From: Candidatus Moraniibacteriota bacterium
GTDB taxonomy: Bacteria; Patescibacteriota; Minisyncoccia; Moranbacterales; UBA1568
Reading direction: 5' to 3'
Length of the DNA: 64,000 nucleotides
Assembly: GCA_963743885.1 (NCBI GenBank)
Contig: CAVURJ010000002.1
Coordinates: forward strand, 433,706 to 497,705
The notes beneath the pieces are model-generated. The model saw only the letters and a list, made by a program, of their open reading frames with translations. It was not told the origin of the DNA and searched no databases. Positions within the stretch are counted from its first letter, which is position 1, and every line of letters begins with the position of its first letter. Of the stretch, positions 1-64,000 are shown piece after piece. Both the position numbers and the translations under genes were made by a program.

Positions 1-734
1 TTCGATACAACCGATGGGACAATCTTTCCATTGATTAAGAATCCGCGAGGAGCGTTGAGCGTCGCGAAGCTTATAGTCGTACCAGTCTGGCTCTGCATCT
101 GAAAATCCGTCCCATCATAGATGACAGTCACGATCTGCCCTGCTTCGATATCACCATCAGCGAGATCCTGGTCGTGGTTTTTCTTGATGGTCTTTGCACC
201 GAGAGCGTTCACGTTGAGCGTCGCCGCGCCGGTGTTGGCAGTGTTCGCTTTGAAGACGACCATCATGCCGGCATAGTACGCGGCCGGGACTGGATCGAGC
301 GTGATAGCATAGGCATCGGTCGCACCAGCATCAGCACCGTACCGCACTGAGTCGATAGCGCTGATCAAAAGCTTCCCCGCCTGCGTCGCAAACGCGAGGA
401 TACCATCTATAACATCGTTCCAAAGCGTCGAGTCAATGACGATCTCAACGACGGCGCCGCCAGCGTGCGCCTGGGCGGTGCCTCCAATACCACGGGCGCA
501 TGAGACGATTCTTGAGCTATCAACGACTCCGCTAAGACGTTCCATCTTTTCAGGAGTCTGCACACCAGATGAACTAACCCTATCTACAGTGACAGTTACG
601 CCGGTCCCGGTAGGGAGCGACGTCGGAGATATGAGTCCGAAATTATCAATAGAGGCATTCGAGATACCAGAGGCGTCGAGCTGCCACCCGATATTCGGAG
701 CTATCTTCTTAAACTTGTCCAGTGCGCTTGACAT
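1..734 (-). CDS. Phage tail fibre protein, N-terminal part (gene runs off the left edge, 3' truncated)
   Basis: Minus-strand frame is open with no stops across 1-745. ATG at 734 sits 9 nt after the U-run of the terminator element. Translation contains ...AGMMVVFKANTANTGAATLNVNALGAKTIKKNHDQDLADGDIEAGQIVTVIYDGTDFQMQ..., a classic tail-fibre (TLNVNGLGAK) motif. The plus-strand ORF 436-741 is antisense to it. Confidence 0.5.
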   Translation of the reverse strand, partial: MSSALDKFKKIAPNIGWQLDASGISNASIDNFGLISPTSLPTGTGVTVTVDRVSSSGVQTPEKMERLSGVVDSSRIVSCARGIGGTAQAHAGGAVVEIVIDSTLWNDVIDGILAFATQAGKLLISAIDSVRYGADAGATDAYAITLDPVPAAYYAGMMVVFKANTANTGAATLNVNALGAKTIKKNHDQDLADGDIEAGQIVTVIYDGTDFQMQSQTGTTISFATLNAPRGFLINGKIVPSVVS

Positions 735-743
735 AGTGTAAAT

Positions 744-855
744 AAAAAAAGCGGCCTACCAGGTCGCCGCGCATTGGCGCTTGCCTGATAGGTCGCTTGG
801 TCCGCAATGTATGTGCTGCGGATATCGATCTACACCAGAATGATACCACCTTTCC
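744..855 (-). repeat. Conserved late-operon intercistronic element, copy 1 (body + GC hairpin GCGGC/GCCGC + U7)
   Basis: 100% identical over ~112 bp to 10079-10191. Hairpin at 751-770 with the T-run at 744-750 on the minus strand acts as a Rho-independent terminator after gene 872-2842. The next ATG is 9 nt downstream. Confidence 0.7.
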
Positions 856-871
856 ATGAATGGCGCAAGTC

Positions 872-2842
872 CTACCTGAACCAGGAGGCTGGTATCTTCT
901 TCGGCTTAATGACTCCCCTGGACTGTATCTTGAGGATGGTATATTCCGTATCCATCGAGTTCGACGATATCCTGAATTGGATGGCATACATCTCCTTTCC
1001 GACTTTCACGGCGCTCTTGATAGATGCCTGGGAATATGTCGTTGGGGCAGCCTCCTCGTCCTTGAGCGTTATCTCGCCCAGGAGGCCGGTCCAGAACTCG
1101 CTGACGCTGAGTGTATTCGCCACTGGCTTCGACGAGATGAGCGAGAAACCTTTCTTTGCCGTCAGGCCGTATACCTCGAAGGTTATATCCCCTTTTGCCC
1201 GACCGAGCACGCACAGAGCGTCCTTTATCTTCGCGGCGATAGTCTCATCGTCCTCGTCGATCGGTATGAGTCCGGAGATATACGATGTGCTGAAGGCTAC
1301 TCCGTCATCGCCGAGGATGTTCTCTGAGATCTCCGTCAGACGCGCGCCGGTCGTCGGTACGCCCAGAAGATGCGTATTCCCGTCGGAATCAGTGAACTCG
1401 AGGAACTGTCGGAATCCGATGGTCCACTTGTAGAACCACTCATCAAGCTCAGCATCATACCCGAAGATCATATCATTCTCATCGCCACCCTCTGATGCTG
1501 AGAATATGAGCTTCGAGTCGTAGAAATGCCCAGCCATCATCGGAAGCGATTTGAGCGAGGCGAATGTCGGACGGATATTCTCGGACATGGACTGTGTCGA
1601 GAGTATGTTCGTGACATTTTCCTTGTTGTTAAGCCTCGTTACTCCCTGGATAGACGGGAACCACAACGAGTCTTTCGCTTCCACGACCGCTCCTGGAGAC
1701 GTCGTTCCTACGGCGCCGGCTATCTTCGTTGGTGACGGGATGATGATTGTCTCGCCTGTTGAGGTGTCAACCAGGAATTGAACCTGCCATATCGACCCAT
1801 TCCCACCCGGGCCGCCCGTGATCGCTGTCGGCGCTGGATCTCCCTTTCCGGTCCGGAAATGCCCGACATACTGGAGCGTCTCGCCACATCCCTCATCGAG
1901 CTTCACCCAGCCACCGCCATCGGCATCGGCGAATGAAAAGAACTCCGCTCCGGTACCTGAGAAAAACACGGTATATGGATGGTTTTTCGGGTCGATTCCG
2001 ACGAGACGCGTCTCTGAGCGCCTGATCATGGAGAAGGCCGGGCCTTCCGTGGTATCGAAATCAGGGGCATCATTGAACGGGCTCGCCACAGCACTCGCAT
2101 CATCTTGGTATGAATTGGTGTATGCAATATCGAGCAGCTTCTCCTTTCCGGACTCGGTGGAATAGTACACCTGGTACTTCAGTGCGCCAGGGACGGCGGT
2201 CCATGACAGATCCACACGCTCGTTCGCATCTTTGTTCCATGTATTTCGCTCCTTGTTTACCGTGATATTGTACTCTGCACAGACGGGCGTCTCGCCTATA
2301 CCATTGAGAGCTGTCACTTTGTAGTAGAGATTGTATGTTCCTGACGTCAGGATGTTTCTCGTACCAGTCAGCCCAGTCGGGGTATCAAGCTTCACGAATC
2401 GGTCGAATATGGTTCCATTGAAGCGCGTAAGCGGATTCTCACCATTCGCTATGAGCAGATACCCGCCAGCCATTTCGAACCAGTACCGATTCGCATCCGT
2501 CGAGAAGGTTGCACCGGAAATCTCCGACCAGGTCACAGCATCCGATGATGAGTAGCCCTTTCCGCTACCGCATATCGCCAACAGCTTCTGAGTACCGTTC
2601 GATGCAGTGTATACCCCGGCGCCGACGATAGAGTCCTCACCTGGAACCTCGAGACCATATTTGGCCGTTCCCCAGCGCACCTTCCATTTTCCGTCCTGTG
2701 CCTGATAAAGATTGAGCGCTTCCTTGGCGTATATTTTTCCCAATACAATATCATCAAGGAGCGTCGCAACGCCCTTGAACACCTTTATGGACAGTGCCCA
2801 CCTCTTCTTTTGTGCGAACCCTCTCAGATTGGGAAACTTCAT
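872..2842 (-). CDS. Phage structural protein (tail/baseplate-like), 656 aa
   Basis: Large ORF in the structural module between the large virion protein and the tail fibre. No specific motif recognised. Confidence 0.4.
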   Translation of the reverse strand: MKFPNLRGFAQKKRWALSIKVFKGVATLLDDIVLGKIYAKEALNLYQAQDGKWKVRWGTAKYGLEVPGEDSIVGAGVYTASNGTQKLLAICGSGKGYSSSDAVTWSEISGATFSTDANRYWFEMAGGYLLIANGENPLTRFNGTIFDRFVKLDTPTGLTGTRNILTSGTYNLYYKVTALNGIGETPVCAEYNITVNKERNTWNKDANERVDLSWTAVPGALKYQVYYSTESGKEKLLDIAYTNSYQDDASAVASPFNDAPDFDTTEGPAFSMIRRSETRLVGIDPKNHPYTVFFSGTGAEFFSFADADGGGWVKLDEGCGETLQYVGHFRTGKGDPAPTAITGGPGGNGSIWQVQFLVDTSTGETIIIPSPTKIAGAVGTTSPGAVVEAKDSLWFPSIQGVTRLNNKENVTNILSTQSMSENIRPTFASLKSLPMMAGHFYDSKLIFSASEGGDENDMIFGYDAELDEWFYKWTIGFRQFLEFTDSDGNTHLLGVPTTGARLTEISENILGDDGVAFSTSYISGLIPIDEDDETIAAKIKDALCVLGRAKGDITFEVYGLTAKKGFSLISSKPVANTLSVSEFWTGLLGEITLKDEEAAPTTYSQASIKSAVKVGKEMYAIQFRISSNSMDTEYTILKIQSRGVIKPKKIPASWFR

Positions 2843-2854
2843 ATCTCGTGTCGT

Positions 2855-3499
2855 TTACATACCGAAACCCCAACCCGCCGGATTATCATCCGGCATGCTC
2901 GGTGGAAGATTCGGAATCTTCATCATGCGGAGCGCTTCCTGGGCGTTCGAGAGATTGACCTCTCCTTGGGAGAAATCCTCATCATCTATTCGCATCATGC
3001 CGATTCCGTACTGTACAATCATCGTTGGGTCGCTCATCTCCGGCTCCGTCGTCTCCTCACCGGTGGAGAATCGCGTCTCTTTCTTGAGATACTTAAACTC
3101 AGCCGTTCCGGAAGCAGCCGGAAGTGTACGAAGATTCTTGCCTTCTATCCAGGCGTAATACGGAGTAATACCCATGCGATCGGCCCGCACACCTTCCTGC
3201 GCGCTGACGACCAGGTAGAGGCTTCCTCCTACAGACACGCTGGCTCGGCCATCCGGCTCCCGGAAGAAATCCAAGAACTCGAGCCCGTGCAGATCTGTAC
3301 CGGTGCCACCGCACGCTACCGAAGCGTCGTTCTTGAGCTCCGGCCACTGTACACCCTCACGGACACATCTCTCATGCTCCGTTATGGCGCTATTCGCATG
3401 GCGGACCATAGTCGCCATCTCGTCGCTGCCGCTCTCTGGATACTCGGTATCCCCCGCGTACCCGACATGCATTTGCTTTATGATTTCCTGAAAATCCAT
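2855..3499 (-). CDS. Hypothetical phage structural protein, 214 aa
   Basis: Tightly packed in the late operon. No recognisable motifs. Confidence 0.35.
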   Translation of the reverse strand: MDFQEIIKQMHVGYAGDTEYPESGSDEMATMVRHANSAITEHERCVREGVQWPELKNDASVACGGTGTDLHGLEFLDFFREPDGRASVSVGGSLYLVVSAQEGVRADRMGITPYYAWIEGKNLRTLPAASGTAEFKYLKKETRFSTGEETTEPEMSDPTMIVQYGIGMMRIDDEDFSQGEVNLSNAQEALRMMKIPNLPPSMPDDNPAGWGFGM

Positions 3500-3516
3500 A
3501 TAGTTGCGTTATCTTG

Positions 3517-6500
3517 TTAGCGTCGGATTTTTCTGACCTTCTTAATCCTCGCCGGACGGAACGACATCATTCCGCGCCGCGAGATCGGTGCCGCCTTTGA
3601 ATCCATGAGTGCGAGCTCGAGGTCAATCATGTCCTTATCGATGAGTGGATAGCGAAACTTCTCCGGGAGCTTCTTCTCCGCTTTCGGCTTATTGAACGCC
3701 CCGCCGTATGATTCGAACTTCTCAGCTTCATTCGCGAGCGTATCTATCTGATTCTCATATTCCGAACGGTCCAAATCATCCACAGTAGGATCTGATACGA
3801 GCTTCTGAAGGAGCATATACTTCTTCTCAGCGTTATCGCGCCATTCCTGAAAGTTCTTTGCGCGCTTGTTCCCAGACATCCTGGCATTGAGGAGCTTCAC
3901 CGTGAACGAATCCTTCCGCTCCTGATACGCTGTACCGTCGTCTTTTTTCCTCAAGACATAGTCTCCGGCATCACGGAAGCTCTCATCTGAATCTTCGAAA
4001 TCCTCTCTCTCGATAGCCTGCCGCGCGAGTGTCTCGTTCTTGAAAGTCTTCGTATCAGACCTAAGTGCCGGAACGAAATACTTCCCGTCCTTGAGACGAT
4101 AGACACCTTCACCAACATCACCGGCCTCTCCCTGCTTGAGAGATCCACCAGCCTTGAGCCCCTCCTTCTCTTTGTTCGCTGAGCGGGAAGCCATAAGCGA
4201 TGAGTAGTATCCGCCTCGCTCGCCTTCCGGAAGCATTCGGAAAATCTCATCCTGTGTATCACCGAGAGGATTGCTGTCAGCTTCACGATAATCCTGCACC
4301 TCCTGAAGAGAGTTTTTACCGAAGAATAGTCCTTTTGCCATGTTGTACGGGCTCGATTCCACCGGCGTCATCACCTTGCCGGATGACGTCTCGGCAAATC
4401 CATCCATGAGCGTACCAACACCTTCGATGGAGTTCTTGATCTGCTTACCACCGAATGGTGGAGCGACCATGAAGAGTGGATCGGCGAAAGACTTGCTCAC
4501 AAGTAGACCACCACCGAATCTCGTCGGATCTTTATCTCCGAAAAGCTTCTCCCTTGTAGGAAGGTTGATTCCGGATCCCATGATGTCCTTCTTCCCATAT
4601 TCTGGATACATAGCCGCCACGGTCTGCCCAAGAGGGAGATTCGACAGTGCCTCTCCGGCGATACGTCCGCCGGCTCGCGTCAGTCCGGTACCGACAGTAT
4701 CTGACTCGCTATACGCTCCATACGCATCGATCATGGCCTGGATAGGATCAATGGCGACACCGCTTCCGCGTATCTCTTCAGCCGCCCGGTTCATCAGCCA
4801 CGTCGCCACAGAAAACTCCATGAGACGCTTCGCCAGAACAAGCTTACTCGGATCATTCTTCGCCCAGTCTCCGAATACTCTCCACTGGTTCGCTACCTCG
4901 AGCTGGAACGGTGCTATGAGCTGCGTAATCTTCGATTTTTGGAGGATAGGTACCTCTCCGATACCGCGGCCAGCCACCAGCTTCCGCGTCCAATCATCGG
5001 CATACTTCACCGGGTCGGACACGCCGAGTCCGAGCGCCTTCTGATACTGCGCGTTCCATGTGAATGTCGATCCTATCTTGTCCCCTATAGACGTAATCCA
5101 GACAGCGAAATCTTTCGTCCTATTGAGGATTCCAGGCTCAAACTTGTCATATCCGTTGAAATACCTCTCGTTCAGGAAAACGGAGCGCTTCGACGGAACA
5201 TCATCCTTCAGAATATCGACCATGCTATGGCCTATGGCGCGCGCCGAGTTCCTGACCCCCGCATTCGCGATTCCGTTCGGTATGCCGAAGAATTGTGCAA
5301 GCGCCGACGATGCGTTTCCAACGATTGTGTTCGCCTTCACTCGGCTATTGAGCCAATTTATCGCCTTGAAAGCCTGCCGTCCGAACATATTATCCTGGAA
5401 CGGCCTGTCGATTGGGTTCGTCTTACCGGCAAGGTCATTCGAGAAATTATCTAGGAACTTCAGGAAATTGTTGAGCTTGTTATCGGATGCCTCGGCAAGC
5501 GCCTTGGCATTGAACTCCGCCATTCCTTCTGGGGAGAGATTCTCGGTCATATACTCCTTCACCTTTCCGGCGTCCTTGATACCAGCGAGATCCTTCGCCA
5601 TGCGGACAGCGTCGCGGTCCTGGAGTCCTTTTCCGATGAGCAAGTTCTTGATTTCGTTCGGATCGGAAACACTGGCTATGCTTTCGAACGGATCCATCTT
5701 TTTCGAGAGCTCCTCCGCCAGTCCGACACTGGTATCGTCAAAGAACGCTCCGCGTGGAGTCTTTGACTTTATCTCTTGGTCTACTCCTCGGAAGCGCTGG
5801 ATGTGCGGATCAATATGCTTCGCGTACGCATTCGCCTTGATGTAATCGAGGAAGCCTCCAACGGCATCCATTTCGGTCTGCTTCCCAGTCCGCTTCTGAG
5901 CGAACGAGATCCACTTCGAGCTTGGCTTTGTGAACTGCGAAGACACGGCGAGAGCTGGATCGATATTCGCAGGCGTGTCGAAGATGTTCATGAGACCCTT
6001 GAATCCATCCGCCATCTCCTGGAAATGACGGTAGTAGTTCTCACGCTTCGGAATGACCTTAGTGCTCTCCGGGTGCAGCGGGTGCGTCGGGAAATAGAAC
6101 TCGCGGATGCGGTTCGTCTCATCGAGCATGTTGTCGTACATGTTCCGGAACCACTGGTCCGCCCGGACGACTTTGTCGGCCCCATCCTTTCCGAACTCTT
6201 TGACGAGGTCGTCATACGACATCCTCATCCCATCTGGCAATCCGGTATCTCCGTATTGCTGTACCGCCTGCGAAAGCCTGCTCCCCTTCTTGATACCGAG
6301 TCCGTCTACGATATGTTTCTGGAGTGCTTCGAGCTGCATACGCTGCTCATCGATAAACGCCCCCTTAGATGCGTCAAAAGGATCGAGAAGCTCGCTCTTC
6401 ACCTTCCCATAGGAATCGCCGAATACGTCCTCAAAGTTCCGATAGACGTCGCGCGTTCCAGCTTGGAGTGCTGATATATCCTTGAGCTTCACCGGGTCGA

Positions 6501-8112
6501 TTCCCTCCATGATCTTCGTATTGAGGTCTCGCTTCCTGGCGTAGTATTCCTTGAGCGTCTGATACGCCACGCGGTTCTTCAGGATGTTCTTCGTCATGTC
6601 AGAGCGGAAATCCATCATGGACTGGTGTCCCTTCGGATACCCAAGCCGCCCGAGCTCTGCGATGATCTTGCCTTCCTCCACGCCTATCTTCGCCGCTTCG
6701 GCCTTCTTGTATCCCATCGCGCGCAAAACATCCGGGACGTTCGCGATTTCCCGGAGATCCTGGATGATTTGCTTTCGCTTGTTGAAGGCGTCCTTCTGGT
6801 ACTTGTTATACCCTCCGGACGGAAACAGTGGCTCTGCCGGCTTCACAGGAGCCATAGGCTTCGCTGGATCAGGTATAGCATCCAATTCCTTCGATATGCG
6901 CTCGTCTATGCTCATAGGAGCGCTCTGAGGTGCTTTCTGGGGTGATGGCACCATCCTAGGCGCTACAGGAGCTCCTGGGGAAGTTTCCATGAGATTCCTG
7001 ACGGTTTCCTTAGCTGCGGCATTCTTCCTGGCGTTCAGAGCGTTCGCTTCGAGAGTGTTCTGGTTCCGTGGAGGACGACCGACGTTTTTGAGGCTCATAC
7101 CAGGCTGCGGCAGAGCATCCCGGACGGCCCGGCCGACATCAGAAAGCGTCGGGGAGGCTTTGCGCTCCACGACTTGCTCCGGGATGAGCTTCTCCTTGCG
7201 GATCCCATATACCGGAGACTGCGATACCTTGTCGAATCCAGCCTTGAAGGCCTTCCCAGAATACCGCTCCCCTTCTCCAAGCTTCGGTATCACCCCTGGC
7301 TTTCCATCAGCGTCGGAAGCGAATCTCACGACACCGCCATCACTCCAATGAGACTGTAGCCTTTCAGTTTTCAGAGGCTGTGTCCTGTTTCGTATCGAGT
7401 TCTTCGCCGCTTCCGGGACAGACTCCATGATCTCCTTCACCTTCTTCGCTGCTCCAGTAGCATCGTCAATACCTTCCTTCGCGAGAATGGTTGTCGGACG
7501 CATCAGGCCAGAAACGACACCGCCGAGAGCTGTACCCATTCCAGGTTTGAAAGTATCCGCGTTCGTCTTCTCTTCTTTCGACATCTTGTCGGCTACATCA
7601 TAGGCATACCCAAGTCCAGCGCCGCCAGCGACGCGTTTCACGACGCTCGGAGACATGAGCATCTTTGCTGTAGCCTTGATCTTGCCAAACGGAGCGATCT
7701 CTATGACAGACTTCGCTGTATCGGCGAGCATCTTCTTCGGAGTAAGATCCGTCACCGTCGGAAGAATATCGGTATTTCCAGCCTTGTACTGCTTCCTGAC
7801 ATTCTTGTCGACAGCGAATGCCGCACCCTCACCGATTACCTTCGGAGCCTTCGACAGAACGTTCTTCGTCCCGGAAAACATCTCTCCAACGTTATGGCTC
7901 GCCTCACGCACGAAATCCCGCGTCCGGAGTTCCGGAGCGGGCTCGAAATACCGTTCCACCGGCCGCGAACGCATCAGTTCGCTTGCGCTGTCCGCGGCCG
8001 ATTTCCCGATACGGGATATTTTCGATGTAGTGTTACCGAGAGCGTCAATGGCGCCATCTCCGATGTCGGAAATCTTCTTCTTCGCTTTTCGGTAAAAGTC
8101 AACGAGCGCCAT
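3517..8112 (-). CDS. Large virion protein, 1531 aa (tape-measure-like or internal/ejection protein)
   Basis: Single uninterrupted 4.6-kb ORF with Gly-rich and coiled-coil segments. Its position between head and tail genes is typical of tape-measure or internal virion proteins. Confidence 0.4.
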   Translation of the reverse strand: MALVDFYRKAKKKISDIGDGAIDALGNTTSKISRIGKSAADSASELMRSRPVERYFEPAPELRTRDFVREASHNVGEMFSGTKNVLSKAPKVIGEGAAFAVDKNVRKQYKAGNTDILPTVTDLTPKKMLADTAKSVIEIAPFGKIKATAKMLMSPSVVKRVAGGAGLGYAYDVADKMSKEEKTNADTFKPGMGTALGGVVSGLMRPTTILAKEGIDDATGAAKKVKEIMESVPEAAKNSIRNRTQPLKTERLQSHWSDGGVVRFASDADGKPGVIPKLGEGERYSGKAFKAGFDKVSQSPVYGIRKEKLIPEQVVERKASPTLSDVGRAVRDALPQPGMSLKNVGRPPRNQNTLEANALNARKNAAAKETVRNLMETSPGAPVAPRMVPSPQKAPQSAPMSIDERISKELDAIPDPAKPMAPVKPAEPLFPSGGYNKYQKDAFNKRKQIIQDLREIANVPDVLRAMGYKKAEAAKIGVEEGKIIAELGRLGYPKGHQSMMDFRSDMTKNILKNRVAYQTLKEYYARKRDLNTKIMEGIDPVKLKDISALQAGTRDVYRNFEDVFGDSYGKVKSELLDPFDASKGAFIDEQRMQLEALQKHIVDGLGIKKGSRLSQAVQQYGDTGLPDGMRMSYDDLVKEFGKDGADKVVRADQWFRNMYDNMLDETNRIREFYFPTHPLHPESTKVIPKRENYYRHFQEMADGFKGLMNIFDTPANIDPALAVSSQFTKPSSKWISFAQKRTGKQTEMDAVGGFLDYIKANAYAKHIDPHIQRFRGVDQEIKSKTPRGAFFDDTSVGLAEELSKKMDPFESIASVSDPNEIKNLLIGKGLQDRDAVRMAKDLAGIKDAGKVKEYMTENLSPEGMAEFNAKALAEASDNKLNNFLKFLDNFSNDLAGKTNPIDRPFQDNMFGRQAFKAINWLNSRVKANTIVGNASSALAQFFGIPNGIANAGVRNSARAIGHSMVDILKDDVPSKRSVFLNERYFNGYDKFEPGILNRTKDFAVWITSIGDKIGSTFTWNAQYQKALGLGVSDPVKYADDWTRKLVAGRGIGEVPILQKSKITQLIAPFQLEVANQWRVFGDWAKNDPSKLVLAKRLMEFSVATWLMNRAAEEIRGSGVAIDPIQAMIDAYGAYSESDTVGTGLTRAGGRIAGEALSNLPLGQTVAAMYPEYGKKDIMGSGINLPTREKLFGDKDPTRFGGGLLVSKSFADPLFMVAPPFGGKQIKNSIEGVGTLMDGFAETSSGKVMTPVESSPYNMAKGLFFGKNSLQEVQDYREADSNPLGDTQDEIFRMLPEGERGGYYSSLMASRSANKEKEGLKAGGSLKQGEAGDVGEGVYRLKDGKYFVPALRSDTKTFKNETLARQAIEREDFEDSDESFRDAGDYVLRKKDDGTAYQERKDSFTVKLLNARMSGNKRAKNFQEWRDNAEKKYMLLQKLVSDPTVDDLDRSEYENQIDTLANEAEKFESYGGAFNKPKAEKKLPEKFRYPLIDKDMIDLELALMDSKAAPISRRGMMSFRPARIKKVRKIRR

Positions 8113-8132
8113 ACCGCGTATCCGTTATTGGT

Positions 8133-9371
8133 TTATGCTACGGGTTCGGTGGCAGTCGTCTCCTCTGAATAGATCGGTTTTCCAAAGATGTCGTATCCAA
8201 CGATCTTCCGGTCTTTATTATTCTGATTATTCGGATCCGAGTCATCGAGCCAATCCTGCGCGCCATCAGAGAGCCCGTCGAGATTCCACTCTTCCGTGTA
8301 ATCAGGAACCTGGAGCTCCGCCGGTGCGTTCACGTCAATTTCCGCCGCCTGGATCTCATCGATGTTGATGCCCTGCTCCTGCGCCGCGATCGTGATGTTC
8401 TGCTTGAGTGTAGCCACCTTGCCGGAGATCTCAGCCACCTTGCCGAGGAACTTGTTGAGGTTCGCATCACTTTCTGCCTTAAGATCCTCCTGTTCCCATT
8501 TGTCAGCATTCTTCGAAAGCTTCGATATAGCTGATTCGTAGCGCTTGTATTCCTCCTTAGCAGCCTTCAGCTGCGTATCGTGCCATTCGTCGGCCTTCTG
8601 GATGCGGAGGGTGTACCGGTCCGTCTCGTCGCGCTCTGCCTGGTTCTGCTCGGCCGTCTGCGTGCCATATCCCTCAAGCTTCTCCTTGCGTTCTTGCCCG
8701 GCCTTCTTCCCGAGCACCTTAGCGAACCTTCTGGCCGCGGACGAGTTCGATGCCCCAAGGACACCGAGATTGATATTGGTACCAAAGATATTCTTCTTGA
8801 CGTCATCCGCTACCTTCTCGAGACTCTCTTTCTGGTTGCTCTGGATGAGCTGTTTGTTCCCAGCGATAGCCTCTTTCGTCTTCTCGAGGTAGCCCTTCGC
8901 CGCCTCTTTGTATTTGTCGCGAAGCGTCGGAATCTTCCCTATATCGGACTTCATAGAAGCTAGGTAGCCCTTCGCGTCCTTGAGCGTCGAGCTCGAGTCC
9001 TTCCAACCGGCGCCAATCATATCGAGCAGCTTCGAACTCTTATTCGACTCGTTCTGCCCGGCATACGAAGCTCCATACAGATCCTTGAGCGATGGGACAA
9101 CATTGCTGTTTCCATCACCACCTCCAGTAGATTGCATCTGACCACCACCGTCTTCGGAGGATCCGGCAGAAGAATACCCACTTTTTGATCCAAGGAAACC
9201 ATCAGGCGTAGCGAGGCCCTGCTTCGCTCGCTGGTATATGGCGGCGACATTTCCGCTCGTTATGGCACGACCAGCCTCCTGGAGACCAGGACGCCCGAAC
9301 AACCTTTCCGAAAGACCTTGCCCACTTTTACCGAGAATCGGCATATCATTGTCAGCCAATCGACCGCGCAC
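8133..9371 (-). CDS. Hypothetical phage structural protein, coiled-coil and Gly/Ser-rich, 412 aa
   Basis: Late-operon position and long coiled-coil K/E-rich segments. Confidence 0.35.
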   Translation of the reverse strand: MRGRLADNDMPILGKSGQGLSERLFGRPGLQEAGRAITSGNVAAIYQRAKQGLATPDGFLGSKSGYSSAGSSEDGGGQMQSTGGGDGNSNVVPSLKDLYGASYAGQNESNKSSKLLDMIGAGWKDSSSTLKDAKGYLASMKSDIGKIPTLRDKYKEAAKGYLEKTKEAIAGNKQLIQSNQKESLEKVADDVKKNIFGTNINLGVLGASNSSAARRFAKVLGKKAGQERKEKLEGYGTQTAEQNQAERDETDRYTLRIQKADEWHDTQLKAAKEEYKRYESAISKLSKNADKWEQEDLKAESDANLNKFLGKVAEISGKVATLKQNITIAAQEQGINIDEIQAAEIDVNAPAELQVPDYTEEWNLDGLSDGAQDWLDDSDPNNQNNKDRKIVGYDIFGKPIYSEETTATEPVA

Positions 9372-9386
9372 GGCTGTGCGCTAGTG

Positions 9387-9415
9387 TTGACAAAATTATT
9401 GATTTACACTATACT
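9387..9415 (+). promoter_or_regulatory. Sigma70-like promoter TTGACA-17-TATACT driving the plus-strand moron
   Basis: TTGACA at 9387-9392, a 17-nt spacer, and TATACT at 9410-9415. ATG of the downstream gene is at 9435. Confidence 0.45.
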
Positions 9416-9434
9416 TGCTCGTTATAATTGCCTT

Positions 9435-9812
9435 ATGGCTAGGAAACTTTTCATCGTCTCGTCGTTCGTGATCATATCGGCTTCGCTGGTTGTTTTTTCG
9501 ACTGCTTTCATCAACTGGACGAGCTATGGATTCAGCACCGGATTCGGTGATTCAATGATTCCAACTTTTCATCCTGGCACTCTGATATTTACTAACCCGC
9601 TCGAGACTCCAGAGATTGGTGATATTGTTTCATTCAAATGCTTGAGTAAGGAGAAATGCGACCGCTCTGGTGATATTGTTCATAGACTTGTTTCTGTCGA
9701 TCCTGACGGCTGCATGCATATTTACGGTGATAATGCTTCCATGAACTGGGACCCTAAGTGGTGCCTCTATCCAGACGAGATATCTATTTCAGGAGTGGTT
9801 CATAAGCTGTAA
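9435..9812 (+). CDS. Signal peptidase I-like (S26 family) protein, 125 aa
   Basis: N-terminal TM helix followed by the GDSMIPTF motif (S26 catalytic Ser box GDSMxPT). Plus-strand gene embedded in the minus-strand structural module. Start moved to the internal ATG at 9435 (MARKLF...). Confidence 0.55.
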   Translation: MARKLFIVSSFVIISASLVVFSTAFINWTSYGFSTGFGDSMIPTFHPGTLIFTNPLETPEIGDIVSFKCLSKEKCDRSGDIVHRLVSVDPDGCMHIYGDNASMNWDPKWCLYPDEISISGVVHKL

Positions 9813-9867
9813 TCATATGAAGACTCTGTTTGACTTGAAATGTTTTTAAATAATTAATTTTTTAAAT

Positions 9868-10065
9868 ATGTTGATACTTTTAAAAATATTCAGGATATTT
9901 TCGGTAATTTTCCTTGTATTACAGGTATCATCTTCATTGATACCGTATTTCATTACTAATCATTTCGGTGAGTTTCATGTTCCGACATTCTTTTTATGGC
10001 TTCTAATCTTTGCAATAACTCAAAACTATATTTCAAAGAAAATCGTTCCAGAAAAAGAATCCTGA
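9868..10065 (+). CDS. Small two-TM membrane protein, 65 aa (holin-like size, function unknown)
   Basis: AT-rich segment with two hydrophobic helices and a charged C-terminus. Co-oriented with the signal-peptidase-like gene. Confidence 0.3.
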   Translation: MLILLKIFRIFSVIFLVLQVSSSLIPYFITNHFGEFHVPTFFLWLLIFAITQNYISKKIVPEKES

Positions 10066-10078
10066 TTTTTTTCAAACA

Positions 10079-10191
10079 ACAAAAAAGCGGCCTACCAGGT
10101 CGCCGCGCATTGGCGCTTGCCTGATAGGTCGCTTGGTCCGCAATGTATGTGCTGCGGATATCGATCTACACCAGAATGATACCACCTTTCC
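10079..10191 (-). repeat. Conserved late-operon intercistronic element, copy 2
   Basis: Identical to 744-855. Hairpin at 10087-10106 with A8 at 10079-10086 (U-run on the minus strand), directly after the stop of 10221-11687. The plus-strand moron begins just downstream. Confidence 0.7.
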
Positions 10192-10220
10192 GAAAAGAGC
10201 GCAAGATGGTTTTTTGATGT

Positions 10221-11687
10221 CTACAACCACTCCACTGGGAATCGGAAGAACTCCTGTCCGCCCGGGCGCATATGGTATATCCACTTCACTCCGTCAGCTG
10301 TCACGAGGAACTTTGAGCGCTTCCCGTCGTATGCTCCTGGGTTCGCATACGGCATCGTCGGTCCTGGTTCGAGTATGCCGGTGACGAGGTTCAGTATCAT
10401 CGTACGCTTCTGGCTCTCCTTTGCGATGAAGATTTTACGCTCCCCATGCATGAAGGTGGAGGATGCGCCTGTTCCTATCGTCTCGCTCCCCCAGTAGGTC
10501 GTTATGGTCTCAAACGTCGCGAGGCCGAAGTTGTACCGATACAGTGTATTCCCGCCACCTCCGCGCAGGCAATAGAGCCCAAATGGGTCTGAATTGTGCG
10601 GATGGAACGTCATGCACCCGCCTGCTGGTGCTGCTGGGAAAGCCCCAAGAGATGCGCTCCATGCCGCACCGGTAGTCTGAGCAACATCAAGCCGGTAGAG
10701 TGTATTCGACGTGCTACCAGGGTTGTAATAGACGAAATCAGAAGACGGTACGATCTGGAAGACAGACGTGTCATCTGGAGGTGTCGTCCAGTTTCCGGTC
10801 CTGGCGTTTCCAGTGACTGCGGCCGCAAGCGTCAAGGTATCCGTCGTGTTCGACGCAATTCTCCTCCGCTGGCCGATGCCTGTTCCGGACAAGATCACAA
10901 CATCAGAAAAGGCATACTTGTTGGCCGTCCATCCAGCGCCAGTCATCACGAGTGTCGTTGACGATCCGGATGTCGCTGTCCCCTTTGGAGTGATGACGAT
11001 GAACGTATCCCCTGCGGTAGGTGCAGAGCCGAAAGCCGCCACGGTAAGCGTCTTCCCATTAGGTACAGCTGTGATTATCCTCCTCTGCCCGGAGAGCGCC
11101 CCGGATGTAAACTCGATATAGTTTCCGATAAGGCCAGAGAAGAATGTTCCGGTCGTTTCTTTCCCTGAAACATTGTCGATGATCGATGTAGCGGTACACC
11201 CGGAGGCTACTGCTCCATCATCGAGGTTTCCGCTCAGTGTCACGTCATCAGGGAGCACGATATTCGCTCCGTAGTCAGCCACGGCAGGAAGGACGACAGT
11301 GATAGTCGTAAGTGCTCTGGCGGCGCAGGAAACGTTGGCTATAGTGACGGTAGTAGTATTGAGGTTGAATACCTGCCACGACGTCAGACCGGCCCCATGG
11401 ATGATATAGAGGACATTCCTGACGGGGTCATATTCGATATCAAGACCCCTATTCCCGTTAGTAATCGTCGCGAGAGGCGTCCAACCAAGCGTCCACGTGT
11501 CAAAAATATACAAGACGGTCGTTGAGGCGCTCGTGGCTGTCGTACCGTACTGGATAGCCCAATACTGGTATCTTACGCCATCGTATGTGCATGATGTTCC
11601 ATGATACGATGGCCCGGGCATGAAGAAGTCCAGCCACTGCTTGACCACGAAATCGACACCCTTCTTGAAATAATAGTTCACCGACAT
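10221..11687 (-). CDS. Putative receptor-binding/tail protein (Thr/Gly-rich, beta-propeller-like), 488 aa
   Basis: T/G/S-rich repetitive beta-strand composition typical of phage fibre or receptor-binding proteins, in the late-operon context. Confidence 0.4.
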   Translation of the reverse strand: MSVNYYFKKGVDFVVKQWLDFFMPGPSYHGTSCTYDGVRYQYWAIQYGTTATSASTTVLYIFDTWTLGWTPLATITNGNRGLDIEYDPVRNVLYIIHGAGLTSWQVFNLNTTTVTIANVSCAARALTTITVVLPAVADYGANIVLPDDVTLSGNLDDGAVASGCTATSIIDNVSGKETTGTFFSGLIGNYIEFTSGALSGQRRIITAVPNGKTLTVAAFGSAPTAGDTFIVITPKGTATSGSSTTLVMTGAGWTANKYAFSDVVILSGTGIGQRRRIASNTTDTLTLAAAVTGNARTGNWTTPPDDTSVFQIVPSSDFVYYNPGSTSNTLYRLDVAQTTGAAWSASLGAFPAAPAGGCMTFHPHNSDPFGLYCLRGGGGNTLYRYNFGLATFETITTYWGSETIGTGASSTFMHGERKIFIAKESQKRTMILNLVTGILEPGPTMPYANPGAYDGKRSKFLVTADGVKWIYHMRPGGQEFFRFPVEWL

Positions 11688-11697
11688 ATGATTCTTG

Positions 11698-13053
11698 TTA
11701 TGTGATTACCCACTTCTGGCGACGAAGTTCCATGACGATTTCCGAGAACTCCCGCTCCATATCCCTCGTATCGGAGCCTGCTGGAGATCCGGTGCTGTAA
11801 GGGACCGGCTGTGAGTTGTAGCTTCCCCACTGCGGGACCATTGTAAGCGTTCCTGAGACGCGGAGCTGGTCTGAAGTATCCTTCGCATACGGAAGCGCAA
11901 TCTGGATCATTCCGTGCTTCGTAGCGCGCTCTATACCAGCCGTCAGATCAGCCATCTGCTGAACAAGTGCCTGAAGCAGTACCTGGTTCGATACGATACT
12001 GTCTTGCTTCTCCGAGGTAGCCAATCCGGCCGGGAGAGACTCCACGGAAACCGGCTGCGTATCTGCTGGAGTGGTCAACGCCGCGGTATTGGCCTCCAAC
12101 CCGTCTACCGCTGACGAAATAGCATCTAGAACGGTTCTGATACCTTTCAGGCGATCCTGCAGCGTATTGGACGTAGGACTGGCATCAACTTCACCTATAC
12201 GGTCCGACACCTCTTGCGTCTTTGCTTCCAATGTATCGGTATTGAGATTGACGCTGTCTGCAGTAATCTCGAGCTGGTCGGTATTAGCAGCCACCTCTGA
12301 TATGGCGGAAAGGATCGACTGGAGCGTCGCCTCCGTGGCGTCGCCTCCTGACTTTCCGAAGAATCCGGCGCCACCTACTCTGTCGACCGCTACCTTCACG
12401 CGTCCCTGCTCATCGAGCGGGAGATTCAGAGAACCTGATCCGGAAGACTTTCCAATTTCCCTGATAGCATCAATCACCTTCGAAAGGTCAAACTCCGGAA
12501 ACCATTTCGGCTTATTCGGAATATCTACCGTCATCTTGTCCGGAATCTCCACGTGCACGGTGCTTTCCGGGATGATAATCTCCGGCAGCTTTATCTCGGG
12601 AACCTTGATCTCTGGTACCTGGATCTTCGGAAGTTTGATTTCCGGGATGGATACATTCACCTCGATAGGCTCTTCCCGCTTACTTGCTACCTCTTTCCTC
12701 AGGACTCCTATGGCATCGATAAACGCTGTTTTGAGGCGGTCTATGGCCGATATAGTCCCAGAGCCCACCTGTATGCCAACACGGGCCTCCTGGCGCGTTT
12801 TCTTGAGTTCCTCGGTGAGCTTTTCTGACGCTTCCCGCAAATCTTTCCTGGCCCATCTTGATGTGGATACGATAGCCTGGATGATATCCTGGTCATCAAA
12901 ATCAGCCTTCTCCTTCACTATCTTGGACAACGCCGCTATCGCCTTCGGTGCGTCATCCTTTGATCGCAATATTTGAAAAACAAATTGAGCGATAAGATCA
13001 GTATCGCCCTTACTCTGCTGTTTTGCTCTGAGATATTCGTCTCTGTTTTCCAT
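11698..13053 (-). CDS. Phage structural protein with (I/V)PEIK(L/V)P repeats and coiled-coil segments, ~452 aa
   Basis: ORF 11698-13233 trimmed to the internal Met (MENRDEY...) so it does not overlap the upstream gene. Contains IPEIKLPKIQVPEIKVPEIKLPEIIIPE repeats. Confidence 0.4.
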   Translation of the reverse strand: MENRDEYLRAKQQSKGDTDLIAQFVFQILRSKDDAPKAIAALSKIVKEKADFDDQDIIQAIVSTSRWARKDLREASEKLTEELKKTRQEARVGIQVGSGTISAIDRLKTAFIDAIGVLRKEVASKREEPIEVNVSIPEIKLPKIQVPEIKVPEIKLPEIIIPESTVHVEIPDKMTVDIPNKPKWFPEFDLSKVIDAIREIGKSSGSGSLNLPLDEQGRVKVAVDRVGGAGFFGKSGGDATEATLQSILSAISEVAANTDQLEITADSVNLNTDTLEAKTQEVSDRIGEVDASPTSNTLQDRLKGIRTVLDAISSAVDGLEANTAALTTPADTQPVSVESLPAGLATSEKQDSIVSNQVLLQALVQQMADLTAGIERATKHGMIQIALPYAKDTSDQLRVSGTLTMVPQWGSYNSQPVPYSTGSPAGSDTRDMEREFSEIVMELRRQKWVIT

Positions 13054-13132
13054 ATAGTGTTCGCCTTCCCACTCCTGCCGCGATCGACCCACTCGCTTAC
13101 GCGAGCGCGGCATGAGCGGAGAGGCGAATGCC

Positions 13133-13477
13133 TCATTCCGCGGCCTCTTCAGCCAGTTTCGCCTCGATAAGAGCGGCAATAGCCGGATTCGTAGAACCTT
13201 CCGGAACGACGATTCCGAGCTTCTCGCACTCATTGAGAAGGTCAGCCTTCTTCATCTTGCCATAGTCGACAGGCTTCTGATCATCGGCCTTCTCCTCTTC
13301 GAGGATGGAGGCAAAAGCGACAGCCTGCGCTTCTGACAAGTACGAACGGCGCGCCCGGATGAAGGCGATGTCCTCCTTCTTGAGGGAGCTTACACGTACC
13401 TTCACGAGCTTTTCGAAGCGTGCCTGCGAATGCGGGTCCATTCCTTCGCTCGGTGCTTCTTCCATTTTTCGTGCCAT
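13133..13477 (-). CDS. Small acidic protein with HeH/Rho_N-like motif, 114 aa
   Basis: C-terminal ...KMKKADLLNECEKLGIVVPEGSTNPAIAALIEA... resembles HeH/SAP/Rho-N helices common in phage head-associated proteins. Confidence 0.35.
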   Translation of the reverse strand: MARKMEEAPSEGMDPHSQARFEKLVKVRVSSLKKEDIAFIRARRSYLSEAQAVAFASILEEEKADDQKPVDYGKMKKADLLNECEKLGIVVPEGSTNPAIAALIEAKLAEEAAE

Positions 13478-13568
13478 ATGCGCGTTGTTGCGTTAATTAG
13501 AGACTCGCCGACCTTACGAGCCTTATACTACTCCGGAGCATTGTCCGGAGTAGTAAAGACCAACAAGC

Positions 13569-14729
13569 CTAGGCAGACTTGTTGAACTTGGCAAAGAGGC
13601 AGACGCCAGCCTTGCGGCGCTCGTCCGCAACCTTCTCGCCATGGACGAAGAGTCCCTTGACGACGTCGCTGAACGACTCTCTGGAGTTCTCAGACTTGAT
13701 CACGTGCGGATCTTCGATGAAATCGAAGGCGCCAGTGATAAAGGCGCGATGACCACCAACACAGTAGAAACCGTCGGTGTTATCGCCTTCGAACCACTCG
13801 TCAGGAAGCATGTAGACAGTGAAACCGCTGATCTTCCCGATCTCTCCCTTCTCAGTCACCTCGTCGTACACCTTACCGATGCCAGTGCCGAGAGCAGCAG
13901 CCGCGCTGAGGAGCACAGGCTGTGCCGCGAGCGCCGGGAGCGCGATCCAGCGCTTCCCATCGTTCGGGATGCTGAGCTTCGTGAGCATCGCCGAGAGGGT
14001 ATCAAGGTAGAACTTGATAGTGAGCTCGGTAACGGCAAGCACGGTAGCAGCCTGGATCTCGTACGACGCGCCGGCCGAGATGGCACCGCCGGTGTATGCG
14101 GAATCCTTGTCGTCGCTGTCGTCCTCGATAGTGATGGACGTAGCTGACGAATAGGCCTTCACGCGAGACCAGGCGGAATGGCCATCAGCCTTGAACGGCT
14201 TACCGACCATATCTGAGGTGAACGCAGAGCTTGAGCCAGTGACAACACCGGTCGTAGCAGCGACGGCTACGGTACCAGCGACGTGCGACGTACCGAGCCA
14301 GTTGCCAGACGCGGCGCAGTCGTACATCGTCAGGAGCGACTTGTCCATCTCCTCATAGAGCTGGTTCGCTGCCTGGTTGATGAGCTCGCTATCCGGGTTC
14401 TCGACCGCCGACGCGAATGCATCGATGGACGGGATCTCATCGGAGAGCTCAAGCGGCGTATCGACGATAAGCCGCGAGATCACCTCCTCGACAGTCGAGT
14501 AAGTGATGGCACCCTTGCCGGTAGACGACTTCCAGCCGCCGCCCTTGAGGGTGGTGACCACGAACTCCTTGACGGTCTTCGTGATCTTCTTCTTCGCCTT
14601 CGGATCAGACACATTGGCGGCCTCGAAGTCCGAGTTCACCACGTCCACATACATGGACCGGCGAAAGAACTTCTGCAGGGCCCGCGTTTTGTACTTGATC
14701 GAAGTCGAGGTTGTTCCAAAATCGGACAT
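13569..14729 (-). CDS. Putative major capsid protein (HK97-like by context), 386 aa
   Basis: Follows the scaffold-like gene in the terminase-portal-scaffold-capsid order. Size and composition fit a major capsid protein. Confidence 0.5.
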   Translation of the reverse strand: MSDFGTTSTSIKYKTRALQKFFRRSMYVDVVNSDFEAANVSDPKAKKKITKTVKEFVVTTLKGGGWKSSTGKGAITYSTVEEVISRLIVDTPLELSDEIPSIDAFASAVENPDSELINQAANQLYEEMDKSLLTMYDCAASGNWLGTSHVAGTVAVAATTGVVTGSSSAFTSDMVGKPFKADGHSAWSRVKAYSSATSITIEDDSDDKDSAYTGGAISAGASYEIQAATVLAVTELTIKFYLDTLSAMLTKLSIPNDGKRWIALPALAAQPVLLSAAAALGTGIGKVYDEVTEKGEIGKISGFTVYMLPDEWFEGDNTDGFYCVGGHRAFITGAFDFIEDPHVIKSENSRESFSDVVKGLFVHGEKVADERRKAGVCLFAKFNKSA

Positions 14730-14751
14730 ATGACTTCACAATTACGCGGAA

Positions 14752-15741
14752 TTATTCCGGTATTTGCCCTTTACGAACCATTTCTCGGTACTTATCAGGG
14801 TCTTCTTTTGAAATCCGCTCGATTTCATCCCAACTGAGAGTCTTCGGAGCAGATGACTTGTCCGAGCCGGAGATGGCCCCGGATAACGCCGCTCTCCTTT
14901 CGTCCTCGACCTTCTTGGCTTCAATTTCGGCGACCTTCGCCTCGCTCTCTGCCTTGACGCCGGTTACGAGCTCGTATGCTTCTGATAGCTTCTTGCCGCT
15001 CGACACAAGTGCCGCACATGCCTCAGCTACCTTCTTGTCGTACTCAGGCTTGTCTTCCTGGAGATCAGGGTGGGACTCGTATGTATCACGAATGTCCTTG
15101 TTGAAAGCCTCGATACGATCCTCCTCTTGCTTCTGATGAAGCTTATCTTGGGCGCGAGATTCGACGATAACGTCGAGTTCCTCGTCTGGGATGGTGAAGG
15201 GTGTTTTGTCCCCTGGATTCTTGAGCCTACTCTTGAGAGCAAGGAGCTCCTTGAGCTTGGCTTCGCGTTGTTCGTATGGATACTTCGCGATTTCCTGGGC
15301 AAACTCATCGATATTGATGTCGGAAGCAGACTCGTCACCTTCGAGCACTTTGATGTCCCGGTAGAGCTGCGCAATGCGCTTATCTGACCGATACACCTTC
15401 GGACCTTGTACTGGCACCGTTTCCGGCTCCTTACCCTGGTCCGGCTTCGTCTCTCCGGCTTCTGGCTTCTTTCCGTCTTTCCCTTCCCCTTCGTCGCCTT
15501 CCTTCCGCTCCGGCTCTTGCGCGGCCGGCTTGGGTTCCTCTCCAGATTTCTCAGGTTCGGAAGCGGGTTTCTTGTCTTCTGCGGGCTTCGATGCAGGTTG
15601 CGCTCCCTGCTCGAAGTTTTCCTGTCCGACAAGATCCTTGATGCGCGGGTCGACTTCCTCTGACGCGGGAATGACGGGTTCGACCTTTGCTTCTGCGGGC
15701 GGAGTGGCGCCTCCGTCTGGCGTAAGATCCTTGGGATCCAT
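14752..15741 (-). CDS. Putative scaffolding protein (acidic, K/E-rich coiled-coil), 329 aa
   Basis: Highly charged low-complexity coiled-coil protein between the portal-like and capsid-like genes. Confidence 0.45.
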   Translation of the reverse strand: MDPKDLTPDGGATPPAEAKVEPVIPASEEVDPRIKDLVGQENFEQGAQPASKPAEDKKPASEPEKSGEEPKPAAQEPERKEGDEGEGKDGKKPEAGETKPDQGKEPETVPVQGPKVYRSDKRIAQLYRDIKVLEGDESASDINIDEFAQEIAKYPYEQREAKLKELLALKSRLKNPGDKTPFTIPDEELDVIVESRAQDKLHQKQEEDRIEAFNKDIRDTYESHPDLQEDKPEYDKKVAEACAALVSSGKKLSEAYELVTGVKAESEAKVAEIEAKKVEDERRAALSGAISGSDKSSAPKTLSWDEIERISKEDPDKYREMVRKGQIPE

Positions 15742-15837
15742 AAGTTTCGGCCTAATGGTTACGAGTGGGCCGACCTCGTATGCATACGGATCATCTCCTT
15801 GCGGAGAAGTACCCGAGGATGGGGAGTCGATACCCCA

Positions 15838-16236
15838 TTACTCGGAAACTCCTTCTGTTTCTGGTTGCGATGTTTCCTTCTCTTTTTCCTCTTCTGATTT
15901 CTGGTACACTTTCGCGGATGAGGTGCTCTGCGCCCAGGCGATGAGCTTCCTCATGTTCTTGATGCTTTCACTTCGAGCGATATCGATGGCTCCTATGAGT
16001 TCGAGCGAAGTATTTGAGCCAAGCTCTTCCGTATTGACCGGCTCGAGGAGTTCCACGATCATCTCCTCGGCATGCTCTACGATGAGCTGCCAACCTTGCG
16101 TCTGGACGGTCTCTGCCACCATGCATTCTTCTCGATTCTTCCGATCCATGTAGCCCTTCTCGTTGGATACGCGCTCCTTGATAGCCTTATCGCGGCGAGT
16201 CGAGACTTCCCTTATGATTTCTTTTACGTCGCTCAT
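15838..16236 (-). CDS. Hypothetical head-morphogenesis protein, 132 aa
   Basis: Translationally coupled (4-nt overlap) with the portal-like gene. Confidence 0.3.
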   Translation of the reverse strand: MSDVKEIIREVSTRRDKAIKERVSNEKGYMDRKNREECMVAETVQTQGWQLIVEHAEEMIVELLEPVNTEELGSNTSLELIGAIDIARSESIKNMRKLIAWAQSTSSAKVYQKSEEEKEKETSQPETEGVSE

Positions 16237-17996
16237 ATGGTCGGTTCGTTAACGGCTTCCTGCTGCGGCATGATCTCCGCCATCATCTGTTCCATCTGCG
16301 GGTCGACTTGCTCAGCCATAGGCTCAGCTGACGGTCCACCTTCACCTATGCCAGGTACTGATTCCGGGTTGACGGAATCGATGACGATCTTGTCCCAATC
16401 CGGAATCTTCTTGTCGATAGCGATACGCTTCACAACCTCGCCGTAGTCAACCTGCTTCCCTGAGTTCCTGAGGGATTCCTTCATGTCTGGGCTTTCCTCG
16501 ATAAGCTTCAGTATGCCGAGGAGATCTTCGGCTCCGCCGGGAAGCTTCCCAGATGAGCCTTCGTCGACCGTGTACCGGAAAGTACGGTCTTTGAGGAGAT
16601 TGTCGTCAACCTTACCGTTCGCGAAGATAGCGATGTCCTTGTCTTCGAAATTGATGCCGATACGCCTGATTGCATCCGAGATGTTCCTGATGGAAGCTCC
16701 GCCGACGCCGCCACGCTTCACGACCATGGCCATCATCTTGTCGGCCAGGCGCTCATGGAAACGCTCCTGCATGTAGCGGTCCCAGTTGTCGCGCGCGCCT
16801 TCGCGGTTCGCCTGCTGCTTGAGAGCCTCTGGCGTCTTTCCAAACCCAGGATCGACAGACTTTGGGACGGACGTGTCTGTAGTCGCCCCGAGAGACAAGA
16901 GGTTTCCCTTGACGATTCCGTAGGTGCTCTGGAAGGTCTCAGTGCCCTTCGGAGATACATTCGCGAACTTGATGCCTTCTACCTTGCCATCCTTCACGAA
17001 CCAGTTCTTGCTTGAGCCTCGGATGATGGATGACATGACGACATCCTCCGGATCCATGATCGCCGGCGGATTGATGGAAATAGCCACGGAATCGAGATAC
17101 ATCCGGATGAGCGTATCGATGGTCTTCTGCGACGTTTCGCCGCGCTCGTAGTCAGAAAGCCCCCAGTACCGGTCCAGGAGTGGGATAGTCTGCTTGTCGA
17201 CAATCGGGATGCCAGGGTTCCATTCCCTCTCATCGATGATGGTAATTCCAGTCACCTTGTCGATAAGCTTCCAGTCACCGTTCGAATCGAAGACATGGAC
17301 GAGCCAGAGACCCTTCTTGGTCTGCAGCGCGCGCCGCTCCTCGATAGTCATCATGAGAGAATCAGTATTCGGAATGGATGGGTTTCCGCCACTGTACTCA
17401 GCGAGAACTTTTTTTCCACCTTCTCCCCATATCTCTGGGAAGTTCTTCACTCTGTCAGCAAGCCATTTTATTGTTGGGAATGCGTCAACAAAGAGTCGGT
17501 CCATATCGTCGATGACGTACTTCCCCGGCTGCGGCTTGAAACGGCGCGGATGGATAAGCACTGATCCAGGGCCCTTATATGCGTCCGTCTGGATCCAATC
17601 GACGAAAACCGGCATCGTTCCGTATACGTTCGAAAAGACGTTGACCATGCGCTCCTTGGTCAGGAAATCCCCTCCCTGACGGTCGTTCGGTATGATATGT
17701 TCGTGGAATACGAGGTTCGCCGCGATGATGCTGGCGATATCATTCTCGTCGTCCAAGTGGAAGCGTCCGCTGAAAAGCTGGGCCATGATACGGCAGGACT
17801 TGTCGATGACGAGACCCTGCAGCTCTCCGGAGGAATACACCGACTTGGTGTTTTCGCGCTTATCCTTGTATCTGTGATAAAAAAGGCTTTCCCGGTCATC
17901 CCAGGTAAACCCGCTGTCAGCAACATCCTTCACCGCCTTCTCCGCTTCGGAGTATTCCTGAAGAATATCGTCGGATATTTTTTCGCCTACTGGCAT
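16233..17996 (-). CDS. Putative portal protein, ~587 aa
   Basis: Large ORF immediately downstream of the terminase large subunit. Start moved to MPVGEK (ATG 17996) because the annotated N-terminus MRGDLVGRFF is a translation of the repeat/terminator element. Confidence 0.5.
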   Translation of the reverse strand: MPVGEKISDDILQEYSEAEKAVKDVADSGFTWDDRESLFYHRYKDKRENTKSVYSSGELQGLVIDKSCRIMAQLFSGRFHLDDENDIASIIAANLVFHEHIIPNDRQGGDFLTKERMVNVFSNVYGTMPVFVDWIQTDAYKGPGSVLIHPRRFKPQPGKYVIDDMDRLFVDAFPTIKWLADRVKNFPEIWGEGGKKVLAEYSGGNPSIPNTDSLMMTIEERRALQTKKGLWLVHVFDSNGDWKLIDKVTGITIIDEREWNPGIPIVDKQTIPLLDRYWGLSDYERGETSQKTIDTLIRMYLDSVAISINPPAIMDPEDVVMSSIIRGSSKNWFVKDGKVEGIKFANVSPKGTETFQSTYGIVKGNLLSLGATTDTSVPKSVDPGFGKTPEALKQQANREGARDNWDRYMQERFHERLADKMMAMVVKRGGVGGASIRNISDAIRRIGINFEDKDIAIFANGKVDDNLLKDRTFRYTVDEGSSGKLPGGAEDLLGILKLIEESPDMKESLRNSGKQVDYGEVVKRIAIDKKIPDWDKIVIDSVNPESVPGIGEGGPSAEPMAEQVDPQMEQMMAEIMPQQEAVNEPTI

Positions 17997-18003
17997 AGAA
18001 AAA

Positions 18004-18059
18004 CAAAAAAAGCGGCCTACCAGGTCGCCGCGCATTGGCGCTTGCCTGATAGGTCGCTT
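18004..18059 (-). repeat. Conserved intercistronic element, copy 3 (hairpin + U-run conserved, body diverged)
   Basis: Same AAAAAAAGCGGCCTACCAGGTCGCCGCGCATTGGCGCTTGCCTGATAGGTCGCTT core as copies 1 and 2. U-run + 8 nt + ATG of the portal gene. Confidence 0.6.
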
Positions 18060-18123
18060 CGCTCTCGGTGCGTTTTTCTATGCCGCGTGAGAGTATCGAT
18101 CTACGCTGTCATGATAGCATGTA

Positions 18124-18492
18124 TCATGATTTTGCGCAAGGATTATTTCCAGCAATACTTCCTAATGGAATCTCTTTCCCATTGATGCGTACATGGAGGT
18201 TGATACCGGTAATCATTTTACCCTTTCGGTATATAGCCACCTTCCCAGGCTCATTCTGAAAATATGCGATGCTGAAACCACAGGATTTGATGATGAGGCG
18301 CTTCACGAGTTCGCTCGACGTCCGGAAATACAGGCTCCGGCGACGAGGAAACATCATGAGCGCTTTCATGATCATGGCATCAATTTCCTCGGCGTACCTC
18401 TTGGCGAGCTTCATGTACACCAGAGGACTTTCGACTGGGTCATTGACGATGACTTCATCAAGCGACTTGGCTAGATATCGTTCTTTTTCCAT
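18124..18492 (-). CDS. Hypothetical protein, 122 aa
   Basis: ORF between terminase and portal genes. No recognisable motifs. Confidence 0.3.
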   Translation of the reverse strand: MEKERYLAKSLDEVIVNDPVESPLVYMKLAKRYAEEIDAMIMKALMMFPRRRSLYFRTSSELVKRLIIKSCGFSIAYFQNEPGKVAIYRKGKMITGINLHVRINGKEIPLGSIAGNNPCAKS

Positions 18493-18513
18493 AGACTTAT
18501 AATTAATGGCTTA

Positions 18514-20226
18514 TTAAAGAGAAAACTCTTCTGGTTGCTTGAAATTGTCCCATTGTTTGTAGTCCTTCTTTTTCGTTGTGACTGGTGGAGAAACTCGGTT
18601 GAAAAGTTGGACTGTTCCAAAAAATGACATGACTCTGTCATCATGAGCCCCCCTGTCAGCCTCTGGCTTTCCAGTTCGTTCATTGATGATAAACGTGAAC
18701 ATCTCCTCGATGGTCTCCTTGTCGTAGATTGTGAACGACTTCGATTCGATGGAGTTTCTTCCATCTCCGCACATGATCGGACGGGTTGTCTTATTTGTAT
18801 CCCATCCAAGCTTCTTCTCCTTCTCGTCCTCTTCCTCTTCTTTGTCATCATCCTTTTTCTCTTCGTCTCCACCCGATTTTCCATACCCTATTTTTGGCAT
18901 CACGAAGATATTGAACTTTCCTGACCTGTTCAGTGAAGACAGTCGCTCCATCTCGCTTCCGCCACCGTTGTTGCGCTCGAAGGCGACAGTGGGCGGAACG
19001 CCCGTGATATCGTAGATCTTCTCAAGAATCGGGAATATATCTTCCGTCATGTTGGCTGCCACCCCATGCCTATGGTGCATAAGAGGAAAATCAAGCTTAT
19101 TCCTCGATAGGAACTTCACGTGGTTTGCATCAGAACCGCCCTGTGAACAGTCAGCGAATACTAAGAAAAACTCGCCCTTCTCGATAGGACGGTACTGCTT
19201 GAGCATTGGGTCGGACGGATACATGAGATCCTCCTTCATTGGCTCTATGGTGTTCGAAAGATACTTGTTGAGTATATTTACATCGAAATAGCAGCTTCCG
19301 GAAGACAGAAACGCCTCTCGATCCTCGAACGGGTATTCTCGGACCATCTTCGCTCTTTCCGTTGGCTTGAGCTTAGACTCGATCTTCTTGATGTACCAAT
19401 AGATCTGCTCTCTGGTAAGCCCAAACCGCTTGCGCTTCGCCTCCCATTCGGCTTGGATGATATATCCGTCTGGAACAGGGCGGCTATACTCCGGGTTCTC
19501 AAACCACGGGAAGAATCTCGACCTGAAATCGCCAAGCCCTTCTTTGCCTGCGAAATACTCCTCAGGCCAAAATCCTATCCTAGACTCACCTGTTGATTCA
19601 CGGAATATCTTCCCGATTCCATCAGCCACCTGCTGCTCGGCACCAATGACAAGATCCCTCGAATTGAGCACTGGAGTATTCGGGTAGAATCCACACTCCG
19701 ACCAGTGGATATTCTGAAGCGTTCCGCCGCGTCCAAGAGTCTTCGCTCCAGCTGTTCCGACGAATAACTCCGACCCTCGGAAGCCTTCGATATACGACAC
19801 CTTGTTGTCGGTTTTAAGAAATGCCTTCCTGTCTATGTTTGCCTTTTGCAAAAAGGAATCGATGAATAGGTCGACTCGCCTAAAGAGCGGCTTCGTGTCT
19901 GCTTCCTTGTGCGATATGATCTGACCACCTACCGCCGGTATATGTCCGAGCTCGGCCATAATGAAGTCAGCAGTCAGTATGGCATCGATAATCGACGAGA
20001 ATCCCTCCTGTCGCGCCTTGAGGTCGTTTTCGCGTATTCCCTGCATGTCTGGATATTCTTCCGTTAGGATGTCGTAATACCTGTTTTGTACGCCATTAAA
20101 TATGAACGGTATCTCTTCGCCCTTCTTGTTTCTGATGCGGAAATTGTCCTGGATGAACCTTCTATAATCGATTTTTGGCATAGTCGTTGATTTACGAAAT
20201 ATAGGTTTCGGTCCCTCGCCGGACAT
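18514..20226 (-). CDS. terL: Terminase large subunit, 570 aa
   Basis: N-terminal ATPase region (..GGTLQNIHWSECGFYPN..) and C-terminal nuclease-like region (..FADCSQGGSDANHV..), with an acidic K/D/E insertion. Follows the small-subunit gene. Confidence 0.8.
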   Translation of the reverse strand: MSGEGPKPIFRKSTTMPKIDYRRFIQDNFRIRNKKGEEIPFIFNGVQNRYYDILTEEYPDMQGIRENDLKARQEGFSSIIDAILTADFIMAELGHIPAVGGQIISHKEADTKPLFRRVDLFIDSFLQKANIDRKAFLKTDNKVSYIEGFRGSELFVGTAGAKTLGRGGTLQNIHWSECGFYPNTPVLNSRDLVIGAEQQVADGIGKIFRESTGESRIGFWPEEYFAGKEGLGDFRSRFFPWFENPEYSRPVPDGYIIQAEWEAKRKRFGLTREQIYWYIKKIESKLKPTERAKMVREYPFEDREAFLSSGSCYFDVNILNKYLSNTIEPMKEDLMYPSDPMLKQYRPIEKGEFFLVFADCSQGGSDANHVKFLSRNKLDFPLMHHRHGVAANMTEDIFPILEKIYDITGVPPTVAFERNNGGGSEMERLSSLNRSGKFNIFVMPKIGYGKSGGDEEKKDDDKEEEEDEKEKKLGWDTNKTTRPIMCGDGRNSIESKSFTIYDKETIEEMFTFIINERTGKPEADRGAHDDRVMSFFGTVQLFNRVSPPVTTKKKDYKQWDNFKQPEEFSL

Positions 20227-20309
20227 TATCGATTATCTGATTGAATTGCACTGCGGCGACTGCTTTAGGATCTTCTGATGAGTAGGCTCCGCGTATCTTT
20301 AAGAGCTTA

Positions 20310-20765
20310 TCAGAGAGCCTTATCCTGCACCAGATTGTCAGGCATTGAGTAAAATATATTCTTTTTCATGAACGACTGCTCCTCTCCCTTCTTGTTCTTG
20401 TAGACCACCTCGATCACGGATGCCTTTAGGAAAACTCCTCCAGCTTTTTTTATAACGTCCCTGATGTCTGAATCGGAGATGTCTGGATCAACCTGCATTT
20501 GCCTGAGTGTTTTGGCATCGAGGTGCTGCTTGCTCTTTTTCAAAAGTGTTTTATCATCGAGGCCAACCTCTACCAGAAGAGACTTCCAGCCGTCTGAATC
20601 TTTGAGTTTTTGAGGATTTTTGGCGTAGGCCGGTGAAAATCCAGCCTCAGACATAGCCGGGCTTATTTTTCCACCATTTTCCAACGCAATCTTCAAAGCC
20701 TTTCTTTGTCGCATTGTTGGCTCTTTTTTCAGATTTTTTTTGCTCTTTACGGCCTTCTTCGGCAT
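20310..20765 (-). CDS. terS: Terminase small subunit, 151 aa
   Basis: N-terminal basic tail then RQRKALKIALENGGKISPAMSEAGFSPAYAKNPQKLKDSDGW, the characteristic HTH of Terminase_2-type small subunits. Located immediately upstream of terL. Confidence 0.6.
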   Translation of the reverse strand: MPKKAVKSKKNLKKEPTMRQRKALKIALENGGKISPAMSEAGFSPAYAKNPQKLKDSDGWKSLLVEVGLDDKTLLKKSKQHLDAKTLRQMQVDPDISDSDIRDVIKKAGGVFLKASVIEVVYKNKKGEEQSFMKKNIFYSMPDNLVQDKAL

Positions 20766-20773
20766 ACTTCTGG

Positions 20774-21166
20774 CTATTCCTTAGGCGAATAATATATATT
20801 TATATGCTTTATCTTGTGCACTAACATGTTAAGAGCAGACGAAAAGCCTTCTGCTGATTCCTGGGTAAATGCTCTCTCTGCCACATTACGATCGTGGATG
20901 CCTCTTTCATCGCATGCTTTTCGCAGCCATTCTCTCTCGCCTTCCACGACACAAAGAATCTTTTCTAGATATGATTCGACAGCTTTATCGCAGCATGAAA
21001 CCATATCCGTTCCGATCATGTCGGCATGGATACTCGGAGGGAGGACGAGATGTCTTCCTTCTTTTACATTTGCAAGTGGAGTAAACTTCTCACACGGACC
21101 AGCGTGCATCTTTCCACAAAAATCACACCATGTTCCTTCCGTTTTCTTCAATTGATCTCCTATCAT
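20774..21166 (-). CDS. Cys-rich hypothetical protein (CxxC...CC), ~130 aa
   Basis: Start moved to the internal Met (MIGDQL) so it does not overlap the next gene. Motifs WCDFCGKMHAGPC and VSCCDK. Confidence 0.3.
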   Translation of the reverse strand: MIGDQLKKTEGTWCDFCGKMHAGPCEKFTPLANVKEGRHLVLPPSIHADMIGTDMVSCCDKAVESYLEKILCVVEGEREWLRKACDERGIHDRNVAERAFTQESAEGFSSALNMLVHKIKHINIYYSPKE

Positions 21167-21170
21167 ATGT

Positions 21171-21383
21171 TTAAAAAATAGGCTTAGGAACTCGTCCGTT
21201 CTCACAGAGCTCACACTCAATCTCCGTCGTGGTGCAATGCTCACACATGCAGTCGTGCTCAGTGTATCCTTTCCCATCACACGCCGGGCATGGATCGGTA
21301 GACTCGAGAATATCAAGGCGCTCCCGGAGCATCTTGATGATCTTTATGAGGCTACTATCACCAAAGGCCTTTTCAGCCCCCAC
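21171..21383 (-). CDS. Small zinc-finger protein with DnaJ-type CxxCxGxG motif, 70 aa
   Basis: CPACDGKG...CMCEHC...CELCENG: four Cys pairs. Confidence 0.4.
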   Translation of the reverse strand: MGAEKAFGDSSLIKIIKMLRERLDILESTDPCPACDGKGYTEHDCMCEHCTTTEIECELCENGRVPKPIF

Positions 21384-21446
21384 ACGATTGAACGCTGACA
21401 GCAGCTCTTTTCCAATTCTTCGATTTCCTGTTCCATACCATTCCGG

Positions 21447-21746
21447 CTATTCCTTATCCTTCCCGAAAAACCCTGCCACCGCCTTCTTCAAAGAATCCAC
21501 CTTCTCAGCGATAAACGCCTTCCGCTGCTGCCGTGCGACATACCGCATGATCTTCTTCTGATTCGCCTCCATCTTCCGCTGCCGCTCCATCATGAACTCC
21601 GGGGACTGCTTCCCGATGAACTGCTTCAGCTGGAGAAGGAGATCAGCGAGATCCTCATCGCTGAGATAGGCTATCGGGCAGCTGCCACCGGACCATATCT
21701 CCAGACGGTCGTCATTCTTGTTGAACTTAAGCTTGAGCTTAGACAT
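21447..21746 (-). CDS. Hypothetical protein, ~100 aa
   Basis: ORF trimmed to MSKLKLKF to remove the overlap with 21751-22062. Confidence 0.3.
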   Translation of the reverse strand: MSKLKLKFNKNDDRLEIWSGGSCPIAYLSDEDLADLLLQLKQFIGKQSPEFMMERQRKMEANQKKIMRYVARQQRKAFIAEKVDSLKKAVAGFFGKDKE

Positions 21747-21750
21747 ACGG

Positions 21751-22062
21751 TTATCTGTTATCAAAATGGATAAAAATGCCCCTTCTCGTCGCCGGCGTGA
21801 TGATGATAGCGGCATCCTGCCGTATCCACCCGCCCCGGCGCAGGAACGACACGATAGGGGCTATATACGCCGATTCAGGAAACGTCCCGGCTCTGATGCC
21901 TATCTCAACCGCTATCGCCTCTTCTGGACGCGCTAGAGATGCCATGAGCGCATCCCTGACGGCATCCGTCATGGTAGTCTTGCGGGCGGAGCGGATTGCC
22001 CAATTCAGGCGCCGGTGCTCCTTCTGCGTAGCCACCTCGATGTCGATTTTTATTTGGGGCAT
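21751..22062 (-). CDS. Hypothetical protein, 103 aa
   Basis: ORF in the phage early region. Confidence 0.3.
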   Translation of the reverse strand: MPQIKIDIEVATQKEHRRLNWAIRSARKTTMTDAVRDALMASLARPEEAIAVEIGIRAGTFPESAYIAPIVSFLRRGGWIRQDAAIIITPATRRGIFIHFDNR

Positions 22063-22073
22063 ATGAAAAATAC

Positions 22074-22355
22074 TTAGATGTTCGGGTGCACCTCTGACTT
22101 AATACGACGTTCTAGGTCTTCGAGATGGCACTCGATACCTGAAATATTCCCTTCAAAATCCCTGAAGTCTCTGGTTGCTAATAGCTTCCCAACCTCTACA
22201 AATATCTCTTCCCATGATGGAACTAATGCGTCTCTAAAATGGAAAGCTTTACCAAACTCCTTCCGACGGACACTATCAGTAGCAGCCATCTTCTCATTGA
22301 GAAGCTCAAGCCTCTCACACTTTGCGACCAACTCCTCCTTCGTGACCTTAGACAT
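22074..22355 (-). CDS. Hypothetical protein, 93 aa
   Basis: ORF in the phage early region. Confidence 0.3.
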   Translation of the reverse strand: MSKVTKEELVAKCERLELLNEKMAATDSVRRKEFGKAFHFRDALVPSWEEIFVEVGKLLATRDFRDFEGNISGIECHLEDLERRIKSEVHPNI

Positions 22356-22366
22356 ATTCGTATTGC

Positions 22367-22582
22367 TTACTGGTTACCATCATTACTCTGAAACAGCTGC
22401 TCCTGACCTTCCGCCACCATGTTCGACCTCCGGCACTTCCGGCAGACATGATTCTCGGCGTTCGTCCTCCTGTGCGACTGCGCCCTATTGCCGCACTTGC
22501 ACCTGAAGTACCAGATCCTCCGCTCTTTGTATTTCTTCCCTTCCATACCGGTATCGCTAAAATCCTCCTGGACGCCTGACAA
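22367..22582 (-). CDS. Zinc-ribbon protein, 71 aa
   Basis: CKCGN...CRKC Cys pairs. Confidence 0.35.
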   Translation of the reverse strand: MSGVQEDFSDTGMEGKKYKERRIWYFRCKCGNRAQSHRRTNAENHVCRKCRRSNMVAEGQEQLFQSNDGNQ

Positions 22583-23003
22583 TCCCCGTCACAGCAGCGA
22601 AGGTCGACCGCCTGTCCTTCGACACCTCACAGGCCACCATATCGCCTTCAGCGAGACCGTAGAACGATACCGACTGCTGGATGACTTTGAACGTCTTATC
22701 CGAGACACGGACCGTATTGTCTCCCAGGTAGGTACCGAAGACACTCTCCCTATCCACGTGCCTCATCTGCTTGAAAAACATCGTCCCGTCGCTCTTGATG
22801 ACCATCTTGAGCGCGTCGCCATCTATGAGCTTCGACTTCGAGGCATAGTTCCCAGAAACCGGATACGTAGTCCCGTCAGCGACCATACCCTCCCCATCGA
22901 ACACTCCGTAGACGCAGGACAGCTCCCTTACCGGCTGGCTCCTTTTTGATAGAAAATCCACCATAATCGCTTTCTTTAGAATCTTGTTACTTTTCTGCCG
23001 CAC
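22557..23003 (-). CDS. Hypothetical protein, 148 aa
   Basis: ORF in the phage early region. Confidence 0.3.
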   Translation of the reverse strand: MRQKSNKILKKAIMVDFLSKRSQPVRELSCVYGVFDGEGMVADGTTYPVSGNYASKSKLIDGDALKMVIKSDGTMFFKQMRHVDRESVFGTYLGDNTVRVSDKTFKVIQQSVSFYGLAEGDMVACEVSKDRRSTFAAVTGIVRRPGGF

Positions 23004-23102
23004 CCATTGCAGCGCTTCAGCTTATACCCTCCGAAATCCCACCAGTGACCTTTCCGCATGACATTCCTTGATCCGCATGTCGGGCAGGCTCCAGTGATGA
23101 TC

Positions 23103-23333
23103 CTATACGTTCTCAAGAAAATCTTTCGGATCATATGCCTTGATGCTGTTTACGGACAATCGCCTCATCTCGTGGTCTTCCCGTATCTTCTGCTTCACGC
23201 CACGAATATCTTGGTAGCAGTGCCGGCAGAGGAAATGCTGCTGGTAGAGATCCACTATCGAGACTACGAACGGCTTCAGCTGGCAGTGGCTGCAGAGAAG
23301 CTTGTTTTTCTTTTTTTTGAATGGGAGCTTCAT
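23103..23333 (-). CDS. Zinc-finger protein, 76 aa
   Basis: CSHCQ...CRHC Cys pairs with a basic N-terminus. Confidence 0.3.
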   Translation of the reverse strand: MKLPFKKKKNKLLCSHCQLKPFVVSIVDLYQQHFLCRHCYQDIRGVKQKIREDHEMRRLSVNSIKAYDPKDFLENV

Positions 23334-23686
23334 AAGATCTCAATAATGACCATGTCCGACTCTTGCTTTCTCTTCGCTATAAGCGTCACCGACTCCACCA
23401 CCTCGCCGTTATCATCAGGTATCACCTTCGCCGCCACTATCCCGTCGATGATCGGCTTCACGTAGAGATTGTCTGGGTCTCGCCTGTTCCCTCCCTTGAA
23501 CCGAGCCTCGATGCTTATCCTGACCGGGGCGCTGACGACCCGCTTCTCCCTTGGTATCGCCAACGTCTCCATGTACACCACGTTCTTGATATCCGACATC
23601 ACGCTCGACCGCTTCCTCCCATGGAGATTCTGGATATCATTCCAGCTCGGGCAGTACAGGTTTTTTATTTCCAGACGCATAATCAT
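23330..23686 (-). CDS. rusA: RusA-like Holliday junction resolvase, 118 aa
   Basis: Size (~120 aa) and motif RRDPDNLYVKPIIDGIV matching the RusA D-x-D-N-x-x-K-x-x-x-D signature. Confidence 0.6.
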   Translation of the reverse strand: MIMRLEIKNLYCPSWNDIQNLHGRKRSSVMSDIKNVVYMETLAIPREKRVVSAPVRISIEARFKGGNRRDPDNLYVKPIIDGIVAAKVIPDDNGEVVESVTLIAKRKQESDMVIIEIL

Positions 23687-24063
23687 GCAAACTCTTCAGG
23701 TATCACTACATTGTCAGGATGCTCACGGAAGAGCTCAGCCATACGCTCTACCGGATACCCAGCTATCCCGCACCCGACCTTCGTCACGAGAAACGTATGC
23801 TTCGGCATCAGTCTCGCTGTACGGAAAAGCGTCTCAGCGCTCTCTTTCAACTCATCATCCGTACGCTTCTCGAAATCCTTTCCGAGAGTAGGGAAGGCGT
23901 AGCATCTACCAGTCAGACCTTCCCCCTTCCCAAAACATGCTCCGAACCTCTCGGAAGCAACCTTCGCGGCTCCTCCGGAATGGATACCTGCGAGATTGCT
24001 CCCGAAGACGAATATCTCTCCTTCCGCGAGCTCTTGGATGTTTTCCGGAGTGTACCTAGTCAT
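23683..24063 (-). CDS. Rossmann-like (SLOG/DprA-LOG-like) nucleotide-binding domain protein, tentative, 126 aa
   Basis: Strand-then-Gly-loop pattern IFVFGSNLAGIHSGGAAKVA and a later VTKVGCGIAGY. Family identity not resolved by eye. Confidence 0.25.
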   Translation of the reverse strand: MTRYTPENIQELAEGEIFVFGSNLAGIHSGGAAKVASERFGACFGKGEGLTGRCYAFPTLGKDFEKRTDDELKESAETLFRTARLMPKHTFLVTKVGCGIAGYPVERMAELFREHPDNVVIPEEFA

Positions 24064-25489
24064 ACCACTCTTCCTTTGGCACTTCCCGGATTACCTTAAG
24101 CTCTGACGTCCTGACCTTCCCATCACAGTCATTCGCGACCACTATCGACCTCTTCGGCACCTCACACTCGAGGAGCGCCATGTCTTCCCATCCACGTCCG
24201 AACGCGAGAGCCCAGTTCTTGTCCGCTACATGCAGGCCGTAGGAGCAGCTTGATTCCTTGTCTTTGTTCACTTCGCATTCCGACTTCTTCCCCACCTCAT
24301 ACATGAACGATCTATCATAATCGGAATAGAACCTCACATCTCTCTTGTGAACCGCCTTGTATAGAATCGCGTTCTTTCCCTTCACGACGATCGGATACCG
24401 CTTGGCATAATCCTCGAACGTCGGCTTGAATGCTGGTATCACGATGAGATGAGAATCCTTGTTCATCTTCACGGTGACATACTCCTTCTGTCCGTTCATG
24501 ATACGCACGACGTTGTATCCGTGGCACTCGATGGACTTCGCAGAATATGCCGATACCATCGCCTCTCCGTAAAGCTTGACCTGAGAGCTTTCCCGCATCT
24601 CGCGGACCTGAGAGCTTTCCCGCATCTCGCGGACCTGAGAGCTTTCCCGCATCACGCCGACCTGAGAGCTTTCCCGCATCTCGCGGACCTGAGAGCTTTC
24701 CCGCATCACGCCGACCTGAGAGCTTTCCCACATCACGCGGACCTGAGAGCTTTCCCGCATCACGCCGACCTGAGAGCTTTCCCGCATCACGCCGACCTGA
24801 GAGCTTTCCCGCATCTCGCGGACCTGAGAGCTTTCCCGCATCACGCGGACCTGAGAGCTTTCCCGCATCACGCCGACCTGAGAGCTTTCCCGCATCACGC
24901 CGACCTGAGAGCTTTCCCGCATCTCGCGGACCTGAGAGCTTTCCCGCATCACGCCGACCTGAGAGCTTTCCCGCATCTCGCGGACCTGAGAGCTTTCCCG
25001 CATCACGCGGACCTGAGAGCTTTCCCGCATCACGCCGACCTGAGAGCTTTCCCACATCACGCGGACCTGAGAGCTTTCCCGCATCACGCCGACCTGAGAG
25101 CTTTCCCGCATCACGCCGACCTGAGAGCTTTCCCACATCTCGCGGACCTGAGAGCTTTCCCGCATCACGCCGACCTGAGAGCTTTCCCGCATCACGCCGA
25201 CCTGAGAGCTTTCCCGCATCTCGCGGACCTGAGCATCTCCTGAAAGATTCAGGAATGCCTCACCTTTGGAAATGACAACCGCATTCTCAAAATTGCGCTC
25301 GTACACGATAGGATCCTCGTACGTACCACCTTCGATGTAGATCGTGCCTTCAAAATCAGGCTTGATCTTATCGAGGTCTTTTTGTTTTCTAACGATTATT
25401 TCCTTTGACATAGCCATTTTGTGCTTATGTTCTGAAATTAAGAGATACGCTATACCGACCGCTGCGGCGGAAAAAAATATCATAGTCAT
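24056..25489 (-). CDS. Membrane-anchored protein with ~24 in-frame 9-aa repeats (MRESSQV[GR][VE]) and a C-terminal globular domain, 477 aa
   Basis: N-terminal TM helix; central block encoded by the 27-bp tandem array; sensible non-repetitive N- and C-terminal sequence in the same frame. Confidence 0.5.
   Translation of the reverse strand: MTMIFFSAAAVGIAYLLISEHKHKMAMSKEIIVRKQKDLDKIKPDFEGTIYIEGGTYEDPIVYERNFENAVVISKGEAFLNLSGDAQVREMRESSQVGVMRESSQVGVMRESSQVREMWESSQVGVMRESSQVGVMRESSQVRVMWESSQVGVMRESSQVRVMRESSQVREMRESSQVGVMRESSQVREMRESSQVGVMRESSQVGVMRESSQVRVMRESSQVREMRESSQVGVMRESSQVGVMRESSQVRVMWESSQVGVMRESSQVREMRESSQVGVMRESSQVREMRESSQVREMRESSQVKLYGEAMVSAYSAKSIECHGYNVVRIMNGQKEYVTVKMNKDSHLIVIPAFKPTFEDYAKRYPIVVKGKNAILYKAVHKRDVRFYSDYDRSFMYEVGKKSECEVNKDKESSCSYGLHVADKNWALAFGRGWEDMALLECEVPKRSIVVANDCDGKVRTSELKVIREVPKEEWYD
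24578..25238. repeat. Perfect/near-perfect 27-bp tandem repeat array, ~24.5 copies (GACCTGAGAGCTTTCCCGCATC[T/A]CGC[G/C])
   Basis: Directly visible head-to-tail 27-mers with only 2-3 variable positions; all three frames on both strands stay open across it. Confidence 0.9.
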
Positions 25490-25866
25490 ACTCCTGCCGC
25501 TACCGGATTACTCTCGAGACTCTCCACGCGCGCCGACTCCTGCCCCTTCGCGAACTCCCTCCGCTCACGAAGCTTGCAGAGCGCACCGTACTTGAGTCTC
25601 AGGAACCGGTACTCCGGCAGCTTATCGACCACGAACGATCCTGTCGGATAGGCCTGACTGTATCGGAAAATCCCATTCTCATGCAGGTAGAGCTCAAACC
25701 CAGAAAGATTCCGCTCAAATCGCCCATACCCAGCGAGGACAGTGACCACCCGCTGCTCGTACGGCGCGAGCTCCTTCTCGAACTCGAGGACGACGCGCTT
25801 GTCGTTCTGGTTGTCGATGTTAAAAGGCTCTCCTCTCTCTTCTTGTGTTGTTTTAGTGAAACCCAT
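25486..25866 (-). CDS. Hypothetical protein, 126 aa
   Basis: ORF coupled (4-nt overlap) to the repeat-protein gene. Confidence 0.3.
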   Translation of the reverse strand: MGFTKTTQEERGEPFNIDNQNDKRVVLEFEKELAPYEQRVVTVLAGYGRFERNLSGFELYLHENGIFRYSQAYPTGSFVVDKLPEYRFLRLKYGALCKLRERREFAKGQESARVESLESNPVAAGV

Positions 25867-25871
25867 AAGGA

Positions 25872-26726
25872 TTACTTCTTTGCGTTGATTAGAAATGTCT
25901 TGAGCGTGTGGAGGTTAAAATCCGTCACGTAGTCCGCGGCCATCATGCGCTTTATCGCCGCGCCGATCTGGTCATCATCGAACACTGAGAGATCTTTCGC
26001 CGCCTTCATCATCGGCTTGGACCATGCATGCCACTGGGCTACCGTCCGGAATCCAGGATCTCGTCCGGAGATACGGAGCTCATCCGCCCACTCCGCGATG
26101 ATCTTGATATGCCGAGACTCATGCCGGCGGAACCATTCCACGAACTGGAAGCACTGCATCGGCTCATGATTCTCGCAAAGGTACCGTCCGCGCATCGGGG
26201 CATTCTTGCATCCCTCTTTCGCACACGTGGAGGCCGGTGCGCCTTGCGCAGCGGAACCTTCTCTTTGTGTTACCTTCTCTTCTGTGTTACCTTCCATTGC
26301 CCTGGTGTCACCCGGCTTTATGTCGTTTTTGTCACCCGGACCGGTTGCCCGTATGTCACTCGGCTCCGGTTGCCCTAGTGTCACCCGGCTCGACTTCCAT
26401 TGCGATTGATCGACGAGGACGTATATATTCTTCATCTGACGCTTCGTCCTCTCATCCCTCCGTCGGATGACAGTGATGATAGAGCACTCCTCAAGCTTCT
26501 TGATTGACCGTATGACAGTGCGAGTAGTCATGCCATGCTGCTTGGCTATCCCAGCGATGCTTGGGAAGCATTCCTGACGCGTGTCAGCGTGCCGGCAGAG
26601 GCTCATGTAGACGCATGTTGCCGCTGCACCACAAATCTCCGAATATCCTCCATCGAGGTACTCGTCATCAATGCGGAACATCTGCCGGCGCCGCTTATCC
26701 CTGATCTCTATCTGCTTATCTTGCAT
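25872..26726 (-). CDS. Phage replication initiator/replisome-organiser-like protein with winged HTH, ~285 aa
   Basis: wHTH segment SIAGIAKQHGMTTRTVIRSIKKLEECSIITVIRRRDERTKRQMKNIYVL. Internal iteron-like DNA repeats. Start taken at the internal Met (MQDKQIE). Confidence 0.45.
   Translation of the reverse strand: MQDKQIEIRDKRRRQMFRIDDEYLDGGYSEICGAAATCVYMSLCRHADTRQECFPSIAGIAKQHGMTTRTVIRSIKKLEECSIITVIRRRDERTKRQMKNIYVLVDQSQWKSSRVTLGQPEPSDIRATGPGDKNDIKPGDTRAMEGNTEEKVTQREGSAAQGAPASTCAKEGCKNAPMRGRYLCENHEPMQCFQFVEWFRRHESRHIKIIAEWADELRISGRDPGFRTVAQWHAWSKPMMKAAKDLSVFDDDQIGAAIKRMMAADYVTDFNLHTLKTFLINAKK
26290..26400. repeat. Iteron-like direct repeats (TGTCACCCGG x4, CCGGTTGCCC x2, CTTCCATTGC x2) inside the replication gene: candidate origin
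   Basis: GGTGTCACCCGGC, TTGTCACCCGGA, ATGTCACTCGGC and GTGTCACCCGGC at ~25-bp spacing. Confidence 0.5.
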
Positions 26727-26971
26727 ACACGATTCCTTCTGATCACCCAGCAATGGTTTAGCTGCCCGTACGCCCCCATCCGACACTCATCCGTCTTGAT
26801 GAGCATTCCGACCTTCGTCATGTCGGTCATCGCCCGCCTGATCGAGGTGATTGGCGCTCTCAAACCGGAGAGCTTCAGCACTTCGAACGGCGTGAACGAC
26901 AGTCCGCGATTCTTCCCAGAGAAGACCTCAAGGATCTTCTGTTCCTGGAAATTAGCGTTCTTGATACCCAT
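26708..26971 (-). CDS. Small winged-helix DNA-binding protein (regulator/excisionase-like), 87 aa
   Basis: ..LSFTPFEVLKLSGLRAPITSIRRAMTDMTKVGMLIKTDE.. helix-turn-helix pattern, upstream of the replication gene. Confidence 0.35.
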   Translation of the reverse strand: MGIKNANFQEQKILEVFSGKNRGLSFTPFEVLKLSGLRAPITSIRRAMTDMTKVGMLIKTDECRMGAYGQLNHCWVIRRNRVCKISR

Positions 26972-27002
26972 ATGATGCGTTTAATGTTCATCGGGCGCCC
27001 TA

Positions 27003-27581
27003 TTAGAACTGCTTGATGTATTCGCAGCTCTCCGTGGCGTCACCGGTGTTGTAGAGGCAAAGAAGCTGCTTATCGCTCATTCCGAGCGCCTTCCTATGTG
27101 CTACCCAGCCGGCCACCGCCTTTGTATCCTCGTCCTTCTCGAAGCAGACATAGCTCCCGTCGCCCGGGATGTCGAATCCATACCGGTTATACTTTCCGAT
27201 AGCCTCGCACTTGGAGTAGTTCTTCACTCCGCGCGAAGACTCCTTCATGAAGATGTAATCGACGAGATCCTTTTCAGGCGCCGCCTCTACCTCGATCTGC
27301 TTCGCATACGCCACAGGTACAATCGACGGATTCTCGAATGCGAAGTCGTTCGGCTTGATGAAGTCAGCTGTCTCCTCCCTGACGAATCGCATGGTATCTG
27401 CGCCTTCGTAGCGGTAGGAAATGATGCTGAACGTCCATCCTATGCCAATCGAGAGCATGAGAGCTCCGATGAATACCTTGGAAGACGTGATGCGCTTGTA
27501 CTGCTTTCCGGCATACTGCCAAATAGGGCGAAATGCCTGCCTAACCTTGAGCTTGATGATGAACCACATATGATTCTGCAC
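27003..27581 (-). CDS. Membrane-anchored hypothetical protein, 192 aa
   Basis: One N-terminal TM helix and a Cys-containing extracytoplasmic domain. No recognisable motif. Confidence 0.3.
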   Translation of the reverse strand: MQNHMWFIIKLKVRQAFRPIWQYAGKQYKRITSSKVFIGALMLSIGIGWTFSIISYRYEGADTMRFVREETADFIKPNDFAFENPSIVPVAYAKQIEVEAAPEKDLVDYIFMKESSRGVKNYSKCEAIGKYNRYGFDIPGDGSYVCFEKDEDTKAVAGWVAHRKALGMSDKQLLCLYNTGDATESCEYIKQF

Positions 27582-27626
27582 AGCTCACCCAACTGTTTGT
27601 TTTTATTTTTTTAATGCTAGATTCCG

Positions 27627-27941
27627 CTAGATGACATCGGCGCGATTGATGCTGCTCCTGATTCGACGAGAAGTTCCTTCAAGGCTCTGGCAGATTTCTC
27701 CGACTGCCGCTGCCGTCTTTGAAGAAAAGGCTATCTCTCTATCATCGCCAGTAACATCACAACCAAGAGTGTTTGGCCTCTGATCAATGGCACATGAAAA
27801 CTTTTCTTCAAGAAGCGTGGCAAGTTCAGCGAACTCTTTTGCTATGCAAGTAGCCCTGAGAAGCTGCTCTCTGAGAGAACCCTCTTCAGCTGGACACTCG
27901 TCTCCTGGATGCTTGGACGCTGCTTCGCAATTTAAAATCAT
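27627..27941 (-). CDS. Hypothetical protein, 104 aa
   Basis: Right-most ORF of the phage-like block, with an AT-rich putative promoter region to its right. Confidence 0.3.
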   Translation of the reverse strand: MILNCEAASKHPGDECPAEEGSLREQLLRATCIAKEFAELATLLEEKFSCAIDQRPNTLGCDVTGDDREIAFSSKTAAAVGEICQSLEGTSRRIRSSINRADVI

Positions 27942-28330
27942 ATGAAAAATGTGATTGGTTTTTTATCAGAGGATCGACCACTTTTTTTTCCTCCTTTCGA
28001 TGAGCTAGGGGGTCTTTCCCTATCGACTCTATGCTCACCGAAAGCAAACAAAAAAAGCTTCTTACGTTTGTAAAAAGCTTTCTTTTTTGCCTTATTTAAG
28101 CACTATGTCCTGCAAGGAACATTATGAGACATTGTATATAAAAACCCCTGGAGAATAAAAGTCTATAAAATGCCTGGCGCGGATATCCGTTTTTATTCCG
28201 TATCACGATATATTTCATCTCTTCGTGTCTACTTCCTCCCCGTCGAGGATCCCTGATATTTTTCCGCTGATCTTTTTTTAAAAAAATAACGGGTATTTAT
28301 TAAGCCCGATTTTACCAGCACTCGCTCGGA

Positions 28331-28354
28331 AACGTCCCGCCATGGCGGGACGTT
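28331..28354. other. Perfect 24-bp palindrome AACGTCCCGCCATGGCGGGACGTT
   Basis: Exact reverse-complement symmetry in the AT-rich intergenic region between the phage block and the GGDEF gene. Confidence 0.9.
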
Positions 28355-28394
28355 TCACTCGCTTCGTTTGATAATAGCAAATAGAATAAAAAAA

Positions 28395-28440
28395 TCCGGG
28401 GGTGTTCCTTGTTCGGAAACTCCCCCGATTTTTATGCGTA
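28395..28440 (-). terminator. Rho-independent terminator after the GGDEF gene
   Basis: Minus strand reads CGGGGG-loop-CCCCCG followed by ATTTTTTT, just downstream of the stop at 28452. Confidence 0.55.
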
Positions 28441-28451
28441 TCAGTTTTTGC

Positions 28452-29294
28452 TCATCCATCGCTGACGGTCAGATCCTGATACGAATCTTCGCGCATGATG
28501 CGTATCCCATTGCGACCACTTCCTTTGGTGGCGTAGAGAGCTGCATCAGCCCGTCTGGTGATGGCCGACAACACCTCGCCCCACTTCCTCTCTTCGAGCG
28601 GGATGATTCCAGATGCGATTCCGATGCTGAGTGTGACGCCGGCGCCGTGCGTCAACTGCTTGATCTCTTCGGAATTCGCGATCGCGTCCAACAGGCAGCG
28701 CTTTCCGTTAGTACAGTCCTCAAGCTTCTTCTTGAGCTCGCTGGCCTGCATCTGCGGCACCATGACCAAAAACTCATCTCCGCCTTGGCGCATGACGATA
28801 TCTATGCCGCGTGGGAAGACAGTCCGCAACACCTCGCCGACTGCTTGGATCACTTTATCGCCAGCCTGATGGCCATGCGAGTCATTGATCTTCTTGAGAT
28901 GATCGACGTCGATGAAGGCAACCGCCACTTTTATTCCTGGGCTCTCTAGCCGCTCCTTCTCGTTGAACTGGCGGAAGATAGCGCTGAGCTCTCGCTTAAG
29001 CGCGTCTTCTCCACCGCGCCGATTGAGGAGTCTGGTAAGCGGGTCGATAACCGCTTGCTCGTTCAGCTGGTAGATTTCTTTCCAGAGCAGAAAGAGCATC
29101 GCTGATGGCAGCAAGAGCTCGATTGTCAGGATAATCACTTCCCATATACCATCAACATCGAACAGTCTTGTTATATGATCAGCGATGATCGGCAGTATGA
29201 CGCAGGCTGCCAATATCTGCATCTTAGCCCGAAGGCTCAGCCGGCTGTTAATCGATTCGATGACATTGAGCACCCTTCTAAGAAGCAGTCTCAC
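28452..29294 (-). CDS. Diguanylate cyclase (GGDEF domain) with N-terminal TM segment, 280 aa
   Basis: N-terminal hydrophobic helices, then VMRQGGDEFLVMV (GGDEF) and the upstream RxxD-type region. Confidence 0.85.
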   Translation of the reverse strand: MRLLLRRVLNVIESINSRLSLRAKMQILAACVILPIIADHITRLFDVDGIWEVIILTIELLLPSAMLFLLWKEIYQLNEQAVIDPLTRLLNRRGGEDALKRELSAIFRQFNEKERLESPGIKVAVAFIDVDHLKKINDSHGHQAGDKVIQAVGEVLRTVFPRGIDIVMRQGGDEFLVMVPQMQASELKKKLEDCTNGKRCLLDAIANSEEIKQLTHGAGVTLSIGIASGIIPLEERKWGEVLSAITRRADAALYATKGSGRNGIRIMREDSYQDLTVSDG

Positions 29295-29544
29295 GGATGA
29301 TTCCTCCTACCATGACGTGTTTCATGAGTCCCTCGTTCAGCTTGCGCAACTCGAGGATTTCAGCTTCCAATTTCTTATTGCGACGCATGAGGGCGCGGAG
29401 CGCTTCCTCAAGTACGGCAATCGTCCCCTCAGCATAGAGGTACCGCTTGAGCGTTTCCTTATAGAGGACACGGAAAAGCTGTTTCATCCGCGCTTGGAAA
29501 AGCGCGATTCCAATGATAGTCAAAACAGGATTCTGGAACGGCAT
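29278..29544 (-). CDS. Small coiled-coil protein, 88 aa
   Basis: Overlaps the GGDEF start by 17 nt; heptad-rich. Confidence 0.3.
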   Translation of the reverse strand: MPFQNPVLTIIGIALFQARMKQLFRVLYKETLKRYLYAEGTIAVLEEALRALMRRNKKLEAEILELRKLNEGLMKHVMVGGIIRETAS

Positions 29545-29733
29545 TTCAGGCTCTCCTTCTAGAAAAAGTCGTTGGATAAATTGTTCAGGTACTATCCATA
29601 TATGATACCACTAAAATAAGATCGTGTCAAGGGTGCGGGATGCGGAGCGAATTGCTACAATAAAGATACGTTTTACTAATATGCTATCCCATTTTCACTT
29701 ACTACTTATTACTAGACACTAATCGCTGCCCAT

Positions 29734-30891
29734 ATGCGCATCTCCTACTCGAGCTACGACACATACCGCACGTGTCCGCTCAAATACAAATACCGCGAGA
29801 TCGACCGGATCCCTGAACCGAAATCCAAAGAAGCTGTCTTCGGTACGCTCATCCACGCCGTGCTCAAGTACGTCCACACGCCTTCCCTCCTTCCTCCGAC
29901 GCTCGACCAAGCGCTCGACTATTTCTCCAAAGGCTGGAACAGCGCTGTCTACGAGGAGGAGATGGAGGAACGCGCCGCTTTCACCCAGGGCGTCGAGATC
30001 ATCAGCCGCTACTACGACAAGAATCGCATCGCGGACTACACCATCGTCGACCTGGAAAGCCGCTTCTCGATAGAGATCGGGAACGACGAGACGGGTCGTC
30101 ATACAGTCTCCGGTATCATCGACCGCATCGACAAGACCGCGGATGGCTACGAGATCATCGACTACAAGACCACGCGCAAGATGCCATCGCAGGACAAAGT
30201 AGACCACGACGTCCAGCTCTCCGTCTATCTCAAAGCGTTCCTCGACCGCTATCCCAAAGAAGCTGCCAATCTCGAAAAGATCACCGTCAGCCTCTACTTC
30301 CTGAAACACGGCGTGAAACTCTCCTCGACCCGCACGAAAGAGCAGCTCGACACGATCGAGAATGATTTCCTCGGCGCCATCCGCTCCATCGAAGAAGCGA
30401 AGTTCGACCCGATCCTCTCGCCTCTCTGCGACTGGTGCGGCTACCAGAAGATCTGCCCGCTGTGGAAGCACAAGTTCGCCGAGACAAGGAAGCTCGAGAC
30501 AGAAGACGTCAAGCAGTCTATCGCCGAATACCTCGAGCTCAAGGGCCGAATGAGCGAAGAGAAGCTCCGCCTTGGCAAGCTCCAGGCAATGATCCTCGAC
30601 TACATGGAACAGGAAGGTGTCGATCGCGTCTTCGACAACCAGGGCATCGTCGGCAAATCGAAGCGCACCACATACAAGTATGACGAGGAGAAGCTCCGCG
30701 CCATCCTCGAACCACTCGACAAATGGGAGAGTGTGCTGAAGGTCGATGGCATTGCGCTTCGGAACATCCTTGCCATCCTCCCCTCACCTACTCGGAAAGC
30801 CGCCGAGGAAGCCAAGGAGGTCGACAAGGAAAGCGTCTCCCTCTCGGTCAAGAAACGAACGATCGAGGTAGACGACGAGCTCGCCGCCTAA
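29734..30891 (+). CDS. PD-(D/E)XK nuclease, Cas4/AddB-type with C-terminal Cys cluster, 385 aa
   Basis: N-terminal YRTCPLKYKY, core GIIDRIDKTADGYEIIDYKTT (D...E/DxK), and C-terminal CDWCGYQKICPLW (C-x2-C-x5-C), a four-Cys FeS-like cluster as in Cas4/AddB nucleases. Confidence 0.7.
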   Translation: MRISYSSYDTYRTCPLKYKYREIDRIPEPKSKEAVFGTLIHAVLKYVHTPSLLPPTLDQALDYFSKGWNSAVYEEEMEERAAFTQGVEIISRYYDKNRIADYTIVDLESRFSIEIGNDETGRHTVSGIIDRIDKTADGYEIIDYKTTRKMPSQDKVDHDVQLSVYLKAFLDRYPKEAANLEKITVSLYFLKHGVKLSSTRTKEQLDTIENDFLGAIRSIEEAKFDPILSPLCDWCGYQKICPLWKHKFAETRKLETEDVKQSIAEYLELKGRMSEEKLRLGKLQAMILDYMEQEGVDRVFDNQGIVGKSKRTTYKYDEEKLRAILEPLDKWESVLKVDGIALRNILAILPSPTRKAAEEAKEVDKESVSLSVKKRTIEVDDELAA

Positions 30892-30905
30892 AAAAAGAAC
30901 TATAG

Positions 30906-30933
30906 AAAAAACCGGCTAGAGGCCGGTTTTTTC
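30906..30933. terminator. Bidirectional terminator CCGGC-TAGAG-GCCGG + T6 between the nuclease and hemerythrin genes
   Basis: Hairpin with flanking A-run and T-run. Confidence 0.6.
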
Positions 30934-30948
30934 TATTTCAAAATCTCG

Positions 30949-31359
30949 TCACGCAACACCGCCTTTATGGAACAAATCGACGTATTTCTGATCTACGCCA
31001 GTGATATGACCTATCCACCAATCTTCGAGAAAATCCAGTATCTCATATGGAAGCAGTTTTTCCCCATCCTTATATTCCAAGACGAATCCCATGATCTTTT
31101 CCCGGTATAGCTCGTGCGTCTTGATGTGTGATTCCTTCTCCGGATACTCCAACTTTTCAAAATATGCTTCCTCTGTAGAAAAATGGTAATCAGCATAGTC
31201 AACCAGCTCTCCAAGCACCCTCTTCAAGACTTCTTTGTCAGAATTCTCCATCGCATGGAATAAATCATTGATGATAGAGAACATCTTCTTATGCTGACTA
31301 TCTATTTCCTCGATGCCGAGATTATATTCCTCTTTCCACGCGATGAGACTCATACGCAT
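30949..31359 (-). CDS. Hemerythrin-like (bacteriohemerythrin) protein, 136 aa
   Basis: WKEEYNLGIEEIDSQHKKMF...HFSTEEAYF...HIKTHE...: the His/Glu ligand pattern of hemerythrin-like metal-binding domains. Confidence 0.8.
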   Translation of the reverse strand: MRMSLIAWKEEYNLGIEEIDSQHKKMFSIINDLFHAMENSDKEVLKRVLGELVDYADYHFSTEEAYFEKLEYPEKESHIKTHELYREKIMGFVLEYKDGEKLLPYEILDFLEDWWIGHITGVDQKYVDLFHKGGVA

Positions 31360-31474
31360 TGATGATAGATTACACTACTTCTAGTCTATAACCAAATATC
31401 TGATACTGCAATATGCTTTCATTACTCTGTCAATAGCGTACATGACCCATCTGATCCCGCATGATCCCATCCCC

Positions 31475-31521
31475 TTGACGGGGTTTTCTGTCCCTGCTAC
31501 TATACCTATACCATAGGTATA
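31475..31521 (+). promoter_or_regulatory. Promoter TTGACG-17-TACTAT overlapping the palindromic operator TATACCTAT-ACC-ATAGGTATA
   Basis: -35 at 31475-31480, -10 at 31498-31503, and a 9-bp-arm inverted repeat at 31501-31521 immediately upstream of the CsoR/RcnR-like gene. Confidence 0.5.
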
Positions 31522-31557
31522 CGTATTAAACATTGTAACAAGCTAACGGACACATGT

Positions 31558-31839
31558 ATGGGTACGACAGAACAGAAGAACAAGGTAGCAATCGCGCTCC
31601 GCAAGGCCAAGACGAGCCTGGAAAAGATCCTCGATCGGATCGAACAGGATGATGCCGAGTGCTTCCCGGCCATGCAGCAGACGCTCGCCGTCATCGGCCT
31701 CCTCAAGTCAGCCAACGCCCTCATGCTCGAGAGTCATATCGAACGCGAGATGGACCGCCTGCCTGGCGGCTCCAGCAAACGCGCAACCGAACTCCGTTCG
31801 GAGATCCTGCGTGTCGTGAAGACGCTCCAGAACAAATGA
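31558..31839 (+). CDS. CsoR/RcnR/FrmR-family (DUF156) metal-sensing transcriptional repressor, 93 aa
   Basis: LRKAKTSLEKILDRIEQDDAECFPAMQQTLAVIGLLKSANALMLESHIE matches the three-helix CsoR/RcnR signature. Stop overlaps the next start (ATGA). Confidence 0.55.
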   Translation: MGTTEQKNKVAIALRKAKTSLEKILDRIEQDDAECFPAMQQTLAVIGLLKSANALMLESHIEREMDRLPGGSSKRATELRSEILRVVKTLQNK

Positions 31840-32987
31840 TCCCTAGTATTAATCGTATCCCCTCTATGAAAAAGGGTATTTTCGCTGTTGTCGGCATCAT
31901 AGCCATCGCTGCCGCCTGGTACGTTTTCGCAGACAAGCATGCGAGCCAGGAGAACGATCCAGAAAAAAAGATCGTGAAGACAGCTCTCATCTCCCCCATC
32001 CCCTTCCAGGAGACCGCTATGTTCTCCGGATTCGTCCGCGGGGAGCGCCAAGCCGACATTGCTGCGAAGACCGGCGGCTACCTCGTCCGCCTCACCAAGG
32101 ATGAAGGAGACCGCGTCAATCGCGGTGAGACGCTCGCCATTATCGATGGCAGTGAGCTTTCAGCTGCGAGACAGAGCGCGCTCCTCTCGCTCCAGTCCAC
32201 TGACAAGGCCATCCGCGCCGCCGAAGAATATTATGATCAGAAAGTAGACGAAGCCAAGACCGCCTATGACAACGCGTCGGGCTCGAACGAACGCGACAGC
32301 GCCGAAGAAGCACTGAAGAGCGCCAAGCGTCTACGCGATGCCGAGCTCGCCTCGCTCAAATCACAAAAAGCCGGAGTAGAGGGCTCAGTCCTCGTAAGCG
32401 AGGCGAGTGCCGGAAACCTCGTCATACGCGCGCCCTGGAGCGGCATCGTGACCATGAAGCATGCCTCGCTCGGATCATTCGTCCAGCCCGGCACTTCGAT
32501 CTATTCCATCGCGTCCCCGGAATCGATAGAGATCGCCGTAGCACTTCCAGAATCAATCGCCTCCCGCATTATACGAGGTGCTGTCGTCTCCGTCTCGGAT
32601 AGCCGCGGCGGCCGCGCCGAAGGAACGATAGCCGCTCTCGCGACAGCAGCCAGTGAATCTTCGCAGCGCGCGACAGCCCGCATCCGCTTCACGAACCTCC
32701 CGGAAGGCTTCCGTATCGGCCAGCATGTCCGCGTCTCCTTTCCCGTCGGATCACCAAGAGACGCCTTACTCGTACCAGAACAGGCTATCATCGCCCTGTA
32801 TGATAACTTCTTTATCTACACGGCTGAAGATGGCCGCGCCGTACGCCATACCGTCACGCTCGGCGCCCCAGCAGATGGAGGACGCCGCGAGATCCTCTCA
32901 GGCCTCCAGGGCGATGCCTCCATCATCATAGAAGGCGCTCATGCCGTCCGCGATCAGCAGCCTATCGAAGAATCCTATGCAGACTAA
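31836..32987 (+). CDS. Efflux RND periplasmic adaptor (membrane fusion protein, HlyD-like), ~383 aa
   Basis: N-terminal TM anchor, biotin-lipoyl-like hairpin (..GGYLVRLTKDEGDRVNRGETLAIIDGSEL..), and a coiled-coil then beta-barrel region. Start set at the ATG overlapping the regulator stop. Confidence 0.8.
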   Translation: MIPSINRIPSMKKGIFAVVGIIAIAAAWYVFADKHASQENDPEKKIVKTALISPIPFQETAMFSGFVRGERQADIAAKTGGYLVRLTKDEGDRVNRGETLAIIDGSELSAARQSALLSLQSTDKAIRAAEEYYDQKVDEAKTAYDNASGSNERDSAEEALKSAKRLRDAELASLKSQKAGVEGSVLVSEASAGNLVIRAPWSGIVTMKHASLGSFVQPGTSIYSIASPESIEIAVALPESIASRIIRGAVVSVSDSRGGRAEGTIAALATAASESSQRATARIRFTNLPEGFRIGQHVRVSFPVGSPRDALLVPEQAIIALYDNFFIYTAEDGRAVRHTVTLGAPADGGRREILSGLQGDASIIIEGAHAVRDQQPIEESYAD

Positions 32988-35900
32988 CCCGCTCGGACCA
33001 GCCGGCCGCATCGTCGGAGTCTTCCTCCGCAATCGCGAGCTTTCCGTCCTCACCATCATCGTACTCGCGGCCTGGGGCATCCTCTCATTCGTCCTCATGC
33101 CCAAGCAGTACAATCCCGAAATCGTCGCACCGGCCTTCCTTGTGACGACCGATTTTCCTGGCGCCTCCGCCTCAGAGGTTCATGAACTCATCACCCGTCC
33201 CATGGAGGACAAGCTCTCCGAGCTGCCGGATGTCGACGAGATATCATCGCAGAGTTTCCCTGGTGGCCGAAGCATGGTCACCGTCAAATTCTATGTCGGA
33301 TCAGATCGTGAAGCAGCCAAGGTCACGCTCAATCAGAAGCTTCGCGACAACATCGCAGAAAAGCCGAAGGCAGCGAACGAGCCGGTGATCCAGTCCATCG
33401 ATCCGGACGATGTGCCGATCCTCGACATCGGGCTTTCCTCCCCCGCCCTTTCTGAGAGCTCGCTCCGCAAGCTCGCCTTCGATGCGGCTGACGACCTCAA
33501 GCTCGCCACTGGCATCTCCAAAGTCGAGATCAAGGGTGGCCGCACCAATCATCTCGAGGTGACTCTCGACGGCTCGCTCCTCGCAGCCCGCGGTCTCTCA
33601 GTGGATGAAGCTATCGCTGCCATCTCTGGAGCAAACGACGTCTATACTTCCGACACGCTCCGTTCCGACAGCCGCCATACGACTGTCAACGTCATCGGCG
33701 CCATCACGGATGCCGATGCTCTCAGCGATATCGTCATCCGTCATGAAGGAAGCGATATCGTTCGTTTACGCGATATCGGAACAGTCTCCTATGGCCCTGG
33801 CGAGATCACCAACTACGTCCGCAAGACCAGCGCAGATGAAACATCGACCCCAGTCGTCCATATCGCCCTCTCCAAGCTGAAGGGCGCCAATTCGACCGAT
33901 GTCGCTTCTGGAGCGCTCGCGCGCCTCGAAGCGCTCAAAGGGAATCTCATCCCGTCTGATACAGAAGTCACTCTCTTAAACGATGAGGGCAAGACCGCGA
34001 GCGACGAAATTGGCAAGCTCACCTTCGACCTCGCGAAATCCATCGCGATCGTCGGCGTACTCCTGTATTTCTTCCTCGGATTCAAAAATTCCCTCATTGC
34101 CTCGATCTCGATCCCGCTCGTGCTCCTCGCCGTCTTCGGGACGGGCCTCCTCTTCGGCCAGACCGTGAACCGCATCACGCTCTTCGCGCTCATCCTCTCG
34201 CTTGGTCTCCTGGTCGATGACGCGATCGTGGTCGTCGAGAACATCGCCCGATACTTCCGCCTCTATCCGGACGAAAAGCGTCTCACGCTCGTTATCCGGG
34301 CCGTAGACGAAGTCGGCGGTGCACTCGCCCTCTCAACCTTCACCATGGCGCTCGCCTTTGTCCCGATGGCCTTCGTCGGCGGTATGATGGGTCCATATAT
34401 GGGGCCGATTCCGTTCTTCGTCCCAGTGGCGCTCTTCGCGTCACTCATCTTCGCTGTGACCATCAATCCTTTCCTCGCCTATATCTTCGCCAAGGGCAGT
34501 CTCGGAAAAAAAGATGAGCATGCATACGAATTAGGCTTCTTCTACCGTCTCATCAAGCGGATAGAAGCCCGCTATGCCACATTCCTCTCCTCGCTCATCG
34601 CGGGAGAGCAGAGGCGCCGCCGCTTCCTCATCGGTACCTTCGCTATACTTGTCCTCTCGCTCATCCTGGTCGTAACGCCACTCGTTCCCTTCCGCATGCT
34701 ACCAAAGGCTGACAAGGACCAGTTCTATGCCTATCTCGACCTGCCAGATGGTGCCTCCATCGAACGGACCGATGCCATCGCAAAAGCCCTCGAACACGAA
34801 ATGCTCGCTGAGGATGGCATCGAAAGCGTCGAAAGCTTCGTGGGAGAATCGCAGGTCATCGACTTCAACGGCCTCTTCAAAGGAAGCTCCAGTCGTGTCC
34901 TTGAAAGCCAAGCGACTATCAAAGCACACCTCATACGTCATACGGAACGCGACCTGACCTCCGAGGAGATTGCTACATCACTTCGGCATCATCTCGACGC
35001 CTTTATTGCTGAGCATCCGGATGCGACGATCCGCCTCGTCGAAGACCCGCCCGGACCACCTGTCCTCGCGACTTTTCTCCTCAAGGTAAAAAGCAGCGAC
35101 GACACTCTGCGTGAACAGATTGTCCGCGACCTCGAGCCTTTGGTCCGCGCGACCCGCGGCATCGTCGACATCGATACCTCGCTCCCCGAGCGCGGCATGC
35201 AGCTCGGCTATCGAATCGACCAGGAAAAAGCCGGACTCCTCGGCATCGCGCCGCGAGAGATCGTCTCAGCACTCCATACCGCCCTCTCGGGATCATCGGT
35301 CGGTCTCTACCATGCCTCCCTACGTCCAGATCTCCGCAAGCCGGAGCAAGAGCATATCATTGTCCGCTTCTCCAAAGAAAGCCGCGACGATGAACGCGAC
35401 CTCTCACTCATCACGCTCGCTGGAACACAGGGCATCCGTATCCCGCTCACCGAGGTCCTCATCCCAACAGACGAGACCATTGATACGCCCATCGCTTCCG
35501 ATGAACGGCAGCGGACCAGTTACCTCTCTGGTGAGATGGAAGGACGGAGTGTCATCTACGCCGTCATTGACCTCTTTCCCGCGCTTCTCGACTACCGCCT
35601 CCCGGACGGGACCGGCGAGCGCACCTCCTGGTCACTCCTTGGTACCTCCTACGAGGATCCTGTGACACACGCTACCGCCTCCATCGAGATCGGCGGCGAG
35701 TGGGATCTGACGCTCGAAGTCTTCCGCGACCTCGGGATCGCCATGGGCCTCGCGATCTTCCTCATCTACTTCGTCCTCTCCGCCAAGACGGAATCGCTCT
35801 TCATTCCACTCCTCATCATGGTCAGCATCCCGCTCTCCTTGATCGGTGTCCTTCCAGGCTTCGCCATCCTCCAGGCGGTCAAAGGCACGTACTTCAACGC

Positions 35901-36237
35901 GACCTCCATGATCGGCGTCATCGCTCTGGCCGGTCTCGCGGTCAAGAACGCTGTCATCTACCTCGAATACCTTGAGCCGCTCAAGAAAGCCGGCAAACCG
36001 ATCGAAGAAGCGCTCGTCGAAGCGGGCCGCATCCGTCTCCTCCCTATCGTCCTCACATCCCTCGCTGCCATCCTCGGCTCGCTCACCATCGTTAGCGACC
36101 CGGTCTGGGAAGGCCTGGGTTGGTCGATCATCTTCGGCCTCACTGCCTCGACCGTGCTGACTCTCGTCGTCTTCCCGCTCGTCTACTACGTCTTCGAAAA
36201 GGATTCATGGTACCATACAGAAAGAGAACATCACTAA
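32977..36237 (+). CDS. Efflux RND permease (AcrB/CzcA superfamily), ~1086 aa
   Basis: Twelve-TM RND architecture with two large periplasmic loops and the TM4 motif GLLVDDAIVVVENI. Start overlaps the membrane-fusion-protein stop. Confidence 0.9.
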   Translation: MQTNPLGPAGRIVGVFLRNRELSVLTIIVLAAWGILSFVLMPKQYNPEIVAPAFLVTTDFPGASASEVHELITRPMEDKLSELPDVDEISSQSFPGGRSMVTVKFYVGSDREAAKVTLNQKLRDNIAEKPKAANEPVIQSIDPDDVPILDIGLSSPALSESSLRKLAFDAADDLKLATGISKVEIKGGRTNHLEVTLDGSLLAARGLSVDEAIAAISGANDVYTSDTLRSDSRHTTVNVIGAITDADALSDIVIRHEGSDIVRLRDIGTVSYGPGEITNYVRKTSADETSTPVVHIALSKLKGANSTDVASGALARLEALKGNLIPSDTEVTLLNDEGKTASDEIGKLTFDLAKSIAIVGVLLYFFLGFKNSLIASISIPLVLLAVFGTGLLFGQTVNRITLFALILSLGLLVDDAIVVVENIARYFRLYPDEKRLTLVIRAVDEVGGALALSTFTMALAFVPMAFVGGMMGPYMGPIPFFVPVALFASLIFAVTINPFLAYIFAKGSLGKKDEHAYELGFFYRLIKRIEARYATFLSSLIAGEQRRRRFLIGTFAILVLSLILVVTPLVPFRMLPKADKDQFYAYLDLPDGASIERTDAIAKALEHEMLAEDGIESVESFVGESQVIDFNGLFKGSSSRVLESQATIKAHLIRHTERDLTSEEIATSLRHHLDAFIAEHPDATIRLVEDPPGPPVLATFLLKVKSSDDTLREQIVRDLEPLVRATRGIVDIDTSLPERGMQLGYRIDQEKAGLLGIAPREIVSALHTALSGSSVGLYHASLRPDLRKPEQEHIIVRFSKESRDDERDLSLITLAGTQGIRIPLTEVLIPTDETIDTPIASDERQRTSYLSGEMEGRSVIYAVIDLFPALLDYRLPDGTGERTSWSLLGTSYEDPVTHATASIEIGGEWDLTLEVFRDLGIAMGLAIFLIYFVLSAKTESLFIPLLIMVSIPLSLIGVLPGFAILQAVKGTYFNATSMIGVIALAGLAVKNAVIYLEYLEPLKKAGKPIEEALVEAGRIRLLPIVLTSLAAILGSLTIVSDPVWEGLGWSIIFGLTASTVLTLVVFPLVYYVFEKDSWYHTEREHH

Positions 36238-36266
36238 ACTTTAAGAGAATTACTAACAAAAACCCT

Positions 36267-36479
36267 ATGCTCTATCGCATGGATACCTCGAGCTGGTCAG
36301 TCGAACGCGCCATGTTCGCCTTCGGCGGATCACTCGCTCTCACCTTCGCGCTCCTCGCTCTCTTCGTCCATCCTAGCTTCGCCTGGGGATCAGCATTCGT
36401 CGGCGCGATGTGCGTCAATTTTGCCATCACAGGCTGGTGTCCTGGTGCTATCATCGCCGCCAAACTCATGGGCAAATGA
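36267..36479 (+). CDS. DUF2892 (YgaP-like) small membrane protein, ~70 aa
   Basis: ERAMFAFGGSLALTFALLALF...MCVNFAITGWCPGAIIAAKLMG: the DUF2892 R..R/GxCP motif. Start trimmed to the internal ATG. Confidence 0.5.
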   Translation: MLYRMDTSSWSVERAMFAFGGSLALTFALLALFVHPSFAWGSAFVGAMCVNFAITGWCPGAIIAAKLMGK

Positions 36480-36499
36480 CAAAAAAGCTCCCGATACGG

Positions 36500-36860
36500 T
36501 GGCTTTTTCTTTCTCTGAGCAGATGTTTGGCAGCTCCCCAGACCAGTGCTACACTGTAGTTGAAAGCCTTCAGAATGGAGAGTGAAGGGCCTCCCTCGAG
36601 AATCTCTTCCGTTGCGAAGACTCAGTATTGCGAGCGAAAAACATAAAGGATGAGGATGGCTATATGAAAATATAACCAGACGAATCGTGAATGTTTTGCA
36701 GCCGCAATACTGAGTCTGCAGCAGGATATGGATTCTAGAGGGAGGCCCCGAATTGAGACCCACCTGGATTATCAGGGAAAAATGTAATTTTTTCCGTTAC
36801 TCATTTTCATGGGACTCAGCCGCCCTCCTGCATTGAAGGCTTTTACCTTAGCTGACACAA
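36500..36860. repeat. Nested imperfect inverted-repeat element (inner arms ~36588-36638 / 36698-36750; outer arms ~36553-36575 / 36828-36850)
   Basis: GGGCCTCCCTCGAGAATC...CGTTGCGAAGACTCAGTATTGCG pairs with CGCAATACTGAGTCTGCAGC...GATTCTAGAGGGAGGCCCC; the outer GAAAGCCTTC pairs with GAAGGCTTT. Confidence 0.6.
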
Positions 36861-36865
36861 AGATT

Positions 36866-37144
36866 ATGGAACAGAAACAATTCGAACTTGATTTGAACCC
36901 AAGGCAAAATATTCAGGAAACACCAAAAGAGGCATTAGCAGAAGGTCAGCCAGCGCTCGAGAATCGCGGATATAACGAACTTGAGATACTCTATCGAAAG
37001 AAAATCGGTGTCAGTCATCGCGGCCTCAACCGCGGCGAACTCATCAGCAGTATCCAGGATCCAGAGACGGAGAAAGCTCGGCTCAAGGAAATCGACGACG
37101 AAGATGATCACGCTGAGCGTTCTTCCAGTCGCGCCGGCAGATAG
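36866..37144 (+). CDS. Hypothetical small protein with Rho_N/SAP-like helix, ~92 aa
   Basis: ..YNELEILYRKKIGVSHRGLNRGELISSIQD.. Start taken at the internal Met. Confidence 0.3.
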   Translation: MEQKQFELDLNPRQNIQETPKEALAEGQPALENRGYNELEILYRKKIGVSHRGLNRGELISSIQDPETEKARLKEIDDEDDHAERSSSRAGR

Positions 37145-37160
37145 TCCAACCGAATACAAC

Positions 37161-37186
37161 AAAACCGGCTCATGGCCGGTTTTTTA
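37161..37186. terminator. Bidirectional terminator CCGGC-TCATG-GCCGG + T6
   Basis: Hairpin flanked by A-run and T-run between convergent genes. Confidence 0.6.
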
Positions 37187-37250
37187 ATGCTTAAAAGAAA
37201 AGGCCTGTCGACAACGCGTGTCAACAAGCCTTCGTTTCGGACGGAAAACC

Positions 37251-37664
37251 CTAGGAGCCCATCACCGGTACCGGACGCTGAAGCGGCCGATCTTCGCTCA
37301 AGCGAATCATTCCCTTCGCTACCCGATACAGTTCCCAGCACCAGACAACGAAGAGGATGACGAACCCGATGAGGACGACTGATGTGATGAATCCAACCAC
37401 ATACCACAGCAGCGACCACCAGAAGGTCCGAATCTGCCAGCTGAAATGGCTGGCCAGGACAGGATCATCTTGGACATCATCCCTCTTTACGTAATTGAAG
37501 ATGACCCCAAGGATGGCGGTCAGCCCCACAAAAAGACTGGCTGCTTGCAGGAAGTAAACCACCCACGTCCACTGCTTATTCGTGAACATTTTCAATCTCC
37601 CATTCATGGTTGAAAAGAGCTTCTTCAGCATCAATGCTGAAGAAATATTATAGCGCACTTTCAT
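37251..37664 (-). CDS. Membrane protein (multi-TM, DUF4870-like), 137 aa
   Basis: Three to four hydrophobic helices with W/F-rich loops. Confidence 0.4.
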   Translation of the reverse strand: MKVRYNISSALMLKKLFSTMNGRLKMFTNKQWTWVVYFLQAASLFVGLTAILGVIFNYVKRDDVQDDPVLASHFSWQIRTFWWSLLWYVVGFITSVVLIGFVILFVVWCWELYRVAKGMIRLSEDRPLQRPVPVMGS

Positions 37665-37784
37665 TATTTTGTCAACAATAATAAAGAAATAGTTTTTCCA
37701 TTCCTCTTGATAAGAATCCTGATTTTTGATACACTGTTTCCACGAGTCGCTTGATGGCTTTTTTTATTGGTCTAAAGCGGATTT

Positions 37785-37856
37785 TGGGGAGTAGCCAAGC
37801 GGTAAGGCAGTGGGTTCTGGTCCCACCATGCGAAGGTTCGATCCCTTCCTCCCCAG
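37785..37856 (+). tRNA. tRNA-Gln (anticodon CTG)
   Basis: Cloverleaf: acceptor TGGGGAG/CTCCCCA (U1-A72), anticodon stem GTGGG/CCCAC with loop TTCTGGT, T-arm GAAGG-TTCGATC-CCTTC, discriminator G; no encoded CCA. A terminator hairpin follows at 37873-37898. Confidence 0.8.
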
Positions 37857-38072
37857 CATATATAAAGCAACAAAACCGTCTGAAAAGGCGGTTTTTTCAT
37901 TCCTCAAATCCCCCCTTTCTATCATTGACAAAATAGCTTTTTTGCGCTATACTATACAGTTCGTACTTGATTCCGGCTACGCCGAGCAAATACGGATATA
38001 GTAGTTTCACAATTCCGCAACACCACCCTAAAGAAGGGGCTTTTCCTCCTTCTCTTCACGAAAGGAATCACC

Positions 38073-39368
38073 ATGACGCAGCAACTTGGTTGGAAGTTCG
38101 TCACGCATCATTGGACTCATTTCGACGAGTACGTCGCAATGGCACTGCTCCGGATGTACGGACCGACCGCCGGCCTCAAGGGCATCATCGCGGCCACAGT
38201 CAACTTCGTCGATGCCGGCAGCGATGCTCCCAGCTATCTCGTTGGGCGCGATTGGGAACAAGAACACATCGTTCCGTTCGGCGTCTGGAAAGACTGGGGC
38301 CCGTTCGACGAGCATCGTGGGGAAAACCAGATCCGACAGCACCAAGAATCAGCTGCGAGTCTGGTGCTCGGATTCCTCAAGAAGCGCATCCCGGATTTCA
38401 ACGATCCACGAGCAGACGCGATTTCCGCGTATGCGACCCAGATCGACCTCATGGGCGGCGCGACGAAGCAGTCGCTTCCGAATATCGTCAAGAACATGAA
38501 CTGGCTCGGCGGTCAGGAACAGACTCTTCAATGGGTACTGGAAGGCATCAATGTCTATCTGAAGCATGGCGACCCATCACAGACGGATTTCAACCTCGAA
38601 ACGATAGGTGCACTCATGTCGCAGAAAGACGGTGCCACGACCAAGTGGCTCCTCCAAGGGCATGAGGCCATCGTGTGGGAGCAAAACACCTTTCAGGCAG
38701 CGATCGAGTCAGTCAAGAACGAGAAACAGCGCCTTCGTCTGGAGCACGTCGGCCGGAAAAACGACTCGACCGTCAAAATTGCCGCCTTCGAAAGCGACAA
38801 TCCCATGATGGCGCGGGCGATGTTGGTCTTCCTTAAGGCTGATGTAGCCATCGTCAAGAAACCGAATGGCCATGTTGCCATACTCAGCAGCGGCAAATCG
38901 CGTATCGACCTTACTGGTCTTGCGCGGATGTTGAACCGGGCTGAGCTTGAGCTCCGCAAGGACCAACGGGTAGCCGAAATGAAATTCGGCGAACTGAGTC
39001 CTGACGGGGCTGTTCCGGGCAGTGTCTGGTCATTCCAACGCAGCGCAAAGAATCAGAGTCTGCTCAATGGTGCGCCATCGGCTCCATCGGTGCATCCGAC
39101 ACAGATCGGATTCAAGCGGATCTTCGAGATAGCCACCCTGGCTCTCGACGAAAAGCGCTTCGCAACACAAGAAGCCGACGGATACGCCTGCAATAGCTGT
39201 GATTCACGCAATAAGCAGGCATGCCCATTCTTCAGCTACGGGCTACCGCGCTGCCAAGACATCCGTGTTGCCAAACGGAATACCAAACAGGGTCACCAGC
39301 ACCCGTCCGGTAATCGCATCATCGACCCGTGCATGGCAAAGCTCAAAGAGCTCCAAGCGGCCGCGTAA
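38073..39368 (+). CDS. MYG1/UPF0160-like metal-dependent hydrolase, tentative, 431 aa
   Basis: N-terminal KFVTHHWTHFDEYVAMALLRMYG resembles the MYG1 THxGxFHxDExxAxALLR motif. C-terminal Cys-rich tail. Confidence 0.3.
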   Translation: MTQQLGWKFVTHHWTHFDEYVAMALLRMYGPTAGLKGIIAATVNFVDAGSDAPSYLVGRDWEQEHIVPFGVWKDWGPFDEHRGENQIRQHQESAASLVLGFLKKRIPDFNDPRADAISAYATQIDLMGGATKQSLPNIVKNMNWLGGQEQTLQWVLEGINVYLKHGDPSQTDFNLETIGALMSQKDGATTKWLLQGHEAIVWEQNTFQAAIESVKNEKQRLRLEHVGRKNDSTVKIAAFESDNPMMARAMLVFLKADVAIVKKPNGHVAILSSGKSRIDLTGLARMLNRAELELRKDQRVAEMKFGELSPDGAVPGSVWSFQRSAKNQSLLNGAPSAPSVHPTQIGFKRIFEIATLALDEKRFATQEADGYACNSCDSRNKQACPFFSYGLPRCQDIRVAKRNTKQGHQHPSGNRIIDPCMAKLKELQAAA

Positions 39369-39398
39369 GTCATTCTGAGATACATCATGTGTCTCAGC

Positions 39399-39440
39399 CG
39401 CGTATCTCTCTCGTATGAGGGGTACGCGGATTTTTTTTGC
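39399..39440 (+). terminator. Terminator CCGCGTA-loop-TACGCGG + T8
   Basis: 7-bp stem followed by ATTTTTTTT, after the stop of 38073-39368. Confidence 0.55.
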
Positions 39441-39503
39441 AAAGAAAAAAGCGCCATCGACAGAATACTATTCTATCGACGGCGCCTATTATACGGAGAC
39501 TTT

Positions 39504-40253
39504 TCATGAAGCCGAGAGCTCGAGATTGCACTGAAGCCCGTCCATCGGCGGACTGTTATGCTTCTCGAGCAGCTCGATTGCCCCTTCGATCTCATGGATA
39601 AGGATGCATTGCTCCTCAGCCCAGAAAAGATAGTGGTCGCGCGTCTCGGCGATCTTGCGGCGACGTTTCTCAAGGCTGCAGGCCCAGAGCGTGATCAAGT
39701 TGTGTAGCCGATCAGCCAGCTTGATGAGAAAGAATCCCCGCGGCGCGAAACGGAAACGCCTGTGATAGATGGCGACGCATTCCTCGTCGGTCTTTCCTGG
39801 AAACTTGTGCTTCGTCAGAAAATCGACAAGCAGCGCTACTTCGTCCCCAAACTCGGCCCTGACCCGTTGAACGGTCCATTCCGGACAATCCTCGACGAGA
39901 TCATGAAGCAAAGCCGCGATGATGAGATTGTGATTCTTCACCCGCAGATGGACGATGAGAATGAGCGCGACGGCACGAAGATGCTCAAAATATCGCTGCC
40001 CTCCCTCGCGCTTGACCTCACGGAACGCGTCCTTGGCAACATTATATGCCCTCTCAATGGCCAGATAGCGCGGATCAAGTACCGGAAAAAAGAGAACGAT
40101 GCGAGCGAAGAATGTCTCACGGTTTTCGCTACCGGACTGCAGAAGAGCGATAAGGCGAGTGAGTATCACGATGTACCTCCCTTTCAGATAGGATTCAACA
40201 AGTTGGTAAGAAACTGAATATTCGAATATATGATAAAACCGACCCTGAGTCAA
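39504..40253 (-). CDS. HD-domain (p)ppGpp hydrolase, RelA/SpoT-type small alarmone hydrolase, ~249 aa
   Basis: HLRAVALIL.., AALLHDLVED and KLADRLHNLITL match the SpoT/Mesh1 HD motifs. The annotated start is a TTG inside a hairpin, so the true N-terminus is uncertain. Confidence 0.65.
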   Translation of the reverse strand: MTQGRFYHIFEYSVSYQLVESYLKGRYIVILTRLIALLQSGSENRETFFARIVLFFPVLDPRYLAIERAYNVAKDAFREVKREGGQRYFEHLRAVALILIVHLRVKNHNLIIAALLHDLVEDCPEWTVQRVRAEFGDEVALLVDFLTKHKFPGKTDEECVAIYHRRFRFAPRGFFLIKLADRLHNLITLWACSLEKRRRKIAETRDHYLFWAEEQCILIHEIEGAIELLEKHNSPPMDGLQCNLELSAS

Positions 40254-40283
40254 GGGTCGGTTTTTGGTCCGAAAAAGCCGTTC

Positions 40284-41204
40284 CTACGCCTTGAGATAGC
40301 GATGGATGGCGATATAGCTCGAGAGAACGCCGAGGCCCATGCCGAGGAGTGCCACGGACGGCAAGACGATCCAGAAGTATCCGAGGTAGAGGCCCATGAA
40401 GTTGCCCTGCGGGACCGCCCCTTCGGTCATCGGCGAGATATAGTACGCAACAACGAAGAGGAGGAGGATCGTGGCGAGCGCCGCCGCGAGGCCGTAGAGG
40501 ATGCCTTCAAAAACAAACGGCATGCGCACATACGTGTTGGACGCACCGACCAGGCGCATGATCTCGAATTCCTGGCGATGCGAGTAAATCGTGATGCGGA
40601 TTGTATTGAAGGTGATGAGGATAGCGATGAAGATGAACGCTGCTCCGAGAATCATGCCCGCCTTCTCCGTCGCAGCGCCGATACGCTCGAGCCGGTCAAA
40701 GATGCGCTTGTTCTTCTGATAGTTGATACGGCTCACGTCGCTCTGAAAATTCGAATTCTCGATACGGTTCACGATGACCTCATAATCCTCTGGACGCACC
40801 GATTTGATGACGACCGAGGCGAGCAGTGGGTTCTCCCCTATCTCGTCGATCGCCTGCGCGATAAGCGGATCATTGCCACTCTCAGCGAGGAAATCCTGAA
40901 GCGCCTGGTCGCGCGAGACATACGTCACAGAAGATATCTCCCTGGTATACTTGGTAAGTTCATCGCGGACGGCGAGGATACGCTCCTCCGGCACATCCGG
41001 ATTGAAGGAGACGCTCACACTCACCTTGTCGCGCATGCCTTCGAGCACAAAATGCGTCGTCGCCCCGAGGAGCGCCGAAAGTGTGACGATGAAGAGCGAG
41101 AGCGAAAGGATAGAGACCGTCGCGAAGGAGAGCCAGCCGTTGCGGCGGAAGTTCTGCCATCCCTCCCTGAAGGTCCTCCAGAGCTTGAGTGTTTTCATAG
41201 GCAT
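40284..41204 (-). CDS. ftsX: Cell division permease FtsX, ~306 aa
   Basis: Four-TM FtsX-like topology with the large periplasmic loop after TM1. Start moved to MPMKTL because the longer N-terminus translates a heptad repeat tract. Confidence 0.8.
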   Translation of the reverse strand: MPMKTLKLWRTFREGWQNFRRNGWLSFATVSILSLSLFIVTLSALLGATTHFVLEGMRDKVSVSVSFNPDVPEERILAVRDELTKYTREISSVTYVSRDQALQDFLAESGNDPLIAQAIDEIGENPLLASVVIKSVRPEDYEVIVNRIENSNFQSDVSRINYQKNKRIFDRLERIGAATEKAGMILGAAFIFIAILITFNTIRITIYSHRQEFEIMRLVGASNTYVRMPFVFEGILYGLAAALATILLLFVVAYYISPMTEGAVPQGNFMGLYLGYFWIVLPSVALLGMGLGVLSSYIAIHRYLKA

Positions 41205-41297
41205 GTATCTAGTATCTTGTATTTTGTATCTAGTATTTTGTATCTGGTATCCACTCCCCTCTCTTGCCTCCTTCGTCTTACCTCTCATCTCTTCCTA

Positions 41298-41999
41298 TCA
41301 GCTGATGATATATTTCCCCTTGCGATCATCATGTGTGATGCGGCCCTGCTCGAGTGCAATGACACGCTTGCCGATCTTGTCGACGATACCCTTGTTATGG
41401 GTCGCAAGGATCACGGTTGTACCAAAGGAATTGATCTCGAGCAGAAGCTTGATGATATCAGCGGTCGAGACGGGATCGAGGTTGCCGGTCGGTTCATCAG
41501 CGATGATTACCTTGGGACGATGGATGAGAGCACGCGCCAAAGAGACACGCTGCTGCTCGCCACCAGAAAGCTGCTTCGGGAACTGATGCATCTTGCTGCC
41601 GAGACCGACGATCTCGAGGATCTCCGGCACTTCAGCCTGAATCTCTTCAGTGCTCTTGCCATCCACCTCGAGCGCATACGCGACATTCTCAAAAGCGGTC
41701 TTCTGCGGCAGCAGCTTGAAATCCTGAAAGACGGTTCCAATCTGACGCCGAAAAAACGGCAAGTGCTTGCGGTTGATCGCGCCGATCGGCCGGCCATTGA
41801 AGTACACCTCGCCGGAGCTCGGAATCTCTTCCGCATAGATAAGCTTGAGCAGCGTCGATTTGCCCACCCCACTATGACCGACGAGCGAGATGAACTCACC
41901 CGGGAAGATGGAAAAATCGATATCCTCGAGCACTTTAATATCTCCAGGGAAGACCTTGGAGACATTTTCGAAACGGATGATGGGGGTATTCTCTGGCAT
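41298..41999 (-). CDS. ftsE: Cell division ATP-binding protein FtsE (ABC ATPase), 233 aa
   Basis: Walker A GHSGVGKST, ABC signature LSGGEQQR, Walker B VIIADEPTGNLD. Confidence 0.9.
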   Translation of the reverse strand: MPENTPIIRFENVSKVFPGDIKVLEDIDFSIFPGEFISLVGHSGVGKSTLLKLIYAEEIPSSGEVYFNGRPIGAINRKHLPFFRRQIGTVFQDFKLLPQKTAFENVAYALEVDGKSTEEIQAEVPEILEIVGLGSKMHQFPKQLSGGEQQRVSLARALIHRPKVIIADEPTGNLDPVSTADIIKLLLEINSFGTTVILATHNKGIVDKIGKRVIALEQGRITHDDRKGKYIIS

Positions 42000-42134
42000 A
42001 AAACAGCTTTTTTCTTTTGTCTTTTAAAAATGTGCGCTTGCGATTCTTACCACGAGTAACGAGTAATCAGTAATGAGCGACTTGGATTCCCTCTTTATTC
42101 CTAGTTACTAGTTACGAATTACCAATTACGCATT

Positions 42135-43217
42135 TTATACATTATTATTTTTACTGAAAAATCGGAGTTCACTTTCGATGAACATGTCGAGGTCGCCATC
42201 GAGCACTCCTTGCGCATTGCTCGTTTCGGCAGCGGTCCGGTGATCCTTGACCATCGTATACGGGTGGAGCACGTAAGAGCGGATCTGATTGCCCCACTCG
42301 GCGCTTTTGACCTCGCCGCGGAGCTTGCGCTTCTCCTCTTCCTGCTCTTCTATCATTTTTTGCACCAGCTTGCTACGGAGCATCTTCATGGCCTCCTCGC
42401 GATTCTGGAGCTGCGAACGTTCACTCTGGCAGGCAGCGACGAGATTGGTCGGGATATGTGTGATACGCACGGCACTCTCAGTCTTGTTCACATTCTGGCC
42501 GCCGGCACCCTGCGAGCGATACGTATCGATACGTAAGTCTTCCGTCTTGATCTCGACGGTCTTATCGTCATCAATGACCGGCATGACCTCTACCGCCGCA
42601 AACGACGTCTGGCGGAGACTGTTCGCATTAAAAGGTGATAGCCGCACCAGCCGATGGATACCGGCCTCGCCGTGCAGGTAGCCGTAGGCATACGCACCGG
42701 AAAGCTCGATCGTTGCGCTCTTGATCCCAGCCTCGCCGCCACGCGACTCATCGAGCACGACGCTCTTCCAGCCGCGACGTTCAGCATAACGGATATACAT
42801 GCGATAGAGCATCTCGGCCCAGTCCTGAGCATCGGCGCCGCCGGCGCCGCTCCGAATAGTGAGGAGCGCGCTCGCATGGTCATACTCCCCGCCCAGGAGG
42901 GCGCGGAATTCCCAATCATCGATCGCTTTCTCGGCCTCGGCATATTCGCGCCCGATATCGGCGAGTGTCGCCTCATCGAGATCATCCATAGCCGCGAATC
43001 CTTCGATATCAGACAAAGATCGATCCAGCCGACCAAAAGAGGCGCGATCAGACTCTATCGACTCGAGTTCCTGCATGATGCGGCCCGCCCGCTTGGGATC
43101 ATCCCAAAATCCGGACTTGCCGCTCTCAGCGCGGAGTTCCTCCGCACGGGCAGTCTTCCCTGGCCAGTCAAAGATAGTCCTGCAGGTGCAGGAGTTTTTG
43201 TCGAAGAACGGCTATCT
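42135..43217 (-). CDS. prfB: Peptide chain release factor 2 with programmed +1 frameshift
   Basis: Short ORF0 MQDKIAVLRQKLLHLQDYL ends at CTT TGA C (plus 43157-43163); the +1 frame continues DWPGKTARAEELRAESGKSGFWDDPKRAGRIMQELESIES... through the GGQ motif (RSQGAGGQNVNKTESAVRITHIPT). Confidence 0.85.
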
Positions 43218-43270
43218 TGTCTTGCATAGCATCCATACGCATTTCAGTATACCATATCTTCCGCTAGGAC

Positions 43271-43303
43271 AAAACAAAAACAGGCTATAAAGCCTGTTTT
43301 TTT
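43271..43303. terminator. Bidirectional terminator CAGGCT-ATAA-AGCCTG with flanking A/T runs
   Basis: 6-bp stem with T7 on the plus side and T-rich sequence on the minus side, between tRNA-Thr and prfB. Confidence 0.55.
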
Positions 43304-43304
43304 C

Positions 43305-43380
43305 TGGAGCCACCTCGCGGGATCGAACCGCGGACCTACACGTTACGAGTGTGTCGCTCTGCCAACTGAGCTAAGGTGGC
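43305..43380 (-). tRNA. tRNA-Thr (anticodon CGT), CCA encoded
   Basis: Minus strand reads GCCACCT-TA-GCTC-AGTTGGCA-GAGC-G-ACACA-CTCGTAA-CGTGT-AGGTC-CGCGG-TTCGATC-CCGCG-AGGTGGC-T-CCA. Confidence 0.85.
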
Positions 43381-43392
43381 TTTTAAATTACC

Positions 43393-43833
43393 TCACGTAA
43401 GAGTACCACGTAACCGCGCCCGATTACTAGGTCTCCGATTCAATCTCCCTCTACCCTTATTCAAAGCAGCAAAAGTCGGAGTGAACGCATCGCAATTCGG
43501 ACATATCAGACGCAAATTGCTTTCTTTGTTATTGGACCAATCACCATCGATATGATCCGCTACCAACGGCACAAGATTTGTCGATGGATTGACCTCCGCC
43601 CATCCACAGAGACAGCATTTATTGCCAAACTTCCGACGTAAATAACGTTTTATATGTTTGGAAACTACTCCTATGTTTCTCAAGCCCGTTATCGTACCCG
43701 ATTTCCAACGCTCAATGAAAATACCATATTGGTATTCCTGTTGGCATGCATTGCTGCAATATTTATACCGAGCCCGCGCAACTTCCTTGCCGCAAACCGG
43801 ACATTCAGGAAGAGCTTTTTTATGTCTTGGCAT
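43393..43833 (-). CDS. HNH endonuclease, 146 aa
   Basis: CPVCGK..., CCLCGW..., LVADHIDGDWSNNKESNLRLICPNCD: an HNH motif with zinc-binding Cys pairs. Confidence 0.65.
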   Translation of the reverse strand: MPRHKKALPECPVCGKEVARARYKYCSNACQQEYQYGIFIERWKSGTITGLRNIGVVSKHIKRYLRRKFGNKCCLCGWAEVNPSTNLVPLVADHIDGDWSNNKESNLRLICPNCDAFTPTFAALNKGRGRLNRRPSNRARLRGTLT

Positions 43834-43958
43834 AACCCTATACTACCAAATTGTCAACCAAAGCGCAACTTGACGATGGTAAGCATCTATTATCAAGCGA
43901 GATAAGCGAAACGGAATTATACTTTCGTTTTTAGAACGTGAACACCCCAACAGGGCGC

Positions 43959-43987
43959 TTGACAAAAATATAAAAAAGGAGTATAAT
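43959..43987 (+). promoter_or_regulatory. Consensus sigma70 promoter TTGACA-17-TATAAT
   Basis: TTGACA at 43959-43964, a 17-nt spacer, TATAAT at 43982-43987; a ~95-nt leader with a GGGGC-AGCC-GCCCC hairpin precedes the ATG at 44088. Confidence 0.6.
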
Positions 43988-44087
43988 TTAAAATCGAGTA
44001 CCTTAAGTCGGGGCAGCCGCCCCTAGCCGCTTTTCCCCCCAACCTATACCCCCTCGAGTCATCTATGGGGTTAAAAAGGAGACGAAA

Positions 44088-44657
44088 ATGTCGGCTACTA
44101 CTATCGTCGTACTGCCCCCTGGCGAACAAGAAGAACTGCGTACCGCTTTCAGGTTTGCACGTGGAAAGAATAAGTTCGGAAAGTGGCAAGGATGCAAACC
44201 GGGAACCGAAGAAAAGGACGAATATGACGACACTGCCGTATACGTCCTCGCCATCAACGAGAGAAAGGAGATCATCTTCGGAGTCCGGGTCATCACCAAG
44301 ACCCAAGAATTGCCGCTTCCAATCGAACGGTATGTTCCAGGAATCAATCCTCCCGTCGACAGCGTCGAATTCTCTCGCGCACTACGGGTCAGGTTCTCAC
44401 CGACGATGGATGCCACACGCATCTACCGACTGCTCTTCAAGATGTACCATACCGCGCCGGAAACGTACGCGAGTATCCACAAAGAATTCAAGGCGAGCCT
44501 TCTCCTCCAGTTCGGCCAATTCATGAGGGTACTTCCGGCCAGGCCGTTCCGCAAAGGCAAGGATGTCTTCGTCCCAGTAGAGTTCCTAGTCGAAGAGGCG
44601 CGACAGGCGCTGTTCTCTGCTAGCAACGAGGAACATCAGATCAGTAGGGCGGCCTGA
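44088..44657 (+). CDS. Hypothetical protein; possible LuxI-like/GNAT-fold N-acyl (amino acid or homoserine lactone) synthase, 189 aa
   Basis: ..EELRTAFRFARGKNKFGKWQGCKPGTEEKDEYDDTAVYVLAINERKEIIFGVRVI.. resembles the LuxI pattern R..VF...LGW....GxE.DxYD....Y.L.....G..R. Weak, by-eye only. Confidence 0.25.
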   Translation: MSATTIVVLPPGEQEELRTAFRFARGKNKFGKWQGCKPGTEEKDEYDDTAVYVLAINERKEIIFGVRVITKTQELPLPIERYVPGINPPVDSVEFSRALRVRFSPTMDATRIYRLLFKMYHTAPETYASIHKEFKASLLLQFGQFMRVLPARPFRKGKDVFVPVEFLVEEARQALFSASNEEHQISRAA

Positions 44658-44749
44658 ACTGCCGACTATGCGGTGCAACACAAGAAAAGCGGACCCTCCA
44701 CGTGAGGCATCCGCTTTTTTCTTTTTTACCAAAAATCGGCGATAGAAGT

Positions 44750-45811
44750 CTACTTCATCAGCTCCTCCTCGATAGCTATCTTGAGGTCTTGGGCGCTCAT
44801 GACACCGCCGAAGAACCGACCGTTCACGAAGATACCAGGAGTGCCACCCACGGCATATTTCTCGGCCTCGGCCATATCGGCATCGATCTGACCCTGATAG
44901 CGCTTCTCATCAAGACACTTCGAGAAAGCGCGGCCGTCAAGACGCAGGTACCAGGCATAATCCTTGAAACGCTGCGTATCAGTCCGCTTGCTCCACTCAT
45001 CCTGCTTTCGGAAGAGGTGATCGGCATACGTCTGGAATTTCCCCTGCTCGTGCGCGCATGAAGCGGCGAGCGCAGCTGGCTCGGCCTGACGATGGATCGA
45101 GGTGAGCGGAAGATGCTTGTAGATGAAGAGTACGCGACCCTCATACTCCTTGAGCACCCTGGAAAGCTCCGGCTGGAATGTCTTGCAGTACGGGCACTGA
45201 AAATCGGAAAATTCGACCACGCGCACCTTCGCGTCCTTCGGTCCGATCGTGATGGAGTCATCACGCGCCTCCGGCAGCTCGAGGTACTTACCGACCGGCA
45301 AGCCGATCGCGCTCATATCGAAGAAATATCGACCGTTCACCGGACGGAAGAGACTGCCCGCCTGCGTAAAGAAATCAGTCCGCTCAATATCATCGGAAAA
45401 AACGAACGCTGGCAGCGCGGCGATATCAAAACGCTCGATGAGTGCCTTCCCCTCCGCTGATCCGGCCGCCACCTCGGTCGCCTCAATAGTCGGAGCGACG
45501 CGACGCAGCCACACGAGCGCTTCGGAATAGTCGCATTCGACGCACTCACGATCAGTGACGACTTCGACCGAGACCTTCGGATCAGCATACGCAACCCAAG
45601 TCTTACCCTCAGCCTCGAGCAGATTGTGCGTGCGAATCGCACGACCAGAAAACCCCTTACCCGTAGCGAGCTGGACGAAATCAACGAAGAGACTGCCAAT
45701 GAAGAGTCCGGCAAGCACGATGCCAAGCGCGACGAGATTCTGCACCTTTCGCTTATCACTGTCCGCCTTCCCGATGATGATCTGTTCCATGTCCGACATA
45801 TCGCCTACCAT
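44750..45811 (-). CDS. DsbA-like thiol:disulfide oxidoreductase with N-terminal TM anchor, 353 aa
   Basis: Thioredoxin fold with FSDFQCPYCK (CxxC) plus a second degenerate Trx-like region (CVEC). Confidence 0.7.
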   Translation of the reverse strand: MVGDMSDMEQIIIGKADSDKRKVQNLVALGIVLAGLFIGSLFVDFVQLATGKGFSGRAIRTHNLLEAEGKTWVAYADPKVSVEVVTDRECVECDYSEALVWLRRVAPTIEATEVAAGSAEGKALIERFDIAALPAFVFSDDIERTDFFTQAGSLFRPVNGRYFFDMSAIGLPVGKYLELPEARDDSITIGPKDAKVRVVEFSDFQCPYCKTFQPELSRVLKEYEGRVLFIYKHLPLTSIHRQAEPAALAASCAHEQGKFQTYADHLFRKQDEWSKRTDTQRFKDYAWYLRLDGRAFSKCLDEKRYQGQIDADMAEAEKYAVGGTPGIFVNGRFFGGVMSAQDLKIAIEEELMK

Positions 45812-45827
45812 TAATCATTTATCCGTA

Positions 45828-46193
45828 TCACTTCGAACACGATGCGCCCGCCGCCTGATCCGCGACCGGCATCGATCCGCCCTTCCGGATCATCTCCTTC
45901 TGGAGCGCATCGATATCGATGAGCGCCGCTGCTGGCTTGAGCCGATAATCCTCATACCCGATCGTGAAGGTATCCGATGCCACGACCTTGAGCCCCGCCC
46001 CGAGGACAATTGCTAGGACGAGCAAGACAACACCATCACGCATAGTGTATTCCCGCTTCGTGAGACCAGCTGAAGCGTCCTTGAGACGCTTCCAGACAGC
46101 CACGGCCCGAAAGAGCCATTCTGTGGCGCATGCCCTCACCTTTCCCTTCATGATTTCGAGATCCATAGGCAGTTTCGTATATCCGGATACCAT
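45828..46193 (-). CDS. Small membrane protein, ~122 aa
   Basis: GGAAGG RBS 6 nt before the ATG at 46193. One TM helix. Confidence 0.35.
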   Translation of the reverse strand: MVSGYTKLPMDLEIMKGKVRACATEWLFRAVAVWKRLKDASAGLTKREYTMRDGVVLLVLAIVLGAGLKVVASDTFTIGYEDYRLKPAAALIDIDALQKEMIRKGGSMPVADQAAGASCSK

Positions 46194-46258
46194 ATCACAC
46201 CTTCCGGCCTGGCGGCAAGGGATAAGAAAAAGAGCCCCAGAAAGGGCTCCACAGATAC

Positions 46259-46627
46259 TCACAGTTTCTCCAGATCATCGAGGACATCGTCTAGGTCATC
46301 GATACTCCTCGACCCCAGGCCGTCGGCCTTGCACGATGGGTCATCGAGCGCGGTACGCACATCCTCCGCAACGGAAATAGGTTTCACACCGCGCATGATA
46401 TTGTCATTGACCGCGATATTGGGTCCGTCCTCGCAACAGCCGAAGCACTTCCGCACCGACAAGACAACAGCCTCTTCTGGAGCGAAGCTGCCCTTGAGAA
46501 CACGAAAAACATCCTCGCCTCCGCGAGCAGAGCACTTCTTGCCGAGACAAACTTTGATGGTCGCTCGTCTAGCAACCTGGTGCGGATCATGCAGATGAGC
46601 CCGTAACGCCGAAATATCATGCCACAT
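46259..46627 (-). CDS. Thioredoxin-like [2Fe-2S] ferredoxin (NuoE-like) domain protein, ~122 aa
   Basis: CLGKKCSARGGEDV...VRKCFGCCEDGPNIAVND: a four-Cys pattern of Trx-like 2Fe-2S ferredoxins. Confidence 0.45.
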   Translation of the reverse strand: MWHDISALRAHLHDPHQVARRATIKVCLGKKCSARGGEDVFRVLKGSFAPEEAVVLSVRKCFGCCEDGPNIAVNDNIMRGVKPISVAEDVRTALDDPSCKADGLGSRSIDDLDDVLDDLEKL

Positions 46628-46745
46628 AAAAAATACCTTACTACAATACGAGGACACCAACTTTTGACACGACCACTATTTCGTGGTATCACAAAATATG
46701 CTTTTTAACAACATCCATCAGGCAAAGAAAAGGAGGGTTGCACCA

Positions 46746-47078
46746 ATGACGAAAGAATCCTGGCTGTATCGCATGATAGGCGATATATTGCGGCATTTCA
46801 ATCTGATTACACTCAGCTATGAGGAGGCTATCCTTCGCCTGCTCAGACCGCCATCTGACAATGGTCCATTTTGGCGGGAAGAAGAAGTGATCGTGGATCA
46901 GACGCAACGACTTCTCAGAATCGAAAGGAAAGATATCCTGGTCATACTCAATCGCCTCGCACTGGAAGGAATGATTGAATCAAAAACACAGATTCACAAC
47001 GAAGGAGACTACCGCAGCCGTCTCTATGCTGTCCCGCACAAACACCATCGCTACAACCATACCAGAAACAGGACTTGA
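46746..47078 (+). CDS. Hypothetical winged-helix-like protein, ~110 aa
   Basis: AAGGAGG RBS 9 nt upstream of the ATG at 46746. ..ILVILNRLALEGMIESK.. is wHTH-like. Confidence 0.4.
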   Translation: MTKESWLYRMIGDILRHFNLITLSYEEAILRLLRPPSDNGPFWREEEVIVDQTQRLLRIERKDILVILNRLALEGMIESKTQIHNEGDYRSRLYAVPHKHHRYNHTRNRT

Positions 47079-47141
47079 TACTATCGTCCAAAGAGGAGCA
47101 TGATCACATCTCCTCTTTTTTCATGCGTCTACCTGATCCCG

Positions 47142-48038
47142 CTAATCTTTCGCTTGTCCAACAGGAACTTCTGGAACCGAATCCGCCGCTACGGATACTG
47201 TTTCATCGGTTTGGCGGATATTGATCAGCGCAAGACAAAAGAGAATCGCCGTAGAAACGAACGGGATACCCAAACATATAGGTAACGCATCATATACTAC
47301 CGGAACTGTGATAAGATACAGGCCAGCCTTATAGGCCGTGCCATAGCTCCAATTAGTCTTGCATAATCGCGACACAGCCCAGATGACAAGCGCTCCGAGG
47401 AGGAGGTAGACGAGATACGACACGAGGAGTCCGCCGAAGACTATAATCGGGACGAGGAAAAGGAGTGCGACGCTAAATCCCTTAATCAGCTTCTCAACCT
47501 TGGCCACAAACTTCGCATACTCGTCCTTCACGAGCGTGAACTGCCCGTCCTCGAGGAATTGGCCGATCTCCTGGATCTGCACCTTGCCCTTCTCTTCTTC
47601 GATGGCGCCGATCGTATCCTCACCGAGGATGATAAGCGTATCGTACTCATCGAAATCAGACACTTCGATCGGCTTCTCGGTGTTGATGACAATCAGATTA
47701 GCTGGCAGGGGTTCATCACCTTCGTCCTCGGCAGCACCGCGCGGCATCGGGATGGCGAACGGGCTTTCGGCATTCATCGAAAGCTTGCCGCCCTCCACCT
47801 TGAGCTCGAGCCAGTCGGGATAGAGATCGAGCACCTGCTGTCTGATCGAGTTGACTTCTTCAGACGAATGGAAGACGAAGGAATAGATGCCGCTAATAGC
47901 TGGAAAAGAGACGGCGAGCGAAGCGACGAAGACGACCAGCGCGAAATAACCGAGTGCCAAAGAAGACTTCCGTTCCTTCATGGAACGATAGAACGCCGGA
48001 TCGTACACGCTCGCCTTGAACGATTGCCAGAGCCACAT
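47142..48038 (-). CDS. Multi-TM membrane protein (DUF1189-like), ~298 aa
   Basis: MWLWQSFKASVYDPAFY N-terminus with several TM helices. Start uncertain (the annotated ORF start overlaps engB). Confidence 0.4.
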   Translation of the reverse strand: MWLWQSFKASVYDPAFYRSMKERKSSLALGYFALVVFVASLAVSFPAISGIYSFVFHSSEEVNSIRQQVLDLYPDWLELKVEGGKLSMNAESPFAIPMPRGAAEDEGDEPLPANLIVINTEKPIEVSDFDEYDTLIILGEDTIGAIEEEKGKVQIQEIGQFLEDGQFTLVKDEYAKFVAKVEKLIKGFSVALLFLVPIIVFGGLLVSYLVYLLLGALVIWAVSRLCKTNWSYGTAYKAGLYLITVPVVYDALPICLGIPFVSTAILFCLALINIRQTDETVSVAADSVPEVPVGQAKD

Positions 48039-48099
48039 AAGCAAAAAACTAAGGATATTACTCCTTCTAGTATAGCACTTATTCTGCCTGTGCGGCGTC

Positions 48100-48672
48100 T
48101 CACTCGCCGAAGAGCGTCTCATGCAGCCGGTCGCGGCCAGAGCCGGTCTTGGCCGAGAAACGGATGACCGGTGATGGAGCGAACTCCTCTTCTAGCTTGG
48201 CAATGTTCTTGGCAGTATCGGATTGCCTCCCCTTGTCAGCTTTGTTAGCAAGTATGAGCACGTTCCGGCCATACTCACGGAGGAGCGCATAGGTCTCGCG
48301 ATCGGAATCCTTGGCACCGACCTCGGCATCGACGACAAGCACCGCCCACTTGAGGTCAATCGCCATATTGGCCGCATACCACGAGAGGTAGCCCGCAATC
48401 TTCTTCCGGAGCTTCTCAGGCAGCTTGGCATACCCGTAGCCAGGCAGATCAGCGATATACCAACTGTCATTGATGAGGAAATAGTTGATCTCGGTCGTGC
48501 GGCCAGGACGCGAATTGGAATGTGCCAAATCACGTTGCCCCACAAGCGTATTGATAATGCTCGATTTTCCAGCATTGGAACGGCCGAAAAAAGCGACCGT
48601 CGGACGCGACGGCTGCGGCATCCCCTCGGAGCCGATGACACCTTTTATGAATTGTGCAGAAGTGATTTTCAT
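48100..48672 (-). CDS. engB: Ribosome biogenesis GTP-binding protein EngB/YihA, 190 aa
   Basis: G1 GRSNAGKSS, G3 DLPGYGY, G4 NKADK; typical EngB length. Confidence 0.85.
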   Translation of the reverse strand: MKITSAQFIKGVIGSEGMPQPSRPTVAFFGRSNAGKSSIINTLVGQRDLAHSNSRPGRTTEINYFLINDSWYIADLPGYGYAKLPEKLRKKIAGYLSWYAANMAIDLKWAVLVVDAEVGAKDSDRETYALLREYGRNVLILANKADKGRQSDTAKNIAKLEEEFAPSPVIRFSAKTGSGRDRLHETLFGE

Positions 48673-49179
48673 GTAGGACAGTATATGGTATCTGGTATCT
48701 AGTATTTAGTATACCGTATCTCGTATAAAGAGAAAGAAAAAAGGCGTCGCGATAACTTCATCGTCGACGCCTACACGCTCCACTTTACCGTCAAGAAACT
48801 ACGTCCGATAGGCGGTTTGGGCGATGCCACATCCGTCTCCCGGCTTGACCCGAAGCTTCGGTACTCTGCGTCAGGATCTTCTCAACAGAGATTCTCGATT
48901 CGGCGTTCACCTGCCGGCTCACCTTAGCTTTCGGTCTGGGTCGAGTAGCATAACGCTACGAACTCTGCCCTTTCAGCGCACAAGAGAGTTCCCTCGTGCC
49001 ACTCCAGGAATCATGTACGATCCCCTCTACTTTTCAAGCTTCAGCGCGTGCGGGAAGAGTCTACCAGCCAAAGGCCGCCATGTCAATGACTCATTGACCC
49101 TTGTTACAAACAGGCAACATCTTTCGGCTCTAATGAAGCAAATACATGTGATGCAAAGGTATTGAAACATTACGAAACA

Positions 49180-49208
49180 TTGACTTTTTTATATTTTAGG
49201 TGTATAAT
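49180..49208 (+). promoter_or_regulatory. Consensus sigma70 promoter TTGACT-17-TATAAT
   Basis: TTGACT at 49180-49185, a 17-nt spacer, TATAAT at 49203-49208; GAAAGGAAG RBS precedes the ATG at 49250. Confidence 0.55.
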
Positions 49209-49249
49209 ATGCATGAGTACATTTCACAACCAGCCAGAAAGGAAGCGCC

Positions 49250-49465
49250 ATGGGCAACGAAACTTCTGATTCTTTCATACCGCCACGCATCCTAGCAAGA
49301 CGCGAAGGAGATGCGAAAAAAGGGTCCGTGTTAATCGATGCTAACGGCGTACGGGCGGAAATCGCATCGCCATCCGGACCGGATGGTATACAGATCGTCT
49401 CTCTGAACGCCGCCGCCCCATTCCTTCTTTCTGAGGCCATACCAAAAACGAAACGGCTGGTCTAA
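49250..49465 (+). CDS. Hypothetical small protein, 71 aa
   Basis: Strong promoter and RBS upstream. No known motif. Confidence 0.4.
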   Translation: MGNETSDSFIPPRILARREGDAKKGSVLIDANGVRAEIASPSGPDGIQIVSLNAAAPFLLSEAIPKTKRLV

Positions 49466-49678
49466 TCCCCACCCTATACAAAAAGGAGTCGCAACGCGCC
49501 TCCTTTTCTCTTTCTCTTGTTTGTTACCAAACGAATGAGAGAAAGATCATGTCAGGTATAGGACTCGCCCCGCGGCACATACCCGTTATTACCGGCTTGT
49601 TTGACTTTTCTCCTTCTCGGATATACTCTGTCATGAAGTTCTTTTCCAATCAAACCAAGCGAAAAGGAGAAATTCCTT

Positions 49679-49948
49679 ATGCAATCGCTCAAGGTACATC
49701 TGCCGCGCGCAGTCCGATATTTCAAGCGTTACGGATACACACTTTCGAAAACGGATGATTATCTCAGTGCCGGAAGCGAAGTGCGTCTCGGCAAGCCAGT
49801 TCCACTCTTTTATGATCATTGTAATCAGCAGGCCGCCCCTTTCATAAAGGATGGGCTAGAATTCTATGTCCTCGTAGAAGAGGTCTATGTAGACGGCCTT
49901 TTCGAAAAACTGGACCGGTTGCCGAAATTCGAACTCGTCAAAGGATAG
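49679..49948 (+). CDS. Hypothetical small protein, 89 aa
   Basis: AAAGGAG RBS 9 nt upstream of the ATG. Confidence 0.4.
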   Translation: MQSLKVHLPRAVRYFKRYGYTLSKTDDYLSAGSEVRLGKPVPLFYDHCNQQAAPFIKDGLEFYVLVEEVYVDGLFEKLDRLPKFELVKG

Positions 49949-49956
49949 AAAAAGAG

Positions 49957-50067
49957 ATGAGGATCACGAATTATCAGATCTGCTTCGAAGTCTATCATGG
50001 CACTGGCGGATGCTCATTCGCAGTAGTCGACAAAACACTCGCCAAGTGCCAGAAAGCCCTCCTCTGA
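49957..50067 (+). CDS. Possible 36-aa Cys-containing peptide (MRITNYQICFEVYHGTGGCSFAVVDKTLAKCQKALL)
   Basis: Short ORF with an AAAGAG RBS-like sequence, followed by the terminator at 50083-50115 (GGAACTC-TCCG-GAGTTCC + T-run). Confidence 0.2.
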   Translation: MRITNYQICFEVYHGTGGCSFAVVDKTLAKCQKALL

Positions 50068-50134
50068 GCAACCGCTCGAAACTAAAAGGAACTCTCCGGA
50101 GTTCCTTTTTTCTTTTTTCAGTAAAATCTGGTGT

Positions 50135-50178
50135 TTTGGAAATGTAACATAATCTGACGGCCGTCGGATTATGTTACT
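50135..50178. repeat. R1 promoter/operator-like repeat, copy a (34-bp near-perfect palindrome GTAACATAATCTGACGGCCGTCGGATTATGTTAC)
   Basis: Contains the TGACGGCCGTC core shared with the other R1 copies. Overlaps the 3' end of the PaaX-like gene. Confidence 0.6.
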
Positions 50179-50773
50179 TTTTAGTTTTGTGGAGTTTCTG
50201 TGTTTTTGTAGATTTTTTGGAGCTAAAGAAATGTTTTTTAAGCTTCTGCTCATTATCAATCCAATCGACCGACATGATACGCACGAAAGAATCCGCTCGA
50301 TAGAGCGACACGAGCTCTGCGAGCTGCTTCTCGCACGGATGCGGCGAGACGAAGACGCTTTGCTGGATCCTATAGAATTTCAACTCCCAAAGGTGCTCAC
50401 GAAGAATAGTACGGAACTCGCGACTTTTCTCTGGGATATCAAACATCACGACGCGCCATTTACCATCCCATTGCCGCTTGTTCTTGAACTTGATTGAGTT
50501 ACCAAAGAGGAACTGGATACGCGCCTGGCGCTTTCCTTCCTCCGTCAAAACGAGCTTGAATGACCCATCCGGCTGCACGACCTCCCTCACGAGCTTTTCA
50601 TTACAAAGCCGCCTCACGGATCGTTTGATGCTCCGCTTATCGACCTCCTTCCACTCCCGTATCAATATCCCGAGCTTCCGATAGTACCGGATGGATGAAG
50701 TCTCCATACCGAGAGCAATTCCTCCCACAAGGAGGATGAGCAATTTCTGCTGCACTGGTCCAACCCTGAACAT
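50174..50773 (-). CDS. PaaX-family transcriptional regulator (N-terminal wHTH + PaaX_C domain), 199 aa
   Basis: N-terminus ..LLILLVGGIALGMETSSIRYYRKLGI..SIKRSVRRLCNEKLVREVVQPDGSFKLVLTEEGK.. and C-terminus WDGKWRVVMFDIPEKSREFRTILREHLWELKFYRIQQSVFVSPHP match the PaaX N and C patterns. Confidence 0.6.
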   Translation of the reverse strand: MFRVGPVQQKLLILLVGGIALGMETSSIRYYRKLGILIREWKEVDKRSIKRSVRRLCNEKLVREVVQPDGSFKLVLTEEGKRQARIQFLFGNSIKFKNKRQWDGKWRVVMFDIPEKSREFRTILREHLWELKFYRIQQSVFVSPHPCEKQLAELVSLYRADSFVRIMSVDWIDNEQKLKKHFFSSKKSTKTQKLHKTKK

Positions 50774-50794
50774 ATGATTTTACTTTACGTTTTT

Positions 50795-50925
50795 TTTCAT
50801 TTTCCCACCTTTTCAAATTGTAACACGAAATGACGGCCGTCATTTCAGGTAACAATTCAAAAACAGATACTAAATCATGAAAAGGTGACGCGAGCCGACG
50901 GCCGTCATTTGGGGTAACAATTGGT
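50795..50925. repeat. R1 copies b and c (ATGACGGCCGTCAT palindrome boxes; TTGTTA..TTACAAT promoter-like on the minus strand)
   Basis: b: TTGTAACACGAAATGACGGCCGTCATTTCAGGTAACAA. c: GGTGACGCGAGCCGACGGCCGTCATTTGGGGTAACAATT. Confidence 0.6.
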
Positions 50926-50987
50926 TTGGGGAAGATTTGGGGAGGTTTTGGGGAGATAGGAGGGAATCGGATGCCACGATTGGGTTG

Positions 50988-51112
50988 GGTACGTAATCAA
51001 TTACGTAATTATCTTTCTTTCCTCTCTAAAAAAGTGTTTACCACCGTCGTCCATGGACGACGTGGCTTGCCTGCCCGCCCCTGGAGAGACCACTTTTCTT
51101 CTCCTAAAGATT
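50988..51112. repeat. R2 repeat copy 1 (TACGTAATcAATTACGTAA box + CCACCGTCGTCCATGGACGACGTGG terminator palindrome)
   Basis: Near-identical to 54768-54895. On the minus strand the palindrome is followed by T6, so it terminates gene 51104-52600. Confidence 0.65.
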
Positions 51113-52600
51113 TCTTTCCAGTCGCTGGCTAATAATTTTCCCTATCTCCTTAAAAAGTTTTTTTCTCTTCTCTTGCGTATCTTCGTCTCTTTCATTTGAA
51201 AGATTTTCATAATAATGATCAACAACATTATCAGAAACTATATGAAGATAAGAAAATCTTTTCTTTGTCTCATTACAAGCCTTCGCCATGTGGCCAATTT
51301 CTGGATCAATAAAAACTCCATGCTTTTGAAAAAACTCAACAGCATCTTTTGTCTCATCAATTACTGATCCACACGTAACATGGCTTCCAAACAAAACATC
51401 CTGACGATCAGAAATTTCATTTTCAAAAATATTGCTCCACGTAATAGAATCTCCATGTACATAGCTCTCTGAACCACTCGCTATCCATTCGTTCGGAACA
51501 ATACCAGATTTAAGACTCCCAAGCTTTCCTATATATACAAATGTTGTGAATAAATGAAACCGAGCTAAAAATTTTATCATAAAATAAGCAGCGTCTCCCC
51601 AGATACTAAATTGACACCCAAGCAAAAGCACTCTGCAAGCACCAATATTTCCAATTTTCCATCTAAAATCTCCATCTCCATCAAACTCCACACCTTCAAA
51701 CAACCCAATACGATCAATATTCCCAAAAAGAATAACATCTGCCGTCGGAATACTCTCCAAGTTGGTATCTTTAAACGCCTGAAAAATCCTCTCATCATCA
51801 GCATGGATATAGGACACTTCTTTCTTCTTGTTCAGATTGCAAAAATAAGTAGCAACAAGATTGGCATAATGACGTATATAATCATATCCAGGGAAACAAC
51901 AGAGATAAAGCGTATCTCCATCTAAGAAAACCGTTGGCCTTTCAAAATTAAATAACTTATCATTCTTCTCATCGGTCGAGACATGCGCACTCCGATCATG
52001 ACTACCTATAACGCGCACTTTCGAAAATTCATCCTGTTTCGACCGAATAAGATGATGCATCTTCATTTCTATATACCGATGAAGAGCATCCCCCATAGAA
52101 TGTTCACTTGATAGACAGGTTGAAACATCGAAATGTTCCTTATTCGACGAAATATTCTTAACGAATTGCAAAACAGTATAGTCTCGTAACTCCGGCACTT
52201 CCTTCAACGAAACAAATTGAACCACTTCATGCTTTCCTTCTTCCATGTTGCGCGCTTCACTTTCATCGGCCACCTCGGCTACATAATACAATCCGAGCCA
52301 GTGCGTATTCTGAATAATCATTTTCTTCGTCGTCAAAAGCTCTAGGCTCGTAATGCGAAGATTGGTTTCTTCTAGAATTTCACGAATAAGTGAAGACTCA
52401 ATATCTTCTCCAAATTCAACTGTTCCGCCAGGCAAAAGCCATGCTCCCGCGCCAATCCTTTGATCTGATTTCTTTTTCAAAAGTAACACGCGTTCCTTGG
52501 TCTTATCAAAAACGATAGCCCGCGCATAAAAACGAAATATCGGCTGATTTTGATCACTGCTCATACGCTCAAATAGAAAACTTACACTACCAGTATACAC
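51104..52600 (-). CDS. Nudix hydrolase fused to a nucleoside phosphorylase/AMP-nucleosidase-like (PNP_UDP_1) domain, 498 aa
   Basis: N-terminal Nudix box GGTVEFGEDIESSLIREILEETNL. C-terminal ..VILFGNIDRIGL..ACRVLLLGCQFSIWGDAAYF..GSVIDETKDAVEFFQKHGVFIDPEIGHMAKAC..YLHIVSDNV resembles the PNP/MTA/AMP nucleosidase family. Confidence 0.55.
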   Translation of the reverse strand: MYTGSVSFLFERMSSDQNQPIFRFYARAIVFDKTKERVLLLKKKSDQRIGAGAWLLPGGTVEFGEDIESSLIREILEETNLRITSLELLTTKKMIIQNTHWLGLYYVAEVADESEARNMEEGKHEVVQFVSLKEVPELRDYTVLQFVKNISSNKEHFDVSTCLSSEHSMGDALHRYIEMKMHHLIRSKQDEFSKVRVIGSHDRSAHVSTDEKNDKLFNFERPTVFLDGDTLYLCCFPGYDYIRHYANLVATYFCNLNKKKEVSYIHADDERIFQAFKDTNLESIPTADVILFGNIDRIGLFEGVEFDGDGDFRWKIGNIGACRVLLLGCQFSIWGDAAYFMIKFLARFHLFTTFVYIGKLGSLKSGIVPNEWIASGSESYVHGDSITWSNIFENEISDRQDVLFGSHVTCGSVIDETKDAVEFFQKHGVFIDPEIGHMAKACNETKKRFSYLHIVSDNVVDHYYENLSNERDEDTQEKRKKLFKEIGKIISQRLERNL

Positions 52601-52647
52601 CCATCCAAAAACCTAGTCAGTTCTCAAATTTGACACAAAATCTAGTG

Positions 52648-52815
52648 TTTTGGAAAGGTGACGCGAGCCGACCCTCCGGAGGCGGGTAAACGGCCACCCG
52701 CCTAGACTCGGCGAGGCTGGTCATTTGGGGTTACTTTTTGGAAATGAGAAGATTGAGAGGAAAACGGCTGGGTTGGGTACGTAATCAATTACGTAATTAT
52801 CTTTCTTTCCTCTCA
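52648..52815. repeat. R1 copy d (interrupted by a 47-nt hairpin insertion) plus partial R2 copy 2
   Basis: TTTTGGAAAGGTGACGCGAGCCGAC[cctccggaggcgggtaaacggccacccgcctagactcggcgaggctg]GTCATTTGGGGTTAC, then GGGTACGTAATCAATTACGTAATTATCTTTCTTTCCTCTC. Confidence 0.55.
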
Positions 52816-52872
52816 AGAAAAAAGGATGGCCTTTACGGTCATCCTTTGCAAGTCATTGCCTGATCTTTGCGT

Positions 52873-53334
52873 TCAAGCCGAAACCAAAACCTCCCAGCCA
52901 CGCTCCCGAAGCTCGCCGCGAAGCTTCATCCACAGCTTGCCGAGATGGTTCAGCCCCTGCCAGTCCGGACCGCGCCCCCAGAACGAATCCTTGGGCGAAT
53001 CCTCGACAAGCTCGGCGTTACCAGTCTCGAGTAGCTTCTCGCGGACATACGCATGCTGTTCAATCTTCATCCGGAGAAACTTCTCCATGATATCAAGCTT
53101 GATATCGTTCCAATCAGCACGAACCTTGTCCTGATACTTCCGGCCGATCTTTTTGGAATCATGCGCCGACATCGCCGTCCGGATCTCTTCGACAATAGCC
53201 GGATCGGTAAACTTCGCCGCCTGATATGCATGCTCGACGGTCATCCAAATGACACCATCTTGCAAAATCGCAAACGACGAGAAATTGGAAAGGAAATACC
53301 GCTTACCTTCGTAAAACAGAACTTTCTCTTGCAT
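52873..53334 (-). CDS. NADAR (YbiA/DUF1768) domain protein, ~153 aa
   Basis: MQEKVLFYEGKRYFLSNFSSFAI...TVEHAYQAAKF...KKIGRKYQ...LLETGNAELVEDSPKDSFWGRGPDWQGLNHLGKLWMKLR: the full NADAR signature. Start trimmed to the internal Met. Confidence 0.8.
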   Translation of the reverse strand: MQEKVLFYEGKRYFLSNFSSFAILQDGVIWMTVEHAYQAAKFTDPAIVEEIRTAMSAHDSKKIGRKYQDKVRADWNDIKLDIMEKFLRMKIEQHAYVREKLLETGNAELVEDSPKDSFWGRGPDWQGLNHLGKLWMKLRGELRERGWEVLVSA

Positions 53335-53419
53335 GTCCCACCTCCTGCCAGAAAAAAGAAACGTAAAAGAACTTCCGTAGAGTATCGCAAGAAATAGCCA
53401 AGAAGTCAATTTCGAATGA

Positions 53420-53560
53420 TTTTGGAAAGGTGACGCGAGCCGACGGCCGTCATTTGGGGTAACAATTCTGATTTGTGAGGTTTTGGGATGAGGACAAATT
53501 AGGTACGTAATCAATTACGTAATTATCTTTCTTTCCTCTCTAAAAAAGGTGTTTAGTTAA
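53420..53560. repeat. R1 copy e plus partial R2 copy 3
   Basis: TTTTGGAAAGGTGACGCGAGCCGACGGCCGTCATTTGGGGTAACAATT ... AGGTACGTAATCAATTACGTAATTATCTTTCTTTCCTCTCTAAAAAAGGTGTTTAG. Confidence 0.6.
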
Positions 53561-53638
53561 TTTTCTTCTTAAGTAAAGAAAAGGAGGTCCGTCAGATCCT
53601 GACAAACCCCCTATTTAGCGCTTAATCGAAGCGAGGCG

Positions 53639-54061
53639 CTATCCGCTAACTGGGCATTCAACTCCGAGCGGAACCTCGATACCATTGAGCTCCATAGTCT
53701 GGCGCCGTACTTCAAAAAAGGCATACCAGTTGGAAATCTCGTTGAGATCGATAGCACTCGGAATCTGGAGCAGCCGATTCAGGTATGCGAAGGCTTTCGG
53801 TGAAGAAAGCGCCCACTCCCTTGCCATGGTAGTGACATCAGCATTGCCAGAAAACTCCACCAGGCACTTGGCCATCGATGCATCGACGGCGTAGAGCAAG
53901 GACAAGACTTCTTGGACTGCCTCGGTGGGCGTTGTCCACATCTGGCCGGCATCCAATGCTATCAATATCCCGAGTGGTGATTCCATCCGTTTTCTGATGC
54001 TGGCGAACAACAGCGCATCAGATGCATCACCTGGCATGAACACAAACTTGCAATCTGACAT
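53639..54061 (-). CDS. Hypothetical protein, 140 aa
   Basis: KFVFMPGDAS...ILIALDAGQMW.. looks Rossmann-like. Family unknown. Confidence 0.3.
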   Translation of the reverse strand: MSDCKFVFMPGDASDALLFASIRKRMESPLGILIALDAGQMWTTPTEAVQEVLSLLYAVDASMAKCLVEFSGNADVTTMAREWALSSPKAFAYLNRLLQIPSAIDLNEISNWYAFFEVRRQTMELNGIEVPLGVECPVSG

Positions 54062-54072
54062 GGTAGACCTCC

Positions 54073-54474
54073 TCAGACGACTGTGGTAGCGGTACCGGAA
54101 AGATACTTCCGGATCTCGTCGACATAGCGTACAGGCACGATGACAGAGCCCTTTCTCGTACTAGTGTTGTAGTTCGAAAAGATAAACTCCGATTCGGGCC
54201 TCCGATGACTTCTCGTGTAGAGTAATACGAGGTCCTTCCGGAACATCCCCTTCATCGTCACGTTGTACGGTGGCGATACCATCTCGTAAGCCGTGATAAC
54301 GAGTGAGACGTCGATACTCGGTCCGCCTTCCCTCCCGAACCAAAAAACAACTGGGGGCGGTTCGCATTCAAGCACTGTGAGGCATCCGAGCGAAAGCAGG
54401 CAGCGCTGTGCGTTCGATCCCTCGAATACGCCAAGTGTGTGTGTTTGCGACGAATCGCTGTTTGGATGGGTCAT
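54073..54474 (-). CDS. Hypothetical protein, 133 aa
   Basis: Co-operonic with 53639-54061. A degenerate R1-like sequence lies upstream (54590-54650). Confidence 0.3.
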   Translation of the reverse strand: MTHPNSDSSQTHTLGVFEGSNAQRCLLSLGCLTVLECEPPPVVFWFGREGGPSIDVSLVITAYEMVSPPYNVTMKGMFRKDLVLLYTRSHRRPESEFIFSNYNTSTRKGSVIVPVRYVDEIRKYLSGTATTVV

Positions 54475-54767
54475 CCGACTTCTCCTTGTAAAAAGAACTG
54501 CCCTATCATGACGTAGAGCATCGCCGTTACTGCCTTACGACAGCCACCTCCGCATCCGCAGAGGAATTCAGGGTATAGTAGCCTACACGCAAAAACATGT
54601 CAATTCCGCATGAAATCAGGGGTTTTGAAAATGTATCATAATTCCACCTTCCGGAGACAGGCGAGTGATCTGGAATATGTCTTACTATTTTCGCGATTGC
54701 GTAAATTGTAAGACTTTTTGTTTAAGAGAAAAAAGGGAGGAAAAGATGTGGCAGAAAAAGAATGAAT

Positions 54768-54895
54768 ACGTAATCAATTACGTAATTATCTTTCTTTCCT
54801 CTCTAAAAAAGGTGTTTACCACCGTCGTCCATGGACGACGTGGCTTGCCTGCCCGTCTCTGGAGGGACCACTTTTCTTCTTCTTAGAAAACAGTT
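54768..54895. repeat. R2 repeat copy 4 (full, with the CGTCGTCCATGGACGACG palindrome)
   Basis: TACGTAATCAATTACGTAATTATCTTTCTTTCCTCTCTAAAAAAGGTGTTTACCACCGTCGTCCATGGACGACGTGGCTTGCCTGCCCG... Confidence 0.65.
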
Positions 54896-54901
54896 CTTAT
54901 A

Positions 54902-55792
54902 TTAAAACAGGTCGTCAAGAAAAACCTTTATAGCAAGTGCTGGACCAGTAATATCAGTAATATCAAATTTTATTGTAAAAGAATGCTGGGAACTATCTAT
55001 AAGAATTTTATAACTAACAATATCTTTATAAAAACGGCCCGCACTCAAAAATCTCTCTACTTTGCCCAATAACTCTTTTGTATTAAAAAATTCACCATCC
55101 TTTTTAATTTCTTCCTCAAGATTTTCCGCTTGAAATTTTCTAACAACGGCCAATGGTAGTATCCGTCTTAAAAGAAGAATGCATGCATTTGATTTAGCAT
55201 GTTCGTAATTAAAATTAAATTCTTCACATAATGCCGCAATATCTTTCGGAACCGCCTTTAAAAGAGTGGCGGAGAAAATTGTTACCGTAGCAACTTTTTT
55301 GTCTGTAGGCTCATCCACATTTTCTGAAGATTCTAATTCACCAGGAAAAATTAATGGGCCATTATCCATATAATTATTCAAAAGAAAACCTTTATTTTGA
55401 AATAGGGCTTCCAATGGACCTATAAGACTACGAAGCTTATAGATTCTCTCATTATTTTGTTGGGTCTTGTAATCTTTCTTCTCTAGTTTTCCAAGCTCAT
55501 CTCGCCAAGAAATCAACATGCGATGTGTAAGCATTGATAAACTCTCAATCATCTTTTCTGGTATCTCAATTTCTACAGCATGAGGTTCCCCGTCACACAT
55601 CTTGTTAGGGTCTTCATAATTCAAGTTAAAACTATCAATTTTATTTCCAATATCAACGTATGCTTCCAGCAAATCATCGATCTGCTCACGAACATCATCA
55701 TTGACAGATATGTGTCTTAAATCCTGTATATCCTTAAGAAAACGATAAATCGCAATCCTAAAATATTTCAAAGTTGTAGAATAAATCCTCAT
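54902..55792 (-). CDS. Hypothetical protein in the AT-rich block, 296 aa
   Basis: Low-GC ORF. No known motif. Confidence 0.35.
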   Translation of the reverse strand: MRIYSTTLKYFRIAIYRFLKDIQDLRHISVNDDVREQIDDLLEAYVDIGNKIDSFNLNYEDPNKMCDGEPHAVEIEIPEKMIESLSMLTHRMLISWRDELGKLEKKDYKTQQNNERIYKLRSLIGPLEALFQNKGFLLNNYMDNGPLIFPGELESSENVDEPTDKKVATVTIFSATLLKAVPKDIAALCEEFNFNYEHAKSNACILLLRRILPLAVVRKFQAENLEEEIKKDGEFFNTKELLGKVERFLSAGRFYKDIVSYKILIDSSQHSFTIKFDITDITGPALAIKVFLDDLF

Positions 55793-55797
55793 ACAAA

Positions 55798-56211
55798 TTA
55801 TCTATTCCTACATTGCTCTTGATACGCTGGATTTGATTTTACAAAATTCAATGCTTTTTCCAAATACGAGGCGCCTTGAAATTTAGGAATCACAGTATAG
55901 GTAAGCATTGCCTGATAAGCCCCCGAAGAGTTATTGGCTCGAACTCTGGAAACCAAAGAATTAAACTCCTCCTTATTTAAGGTTCCAATAAAAGCATTCT
56001 GGGTACTAAAAGCACTCGCTTCATCAGCATAGCATTGAGGAAACGTTTCGTATGATTTTCCTATCTCTTGTGAATCGCTACCCATATTTACGAAAACAGA
56101 TCCGTCAATATGATTCAAAACATGTTTTATTTCGTGAGCTAACAATATCGCAGTGAGCAAATCATCTTTGGCACTATATTTCGGAGAAACAAGAATATCA
56201 TACTCATCCAA
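55798..56211 (-). CDS. HExxH zinc-metallopeptidase-like domain protein (possibly the C-terminal part of a frameshifted larger gene), 137 aa
   Basis: AILLAHEIKHVLNH (HExxH). The annotated start is a TTG; the frame stays open 5' until a TGA only ~25 codons upstream, overlapping the 3' end of 56139-56888. Confidence 0.35.
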   Translation of the reverse strand: MDEYDILVSPKYSAKDDLLTAILLAHEIKHVLNHIDGSVFVNMGSDSQEIGKSYETFPQCYADEASAFSTQNAFIGTLNKEEFNSLVSRVRANNSSGAYQAMLTYTVIPKFQGASYLEKALNFVKSNPAYQEQCRNR

Positions 56212-56888
56212 AGATTGGGTGGGAGAAAAAGAAACATACCCTCAGCCCCGGCCATTTCCTGATCTGATTTGGCATATTGTATATTTAAACAATTTGATAC
56301 AGCTCTAACTCCTTCGCTATATACAATATTACCTTTATCTCCGGATTGTTCCATGCGCTGCGAAATCAGACTTATTGCCCTTTTAAATTCGTCCGGGATA
56401 CCATATCCAATATCTCTTATGCAATAAAATGGGTTAAGATCGTCAAAGAACCAATCATTATTTTCATATATGAAACCAGCATAGCGCCGCAAGCTGCTCT
56501 CTCCATTTTTACATTCGACCACAGAACAATCTCGTATCGTTTGAATCGCATATCCTTTACCGTCTCTTACAACCGCGCTATTTTCAACAAAAGCAAGATT
56601 CCCCGACTTATCATTAAGTTTTAAATATATCTCTCTAGAGATTTTCTGTTTCGCTTCATTCGTAAAATATAAATCGTATATTTTCCCATAATCACCCCTA
56701 TCTGATAACTCAACCATCTCTTTAATTCTTTGCTCTAACTTGCCAGAATTCTGATCCAATACAATGGCTGGCGAGCTCGTTCTCATACTAGCCATAACAA
56801 TAATAGCGCCTCCAAGCGCCAAGAAAATCCACAGGAATATTTGAGTTGTTCTAATCTTCATAATGTTTACAAACAAAAAAAGAAACAA
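56139..56888 (-). CDS. Secreted/membrane-anchored hypothetical protein, 249 aa (nonsense-like C-terminal tail; possible frameshift into 55798-56211)
   Basis: N-terminal signal/TM helix. The last ~30 residues (MFLFLPPNLWMSMIFLFLRNIVPKMICSLRYC) look like out-of-frame read-through, and a T5 run sits at the junction. Confidence 0.35.
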   Translation of the reverse strand: MFLFLFVNIMKIRTTQIFLWIFLALGGAIIVMASMRTSSPAIVLDQNSGKLEQRIKEMVELSDRGDYGKIYDLYFTNEAKQKISREIYLKLNDKSGNLAFVENSAVVRDGKGYAIQTIRDCSVVECKNGESSLRRYAGFIYENNDWFFDDLNPFYCIRDIGYGIPDEFKRAISLISQRMEQSGDKGNIVYSEGVRAVSNCLNIQYAKSDQEMAGAEGMFLFLPPNLWMSMIFLFLRNIVPKMICSLRYC

Positions 56889-56993
56889 CGAAAGAAAAAA
56901 TCAAGAAAGTGTTTGTTTATGCCTCAAGTATATCATTTTCCCTTAAAAAAGGTACTTGACCCCTTTTCTTCTTGTTTTCTTCTCTCATAAAAT

Positions 56994-57512
56994 TTAAGAT
57001 TTTTCTTTGTTTACGCGCCCCATCAAGCCCATTGATAAATACCTTCGTTTTGCATTACAAAAAACAATATCATTGTTCAAAATGTCTTTTCTGAGTCCAT
57101 GGTACGCCATCCTCAAATTACAAGCGAAGTCTTCCAAGTTCAACATTATTTTCCCATTTGGTGTAGCTTCAAAATGATGCCCCGCTTTGTTTGCGTCAGT
57201 AAAAACATACGTTCCTCCTTCAGCATAAGAATGGACAAGTCCACAGCGAAGATCTTCCCATAATTTTTCAGAGTTATAATTCGGAAGATATTTTTCCGTA
57301 AAATTAATAAACCTCGCTCTTGAACCGCCTTTCACACTTCCCTTTTCCAAGCCAGCAAAAAACCCAGCCATAGCATCTATAAAACATGCTCCTAAAATAA
57401 AACCGGCCAGTTTAGCCTCTCCGGCAATTGATGCTCTTTCAATATCCCCATATTCCCAGCCAAGGAGATATTCGTCCAAAGTTTCCACTAATTTTTCTTT
57501 TGTGAGATTCAT
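56994..57512 (-). CDS. Hypothetical protein, 172 aa
   Basis: ORF in the AT-rich block. Confidence 0.3.
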   Translation of the reverse strand: MNLTKEKLVETLDEYLLGWEYGDIERASIAGEAKLAGFILGACFIDAMAGFFAGLEKGSVKGGSRARFINFTEKYLPNYNSEKLWEDLRCGLVHSYAEGGTYVFTDANKAGHHFEATPNGKIMLNLEDFACNLRMAYHGLRKDILNNDIVFCNAKRRYLSMGLMGRVNKEKS

Positions 57513-57518
57513 ATGAAT

Positions 57519-57863
57519 TTAGAAACGAGAGCGTCCTGCTCTTAAAATAGCAACAAATTCGGAAAGTCTAGAAGAGTCATCAACATACCCACCACTTGGG
57601 CCATCATTTGCAAATTGCCAATAACCCTCTTCACACCAAACAACACCGGTATTTATTGTCTTGCCTCCATCTATGTATACAACTTCAATATCACTCCCAA
57701 AATGAGGGATATCAAAGACCCGACAAACAACCGCGTCAATATACGGATAGACTTTCCCAATCGATATCCAACTTTTTGACTGTACCTGTGGTTTTTCGAT
57801 TAACACAATATAATTAAATAAATTATTTAGATTTGATAATAATTTCTGCCGCTTTTCCTGCAT
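57519..57863 (-). CDS. Hypothetical protein, 114 aa
   Basis: ORF in the AT-rich block. Confidence 0.3.
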   Translation of the reverse strand: MQEKRQKLLSNLNNLFNYIVLIEKPQVQSKSWISIGKVYPYIDAVVCRVFDIPHFGSDIEVVYIDGGKTINTGVVWCEEGYWQFANDGPSGGYVDDSSRLSEFVAILRAGRSRF

Positions 57864-58596
57864 TTTTCAGCAACTCTTTTGAAAGAATTGGCTCTTTTGT
57901 TTCTGAAATACTAGGTGCACAAAAAACATCTGCTGCTTTTTTCATAAATTCTTTTTTAATTTCCGTATTTATTGTATTTTCTTCAGACTCACTTGTTTCA
58001 CCAATACTCAAAAGTATATTGTGATACGTTTGCGCCAGTGTTTTCCTATTGGCATAGTCATTTCTCAACTTCACATAATACGAATATTGGGCAGCAGAAA
58101 ACCATACAGCGCTTATAAATATAAAATCCAAAATGTAAAATTCAAACCTTTCAAACCAAGGTTTTCCATTTGCTTGATGAAGCGCCCAAAAAAATGATCC
58201 CGCTAACGCAGAAAAAGAAAGAAAAATAACAACTAGCCAGTTTATAATACTTTTTTTATATTCCTCTTCTTGTTCCGCGTAAGCTTCAGCCATCTTTCTT
58301 AATTCTCTTTTATTTATCTCGCTCTGTTTTTGATTATTAGCCTCCTCGAGGGAAGAAACTTTTTTTATTAATTCTTCCTTCTCTACTTCCAATCCACTTA
58401 TCTTTAAACTAGAGTCCAACTCTTTATCAGAAATTCTTTTATCAAAATCAGACTTGGCATCCGTAAACGCTTGTTTGGAGGATACTAATTCCTCTTCAAG
58501 TTTAGAATTATCTTCTGATAATTTAGCGACTTGAGATTCTAGATTTCGTTTCTCATTTTGCAACTCTATATAAGAAGCTTTATATGCTTTACCCAT
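57823..58596 (-). CDS. Membrane protein with long N-terminal coiled-coil and two TM helices, 257 aa
   Basis: K/E-rich heptads then WLVVIFLSFSALAGSFFWALH and FYILDFIFISAVWFSAAQYSYY. Confidence 0.4.
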   Translation of the reverse strand: MGKAYKASYIELQNEKRNLESQVAKLSEDNSKLEEELVSSKQAFTDAKSDFDKRISDKELDSSLKISGLEVEKEELIKKVSSLEEANNQKQSEINKRELRKMAEAYAEQEEEYKKSIINWLVVIFLSFSALAGSFFWALHQANGKPWFERFEFYILDFIFISAVWFSAAQYSYYVKLRNDYANRKTLAQTYHNILLSIGETSESEENTINTEIKKEFMKKAADVFCAPSISETKEPILSKELLKNAGKAAEIIIKSK

Positions 58597-58602
58597 AAAA
58601 TT

Positions 58603-58632
58603 AGTTAAAAAGCGGGGCCAAAATGGCCCCGC
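58603..58632 (-). terminator. Terminator GCGGGGCC-AAAAT-GGCCCCGC + U-run downstream of dnaK
   Basis: 8-bp GC stem. On the minus strand it is followed by TTTTT. Confidence 0.65.
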
Positions 58633-58639
58633 TTATTAG

Positions 58640-60604
58640 TTACTTTTTCTCCTCGTCAGCTGGCTTGTTCCCTTCGACATGCTCAGGGCCGTTGGCTTCG
58701 GCTGCGGGCTCGGTTTCAGCATCTTTAGGCTGCTCTGTAGCACCCGAGGCTCCGGCTTCGCCTGTACCCTGTCCACTATCCCCTGTACCCTGTGGTGCGG
58801 CTTGTGCCGCGGCATACAGTTTCTCGCCAATCTTCTGGGCTGCCTGGGAGAGGGCTTCGGTCGCCTTCTTGATCACTTCGAGGTCGTCGCCATTCTTCAC
58901 TTTGGCGAGCTCAGCGATAGCATCTTCGACCGGCTTCTTCTCTTCGGCTGTCAGCTTGTCGCCCGCATCCTTCATTGCCTTTTCGGTCGTATAGGAGAGC
59001 GTGTCAGCCATGTTGCGCGCTTCGATCAGTTCCTTCTTACGCTTGTCTTCCTCGGCGTGGAGCTCGGCATCCTTCTTCATGCGCTCGATCTCATCCTTGG
59101 AAAGTCCAGTGGACGCTTCGATGCGGATGTTCTGAGACTTACTGGTCGCCTTGTCCTTGGCCGTGACGGTCAGGATGCCGGAGGCGTCGATGTCGAAGGT
59201 TACCTCGACCTGTGGCACGCCGCGCGGAGCGGGAGCGATGCCATCGAGGATGAATTGTCCGAGCGACTTGTTGTCACCTGCCATCTCGCGCTCGCCCTGG
59301 AGCACATGGATCTGCACGGACGGCTGGTTGTCAGCCGCGGTCGAGAAGACCTGGGAGCGCGATACCGGCACAGTCGTATTGCGGTCGATGAGCGGCGTAC
59401 GCACACCACCGAGCGTCTCGATACCGAAGGTGAGCGGGGTCACATCGAGGAGGAGCACATCCTTCACGCTGCCCTCGAGCACACCACCCTGGATGGCCGC
59501 GCCGGCGGCGACGACTTCATCCGGATTGACGGTGATGTTCGGCTTCTTGCCGAAGAACTTCTCGACGCTTGCGAGCACGAGCGGCATACGGGTCATACCA
59601 CCGACCAGCACCACTTCGTTGATGTCGCTCGGGGAGAGCTTGGCATCAGCGAGGGCTTTCTTCACTGGCTCAAAAGTCGCCTCCACCAGGTCATGCACCA
59701 GCTCCTCGAGCTTGGCGCGGGTCATCTTGATGAGGAGGTGCTTCGGACCATTGGCATCGCTCGTGATGAACGGCTGGTTGATCTCGGTATCCTGCGCGGT
59801 CGAGAGTTCGATCTTGGCCTTCTCGGCGGATTCCTTGATGCGCTGGAGCGCGAGCGGATCGCGGCCTAGGTCGATGCCTTCCTGCTTCTTGAACTCACCC
59901 AAGATCCAGTGGATGATGCGCTGGTCGAAGTCGTCACCACCTAAGTGTGTATCACCGTTGGTCGATTTCACTTCGACGGTGTCCTCGGCTACTTCCAGGA
60001 TGGAGATATCGAAGGTACCGCCACCGAGGTCATACACGGCGATCTTCTCGTCTTTCTTCTTGTTGAAACCATAGGCGAGCGCGGCCGCGGTCGGCTCGTT
60101 GATGATGCGGCGGACATTGAAGCCAGCGATCGTGCCTGCCTCCATGGTCGCCTTGCGCTGCGAGTCGTCGAAATACGCCGGGACGGTGATGACGGCATCG
60201 GTGATCTTCTCTCCGAGCTTCTCTTCGGCATCGGCCTTCAGCTTGGCGAGGATCATAGCGGAGATCTCCTGCGGTGTGTATTCCTTGCCGCCCATGACGA
60301 TCTTCACGCCTTCACCGGCCTGGATGATCTTGTACGGGAGGGTCTTCGCGTCGCGGCTTACTTCCTCGTCATTGAAATGACGGCCGATCAAGCGCTTCAC
60401 GGAGAAGAGCGTGTTTTCCGGGTTGGTCACGCCCTGGCGCTTGGCCAGGAGGCCCACCAGGCGCTCACCGGTCTTGGAGATAGCCACCATCGACGGGGTC
60501 GTGCGGTTGCCTTCCTTGTTCTCAAGGATGGTCGGGCTGCCACCCTCCACCACGGCCATGCAGGAGTTAGTTGTTCCCAAATCGATACCTAAGATCTTGC
60601 TCAT
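58640..60604 (-). CDS. dnaK: Molecular chaperone DnaK (Hsp70), 654 aa
   Basis: [22 protein letters not shown]..., [12 protein letters not shown], and a C-terminal EEKK tail: canonical Hsp70. Confidence 0.95.
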
Positions 60605-60795
60605 ATTCGTAATTATTAGTCAGTTAACGGGTTAACGCGTTAACGAGTTTATTAATGCGATGAATTAGATAATTTACTATCCAGTTAACGGGTTTGTAAG
60701 AGTCCGAACACCGAATTAACGGGTTAACGGGTTCTTAAGAAACCAACTAACAGGTTACTGTGTTAACGAGTTTATTAATGCGATGAATTAAATGC

Positions 60796-61188
60796 TTATT
60801 TACGTTGGATAAATTCTTTTTCTTTTCTTTTTTTCTCGAGATAACTGATGAATGCTCCTATTTGACCGGAAAGTTTTTCCAACTCATCCATAATTCTGTC
60901 AAAATCCTTCTTTGCGACGTATCCGATAGCGAATGCTATATGCATCTGATTTCTTGTCTCTCCCGCCGAGCCCTTGGCTATCTTCAGGAAACGGATGAAT
61001 TCATTGTTATTGTTCTTCTCAAATCCCTCGACTATATTGGAACTGACTGACACTATAGCTCTCTGTATCTGATCTCTCAGACCGAAGTCTTTGGCAAACT
61101 TTCCTTGTGATGTAATATCGTATACATCCTTTGTCAAAGCCAAACTCGATTTCCAAATGTTCAGCTCTTCGAATTTTTGTATTTTCAT
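60796..61188 (-). CDS. Four-helix-bundle protein (23S rRNA intervening-sequence protein family), 130 aa
   Basis: FEELNIWKSSLALTKDVYDIT..FAKDFGLRDQIQRAIVSVSSNIVEGFEKNNNNEFIRFLKIAKGSAGETRNQMHIAFAIGYV matches the TIGR02436-type signature. Confidence 0.75.
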   Translation of the reverse strand: MKIQKFEELNIWKSSLALTKDVYDITSQGKFAKDFGLRDQIQRAIVSVSSNIVEGFEKNNNNEFIRFLKIAKGSAGETRNQMHIAFAIGYVAKKDFDRIMDELEKLSGQIGAFISYLEKKRKEKEFIQRK

Positions 61189-61297
61189 AACAACGTATCA
61201 GTTGTTCGGTTAACGAGTTCACGAGTTAACGGGTTGGGAATACAGACCTTGCATTTAATTAAACTCGTTAGCCCGTTAACGCGTTAACATATTAATT

Positions 61298-61849
61298 TTA
61301 ACGGACGATTACTCTTGCTGCTCGTATTACTTTGTCTCCGAGGCGGTAGCCTTTTTGGATGACTTTGGAGATTTGGTGATTGCTTTCTTCCTGTTCACTG
61401 TTCACTGCTGACTGTTCACTGTCTATGGCCTCGTGAATGGTAGGGTCGAACGCCTCCCCTTCCTTCGCTTCGATCGTCTGCATACCATTGTCAGTGAGGA
61501 CGGTCTCGAGCTGCTTCTCGATGTATTGGATGCCGACCACCCACGGGCTCTCCTTCTGTTCAGCCGGCACGTGCATCGTGGCGGAGCGGAAATTGTCGAG
61601 GACTGGGATGATATCGAGCACGAGCTTCTCTATCAGGTATCCGCCGAGCTCCTTCTGGGATTCCGCCTGGCGCTTCTTGTAGTTCTCGAAGTCCGCCTGG
61701 CAGCGCTTGAGATCGTTCAGATACTCTTCGGCCTTCGACTGCCACTCCGATTCTTCCTTCATTTCTTCGGTAATGGTCGTCGGCTCATCTGTATCAATAA
61801 TCTTCTCGTCGCCTGACTCTTCGACTTCTTGTTTCTTTTTGTGCGGCAT
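61298..61849 (-). CDS. grpE: Nucleotide exchange factor GrpE, 183 aa
   Basis: Coiled-coil N-terminus, then ..VLDNFRSATMHV.., FDPTIHEAI and GYRLGDKVIRAARVIV. Confidence 0.9.
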   Translation of the reverse strand: MPHKKKQEVEESGDEKIIDTDEPTTITEEMKEESEWQSKAEEYLNDLKRCQADFENYKKRQAESQKELGGYLIEKLVLDIIPVLDNFRSATMHVPAEQKESPWVVGIQYIEKQLETVLTDNGMQTIEAKEGEAFDPTIHEAIDSEQSAVNSEQEESNHQISKVIQKGYRLGDKVIRAARVIVR

Positions 61850-62006
61850 AGGCTTCTTATATAAATTCTAAACTCAAAATTACAAGCTCCAAATAAATCT
61901 CAAATCCGAAATTCAAACTTTTGAAATTGTGATTTTTGATTTATTTGGAAATTGGGATTTTGGATTTTGACATTTGACAGCTCGCTACGATTACCGACTC
62001 TCTTCA

Positions 62007-62750
62007 TCAGGAAAATGGGATAAAAAGGACAAGTATCAACGATGAGGAGAGCAGTTTCTTCATGTATTCGATCAGGGACTTATTCTTGGCGTACTCCATG
62101 CGCTTGGGACCGATGATAGCGAGCATACCGCGCTCACCTTCTTTGTTCTCATATGGCGCAACGATCATGGAGCAATTGTCGATACCGGAGATAGGGTTCT
62201 CGTCGCCGATGAAGATGCGGGTCTCACCGCTCTTCAGCTTGACCATGACGTCGTCGAGCTTCTCATCGAGCGAGTCGAGCGTCTCCACCAGACGGCAGAG
62301 CTCGTCGATCTCCTGGAACTCCGGCTTCTCGATGAGTTCCTTCATGCCGAAGTCATAGAGCTCGTCGCGGCCGATGATGCCGGAGACAGCCAGGTTGCCC
62401 GAGAGCGCCGAGAGGAGCTTGGCGGTGCTGCGACCCATGCGGGTCTGCTTGGCCTTCATCACGAGAAGCTCTTTCTGGAGCTTGCGCTGATCCTCGCGGG
62501 AAAGGTCCTCATCACCCATCATCTCTTCGACATACAGGCGATAGCCCTGATCGGTCGGGATGCGGCCGGCGGACGTGTGCGGCTGGTAGAGGTAGCCCTC
62601 CTCCTCGAGCGCCACCATATCGTTCCGAAGCGTCGCCGAAGACACCGGGAACTCGAAGTGCTCAAGGAGCGCCTGCGAGCCGACTGGCAGCGCGGTCTTG
62701 GTATACAGCTCGACGATGGCCGAGAGGACTTGTTTTTGACGAGAGTTCAT
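62007..62750 (-). CDS. hrcA: Heat-inducible transcription repressor HrcA (short form), 247 aa
   Basis: MNSRQKQVLSAIVELYTKTALPVGSQALLEHFEFPVSSATLRNDMVALEEEGYLYQPHTSAGRIPTDQGYRLYV. Confidence 0.85.
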   Translation of the reverse strand: MNSRQKQVLSAIVELYTKTALPVGSQALLEHFEFPVSSATLRNDMVALEEEGYLYQPHTSAGRIPTDQGYRLYVEEMMGDEDLSREDQRKLQKELLVMKAKQTRMGRSTAKLLSALSGNLAVSGIIGRDELYDFGMKELIEKPEFQEIDELCRLVETLDSLDEKLDDVMVKLKSGETRIFIGDENPISGIDNCSMIVAPYENKEGERGMLAIIGPKRMEYAKNKSLIEYMKKLLSSSLILVLFIPFS

Positions 62751-62881
62751 AGGGAAGCCGGTATTATGTATCCGGTATTATGTATCATGTATAAGATGCG
62801 AGATTCTTCGCTTCGCTCAGAATGACCAAAATTACAAATTTTCGGATCATTCGTATCGATATATACAGTATAAAATATGGT

Positions 62882-62908
62882 TTAGCAGTCGTCAAGAGAG
62901 AGTGCTAA
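62882..62908. promoter_or_regulatory. CIRCE operator TTAGCAGTC-N9-GAGTGCTAA
   Basis: One mismatch to the TTAGCACTC-N9-GAGTGCTAA consensus; ~130 nt upstream of the hrcA start. Confidence 0.8.
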
Positions 62909-63049
62909 TATAACAGGGTTTAGGGTATAGAGATATAAGCCAAAGGGACTAGATCCCGGGTCCCTCCATAGGCGGGCAGGCAGGCCCGGGATGACAAAAA
63001 AGAAAGTTTTGTAATTTAAGGTTTAATGGTATTTAAAAGATAGAAAAGG

Positions 63050-63085
63050 GAAAAGCCAGGGCGCGTTGCGCTCCTGGCTTCATTC
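63050..63085 (-). terminator. Terminator GCCAGGAGCGC-AACG-GCGCCCTGGC + U-rich tail after the Cys-rich ORF cluster
   Basis: On the minus strand the hairpin is followed by TTTTCCCTTTTCTATCTTTT, downstream of the stop at 63102. Confidence 0.5.
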
Positions 63086-63101
63086 GGTCAAACGGGTGAG
63101 T

Positions 63102-63338
63102 TCACCCGCAATTCTTGCGCTTCTCACGGGCACACTTTCCCCGCTTGGCCTCGCTACAGCACTTCTGACAGCTGGTAGGGTCATACCACTGAGCGATCTC
63201 AACGTGGGTATTCAAGTCTGGAAATCGCGGGCAGAAGACATCCTGCTCGTTGGTGTAACCCTCAGGAACCTCCGCGCGCTGGATGGCGGCGGAAACTTCG
63301 GGTGCTACTGCGACAGCTGTACTTGCTGGCATTTTCAA
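63102..63338 (-). CDS. Cys-rich small protein paralog A, 78 aa
   Basis: ..FCPRFPDLNTHVEIAQWYDPTSCQKCCSEAKRGKC..; shares the [FY]CP...C..CC pattern with the two ORFs upstream. Confidence 0.35.
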   Translation of the reverse strand: MKMPASTAVAVAPEVSAAIQRAEVPEGYTNEQDVFCPRFPDLNTHVEIAQWYDPTSCQKCCSEAKRGKCAREKRKNCG

Positions 63339-63393
63339 CCCCTTGGAATAGTTGGTTGGCTGTTTTCTCTCTGTCGGGGTCGGATATATGCGG

Positions 63394-63687
63394 CTAATGC
63401 TGGCCGCCGTATTTCGAATTGCAGCAACGCTGACTCTGATAGCACCTGCTACATGAAGCCTCCGGATTCATGCCGTTGAAATGCGCCCTCGCGATCTTCG
63501 CGATACCACCCTCGATGCGGATCGTCGGGCAATAGACGGGATCGTCAGGAAGCGGTATCGGCCCGATGACCGAAATCACCGGTACCGGAAACGGCTTTTC
63601 CGGAAAACCACCGCACTCACAGACGTTCCACACGGAGTGCAGAAACGGTTTTCCTGGATCAATCCCGACAACAACGCTTTGACTCAT
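63394..63687 (-). CDS. Cys-rich small protein paralog B, 97 aa
   Basis: ..YCPTIRIEGGIAKIARAHFNGMNPEASCSRCYQSQRCC.. Confidence 0.35.
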   Translation of the reverse strand: MSQSVVVGIDPGKPFLHSVWNVCECGGFPEKPFPVPVISVIGPIPLPDDPVYCPTIRIEGGIAKIARAHFNGMNPEASCSRCYQSQRCCNSKYGGQH

Positions 63688-63711
63688 GCGAATCTCCTTT
63701 TCCGGAAAACT

Positions 63712-63975
63712 TCAATGATGCTCGAGACTGCTTTGCATCTTCTCGGCCAACTTACTGCACTCGTCATGCAAATCGCAGTGCGTGCAAGCCGGATCTCTGC
63801 AGCAGTACTTCTCGGCAGCTTCCGGAAGCGGTATGGTGTGGCGATGGACAGGACAATACTCTCCTGGCTCGCTGTTCTCGCTAAACCCCTGGAAAGACTC
63901 TTCGTTGACATTGGCCCTATCGACCAATCCTGCCGGACCGATCGGGACATTTCCTACTCGTAGTGACATGATCAA
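63712..63975 (-). CDS. Cys-rich small protein paralog C, 87 aa
   Basis: ..YCPVHRHTIPLPEAAEKYCCRDPACTHCDLHDEC.. Confidence 0.35.
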   Translation of the reverse strand: MIMSLRVGNVPIGPAGLVDRANVNEESFQGFSENSEPGEYCPVHRHTIPLPEAAEKYCCRDPACTHCDLHDECSKLAEKMQSSLEHH

Positions 63976-64000
63976 GCTCCTTCGTTTCTAGTGGACATTC

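Follow-up and report, generated by a model that had tools for sequence, protein, structure and literature searches.

Intervening sequences (IVSs) of bacterial rRNA are a described system of matching anatomy. The Coxiella IVS carries tandem GACAGAT heptamers (three and a degenerate fourth) just before the ATG of S23p; the heptamer is present in three or two copies among strains, and RNase III cleaves a 28-bp stem at the first repeat. Brucella IVSs have been described as palindromes with repeated motifs, and they are also cut by RNase III. Here we analysed a 64,000-nt stretch of a Candidatus Moraniibacteriota contig (the window), in which tandem repeats of 7-8 nt lie upstream of several genes. 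Our data suggest, with somewhat better than even confidence, that these tracts are IVS-like, STRR-like RNA elements, i.e. insertions in transcribed spacers that end in inverted arrays of a 7-8-nt unit.

Period-7/8 arrays in the window

Repeat tracts were present at all the places given in the initial annotation, and Pfam matches confirmed the gene identities at these sites. Compared with dinucleotide shuffles of the sequence, (ATACNNN)x3 with at most one mismatch gave 15 matches against 0.10 expected (exact matches numbered 13, at three sites and on the minus strand only), the GTTAACNNGTTAAC pattern gave 7 against 0.03, and (GTAAYNN)x3 gave 4 against 0.02. TRF reported 16 period-7/8 arrays in the window, 12 of which are in the 12.7% that is non-coding (binomial p = 2e-8). 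When each spacer of at least 60 nt (n = 36) was compared with 200 shuffles, a significant array was found in seven (0/200 shuffles each), which precede ftsX, ftsE, engB, dnaK, a four-helix-bundle gene, grpE, and hrcA, and all fall between 41 and 63 kb. From 1 to 41 kb there was no further significant tract, except for a weak TTAC array of four heptads on the plus strand (CACTTAC TACTTAT TACTAGA CACTAAT, 29690-29717; 16/24 period-7 matches, p = 0.01), followed 16 nt downstream by the ATG at 29734.

As 29 of the 36 spacers are free of them, the tracts are not a general feature of start codons. Their reported closeness to starts holds for the cassettes described below, whose arrays abut the start and stop codons of the enclosed gene, but is elsewhere partly trivial because the spacers are short. 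Heptamer arrays also occur within tolerant coding loops (grpE, 61391-61422; dnaK tail, 58761-58793), and the units are degenerate at 1-3 positions. The view that one periodic architecture is common to the different units, and that the layout is unlike a standard promoter or operator, was upheld.

An IVP cassette between grpE and dnaK

The octamers are best understood from the four-helix-bundle gene (60796-61188, minus strand, as are all features below), a point overlooked in the initial annotation. The 130-aa product of this gene is a 23S rRNA-intervening-sequence protein (IVP; PF05635, E = 1.3e-33; TIGR02436, E = 2e-32) that also matches PDB 2gsc, a structure of five chains (E = 2e-15). It shares 96% amino acid and 88% nucleotide identity with the IVP of the near relative L133 while third codon positions are only 71% identical, indicating purifying selection on the protein. 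The gene is the cargo of a cassette inserted in the grpE-dnaK spacer, and the GTTAAC octamers are the inverted terminal arrays of this cassette: GTTAACGN / NCGTTAAC octamers bracket the gene, and their complementary arms fold into a stem that encloses it.

The distal 5′ array (GTTAACGC GTTAACGG GCTAACGA GTTTAA, 61262-61300), detected by the octamer pattern and as inverted repeat I5, serves both as the 5′ arm of this long-range stem and as the left arm of a local hairpin. In I5 the arm is matched with 60608-60651 over 44 nt at 80% complementarity, although GTTAAC is itself a palindrome and thereby inflates the apparent array-to-array complementarity. The 3′ arm is the dnaK-proximal array (CTCGTTAAC GCGTTAAC CCGTTAAC TG, preceded by GCATTAATAAA; 60612-60655), which was recovered by pattern, inverted repeat and fold and stops 17 nt short of the dnaK ATG (60604); the MFE fold and the centroid fold both pair the two arms (z = -2.8). 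The proximal 5′ array (CCGTTAAC TCGTGAAC TCGTTAAC, 61209-61235), seen in the hairpin fold, is the right arm of a gene-less module at 61200-61297 (-25.3 kcal/mol, z = -3.2, 0/200 shuffles). L133 has a homologue of this module, and L140 has homologues in two spacers; these homologues keep the consensus hairpin, with two compensatory pairs. Directly after the IVP stop codon, further 3′ arrays (CCCGTTAAC CCGTTAAT, CTCGTTAACACAGTAAC; 60712-60793; direct-repeat families D7, D11 and D17, inverted repeat I14) include a second copy of the 46-nt block TAATTCATCGCATTAATAAACTCGTTAAC and a 32-nt indel relative to L133; they are alternative partners for the 5′ array.

The cassette arrays are more conserved than the adjoining coding DNA. 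The IVP 5′ spacer is identical to that of L133 at 107/109 positions (98.2%), compared with 54-71% at the synonymous sites beside it and overall identities of 70% for grpE, 88% for the IVP gene and 77% for dnaK. Identity to L133 is about 97% over the ~72 nt that immediately precede the dnaK ATG.

IVP cassettes at other loci

The same octamers surround all examined IVP genes whose products are 65-100% identical to that of the window, in the contexts grpE-IVP-dnaK, mraY-IVP-pgk, fic-IVP-ABC and, in Jacksonbacteria, IVP-SMC. In these cassettes 2-4 nt separate the 5′ array from the IVP ATG, and the 3′ array begins at the stop codon. More distant IVP genes (CPR, cyanobacteria, Bacteroidota, Gemmatimonadota, and the Azospirillum 23S IVS) mostly have flanking short repeats of their own, usually inverted, and in five other phyla most of the examples checked combine the gene with such repeats. 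The unit is TAGCTNN or TAGGAAT in CPR cassettes, GGGAACA, CAGGAGT, CTGCCYT or GGAGATA in Nostoc and other cyanobacteria, GGTTCAA in Riemerella, and AGAGGAC in the Azospirillum IVS, and it largely follows the IVP protein clade across genera. Complementarity between the 5′ and 3′ flanks exceeded all 100 shuffles in 15/18 cassettes, and the matrix of flank scores was block-diagonal by unit class, showing that the two arrays stay complementary while the unit differs between cassettes; within clade A covariation is minimal, all copies sharing one unit. The flanking arrays are direct instead of inverted in cassettes L162 and L166, and the flank comparison gave no clear array pair in L154 and L156. 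The unit of gene plus arrays thus recurs across several phyla at unrelated loci, one of which is a true 23S rRNA IVS, and the heptamer repeats of cyanobacteria, long unexplained, are among those paired with an IVP gene.

This recurrence could also mean that the arrays are the terminal inverted repeats or recombinase sites of a small MITE-like mobile element and that the RNA stems are incidental, which we consider unlikely. The same cassette is found in different CPR phyla with IVPs 65-75% identical, so that IVP conservation across CPR phyla is similar to that of FtsX within Moranbacteria; many IVP-bearing contigs are short, as repeats would produce; and the gene-less module occurs twice in L140. 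Insertions in the hrcA leaders of L081, L085, and L115 have perfect inverted ends with TGAA(T) duplications, ATGA is found at both ends of the ftsX and hrcA insertions of the window, and the ends of IVSs are called typical of mobile elements in the literature. However, the cassettes come without an associated transposase or recombinase, and IVP is outside the known transposase families. The IVP gene is co-stranded with the next gene, inside an operon, in 20/22 cassettes, which fits dependence on host transcription, and mobility would account for the origin of the cassette but not for its 98% conservation in place.

Hairpins without a gene

The tracts reported before grpE and between prfB and ftsE are real, with the correction that they are inverted pairs forming hairpins. 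In the hrcA-grpE spacer, ~7-nt CAAAAT / ATTTTG units (61867-61970; inverted repeat I2, 76% complementary) form a hairpin of 51-nt arms and a 2-nt loop, and this hairpin ends 17 nt before the grpE ATG (-30.8 kcal/mol, z = -5.8, 0/200 shuffles), and a similar hairpin is contained in the hrcA leader of L108. In the prfB-ftsE spacer, the pattern and the fold identify the heptads GTAATTG GTAATTC GTAACTA GTAACTA, a 25-nt loop and then CATTACTGATTACTCGTTACTCG (42051-42129), a hairpin in which mismatches occur periodically (-23.6 kcal/mol, z = -2.2, 4/200 shuffles). This GTAAY tract is missing in most of 52 relatives and absent even from L159, which is 94% identical and has a spacer of 33 nt. Stable hairpins are thus formed by gene-less versions at prfB-ftsE, at hrcA-grpE, and 5′ of the IVP gene, one module being present in multiple copies.

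Unpaired ATAC arrays and the hrcA leader

In the ftsE-ftsX spacer there are 13 heptads in one register, six purine-rich GNAAGAG followed by seven NNGATAC (41205-41295), which occupy the whole spacer and run into the ATG at 41204; the likely ftsX start is at 41198. As RNA the tract is unstructured (z = +0.3). It is absent in 52 relatives (most of them, by another count), whose spacers are 5-40 nt; L159 and L160 have five ATAC units to the seven of the window, with all cores conserved and 6/6 differences at variable positions (p about 0.003). Seven NNNATAC heptads (48681-48729), found as pattern matches, lie between a terminator-like hairpin and the engB ATG (48672); their structure is weak (z = -1.5) and variation is limited to 3/7 positions (p = 0.0065). 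The hrcA leader holds five matching ATACNNN heptads with a 14-nt super-period (62758-62792), ending 7 nt before the ATG (62750), and the distant CPR relative L103 likewise carries ATAC heptads in the corresponding leader. The three ATAC arrays neither fold nor have a complementary partner within the window, so the stem model leaves them out, and ~1.3 Mb of related loci yielded no IVP gene accompanied by ATAC, GTAAY or CAAAAT units. These solo arrays are single-stranded and keep a conserved core; they are probably half-elements or binding platforms for a trans-acting factor, which is the weakest part of our reading.

The patchy distribution of the ftsX and ftsE tracts, the shift in unit number, the presence of arrays in tolerant coding loops, and the variable length of IVP 5′ spacers (30, 109 or 182 nt among relatives) would also be expected if the tracts were neutral by-products of replication slippage, a functionless microsatellite-like filler of unconstrained sequence. 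This appears rather improbable to us, as orthologous ATAC arrays differ only outside the core, the IVP 5′ spacer is far better conserved than neighbouring synonymous sites, the unit tracks the IVP clade across genera, and the 5′ and 3′ arrays remain complementary though the unit changes.

The hrcA promoter predicted by motif scans (TTGACG-17-TATACT, 62867-62908) scores 10/12 and is overlapped at its -35 box by a CIRCE operator with one mismatch (0 expected), which places the ATAC array within a transcribed leader of about 110 nt, ~70-105 nt downstream of the -10 box and CIRCE. The promoter and CIRCE layout is common to 45 CPR hrcA loci. Most of their long leaders are filled by hairpins, roughly a dozen of which consist of short inverted arrays, and in 11/45 loci only 1-11 nt separate the -10 box from the start codon. 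The leader hairpins across CPR are evidence for recurrent insertion.

DNA-binding proteins are known that read such arrays: the omega protein of pSM19035 binds WATCACW heptads and MetJ binds 8-bp met boxes. It is accordingly conceivable, but in our view quite doubtful, that the arrays are operators for a repressor bound to consecutive 7-8-bp units, as suggested by the contiguous direct or inverted units, in which a core of 4-6 bp is invariant while the spacer positions vary, the met-box-like palindromic octamer CGTTAACG, and the ATAC core common to three unlinked genes. The hrcA array is in the leader and not over the promoter, most arrays are in internal operon spacers and some are 3′ of the IVP gene, the scan of neighbouring genes gave no regulator, ribbon-helix-helix or other, and relatives lack the arrays at these genes. 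A genome-wide family of regulator sites, a candidate of the initial annotation, also does not agree with the many tract-free spacers of the window or with the 52 relatives, in which the same genes mostly lack tracts.

The ATAC arrays could instead be stacked -10-like boxes, serving as promoters for leaderless or short-leader transcripts once an insertion had moved the original promoter away. The engB ATG is preceded at 7 nt by TATACT, and the ATG at 41204 at 6 nt by GATACT; engB, preceded by the terminator-like hairpin, needs its own promoter; the ftsE 3′ end of relatives bears a conserved TGnTACAAT, 6-10 nt ahead of the ftsX ATG, and this motif is lost in the window; and a -10 box close to the start is found in those 11 hrcA genes. 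We nevertheless regard this as very unlikely, since a consensus scan of the arrays found no promoter, the L159 array ends GATACAGGATT-ATG without a usable -10 box, the hrcA array is within a leader already served by a strong promoter, and the inverted pairs are left unexplained.

Finally, phase-variable contingency loci, in which the unit number would switch the downstream gene, are hardly credible: short tandem repeats do lie beside starts and unit number does shift over evolutionary time (seven and five ATAC units in the 94% relative), but the units are imperfect, a second assembly of the sample gives unchanged spacer lengths, L159 and L160 are identical although from different samples, the affected genes are housekeeping genes (ftsX, engB, hrcA, and dnaK), and the 98% conserved IVP 5′ spacer likewise speaks against the slipped-strand switch initially considered.

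Discussion

Among the three candidates raised initially (slipped-strand switches, a regulator site family and RNA-level elements), the last is the best supported, because the tracts are on the sense strand of transcribed spacers and leaders, most form inverted pairs that fold into long stems, and the anatomy is that of rRNA IVSs. By analogy with these, the stems in the polycistronic RNA may be cut by RNase III, although the long stems carry regular mismatches, which may hinder the enzyme. Such cuts would separate the cistrons, and the downstream gene would retain a short leader devoid of a Shine-Dalgarno (SD) site, which would suit an organism where leaderless and SD-less starts appear common. 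The arrays would grow and shrink by unit slippage with the core retained, and the pentameric, Avd-like IVP may recognise its own repeat unit. RNase III processing and binding of IVP to the repeats are thus predictions of the IVS-like reading. IVSs are known from ribosomal RNA genes; the IVS-like insertions of this uncultured Moranbacteria (CPR) bacterium are located inside ordinary operons.

Repeat tracts in the window and their placement

The relatives of FtsX place the host in Candidatus Moranbacteria (Patescibacteria/CPR), the best match having 78% amino acid identity. Genes were mapped from ORFs with Pfam support, and on the minus strand these comprise ftsX (40284–41198/41204), ftsE (41298–41999), prfB (42135–43076), engB (48100–48672), dnaK (58640–60604), a 23S_rRNA_IVP four-helix-bundle gene (IVP; 60796–61188), grpE (61298–61849) and hrcA (62007–62750). 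A codon-usage gene caller was discarded because its map displaced engB and preferred a 609-aa antisense ORF to ftsX/ftsE; this ORF (40230–42059, plus strand), antisense to both ftsX and ftsE, scores highly in a simple codon model. The prfB ORF, taken from its first ATG, begins at position 29 of the PCRF profile and its open frame reaches upstream to 43211 (42135–43211, minus strand), an offset that may reflect the usual programmed frameshift or an upstream start. No rRNA was found anywhere in the window.

The initial annotation had described tandem tracts of period 7 or 8 hugging start codons, and at the places it named the tracts read as described. They are real and non-random: (ATACNNN)x3 has 15 matches in the window against 0.1 expected, GTTAACNNGTTAAC has 7 against 0.03 and (GTAAYNN)x3 has 4 against 0.02, while 12 of the 16 period-7/8 arrays found by TRF fall in the non-coding 12.7% of the window (p = 2e-8). 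The ATAC array occurs at three sites within 64 kb, which hold 13 exact (ATACNNN)x3 matches, all on the sense strand of the downstream gene, and the ftsE–ftsX spacer consists over its full length of 13 heptads in a single register. Of 36 spacers that are 60 nt or longer, only 7 have a significant array, all at 41–63 kb, with a weak eighth array at 29690–29717; the tracts are therefore not a property of start codons in general, and the proposed regulon of a genome-wide regulator is unlikely and was set aside on the same count. In the window and 52 related loci (843 kb), 74 period-7 arrays were found compared to 16 in block shuffles, which makes short-period arrays a trait of the group, with many different units. 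Neither the tracts nor the putative RNA upstream of engB match an Rfam family, even at E <= 1, and a promoter scan found no sigma-70-like site inside the arrays. Period-7 and period-8 arrays also occur inside coding DNA, in grpE (61391–61422 and 61354–61381), where they encode a surface loop (DSEQSAVNSEQEES) and the stretch differs in a near relative (L133), and in the low-complexity C-terminal tail of DnaK (58761–58793).

An IVP cassette between grpE and dnaK

The ORF between grpE and dnaK belongs to the 23S rRNA-intervening-sequence protein family (PF05635, E = 1.3e-33; TIGR02436, E = 2e-32). It is flanked by inverted repeats of GTTAAC octamers (inverted repeat I5, 44 nt, 80% complementary), whose core is self-complementary and whose unit, written as RNA, is GUUAACGN. 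Octamer arrays at 61209–61288 lie directly upstream of the IVP start, and in the fold predicted from the grpE stop to the dnaK start, the distal 5′ array (61262–61300) pairs with the dnaK-proximal one (60612–60655) in both the MFE and the centroid structure.

Proteins 65–100% identical to the window IVP are numerous in Patescibacteria, and in every context retrieved (GTTAACGN)x3 ends 2–4 nt before the IVP ATG and (NCGTTAAC)x2-3 begins at the stop codon. These contexts are grpE–IVP–dnaK (L133–L141), mraY–IVP–pgk (L142–L149), fic–IVP–ABC transporter (L150) and IVP–SMC on a Jacksonbacteria contig (L152). Spacer length and array number vary, the 5′/3′ spacers being 30/41 nt in L134, 109/191 nt in the window and 182/197 nt in L140. 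L133 shares the grpE–IVP–dnaK cassette; its 5′ spacer is identical to that of the window at 107/109 positions (98.2%) and its 3′ spacer at 86% with one 32-nt indel, compared to 70% for grpE coding, 77% for dnaK coding and 88% for IVP coding (third positions 71%, protein 96%). Constraint on the arrays is therefore stronger than on synonymous sites, and purifying selection also acts on the IVP protein. Thus, the octamers are conserved inverted arms of an IVP cassette, and the cassette is an element of the rRNA intervening sequence (IVS) type outside rRNA. By analogy with rRNA IVSs, RNase III would process the operon RNA at the arrays. IVP itself may recognise its own repeats.

IVP genes with tandem repeats in other lineages

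Other CPR loci have more remote IVP genes, at about 30% identity, with TAGCTNN/NNAGCTA or TAGGAAT/ATTCCTA heptads on their flanks; the 3′ array there extends into the ATG of the following gene, dnaK or cysS. Among 72,556 plasmids, IVP matches are mostly cyanobacterial (15 of 25 in Nostocales), and we inspected the flanking units at 12 plasmid IVP loci. Inverted pairs bracket the gene in Nostoc edaphicum (L155; GGGAACA/TGTTCCC), N. punctiforme (L157; CAGGAGT/ACTCCTG), Nostoc ATCC 53789 (L153) and Geminocystis (L163; both GGGAAAA/TTTTCCC), Picosynechococcus (L164; GGAGATA/TATCTCC), Riemerella (L158; GGTTCAA/TTGAACC) and Azospirillum (L165; AGAGGAC/GTCCTCT), the last being a true 23S rRNA IVS. 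PCC 7120 (L154) and Stanieria (L161) carry CTGCCYT, with no clear complementary pair in L154. The units are direct, not inverted, in Pseudanabaena (L162; AAAAGCT x17 and AAAAGCC x10) and in Gemmatirosa (L166; CCTGCCCT-type units on both sides), and Calothrix (L156) has no array, only a single AAAAGCT remnant. In Pseudanabaena and Picosynechococcus, the IVP gene and its arrays sit on plasmids within CRISPR–cas operons, on the strand of the cas genes, between cas6 and cas4 and between cas10 and cmr3, respectively.

In 15 of 18 cassettes, the complementarity of the 5′ and 3′ flanks (ungapped complementarity score) exceeds that of all 100 shuffles, and, ordered by unit class, the score matrix is block-diagonal. 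Across genera, the repeat unit agrees with the IVP protein tree: L154 and L161, whose IVPs are 80% identical, have their unit in common, L155 and L163 (72%) have similar units, L157 and L164 (64%) share an AGGAG core, and L156, whose IVP is 74% identical to that of L162, keeps the AAAAGCT remnant. The architecture of an IVP gene with tandem repeats is thus found across phyla, with true rRNA IVSs and the heptamer repeats of cyanobacteria among its forms. In all fetched loci, no IVP gene with ATAC/GTAT, GTAAY or CAAAAT units on its flanks was found, and an (ATACNNN)x5 scan of viral contigs returned mostly giant-virus bins, none with an IVP gene.

Gene-less hairpins and hrcA leaders

Hairpins without a gene, built like the cassette arms, also exist. 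The hrcA–grpE tract, with 51-nt arms, is predicted to fold at –30.8 kcal/mol (z –5.8; 0 of 200 shuffles fold at least as well), the hairpin upstream of IVP at –25.3 kcal/mol (z –3.2; 0/200) and the inverted GTAAY arrays between prfB and ftsE at –23.6 kcal/mol (z –2.2; 4/200), the last forming a stem with one mismatch at every unit boundary. Homologues of the hairpin upstream of IVP occur once in L133 and twice, in different spacers, in L140; the consensus is kept among these copies, with two compensatory pairs.

Upstream of hrcA, a 10-of-12 promoter has a –35 box overlapped by CIRCE (1 mismatch), so the ATAC heptads lie in a leader of ~110 nt. In 45 distinct CPR loci sharing this CIRCE–promoter layout, the hrcA start codon lies 1–11 nt after the –10 box in 11, which is compatible with leaderless transcripts. 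The remaining leaders are 18–195 nt long. Most of the long ones form significant hairpins, and inverted 7–9-nt arrays (e.g. AAGTTC/AACTTT, ATATAAC and GAAAATA) make up about a dozen. The hrcA leader of L103 likewise contains ATAC heptads. The survey indicates that insertion of elements between promoter and start codon is recurrent, which is why the tracts seem to hug start codons. In many relatives (L001–L052, around position 9990), TGnTACAAT is conserved at the 3′ end of ftsE, 6–10 nt before the ftsX ATG; taken with the 11 hrcA starts, from the leaders of L053–L132, this hints that leaderless transcripts occur commonly among these CPR bacteria.

Insertion and probable turnover of the tracts

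The tracts behave as insertions and do not mark sites that relatives conserve. In 52 relatives, the ftsE–ftsX spacer is usually 5–40 nt and the prfB–ftsE spacer 4–50 nt, both without arrays, compared to 99 and 135 nt in the window. More distant relatives have arrays of their own in these spacers (TACGAA/TTCGTA and GTAT/ATAC), often ordered as array, loop and reverse-complement array. In a near relative (L159/L160, FtsE 94% identical in amino acids), the prfB–ftsE hairpin is absent and the spacer is 33 nt, and the ATAC array before ftsX is kept with 5 units compared to 7 in the window. Every ATAC core is conserved, and none of the six differences between aligned units lies outside the three variable positions (hypergeometric p about 0.003).

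The difference in unit number points to gain and loss of repeats, and units would turn over by slippage; neutral slippage alone, as the source of the tracts, is unlikely. A slipped-strand switch generating phase variation, which the initial annotation had listed among its candidates, would draw on the same variation in number. It is also unlikely because the period-7/8 units are imperfect, with 1–3 variable positions each, and not perfect copies. The L159 and L160 arrays are identical, and the gene spacings are the same in a Logan assembly of the same sample, the only other assembly with the window's exact proteins. A heat-shock RNA thermometer is rejected as a general explanation because the same elements adjoin ftsX, engB, cysS, pgk and cas genes. 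Reading the ftsX array as a translated N-terminal extension is likewise rejected, given the 17-nt difference in spacer length between the window and L159.

ATGA stands at both ends of the window insertions at hrcA (100 nt; 62847–62850) and ftsX (90 nt; 41285–41288), 4 nt being weak evidence. Three other hrcA leaders (L081, L085 and L115) contain 130–140-nt insertions with perfect inverted ends and duplicated (A)TGAA(T) flanks that include the start codon. This recurrence may be target-site duplication or chance.

The ATAC arrays before ftsX, engB and hrcA

The ATAC arrays have no complementary partner within the window and are unstructured as RNA (z = +0.3, –1.5 and –1.7), and their variation is confined to three positions. 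A TATACT lies 7 nt before the engB ATG. The arrays may represent half-elements, serve a trans-acting binder as platforms or supply –10-like boxes. Just upstream of the engB array, a candidate non-coding RNA of ~300 nt (48745–49086, minus strand) starts from a strong promoter (TTGACA-17-TGnTAGACT, 49086–49058) and ends in a GC hairpin and T-run; the gene caller of the other assembly placed no gene at 48745–49086.

Other repeats in the window

Within a 477-aa protein (ORF 24056–25489, minus strand), a 27-bp unit in about 24 copies of 94% identity (24578–25233) encodes the 9-residue repeat MRESSQVGV/MRESSQVRE. A GC-rich repeat (AAAAAAGCGGCCTACCAGGTCGCCGCGCATTGGCGCTTGCCTGATAGGTCGCTT, 59–125 nt) occurs in three spacer copies with 95–98% identity (745–869, 10081–10205 and 18001–18059), and 36587–36748 is a long imperfect palindrome with 79-nt arms, 72% complementary, a 4-nt loop and no short tandem units. 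Several further families occupy a low-GC island at 50100–55000 (GC 37–47%): TACGTAATCAATTACGTAATTATCTTTCTTTCCTCTC in four copies, which on the minus strand is an inverted TTACGTAA pair with a purine-rich stretch, a palindrome centred on GACGGCCGTC in four copies, a 78-nt repeat in two copies and an 11-nt TTTGGGGAGGA array at 50925–50955. At the edge of this island, a 199-aa protein (50174–50773, minus strand) gives weak matches of PaaX-like and Cas2-like type (TIGR01573, E = 8e-6, slightly over the cut-off).

Discussion

The widespread IVP/S23p family, known mainly from rRNA IVSs, and the short tandem heptamers are two long-standing orphans that could share an explanation, and they look like the two halves of a single type of element. 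Should the link hold, IVS-type elements are no rRNA curiosity: they colonise CPR mRNA operons for heat shock, cell division and glycolysis as well as cyanobacterial cas operons, and they probably shape mRNA processing and translation starts where Shine–Dalgarno (SD) use is low. We further propose, as a conjecture that is rather unlikely to hold in all its parts jointly, that IVP pentamers bind the tandem 7–8-nt repeats sequence-specifically, that IVP and its arrays form an RNA-level module, and that orphan arrays are sites in trans. Roughly one repeat unit would be bound per IVP subunit, and the module would be a self-contained selfish or regulatory one, able to reside in any RNA that is transcribed at a high level (rRNA, operon spacers or cas operons). 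The ATAC heptads of the window and the cyanobacterial short tandemly repeated repetitive (STRR) heptamers, as examples of orphan arrays, would then be sites for IVP paralogues. Were this reading true, both IVP and STRR would gain a function after about 30 years. For annotation, the arrays break assemblies and mislead the calling of start codons (at ftsX, the longest ORF runs through the array), and they should not be labelled promoters or phase-variation loci.

Comparison with known systems

The operator arrays of ribbon-helix-helix proteins (omega heptads, MetJ met boxes) also consist of contiguous 7- or 8-bp units, direct or inverted, with a conserved core. However, these operators overlap the regulated promoter, whereas the window arrays occupy leaders and internal spacers, on both sides of a gene; at hrcA, the array follows both promoter and CIRCE, and the others are in internal operon spacers. 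No small protein of this type was found among 27 neighbouring ORFs, the only regulator-like matches being HrcA, whose operator is CIRCE, and the weak PaaX-like one.

Two solved structures of the IVP family, 2gsc and 2rld, match the window IVP; both entries contain five chains, and the family includes pentameric four-helix bundles like Avd, the accessory protein of diversity-generating retroelements (DGRs). Avd binds nucleic acid and reverse transcriptase. A link between PF05635 and DGRs is mentioned in PMC10053308. Beside the window IVP, whose neighbours are grpE and dnaK, there is no reverse transcriptase or template/variable repeat pair.

REP/BIME, ERIC and MITE palindromes resemble the gene-less hairpins in being small insertions in transcribed spacers, multi-copy and lineage-specific, with possible roles in mRNA processing or stability, and the gene-less hairpin module has two copies in L140. 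Unlike these palindromes, the window elements have internally periodic arms of tandem 7–8-nt units with a conserved core, and their protein-coding version carries IVP, not a transposase.

STRRs, the heptamers of heterocystous cyanobacteria described by Mazel et al. in 1990, are reportedly non-coding, with several unit families per genome, often in inverted, hairpin-capable sets. The window tracts are likewise tandem heptanucleotides in non-coding DNA, with several unit families and inverted sets, and the Nostoc plasmid heptamers bracket IVP genes as the window repeats do. The host differs, a Moranbacterium of the CPR compared to a heterocystous cyanobacterium, as do the units (ATAC, GTAAY and GTTAAC).

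In the full-text literature we found no general link between IVP and tandem repeats and none to STRRs, the only report with heptamers concerning one IVS in Coxiella, and this absence is not proof of novelty. In that 23S rRNA IVS of Coxiella burnetii, the S23p (IVP) start is closely preceded by three GACAGAT heptamers with a fourth, degenerate copy; strains differ in having 3 or 2 heptamers, and the ends form a 28-bp stem that RNase III cuts at the first heptamer (PMC4990558). Brucella IVSs are also described as palindromes with repeated motifs that are cut by RNase III (PMC2743711). IVSs with an S23p/IVP ORF (C. burnetii, Leptospira and Azospirillum) and the window cassette both have a PF05635 ORF bracketed by complementary ends that form a long stem (predicted in the window), tandem 7–8-nt repeats immediately upstream of the ORF with no SD, and repeat numbers that differ among strains or lineages. 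In contrast to rRNA IVSs, which lie in 23S helix 9, 25 or 45, the window cassette stands between the protein-coding genes grpE and dnaK of a heat-shock operon, its unit is an octamer with a palindromic core, and it has several arrays per side and an extra gene-less hairpin; purifying selection acts on its ORF, whereas that of Coxiella is reported to be decaying. The window cassette thus has the anatomy of the Coxiella IVS, but is seated in an mRNA operon.

Follow-up and report, generated by a model that had tools for sequence, protein, structure and literature searches.

In many ultra-small (CPR) bacteria a short PaaX-type regulator gene has a palindromic site at either end, a family-wide module in which the palindrome is probably the gene's own operator. 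In the window examined here, which is the whole 64-kb stretch of DNA with coordinates given on the plus strand, this palindrome (R1) occurs in five copies and a sixth degenerate one, all located within 50.1-54.9 kb. The best explanation, to which a probability of roughly 60% is assigned, is that of an autoregulator whose operator, R1, has been amplified locally, R1 being most likely the cognate site of the PaaX-like protein. The genes interspersed with these repeats are not parts of a conserved system, be it for ADP-ribose or for defence.

The PaaX-like gene (50174..50773, minus strand) encodes a short PaaX-family protein of 199 aa that consists of a winged helix-turn-helix (wHTH) and a Cas2-like domain and has no C-terminal effector domain. 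Its assignment is supported by the Pfam PaaX_M model (1e-21) and by an AF2 model comprising the wHTH and a beta-alpha-beta-beta-alpha-beta fold, for which Foldseek returned E. coli PaaX (8a39) as the best match and Cas2 structures next. The family numbers 2639 representatives at E <= 1e-10, and the beta1 Asp of the Cas2-like domain is invariant. A second PaaX-like paralogue, P0017, is present in the same genome.

In relatives of the gene the palindrome is about 34 bp long, with a CGGCCG-type centre and co-varying arms, and flanks the gene closely on both sides. Scanning 650 kb for palindromes yielded 64 matches and shuffled sequence none; nearly all of the matches are no more than about 100 nt from the gene ends. 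Within the close group the palindrome is present upstream in 20 of 26 cases, downstream in 21 of 25 and on both sides in 17 of 24 (0.03 expected per flank), and more distant homologues, at 34-44% identity, exhibit the same layout with other centres. The paired copies at one gene, 600-710 bp apart, match each other while the arms vary from locus to locus around the common register (T)ATCAT-N6-ACGGCCGT-N6-ATGAT(A). Among palindromes that had been selected for being palindromic, 14 of the 15 arm pairs show changes in both partners, with a covariation score of 0.90 as compared to 0.22 when shuffled and 0.14-0.18 when slid. The upstream palindrome often contains an extended -10 with 6 nt between it and the ATG, implying that the promoter is leaderless and self-repressed; the pattern TGnTAnnnT is commoner in upstream copies (12/25) than in downstream ones (7/32), and 33 of 76 family genes have a -10-like hexamer 5-8 nt ahead of the start codon, versus 111 of 541 other ORFs (p = 3.5e-5). 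The gene neighbours of the regulator are not conserved among the metagenome loci retrieved.

Within the window, TGACGGCCGTCA with at most one mismatch occurs four times against 0.19 expected, every time inside the repeat region, and neither R1 nor the second repeat, R2, was found in the other 59 kb. Only R1b is assigned a strand (minus). R1a (50134..50182), with the sequence GTAACATAATC-TGACGGCCGTCG-GATTATGTTAC, is situated downstream of the PaaX-like gene over its stop codon, has the strongest predicted RNA fold (z = -7.7) and has an equivalent in the close relative L082. R1b (50810..50858; z = -4.8) lies upstream of the gene, is homologous to the single upstream copy of L082, and carries in its gene-proximal arm the extended -10 TGTTACAAT (50825..50817, minus strand). 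Among the R1 copies this element is found in b alone, as the preliminary description had stated of its -10-like box, and R1b would be the autoregulated promoter/operator of the PaaX-like gene. R1c (50875..50923), 65 bp from R1b, is an asymmetric 'type II' copy that reads GTTACCCCAAATGACGGCCGTCGGCTCGCGTCACC on the minus strand; its half-site GACGGCCGTCGGCTCGCGTCAC is common to the loci L015 and L025, and it has no counterpart in L082. R1e (53420..53468) is also of type II, is identical to R1c over about 41 nt, and has no hairpin potential (z = +0.1). R1d (52648..52739; z = -1.4) has type II arms, is flanked on either side by the motif TTTTGGAAA, and contains the 47-nt insertion noted earlier (52673-52719) in place of the central GGCC. 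The sixth copy, R1f (54623..54692; z = -0.5), had been missed by the initial count of five, which otherwise stands. Its arms are GTATCATAATTCCA and TGGAATATGTCTTAC, its core is swapped for a 24-nt centre related to the R1d insert, and one arm (TGGAATTATGATACATT) is of the type seen in L003 and L004. The conserved core is gone from R1d (Nudix gene) and R1f (orf133/orf140) and is intact in R1c and R1e.

The R2 core (TACGTAATCAATTACGTAA plus flanks) is found four times on the minus strand (50976-51033, 52764-52821, 53490-53547 and 54753-54810) where none is expected, and a 78-nt extension with the CGTCGTCCATGGACGACG hairpin accompanies only two of these (51028-51105 and 54806-54883), in agreement with the two full and two partial copies first described. 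The long copy in the 3' flank of the Nudix gene (50976..51105; fold z = -2.5) comprises the hairpin CCACGTCGTCCATGGACGACGGTGG, a T-run and, after these, the invariant core that contains the TTACGTAA double box, and has a degenerate counterpart in L082; the other long copy (54753..54883), in the 3' flank of orf296, is 94% identical to it. The core copy at 52764..52821 is preceded by a hairpin and T-run belonging to the NADAR gene, and that at 53490..53547 lies downstream of orf140, which has its own terminator hairpin (53612..53582). The R2 hairpins are gene-specific or confined to the long copies, and because the T-run of the full copies starts 7 nt past the hairpin, a simple terminator scan makes no call. 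R2 is not simply a terminator: its invariant part is the double box, a lineage-wide motif that turns up again close to the 3' ends of genes in related genomes. The R2 core was not found elsewhere in the collections scanned.

All of the cargo genes are on the minus strand. One (51104..52570) encodes a 488-aa fusion of a Nudix domain (1.5e-16) to a nucleoside phosphorylase/nucleosidase fold. For the latter the PNP_UDP_1 model scored below threshold, and the earlier PNP call is sustained by the fold: in the AF2 model (pLDDT 91.8) the N-terminal part resembles NUDT15/MutT and the C-terminal part MTAP/MTAN/PNP by Foldseek. The NADAR protein (52873..53334, 153 aa; PF08719, 5e-34) is of the YbiA type, with 112.7 bits against the TIGR02464 cutoff of 73.7. 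A two-gene unit (53639..54474) is made up of orf133 (54073-54474) and orf140 (53639-54061), neither of which has a match in Pfam, NCBIfam or PADLOC, and a low-GC block of six genes (54902..58596; 0.31-0.44 G+C) lies between R2 and dnaK. Repeats do occur at the gene junctions, but the proposal that every gene is preceded by R1 and followed by R2 has exceptions in the PaaX-like gene, which is followed by R1a, in orf133 and orf140, which have one junction in common, and in orf296, which has R2 after it and no R1 before it. Nor does R1 overlap a -35-like site at the cargo genes, as had been suggested. There the distance from R1 down to the predicted starts is about 60-90 bp (about 70 bp from the centre of R1e to that of NADAR), and the repeat lies upstream of separate sigma70-like promoters for the Nudix gene (52592..52620, CTGACT-17-TATACT), NADAR (53381..53409, TTGACT-17-GATACT, with TG) and orf133 (54575..54603, TTGACA-17-TACTAT), all on the minus strand.

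Comparison with L082 is informative as to the history of the locus. This relative contains only DnaK-Nudix-R1-PaaX-R1, with two palindromes and without the R2 box; the Nudix gene is the sole neighbour of its regulator and retains the -10 region of its promoter, and R1 is absent upstream of it. The L082 layout and the unconserved neighbours elsewhere indicate that NADAR, orf133/orf140 and the low-GC block, which is absent from the relative, are lineage-specific insertions. Each has at its boundary a copy of the old spacer between Nudix and PaaX (R2 plus R1), in which the cores of both repeats stay the same from one junction to the next and the intervening spacers differ in sequence and length. 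The copy at junction J4 matches the surroundings of the Nudix stop codon and thus resembles the product of ordinary duplication or homologous recombination.

In the autoregulator model the ancestral unit would have been palindrome, gene, palindrome. The protein presumably binds R1 and represses, and may have some effect on the cargo genes. Because the upstream palindrome overlaps the extended -10, a dimer formed through the Cas2-like dimerisation domain would, when bound there, occlude RNA polymerase and shut off the gene's own transcription, in the way that E. coli PaaX acts at Px. The downstream palindrome, some 650 bp away, could serve as a second operator by looping or as a roadblock, and may double as a 3'-terminal hairpin of the mRNA. 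The old spacer, which combines the R2 3'-end box with a phased CCCCAAA tract and R1, would have been duplicated to three more junctions while foreign genes (NADAR, orf133/orf140 and the low-GC block) gathered between dnaK and Nudix. Through the core-intact copies c and e the regulator may be linked to its own promoter and to NADAR; alternatively, these copies may insulate adjoining units from each other. Type II arms (c, d and e) are also seen in other lineages (L015 and L025) and so could belong to the second paralogue, P0017. Some observations run against an operator: the cargo-gene copies are off the promoters, d and f are coreless, and the putative recognition helix is fairly conserved though the palindrome arms vary widely.

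Symmetry at nearly every arm position, the variable N6 included, exceeds typical operator needs and fits intrastrand pairing or quasi-palindrome self-correction at least as well. R1 might instead be an RNA or single-stranded DNA hairpin (a terminator, 3'-end stabiliser or processing signal), with the protein reading a stem-loop with a CGGCCG tip. This is unlikely, even though the arms pair almost fully with compensatory change, R1a and R1b fold strongly, centres may be asymmetric, as in CGGTCG, A-run/T-run flanks reminiscent of bidirectional terminators accompany several of the downstream copies (L030; R1a was also flagged), and the Cas2 fold is RRM-like with its invariant Asp. An excess of G:T over A:C among sense-strand mismatches (23 versus 10, p = 0.035) is a weak hint in the same direction. 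However, the upstream copy holds the -10 of a leaderless promoter and so would lie outside the gene's own transcript, the type II copies, which the window and L015 have in common, do not fold, a U-tract is missing from most of the downstream copies, and known PaaX proteins bind duplex DNA. Quite unlikely as well is a gene-gain hot spot in which the palindromes are recombination sites or anchors that captured foreign genes, the junctions being footprints of successive integrations. The inserts missing from L082, the mosaic G+C content of the region and the differences from L082 on both sides of the regulator count in favour of such a site. In addition, one array mixes the arms of other lineages (f resembling L003/L004, half of c, d and e resembling L025/L015), the single other homologue of orf140, on L085, is about 1 kb from an R1-like palindrome, and in L018 additional palindromes lie on both sides of a large FG-GAP gene. 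Yet the ORFs scanned in 44-64 kb yielded no recombinase, reciprocal hybrid sites are absent and the three type II copies all represent one hybrid, the cargo genes have their own promoters and terminators, the J4 copy takes in a match to the Nudix stop-codon region, and the position of the module is unchanged between the window and L082 even though their core genes have diverged by about 18%.

The preliminary description put forward two readings of the cargo genes, an ADP-ribose catabolic unit under one repressor or a defence/counter-defence island, both of which now appear very improbable. The palindrome-regulator link behind that proposal is retained, given that palindromes flank homologous genes on both sides and copy b covers an extended -10, but the coordinated regulon is not: the genes beside the regulator are not conserved, only Nudix adjoins it in L082, and R1 is coreless at two of the three cargo units. 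As to defence, the region is variable, with unknown gene pairs and low-GC genes, and the NADAR and Nudix domains match the PADLOC candidate families PDC-M42C and PDC-S07. Those are candidate-family domain matches only, and the NADAR protein falls below the cutoff of the DS32 antiphage model. The Nudix-PNP fusion is widespread across CPR bacteria in many contexts, with no adjacent PaaX-like gene in the more distant CPR genomes, and 2.9 million viral contigs yielded only 1 relative of the regulator. The slimmest probability is given to R1 and R2 being mobile, MITE-like repeats with no regulatory role. Short identical cores inside diverged spacers, TTTTGGAAA on both sides of R1d and the break of another run's assembly about 137 nt upstream of the PaaX-like gene are suggestive of mobility; however, the repeats are held to one 4.8-kb stretch of the window, palindromes in related genomes lie essentially only at PaaX-like gene ends, inspection revealed no consistent terminal inverted repeats or target-site duplications, and scans of the collections gave no further R2 core.

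Among known systems, integron cassette arrays and pdif/Xer modules likewise exhibit co-directional genes of mixed origin between repeated imperfect palindromes with variable central parts. Here, in contrast, the genes have promoters and terminators of their own, the search for an integrase or another recombinase in the vicinity found none, and neither RYYYAAC/GTTRRRY boxes nor the 11-6-11 dif architecture was seen on reading the sequences. Looping repressors that control themselves from a pair of distant operators, as in lac, gal and deo, resemble the present case, in which near-identical palindromes are 600-710 bp apart and one of them covers the promoter, but the putative loop here would enclose the whole regulator gene, with the second site at or over its stop codon. 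Cas2 of CRISPR-Cas adaptation and VapD have the same ferredoxin-like fold, with an FDIPE-type beta1 containing Asp and QxSVF, and the protein matches Cas2 models marginally (Pfam, 24.0 versus 23.8 bits; TIGR01573, 26.0 versus 24.5 bits). The domain here is instead fused to a DNA-binding domain, its neighbours vary, the window's 20 largest direct-repeat families include no CRISPR-like array, and no cas genes were present among the annotated loci examined. In PaaX, which represses phenylacetate catabolism in E. coli and Pseudomonas, an N-terminal winged helix is likewise followed by a Cas2-like domain (PF20803). E. coli PaaX recognises the long inverted repeat TGATTC-N27-GAATCA and keeps its own promoter, Px, repressed through steric hindrance (PMC9493321), and the palindrome described here would be its putative equivalent. 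Unlike PaaX, which is about 305 aa in length, the present protein lacks the phenylacetyl-CoA-binding C-terminal domain, scores 29 bits against the PaaX equivalog cutoff of 264.55 and has no paa genes nearby, and its site combines a GC-rich centre that is conserved with arms that are fully symmetric but differ from lineage to lineage, and is present a second time right after the stop codon.

The 199-aa PaaX-like protein encoded at 50174-50773 (minus strand) and the palindromic repeat R1 near its gene are best explained as an autoregulator and its operator, a reading to which we assign a probability of roughly 0.6 on the basis of the association of palindrome and gene, the overlap of palindrome and promoter and the precedent of PaaX. 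Judged from sequence, the pair constitutes a putative repressor with a predicted operator, arranged as a conserved two-site bracket round the gene and locally amplified beside newly gained genes.

All genes from 50.1 to 58.6 kb lie on the minus strand. R1a (50134-50182) overlaps the stop codon of the regulator gene and R1b (50810-50858) lies at its other end; then come R1c (50875-50923), a long copy of a second repeat, R2 (50976-51105), the gene of a 488-aa Nudix-PNP protein (51104-52570), R1d (52648-52739), whose centre is replaced by 47 nt (52673-52719), and a short R2 (52764-52821). These are followed by the 153-aa NADAR gene (52873-53334), R1e (53420-53468), another short R2 (53490-53547), orf140 and orf133 (53639-54474), R1f (54623-54692), a degenerate copy with a 24-nt centre related to the R1d insert, and a second long R2 (54753-54883), beyond which orf296 and five more minus-strand genes extend as far as dnaK. 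The R1-type pattern is GTWAC-N6-YGACGGCCGTCR, and by reading of the sequence the ends of R1 are GTWAC / GTSAC. In the 64-kb window TGACGGCCGTCA with at most one mismatch occurs four times (0.19 expected) and the R2 box four times (0 expected), all at 50.1-54.9 kb, and no R1 or R2 copy was found outside that interval. The repeats are as the preliminary description had them, including the 47-nt segment in one R1 copy. Its rule that every gene is preceded by R1 and followed by R2 holds in part, since R1a, not R2, follows the regulator gene and orf133 and orf140 share one junction.

R1c equals R1e over ~41 nt and the four R2 copies share one identical core, while the spacers between R1 and R2 vary in sequence and length. 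Because the boxes are identical amid differing spacers, the comparison argues for constraint or gene conversion on both of them. The conserved core has been lost from R1d and R1f. R1c, R1d and R1e are asymmetric (type II), with one half R1b-like and the other, GACGGCCGTCGGCTCGCGTCACC, also present at sites flanking the regulators of two metagenome loci (L015 and L025). These copies do not fold (z = +0.1) and may be lower-affinity sites of the regulator, or sites of P0017, a second PaaX-like paralogue encoded by the same genome and 65-68% identical. An 18-mer of the type II site in one viral contig was dismissed as a chance match inside GC-rich coding DNA.

Assignment of the regulator to the PaaX family, as first proposed for this winged helix-turn-helix (wHTH) protein, is borne out by its match to PF20803 (PaaX_M, the Cas2-like middle domain of PaaX; 77 bits, E = 1.2e-21, cutoff 24 bits), with Cas2 models matching marginally. 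No Pfam model matched the wHTH part, which is seen in the AF2 model (mean pLDDT 72.5) as helices 6-22, 27-44 and 49-58 with a beta wing at 62-76; a beta-alpha-beta-beta-alpha-beta domain comes next. Foldseek placed E. coli PaaX (8a39, E = 5.7e-4) and Rv0674 first, and Cas2 structures next. Relatives of 180-200 aa occur in Moranbacteria and other CPR bacteria; a first search gave 151 matches and an exhaustive one 2,639 representatives at E <= 1e-10 (the ~2,600 family representatives are counted at 50% identity).

Comparison of 80 fetched metagenome loci encoding relatives of the regulator revealed a palindrome of ~30-46 bp immediately before the gene and its near-identical counterpart immediately after it, sometimes over the stop codon. 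A strict scan, which demanded a CG[GA][CT]CG centre and at least 9 of 12 arm pairs, recovered 64 palindromes in 650 kb and 0 in shuffled sequence, nearly all within ~100 nt of gene ends. Under looser criteria, close relatives carried the upstream copy in 20 of 26 cases, the downstream copy in 21 of 25 and both in 17 of 24, against a background of 0.03 per flank. The usual centres are ACGGCCGT, ACGATCGT and ACGGTCGT, and those of distant homologues GCGATCGC, GCGATAGC, GCCATGGC and GCTGGAGC; the close group shares the register (T)ATCAT-N6-ACGGCCGT-N6-ATGAT(A). Arms are alike inside one locus and unlike between loci. In a set of 53 centre-anchored sites, both sides change at 14 of 15 arm positions, with a covariation score of 0.90 (0.22 shuffled, 0.14-0.18 slid), although the sites were picked as palindromic and the paired fraction is therefore partly built in. 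Recognition-helix residues seem to group with particular centres, for example an acidic residue with GCGATCGC, but the pattern is confounded with phylogeny. One locus (L018, 5950-6660 and 10650-10900) holds seven copies of two subtypes of a ACGATCGT-centred palindrome, which bracket the PaaX-like gene and a gene for a 1260-aa FG-GAP surface protein in the nested order A-gene-A'-B-gene-B-A'-A. Elsewhere in the window, a perfect 28-nt intergenic palindrome with a CCATGG centre (GAAACGTCCCGCCATGGCGGGACGTTTC, 28329-28356) lies beside a 280-aa ORF (28452-29294, minus strand); it was rejected as an R1-type site, as no PaaX-like gene adjoins it.

The gene-proximal arm of the upstream copy contains TGnTACAAT or TGnTATAAT in 12 of 25 cases, compared with 7 of 32 downstream copies, and at many loci exactly 6 nt separate the end of the -10 hexamer from the ATG, implying a leaderless mRNA. 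Hexamers resembling a -10 stand 5-8 nt ahead of the start in 33 of 76 family genes and in 111 of 541 other ORFs of the same loci (odds ratio 3, p = 3.5e-5). The palindrome would therefore cover the core promoter. In the window, R1b carries TGTTACAAT at 50825..50817, ~35 nt before the ATG of the regulator gene. E. coli PaaX binds TGATTC-N27-GAATCA and represses its own promoter Px through hindrance of RNA polymerase (PMC9493321). An inverted repeat that is long and widely spaced and lies over the regulator's own promoter is in keeping with this family.

Two other readings of R1 bear on the same palindromes. That R1 acts as a hairpin element rather than a duplex operator is unlikely, though two observations favour it: symmetry is near-perfect at all arm positions, the variable N6 included, beyond the usual need of duplex recognition, and in a wobble-pair test of RNA hairpin against duplex G:T mismatches outnumbered A:C ones on the sense strand (23 vs 10), a weak signal. 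Template-switch correction of quasi-palindromes could give the same symmetry without selection. The view of R1 and R2 as MITEs or dispersed repeats appears poorly supported, given their confinement, within the 64-kb window, to 50.1-54.9 kb and the presence of copies in related genomes only at the ends of the gene.

R2 had been taken for a terminator with a hairpin and T6. A hairpin and a T-run are present, and the latter stands before the invariant part of the repeat (GAGAGGAAAGAAAGATAATTACGTAATTGATTACGTA, read in gene direction), preceded in turn by gene-specific hairpins in the short copies or by a CCATGG hairpin in the long ones. In the long copies, the T-run follows the ~10-bp hairpin only after 7 nt and a terminator scan makes no call, and termination does not explain the invariant TTACGTAA box. 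Double TTACGTAA boxes with 11-12 nt spacing recur intergenically in related genomes, typically 20-56 nt past a stop codon, and in two loci (L012 and L009) ~60 nt upstream of an R1-like palindrome. Because of this recurrence near gene 3' ends, R2 is probably one case of a 3'-end motif that occurs lineage-wide, combined here with a terminator, and not a terminator as such. Exact search of viral and metagenome contigs with the R2 core gave no match, and Rfam gave none at 49.9-55 kb even at E <= 1; in species-representative genomes the R2 search recovered only a tandem repeat of TTACGTAA between parA and parB, which was rejected as unrelated.

The gene content of the cargo units had been identified correctly. 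The 488-aa protein matches NUDIX (61 bits, cutoff 21.1); its PNP_UDP_1 score is below cutoff by sequence (17.8 vs 25.1 bits), and its model (pLDDT 91.8) superposes on MTAP, MTAN and PNP (E ~1e-10, target-normalised TM-score ~0.7), so that the nucleosidase part is recognised by fold. The 153-aa protein is a NADAR protein (PF08719, 118 bits vs 35.1; YbiA-type TIGR02464, 112.7 vs 73.7). No family match was found for orf133, orf140 or the six low-GC genes. Every cargo unit has its own predicted sigma70-like promoter directly downstream of R1: CTGACT-17-TATACT for Nudix-PNP, TTGACT-17-GATACT for NADAR and TTGACA-17-TACTAT for orf133. R1 is consequently centred ~60-90 bp upstream of the predicted cargo starts and not, as previously proposed, over a -35-like site. 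An ADP-ribose regulon or a defence island is likewise poorly supported. Clustering of all ORFs of the fetched loci gave no conserved neighbour of the regulator, and Nudix-PNP homologues of 56-66% identity lie in unrelated contexts lacking a PaaX-like gene. The NADAR protein scores 90.5 against a cutoff of 240 with the antiphage model NF053876, PADLOC found no full defence system, its matches being limited to single domains of the PDC-S07 and PDC-M42C candidate families and of Cas2 models, and a single regulator relative was found among 2.9 million viral contigs. The interpretation in the preliminary description is, overall, partly supported.

Three related MAGs (L082-L084), with core genes 81-83% identical to the window at the DNA level, are revealing of the history of the locus. 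Their order is HrcA-GrpE-DnaK, then 153 nt of spacer, Nudix-PNP, a second spacer that contains one R1, the PaaX-like gene and R1; they have these two palindromes only, and no TTACGTAA box, NADAR gene, orf133/140 or low-GC block was found in them. The Nudix promoter region (GGGTGTATACT...) is kept, with nothing R1d- or R2-like before it, and in the Nudix-PaaX spacer the R2 core has a degenerate counterpart, TTATGCAATTCATTACGCATA. Since only this spacer is represented in the relatives, the corresponding R2 + R1 junction (J1) would be ancestral, and the other three (J2, J3 and J4) copied in the lineage of the window. Thus, ~6 kb of new genes appear to have been built up between dnaK and Nudix while J2-J4 were copied. 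The long R2 after orf296 begins with sequence matching the region round the Nudix stop codon, which suggests that J4 arose by ordinary duplication or by recombination, and not through a site-specific cut. Between L082 and the window, hrcA, grpE and dnaK are 81-83% and the PaaX-like gene 79% identical in DNA, and the low-GC Nudix-PNP segment (window 51088-52606, L082 9959-11477) 90%, which may indicate recent exchange or stronger constraint. The contig with the sole orf140 homologue found begins inside an R1-like palindrome (L085, 1-30, TAATCTCACGGCCGTGAGATTATGTTAC), and a Logan contig of the window's genome stops ~137 nt short of the regulator gene on its upstream side; these repeats seem to be points where assemblies break.

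The same history could be read as a hot spot of gene gain at the palindromes, which is unlikely. The inserts are bounded by junction copies, arm types of other lineages occur inside one array and the orf140 homologue lies beside an R1-like palindrome; against this, no recombinase domain was detected among the 20 ORFs scanned at 44-64 kb and reciprocal hybrid sites were not found. Also improbable is an unrecognised CPR gene-capture platform with the flanking palindromes as its working sites, in which each integration of foreign genes at or near the conserved CGGCCG core would leave a hybrid palindrome and the Cas2-like protein, whose beta1 aspartate is invariant, would serve as a site-recognition or nicking factor and not as a mere repressor. 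An integron cassette array was rejected because that scan gave no IntI or other recombinase domain; R1 moreover ends in GTWAC / GTSAC and not in the RYYYAAC ... GTTRRRY of attC, and the units carry their own promoters, whereas cassettes are mostly promoterless. Sites of dif/Xer type were rejected for want of a nearby recombinase and for their different box sequences and spacing.

Several further features of the window were recorded. Between dnaK and grpE (60613-61314) lies a low-G+C gene for a 130-aa 23S rRNA intervening-sequence protein (PF05635, 60796-61188), with TAACGGGTTAACG-type repeats (families D7 and D15) on either side; in L082, grpE directly adjoins dnaK. Upstream of hrcA (62007-62750, minus strand) is a CIRCE-like inverted repeat (TTAGCAGTC-N9-GAGTGCTAA, 62882-62908), as expected for an HrcA-controlled operon. 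Three elements that begin with an A-run and then GCGGCCTACCAGGTCGCCGCGCATTGGCGC (740-870, 10076-10205 and 18001-18110) are 95-98% identical over ~60 nt, two of them 96% over 125 nt; each lies directly downstream of a minus-strand gene and has no Rfam match. A 27-nt tandem repeat of ~30 copies (24443-25363) inside a 477-aa ORF encodes nonapeptides of the MRESSQVGV / MRESSQVRE type. GTATCTnGTATTT-like units are repeated with a period of 14 nt at 41197-41265, 48680-48734 and 62753-62793, and two of these runs immediately precede the start codons of engB and hrcA. A similar phasing (~11 nt) is shown by the CCCCAAA tracts that lie between R2 and R1, and phased tracts may be a general feature of the intergenic DNA of this genome.

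To our knowledge, very few transcription factors have been characterised in CPR bacteria (Patescibacteria), and no experimentally defined operator was found for them. The searchable literature yielded no description of a two-site-bracketed short PaaX-like module and nothing relevant linking PaaX with Cas2 or with CPR taxa. The autoregulator reading gives an uncultivated lineage a regulator-operator pair open to direct testing, within a large family of short PaaX-like proteins whose genes each have an easily recognised candidate site on either flank and a promoter predicted to be leaderless and self-repressed, and at a locus where a regulatory spacer appears to have been copied alongside newly acquired genes. 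If hairpin formation or recombination, and not duplex binding, accounts for the symmetric co-variation of the arms, the module would be less ordinary than a repressor and its operator.

With regard to known systems, no match to PaaX_C was found in the regulator, which stops ~25 residues past the Cas2-like domain, its score with the PaaX equivalog TIGR02277 is 29.1 bits against a cutoff of 264.55, and no paa genes were seen among its neighbours in the window or L082. None of the window's 20 largest direct-repeat families resembled a CRISPR array, and no cas genes were seen among the annotated neighbours in L082-L084. The regulator thus shares PF20803 and the wHTH with the PaaX family and differs from it in being without the C-terminal phenylacetyl-CoA-binding effector domain; and whereas CRISPR-associated Cas2 is a stand-alone protein of ~90-110 aa encoded beside cas1 and an array, the Cas2-like domain of the regulator is fused to a wHTH.

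Follow-up and report, generated by a model that had tools for sequence, protein, structure and literature searches.

How a gene of the type found in rRNA intervening sequences (IVS) came to lie inside a heat-shock operon, and whether it has any part in that operon, is the question raised by a locus of a Candidatus Moraniibacteriota bacterium. The window analysed was the whole stretch of 64,000 nt, and all coordinates refer to it.

Gene order and the encoded protein

On the minus strand of the window, hrcA (62750–62007) is followed by grpE (61298–61849; PF01025, E 5.5e-39), a gene for a 130-aa four-helix-bundle protein (60796–61188; PF05635/TIGR02436) and dnaK (58640–60604; PF00012, E 3e-254), grpE and dnaK being the host genes of the upstream and downstream flanks. 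These ORF positions and domain matches bear out the first-pass annotation, which had placed an IVS-type gene between grpE and dnaK. Its premise that hrcA-grpE-dnaK is normally contiguous was right in part; the rule is not general, since hsp20 often lies in the grpE|dnaK spacer of related Patescibacteria. The 18 nt preceding dnaK (60605–60622) form a leader similar to that of L018, a relative with an empty site.

Upstream of hrcA, a CIRCE operator with one mismatch (62882–62908; TTAGCACTC-N9-GAGTGCTAA) could be identified, overlapping a promoter-like site (together 62867–62908, strand not assigned). CIRCE is separate from the repeats of the insert and was ruled out as the source of the inverted repeats there, because it sits elsewhere and its sequence is unrelated. 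CIRCE and the promoter-like site were found upstream of hrcA only, and a search of the sense strand of the insert's spacers revealed no promoter-like or terminator-like site. Transcription through the insert likely starts at the site upstream of hrcA. Since neither a promoter nor a terminator belongs to the insert itself, we infer that its protein is produced as a passenger when the heat-shock operon is expressed.

The product, an 'IVS protein' of the S23p family, matched PF05635 (23S_rRNA_IVP) with an E value of 1.3e-33 and 115.8 bits (cut-off 33.8) and TIGR02436 ('four helix bundle protein') with an E value of 2e-32 and 111.6 bits (cut-off 24). The PDB entry 2GSC was matched by sequence alone (E 2e-15). 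An AlphaFold (AF2) model of the 130-aa protein consisted of four long helices (pLDDT 92.2, pTM 0.85), and Foldseek superposed it on 2GSC (E 2.6e-6; TM about 0.79–0.90, 0.79/0.87; rmsd 1.8 Å) and on 2RLD (TM 0.74/0.88), both of which were deposited with five chains. The earlier assignment to the rRNA-IVS type was confirmed by the Pfam and NCBIfam thresholds and by these superpositions. The motif RxxxSxxxNxxE, given as conserved in the family (Lin 2006, as cited in PMC3936711), is present in the form R-AIV-S-VSS-N-IV-E; among 38 homologues S47, N51 and E54 were invariant and R43 nearly so. Homologues of the ORF numbered 1499, and searches with the protein in PADLOC and PHROGs gave no match.

Inverted arms and composition of the insert

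The insert spans 666 bp (60623–61288, minus strand), as delimited by its outermost octamer arrays and a 44-nt terminal inverted repeat. Its order on the sense strand is terminal arm, internal hairpin, ORF, decaying internal arms and terminal arm. The heptamer GTTAACG occurs 14 times in the window, against 4.3 ± 2.4 expected from dinucleotide shuffles (maximum 10), and this count was reached in 0 of 100 shuffles. Twelve of the 14 heptamers fall in 60623–61288, and Tandem Repeats Finder (TRF) resolved four arrays of 8-nt period at 60622–60649 (3.5 copies), 60716–60733, 61209–61235 and 61262–61288, in agreement with the earlier remark that GTTAACG-type repeats flank the gene; the string GTTAACGGGTTAACGCGTTAACG quoted at that stage lies at 60623–60645. 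A reported '30-mer' duplication was also real, but it is an exact 29-mer at 60639–60667 and 60762–60790, 1–3 nt away from the coordinates first given. It sits within a 46-nt repeat of 89% identity spaced by 123 nt. Overlooked at first, the ends of the insert form a 44-nt inverted repeat that is 80% complementary (60608–60651 with 61260–61303). No further copy of the gene or GTTAACG array was found elsewhere in the window.

The 5' terminal arm (61250–61288, minus strand; TRF period at 61262–61288), the inverted partner of 60608–60651, reads GTTAACGC GTTAACGG GCTAACGA GTT on the sense strand, with the inner segment TAATTAAATGC next. It pairs with an internal inverted array, R1 (61209–61235, minus strand), through 27-nt arms of 81% complementarity with a 26-nt loop, forming an ORF-less arm-loop-arm hairpin upstream of the ORF; the related locus L098 is laid out likewise. 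RNA folding placed a small hairpin, AACAAC-TGATAC-GTTGTT, adjoining the ATG (61189–61206, minus strand). Right after the stop codon lies an internal 3' arm, copy A (60745–60793, minus strand), composed of the 29-mer unit and a degenerate NCGTTAAC array and recognised by its share of the 46-nt repeat (60748–60793, 89% identical to 60625–60670) and the exact 29-mer at 60762–60790. A middle array (60712–60733) and a solitary unit (60684–60690), together 60684–60733 on the minus strand, precede the 3' terminal arm, copy B (60623–60670, minus strand; TRF array 60622–60649), which is the inverted partner of the 5' arm and reads TAATTCATCGCATTAATAAA CTCGTTAAC GCGTTAAC CCGTTAAC on the sense strand. 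In both the window and L098 the ORF has no forward array directly abutting it, a non-canonical arrangement.

The G+C content of the insert was 35–43%, compared to 57–63% in grpE and dnaK. The GC3 of the four-helix-bundle gene was 0.43, compared to 0.68–0.80 in hrcA, grpE and dnaK (0.25–0.37 lower), and was likewise lower than that of the flanking genes in L098 and L001; the codon composition of the gene is foreign to its neighbours. Between the window and L130, the gene differed at 0.8% of second and 29% of third codon positions, which indicates purifying selection on the ORF, and the third codon positions of grpE and dnaK differed by 41–45%. In the same comparison the 5' terminal arm matched at 38 of 39 positions, copy B at 48 of 48, R1 at 27 of 27 and the segment enclosing the small hairpin (61189–61208) at 20 of 20. 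Conservation of about 98–100% in the outer arms despite third-position differences of 29–45% indicates that the arms are functional, and the nearly invariant outermost arms and 5' hairpin represent the putative cis-acting part. Copy A, with matches at only 41 of 51 positions, appears to be decaying, and the middle array region is variable (31 of 42 matches and a 32-nt indel).

Occupancy of the spacer and distribution of the unit

The grpE|dnaK gene is present in four sampled lineages, namely the window, L130, L098 and L001-5. In the closest relatives, L018 and L019 (DnaK 93–94% identical), the spacer is empty with a length of 72–74 nt, and it is also empty in L027 (30 nt) and in L023/31; this contrast between occupied and empty sites holds only between lineages of 94% DnaK identity or less, and loss is possible. 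Other relatives carry an hsp20 gene in the same spacer. The spacer ORFs of about 135 aa in many relatives were considered as divergent IVS proteins and ruled out, as they encode Hsp20. In L076, the spacer contains a PF05635 gene of 29% identity with different repeats, an independent insertion. The first-pass annotation had reasoned that an ancestral operon member would occur at this position in all relatives without repeats; the insert was found in some relatives only, and the carriers have the repeats as well. The spacers of L018 and L019 contained no significant remnant of the insert, in alignments to it, significance was confined to the final ~24 nt, which are the dnaK leader, and the rest scored like shuffles. 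A look-up of the exact GrpE protein of the window, aimed at strain-level presence or absence, returned no record.

The four-helix-bundle protein identities among the window, L001 and L098 (85, 80 and 76%) rank like those of HrcA (74, 70 and 66%). The grpE|dnaK insertion is thus old and rearranged, and common to the window, L130, L098 and L001-5. The data at this locus are also consistent with one ancient insertion that was vertically inherited and lost several times. Since divergence among the carriers ranks like that of the host genes, mobility is not demonstrated at the grpE|dnaK locus itself.

A unit made of the ORF and inverted octamer arms was found in at least three other unrelated operon spacers, and homologues sit between unrelated co-directional genes in other Patescibacteria. 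The contexts include grpE|dnaK (L001-5), HisKA|response regulator (L006) and glycosyltransferase-4|PGK (L009), and the unit also occurs among two-component, cell-wall and glycolysis gene clusters. In canonical relatives, about three GTTAACGN units abut the ATG and their reverse complement NCGTTAAC abuts the stop. Both neighbours were co-directional with the unit at 21 of 28 loci, with gaps mostly of 25–60 nt. Arm complementarity, scored between the 64 nt preceding the ATG and the 64 nt following the stop, exceeded all 40 shuffles at 23 of 35 non-redundant PF05635 loci. At the 17 best loci, 85% of positions paired in register compared to 25–43% when slid by 1–3 nt, and double-sided changes were seen at all 24 positions; these statistics derive from ungapped stacks with the register chosen for maximal pairing, which biases the in-register figure upward. 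Octamer arrays numbered zero in 78 loci (373 kb) of relatives without the protein, which makes it unlikely that such arrays are a common trait of Patescibacteria spacers unconnected with PF05635 genes.

Distant PF05635 genes keep this architecture with a repeat unit that differs by lineage. The units were GTTAACGN and ATTAACGN in Patescibacteria, GTTACGNG in L108, AACGTTNN in Anaerolineae, TAGTCGNN in Chloroflexi, GTAGCTNN in L076, GGTTCAAG on a Riemerella plasmid and GGGAAAAG on a Nostoc plasmid. In UBA12141, two ORF copies (L102 and L103) share 90% identity over 472 bp, a stretch that takes in inverted ends of ~42 nt, and their flanks are unrelated; ORF-less arm-loop-arm miniatures occupy two adjacent spacers (seen in L102 and L104). 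Terminal inverted repeats are conserved between copies at different loci and in different genomes. A difference between L012 and L009, considered as polymorphism of an ORF-less copy, was rejected because it is a 100-N scaffold gap. PF05635 genes have also been described within cas operons (PMC3936711), and cultivable carriers include a Riemerella anatipestifer plasmid, Nostoc plasmids and the gmk|nadD spacer of Flavobacterium columnare. Copies of the flanking repeats were looked for in rDNA as well, and none was found in the window or the 20 related loci. The Rfam gathering scan of the window revealed two tRNAs only, and no rRNA was found near those 20 loci either.

The proposal that the insert is a mobile cassette draws its support from this comparison of distribution and not from a transposition caught in the act. 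The loci compared gave no sign of a recent insertion polymorphism or a footprint, and no target-site duplication could be recognised at their AT-rich borders. No transposase, recombinase or nuclease could be recognised in the insert or adjacent to it, the sole ORF being the four-helix bundle. Phage searches gave no match to the protein, and IMG/VR contained no relative. All 29 plasmid matches were below 60% identity and belonged to other phyla, and two that were sampled bear other repeat units. Long GTTAACGN arrays also occur in five viral contigs that lack the gene, and these are probably unrelated iteron-like arrays. A search of the full-text literature, whose coverage leaves out most subscription journals, gave no description of an octamer-arm cassette outside rRNA.

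Competing explanations and known elements

The region is probably a selfish cassette of ~670 bp, equivalent in kind to the intervening sequences with an ORF in 23S rRNA and lodged in the spacer of an mRNA operon. As a repeat-bracketed unit between unrelated genes in many genomes, it looks like a selfish, evolutionarily mobile cassette that does not belong to the heat-shock machinery. In its canonical form, as seen in relatives, the cassette comprises a promoter-less PF05635 ORF whose ATG and stop are embedded in two inverted arms, with two to three 8-nt units in tandem per arm (GTTAACGN before the ORF and NCGTTAAC after it). The family has spread among Patescibacteria into short spacers of co-directional genes, leaving behind MITE-like, ORF-less arm-loop-arm miniatures, and the old grpE|dnaK insertion has been rearranged, with an extra internal arm upstream and a duplicated and decaying arm downstream of the ORF. 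Its transcription would probably start at the CIRCE/HrcA-controlled promoter. Recognition of the arms may take place on DNA, and the simplest candidate for it is the protein encoded by the cassette, for which binding is predicted; solved homologues of this protein appear as pentameric rings, and the repeat unit changes along with the protein subfamily. As in rRNA intervening sequences, the paired arms may also form a long stem in the transcript, and RNase III could cut this stem and make an insertion in an operon tolerable.

A bolder and rather doubtful extension is that PF05635 'IVS proteins' in general would be sequence-specific arm-binding factors of a widespread and as yet undescribed class of mobile cassettes without a canonical transposase. 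The pentameric four-helix-bundle ring would then read the tandem 7–8-nt units at both ends of its own gene, and the unit would be copied or moved by a host enzyme that the ring recruits, be it a reverse transcriptase, a nuclease or a recombinase. The rRNA intervening sequences, the ORF-less spacer hairpins and the PF05635 genes of cas operons and other gene clusters would all be products of one element type.

The main rival, which we consider unlikely, is an element working at the RNA level; it overlaps with the selfish-cassette explanation and differs only in primary function. Its arms would act mainly in the transcript as an IVS-like stem cut by RNase III, with spread being secondary. The cut would uncouple the grpE and dnaK mRNAs and free a nearly leaderless four-helix-bundle mRNA, and the protein may bind the repeats in its own RNA, leading to autoregulation. 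In a fold of the 716-nt sense RNA, the 5' arm paired with the 3'-most arm (z −3.0; reached by none of 20 shuffles), the long-range stem enclosing the ORF being closed by copy B, and the local 5' hairpin folded with −29.5 kcal/mol (z −3.2). In canonical relatives, 20–23 of 27 arm positions pair, and the A of the ATG and the TAA stop fall within the stem. The co-orientation with neighbours (21 of 28 loci) and the demonstrated RNase III excision of the Coxiella IVS, which has a homologous ORF (PMC4990558), also agree with such a role. However, the downstream spacer alone folded no better than shuffles (z −1.5). A sense-strand RNA helix should show an excess of G.U among arm mismatches, but G.U (40) was no commoner than A.C (42), and RNA pairing is thus not specifically supported. 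Moreover, the variable eighth position places one mismatch in each helix turn, and the ORF-less copies in neighbouring spacers and the lineage-specific repeat units are left unexplained.

It is improbable that the protein is an ancestral operon member, that is, a genuine accessory of HrcA, GrpE and DnaK, with the repeats serving as a dnaK operator, attenuator or RNA thermometer. The shared position in four sampled lineages with divergence ranking like the host genes, the strongly conserved flanks and the presence of a true heat-shock gene, hsp20, in the same spacer elsewhere would suit this idea. The gene is, however, missing from the nearest relatives, its GC3 lies 0.25–0.37 below that of the operon genes, and a canonical CIRCE of unrelated sequence is already present upstream of hrcA. 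The same ORF-plus-arm unit in two-component, cell-wall and glycolysis clusters, and PF05635 genes in cas operons (PMC3936711), also argue against a heat-shock accessory.

An orphan Avd, the remnant of a diversity-generating retroelement (DGR), is more improbable still. Avd forms pentamers and binds both nucleic acid and a reverse transcriptase, and Patescibacteria are known to be rich in DGRs. After the IVS-family structures 2GSC and 2RLD, the next-best Foldseek matches were the DGR accessory protein Avd (4DWL and 8UB7; TM 0.7–0.86), which has the same four-helix-bundle fold. Sequence identity to Avd was just 10–12%, though, and the protein matched PF05635 only and not PF22296 (bAvd). No template/variable repeat pair was found at 48000–64000 (direct repeats of at least 35 nt) and no reverse transcriptase among ORFs of at least 150 aa in 46–58.7 kb or among the operon genes, and inverted octamer arms are foreign to DGRs. 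Spurious repeats and ORF in an AT-rich spacer, where short two-copy repeats are often chance matches, have next to no probability and are refuted by the excess of 14 GTTAACG over 4.3 expected (0 of 100 shuffles), the Pfam score of 115.8 bits, the 1499 homologues and the purifying selection seen in the substitution pattern.

Among known systems, the selfish cassette is closest to the ORF-bearing IVS of 23S rRNA in Leptospira, Coxiella burnetii and Haemophilus, whose S23p ORF belongs to the same family, PF05635. Both have an ORF enclosed by terminal inverted repeats forming a long stem, and both lack a good Shine-Dalgarno sequence. In Coxiella, RNase III cuts the 28-bp terminal stem of the IVS, and the S23p ATG is preceded by three GACAGAT heptamers in tandem (PMC4990558), to which about three GTTAACGN octamers correspond in the cassette. 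Excision by RNase III has been shown only for Coxiella and others (PMC4990558). The rRNA elements occupy helix 9, 25 or 45, whereas the cassette occupies a protein-operon spacer, and the Coxiella ORF is reportedly decaying while that of the cassette is under clear purifying selection.

Neisseria Correia elements, ERIC and REP/BIME are MITE-type elements of operon spacers. They are likewise short inverted-repeat units that colonise such spacers, are co-transcribed and form hairpins, and the ORF-less copies of L102 and L104 and the 5' hairpin of the window resemble them. Unlike these elements, the full-length cassette has a conserved ORF that is not a known transposase and arms of tandem 8-nt units, and no target-site duplication was identified for it. 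Integron gene cassettes are also small, promoter-less, co-oriented ORFs transcribed from an outside promoter, with an imperfect inverted-repeat recombination site. However, the present arms stand at both ends and not as an attC at one end, GTTAACG is unlike the GTTRRRY core, the insertion sites are scattered operon spacers, and there is no integrase or cassette array; identity with attC was ruled out by sequence and layout. CIRCE, the HrcA operator of dnaK and groE operons, is another inverted repeat of the same operon, with unrelated sequence and its own position at 62882–62908.

Where rRNA intervening sequences come from and what their conserved ORF does have been open questions since the early 1990s. 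The rRNA IVS was long ago proposed to be a mobile element, and a role of the ORF in mobility was suggested without ever being put to the test (PMC4990558). As judged from sequence comparison, our results show the ORF-plus-inverted-arm unit to be independent of rRNA, a general cassette colonising operon spacers, whose lineage-specific repeat units co-vary between the arms and with the protein. With cultivable carriers at hand, the old IVS question becomes testable through the predictions that the protein binds its own arms and that the arms are needed in cis. The PF05635 genes of cas operons were interpreted as CRISPR-associated (PMC3936711), and guilt-by-association scores keep flagging them (PMC10910872). 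If these genes are selfish cassettes, such false functional links would fall away, and so would any link to heat shock at this locus.

Layout of the cassette and identity of its protein

The dnaK operon of the window lies on the minus strand and consisted of hrcA (62750..62007), grpE (61849..61298), a 130-aa ORF termed IVP (61188..60796) and dnaK (60604..58640). Comparison of IVP with PF05635 (23S_rRNA_IVP; E 1.3e-33) and TIGR02436 ("four helix bundle protein"; E 2e-32) gave matches far over the curated cut-offs. The closest solved structure by sequence was Xanthomonas Xcc0516 (2GSC; E 2e-15). The AlphaFold model, for which 38 homologues were used as input, was a four-helix bundle (pLDDT 92.2) that fitted 2GSC (TM 0.79/0.87) and also Bacteroides BT_0352 (2RLD), followed by the DGR protein Avd (4DWL, 8UB7) at 10–12% identity. 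The DGR literature also likens PF05635 to Avd (PMC10053308). With thresholds, fold and motif all in agreement, IVP is a member of PF05635/TIGR02436, and gene order and both families bear out the first-pass annotation, which had placed a four-helix-bundle gene of the rRNA intervening sequence (IVS) type between grpE and dnaK. The database contained 1499 relatives of IVP; among the best 120, all named ones belonged to Patescibacteria.

The heptamer GTTAACG was present 14 times in the 64 kb against 4.3 ± 2.4 expected, a count reached by 0 of 100 shuffles, and 12 of the 14 copies were located in the cassette (60623–61288). Tandem Repeats Finder revealed period-8 arrays at 60622–60649, 60716–60733, 61209–61235 and 61262–61288. 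A duplicated 30-mer had been noted earlier; the duplication could be confirmed, while the repeat proved to be an exact 29-mer (60639–60667 and 60762–60790) within a 46-nt repeat. The ends of the insert formed a 44-nt inverted repeat with 80% complementarity, and its G+C content was 35–43% compared to 57–63% in grpE and dnaK.

On the sense strand, the grpE stop is followed by 9 nt and the forward arm (GTTAACGC GTTAACGG GCTAACGA GTT, then TAATTAAATGC), by the remaining ~15 nt of a 26-nt loop that includes this TAATTAAATGC, and by the first reverse array, R1 (61209–61235; AAC CCGTTAAC TCGTGAAC TCGTTAAC). A small hairpin precedes the IVP ORF, after which come an internal reverse arm, copy A (60745–60793; the 29-mer unit plus a degenerate array), a middle reverse array, the terminal reverse arm, copy B (60623–60670), and 18 nt before the dnaK ATG. 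Local pairing of the forward arm with R1 gave −29.5 kcal/mol (z −3.2). When all 716 nt were folded, the forward arm paired instead with the terminal arm, enclosing everything (z −3.0; equalled by 0 of 20 shuffles).

Several other repeats were observed in the window. Tandem direct heptamers (A/G)GATAC(N) occurred on the sense strand at 41204–41251, 48680–48727 and 62758–62792, just 5' of the start codon of each of three genes on the minus strand (ftsX, the GTPase ORF 48100..48672 and hrcA), and formed no hairpins. A 27-nt unit, GACCTGAGAGCTTTCCCGCATCACGCC, was repeated 24.3 times at 24578–25233 with 94% identity. Repeated intergenic modules flanked PaaX/Cas2-like, NUDIX and NADAR protein genes at 50134–54883; they included a 58-nt unit with the palindrome TACGTAATCAATTACGTAA (four copies, at 50976, 52764, 53490 and 54753), four GC-rich palindromes centred on GACGGCCGTC, and a 78-nt pair with 94% identity. 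Directly 3' of dnaK, the region 55000–58600 had a G+C content of 0.27–0.41 against ~0.52 for the window. Its ORFs of 296, 249, 172, 114 and 257 aa had no Pfam match, and searching the last three against PADLOC and PHROGs gave only a marginal match of the 257-aa ORF to phrog_250 (E 0.0017). This region is probably a separate acquired island.

The same unit in other operon spacers

Genomic context was fetched for three IVP relatives among the database matches. The 84%-identical copy was located in the grpE|dnaK spacer (L001-5), the 71%-identical copy between a histidine kinase and a response regulator (L006-8), and the 66%-identical copy between glycosyltransferase-4 and pgk (L009-17). In all three contexts, about three GTTAACGN-like units reached straight to the ATG (...GGGTT|ATG) and their reverse complement began at the stop (TAA|CTCGTTAAC...), which places the TAA, and the A of the ATG, within the potential stem.

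Scanning of species-representative genomes added 29 further PF05635 loci and revealed the arm pattern to be general. In 23 of 35 non-redundant loci, the 64 nt before and the 64 nt after the ORF were more complementary to each other than in any of 40 shuffles, and the spacing of repeated hexamers peaked at 8 and 16 nt. The architecture was constant across lineages, while the unit sequence was lineage-specific: ATTAACGN in some Patescibacteria, GTTACGNG in L108, AACGTTNN in Anaerolineae, TAGTCGNN in Chloroflexi, GTAGCTNN in L076, GGTTCAAG/CTTGAACC in a Riemerella plasmid and GGGAAAAG/CTTTTCCC in a Nostoc plasmid. When the 17 best loci were stacked, 85% of cells were paired in register, a figure biased upward because the register was picked for maximal pairing, against 25–43% when slid by 1–3 nt; double-sided changes were present at every arm position. 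Both neighbours were co-directional with the PF05635 gene in 21 of 28 loci, mostly with gaps of 25–60 nt.

In UBA12141 (Moraniibacteriota), two ORF copies at separate loci were 90% identical over 472 bp, ended in ~42-nt inverted repeats and had unrelated flanks. The same gene cluster also carried ORF-less arm-loop-arm copies in the trmD|ftsW and ftsW|mraY spacers, and L104 contained one more. The unit is a conserved ORF between co-varying inverted arms of tandem 7–8-nt units; it recurs in many operon spacers that are unrelated to one another, can lack the ORF and can be present more than once, which supports the earlier reading of a small mobile cassette. No second copy of the IVP gene or of the GTTAACG arrays was found in the window, and no rRNA was found nearby in the window or 20 related loci. 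A relaxed array pattern was absent from 78 loci, 373 kb in all, of relatives without IVP.

Other hairpins and arrays were recorded. The hrcA|grpE spacer (61850–62006) contains an AT-rich inverted repeat at 61867–61970 with 51-nt arms (76% complementary; RNA fold z −4.5) that seem to be composed of ~8-nt GGATTTTG/CAAAATCC-like units. L019, the closest relative, has no counterpart in this spacer, and the hairpin may represent a different repeat class of arm-loop-arm elements without an ORF. The prfB|ftsE spacer (42000–42134) contains a hairpin of the arm-loop-arm type built from 7-nt units (GTAAYTN x4 facing NNRTTAC x4), with an architecture like the ORF-less copies of L102 and a non-significant fold energy (z −1.3). 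Two IMG/VR viral contigs (L131, 142 kb, 5083–5137; L135, 90 kb, 7040–7094) carried runs of about ten GTTAACGT octamers with no PF05635 gene near them; such runs may represent iteron-like arrays, probably with no relation to the cassette.

History of the spacer and selection on the cassette

Among 80 loci of GrpE relatives, the grpE|dnaK spacer was empty (30–93 nt) or contained either an hsp20 gene or a PF05635 gene, so the insert is present in some relatives only. The DnaK and HrcA trees concurred in placing L098 (Moranbacteria, with IVP) as the first branch, followed by L001-5 (with IVP). The last group contained the window as sister to L018/L019, together with the empty L027 and L023/31 and hsp20 carriers. 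DnaK of L018/L019 was 93–94% identical to that of the window; their spacers were empty (72–74 nt), and no cassette remnant was detectable in that of L018. IVP identity was 85% for window–L001, 80% for window–L098 and 76% for L098–L001, and HrcA ranked these pairs alike (74, 70 and 66%). The unusual composite layout was common to the window, L130 and L098. A single old insertion followed by several losses is the simplest history, and repeated insertion stands as an alternative. That PF05635 genes enter this spacer independently is certain: in L076 it is occupied by a PF05635 gene of 29% identity (E 2e-38) whose arms are of the GTAGCT type. GC3 of IVP was 0.43 against 0.68–0.80 in hrcA, grpE and dnaK; in each of the genomes examined it stayed below the host-gene values but climbed with host G+C, which looks like partial amelioration of a foreign gene. 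The window copy is not a recent arrival but has long been resident and is partly rearranged.

Many related Patescibacteria had the order hrcA-grpE-hsp20-dnaK (L020, L022, L024-26, L049, L064, L085-88, L090, L094, L096), with hsp20 genes of 132–150 aa; both of the two tested matched PF00011 (E 7e-20 and 9e-19). The spacer of L028 and L030 was 336 nt, GC-rich and without an ORF, and the empty spacer of L018 contained AATCAATTACGTAA, similar to the modules at 50134–54883. GrpE was 183 aa in the window and L004, and 295 aa with an N-terminal NUDIX domain in L001-L003, of the canonical-cassette lineage.

The same composite cassette was present in L130 (JGI 3300045995), with an IVP 96% identical to that of the window. 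Nucleotide identity was 79.8% in grpE and 78.6% in dnaK (third-position mismatch 41% and 45%), and 88% in the IVP ORF (mismatch 6%, 0.8% and 29% at codon positions 1, 2 and 3). Matches were 38/39 in the 5' arm, 27/27 in R1, 20/20 in the pre-ATG hairpin and 48/48 in copy B, against 41/51 in copy A and 31/42 plus a 32-nt indel in the middle segment. This comparison indicates purifying selection on the protein, outer arms and a 5' hairpin kept far tighter than synonymous sites, and decaying internal arms. The cassette arms are under selection, and the outer arms, judged from their conservation, are functional.

Possible working and relation to known systems

The sole CIRCE (62882–62908; one mismatch) and the best promoter-like site were both located upstream of hrcA, and no sense-strand promoter-like or terminator-like site was found in the cassette spacers; the cassette is therefore probably transcribed by read-through from the heat-shock promoter. 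Arm mismatches were G.U in 40 cases and A.C in 42, giving no RNA-helix signature on the sense strand, which speaks for recognition at the DNA level or for a protein that binds both arms sequence-specifically. IVP is the only protein travelling with the arms, its divergence tracks the change in unit sequence, and its solved homologues are five-chain rings. Binding of the tandem units by an IVP oligomer is tentatively put forward as its most likely role. The paired arms might also be cut in the transcript, a rather doubtful but compatible step suggested by analogy with the Coxiella IVS, in which RNase III cuts a 28-bp terminal stem and the homologous ORF is preceded by three tandem heptamers (PMC4990558).

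Among known systems, the cassette works like an rRNA IVS but is without the rRNA location that defines that class, and it was therefore filed as a variant of this kind. A DGR was rejected, as no TR/VR pair was found at 48000–64000 and no RT in the cassette or nearby. Neither a transposase nor a recombinase was found there; an integron cassette and CIRCE were rejected as identities. Previously, 23S_rRNA_IVP ORFs have been reported in CPR rRNA insertions (PMC11270868), and a set of 18 located within cas operons, such as between cmr3 and cmr2, was interpreted as CRISPR-associated (PMC3936711). No published account of tandem-unit inverted arms outside rRNA, or of ORF-less derivatives or operon-spacer spread, was found in the open full-text literature, most subscription journals lying outside the full-text search. 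The interest lies in the wider pattern exposed by the window copy, which is experimentally tractable in cultivable carriers.
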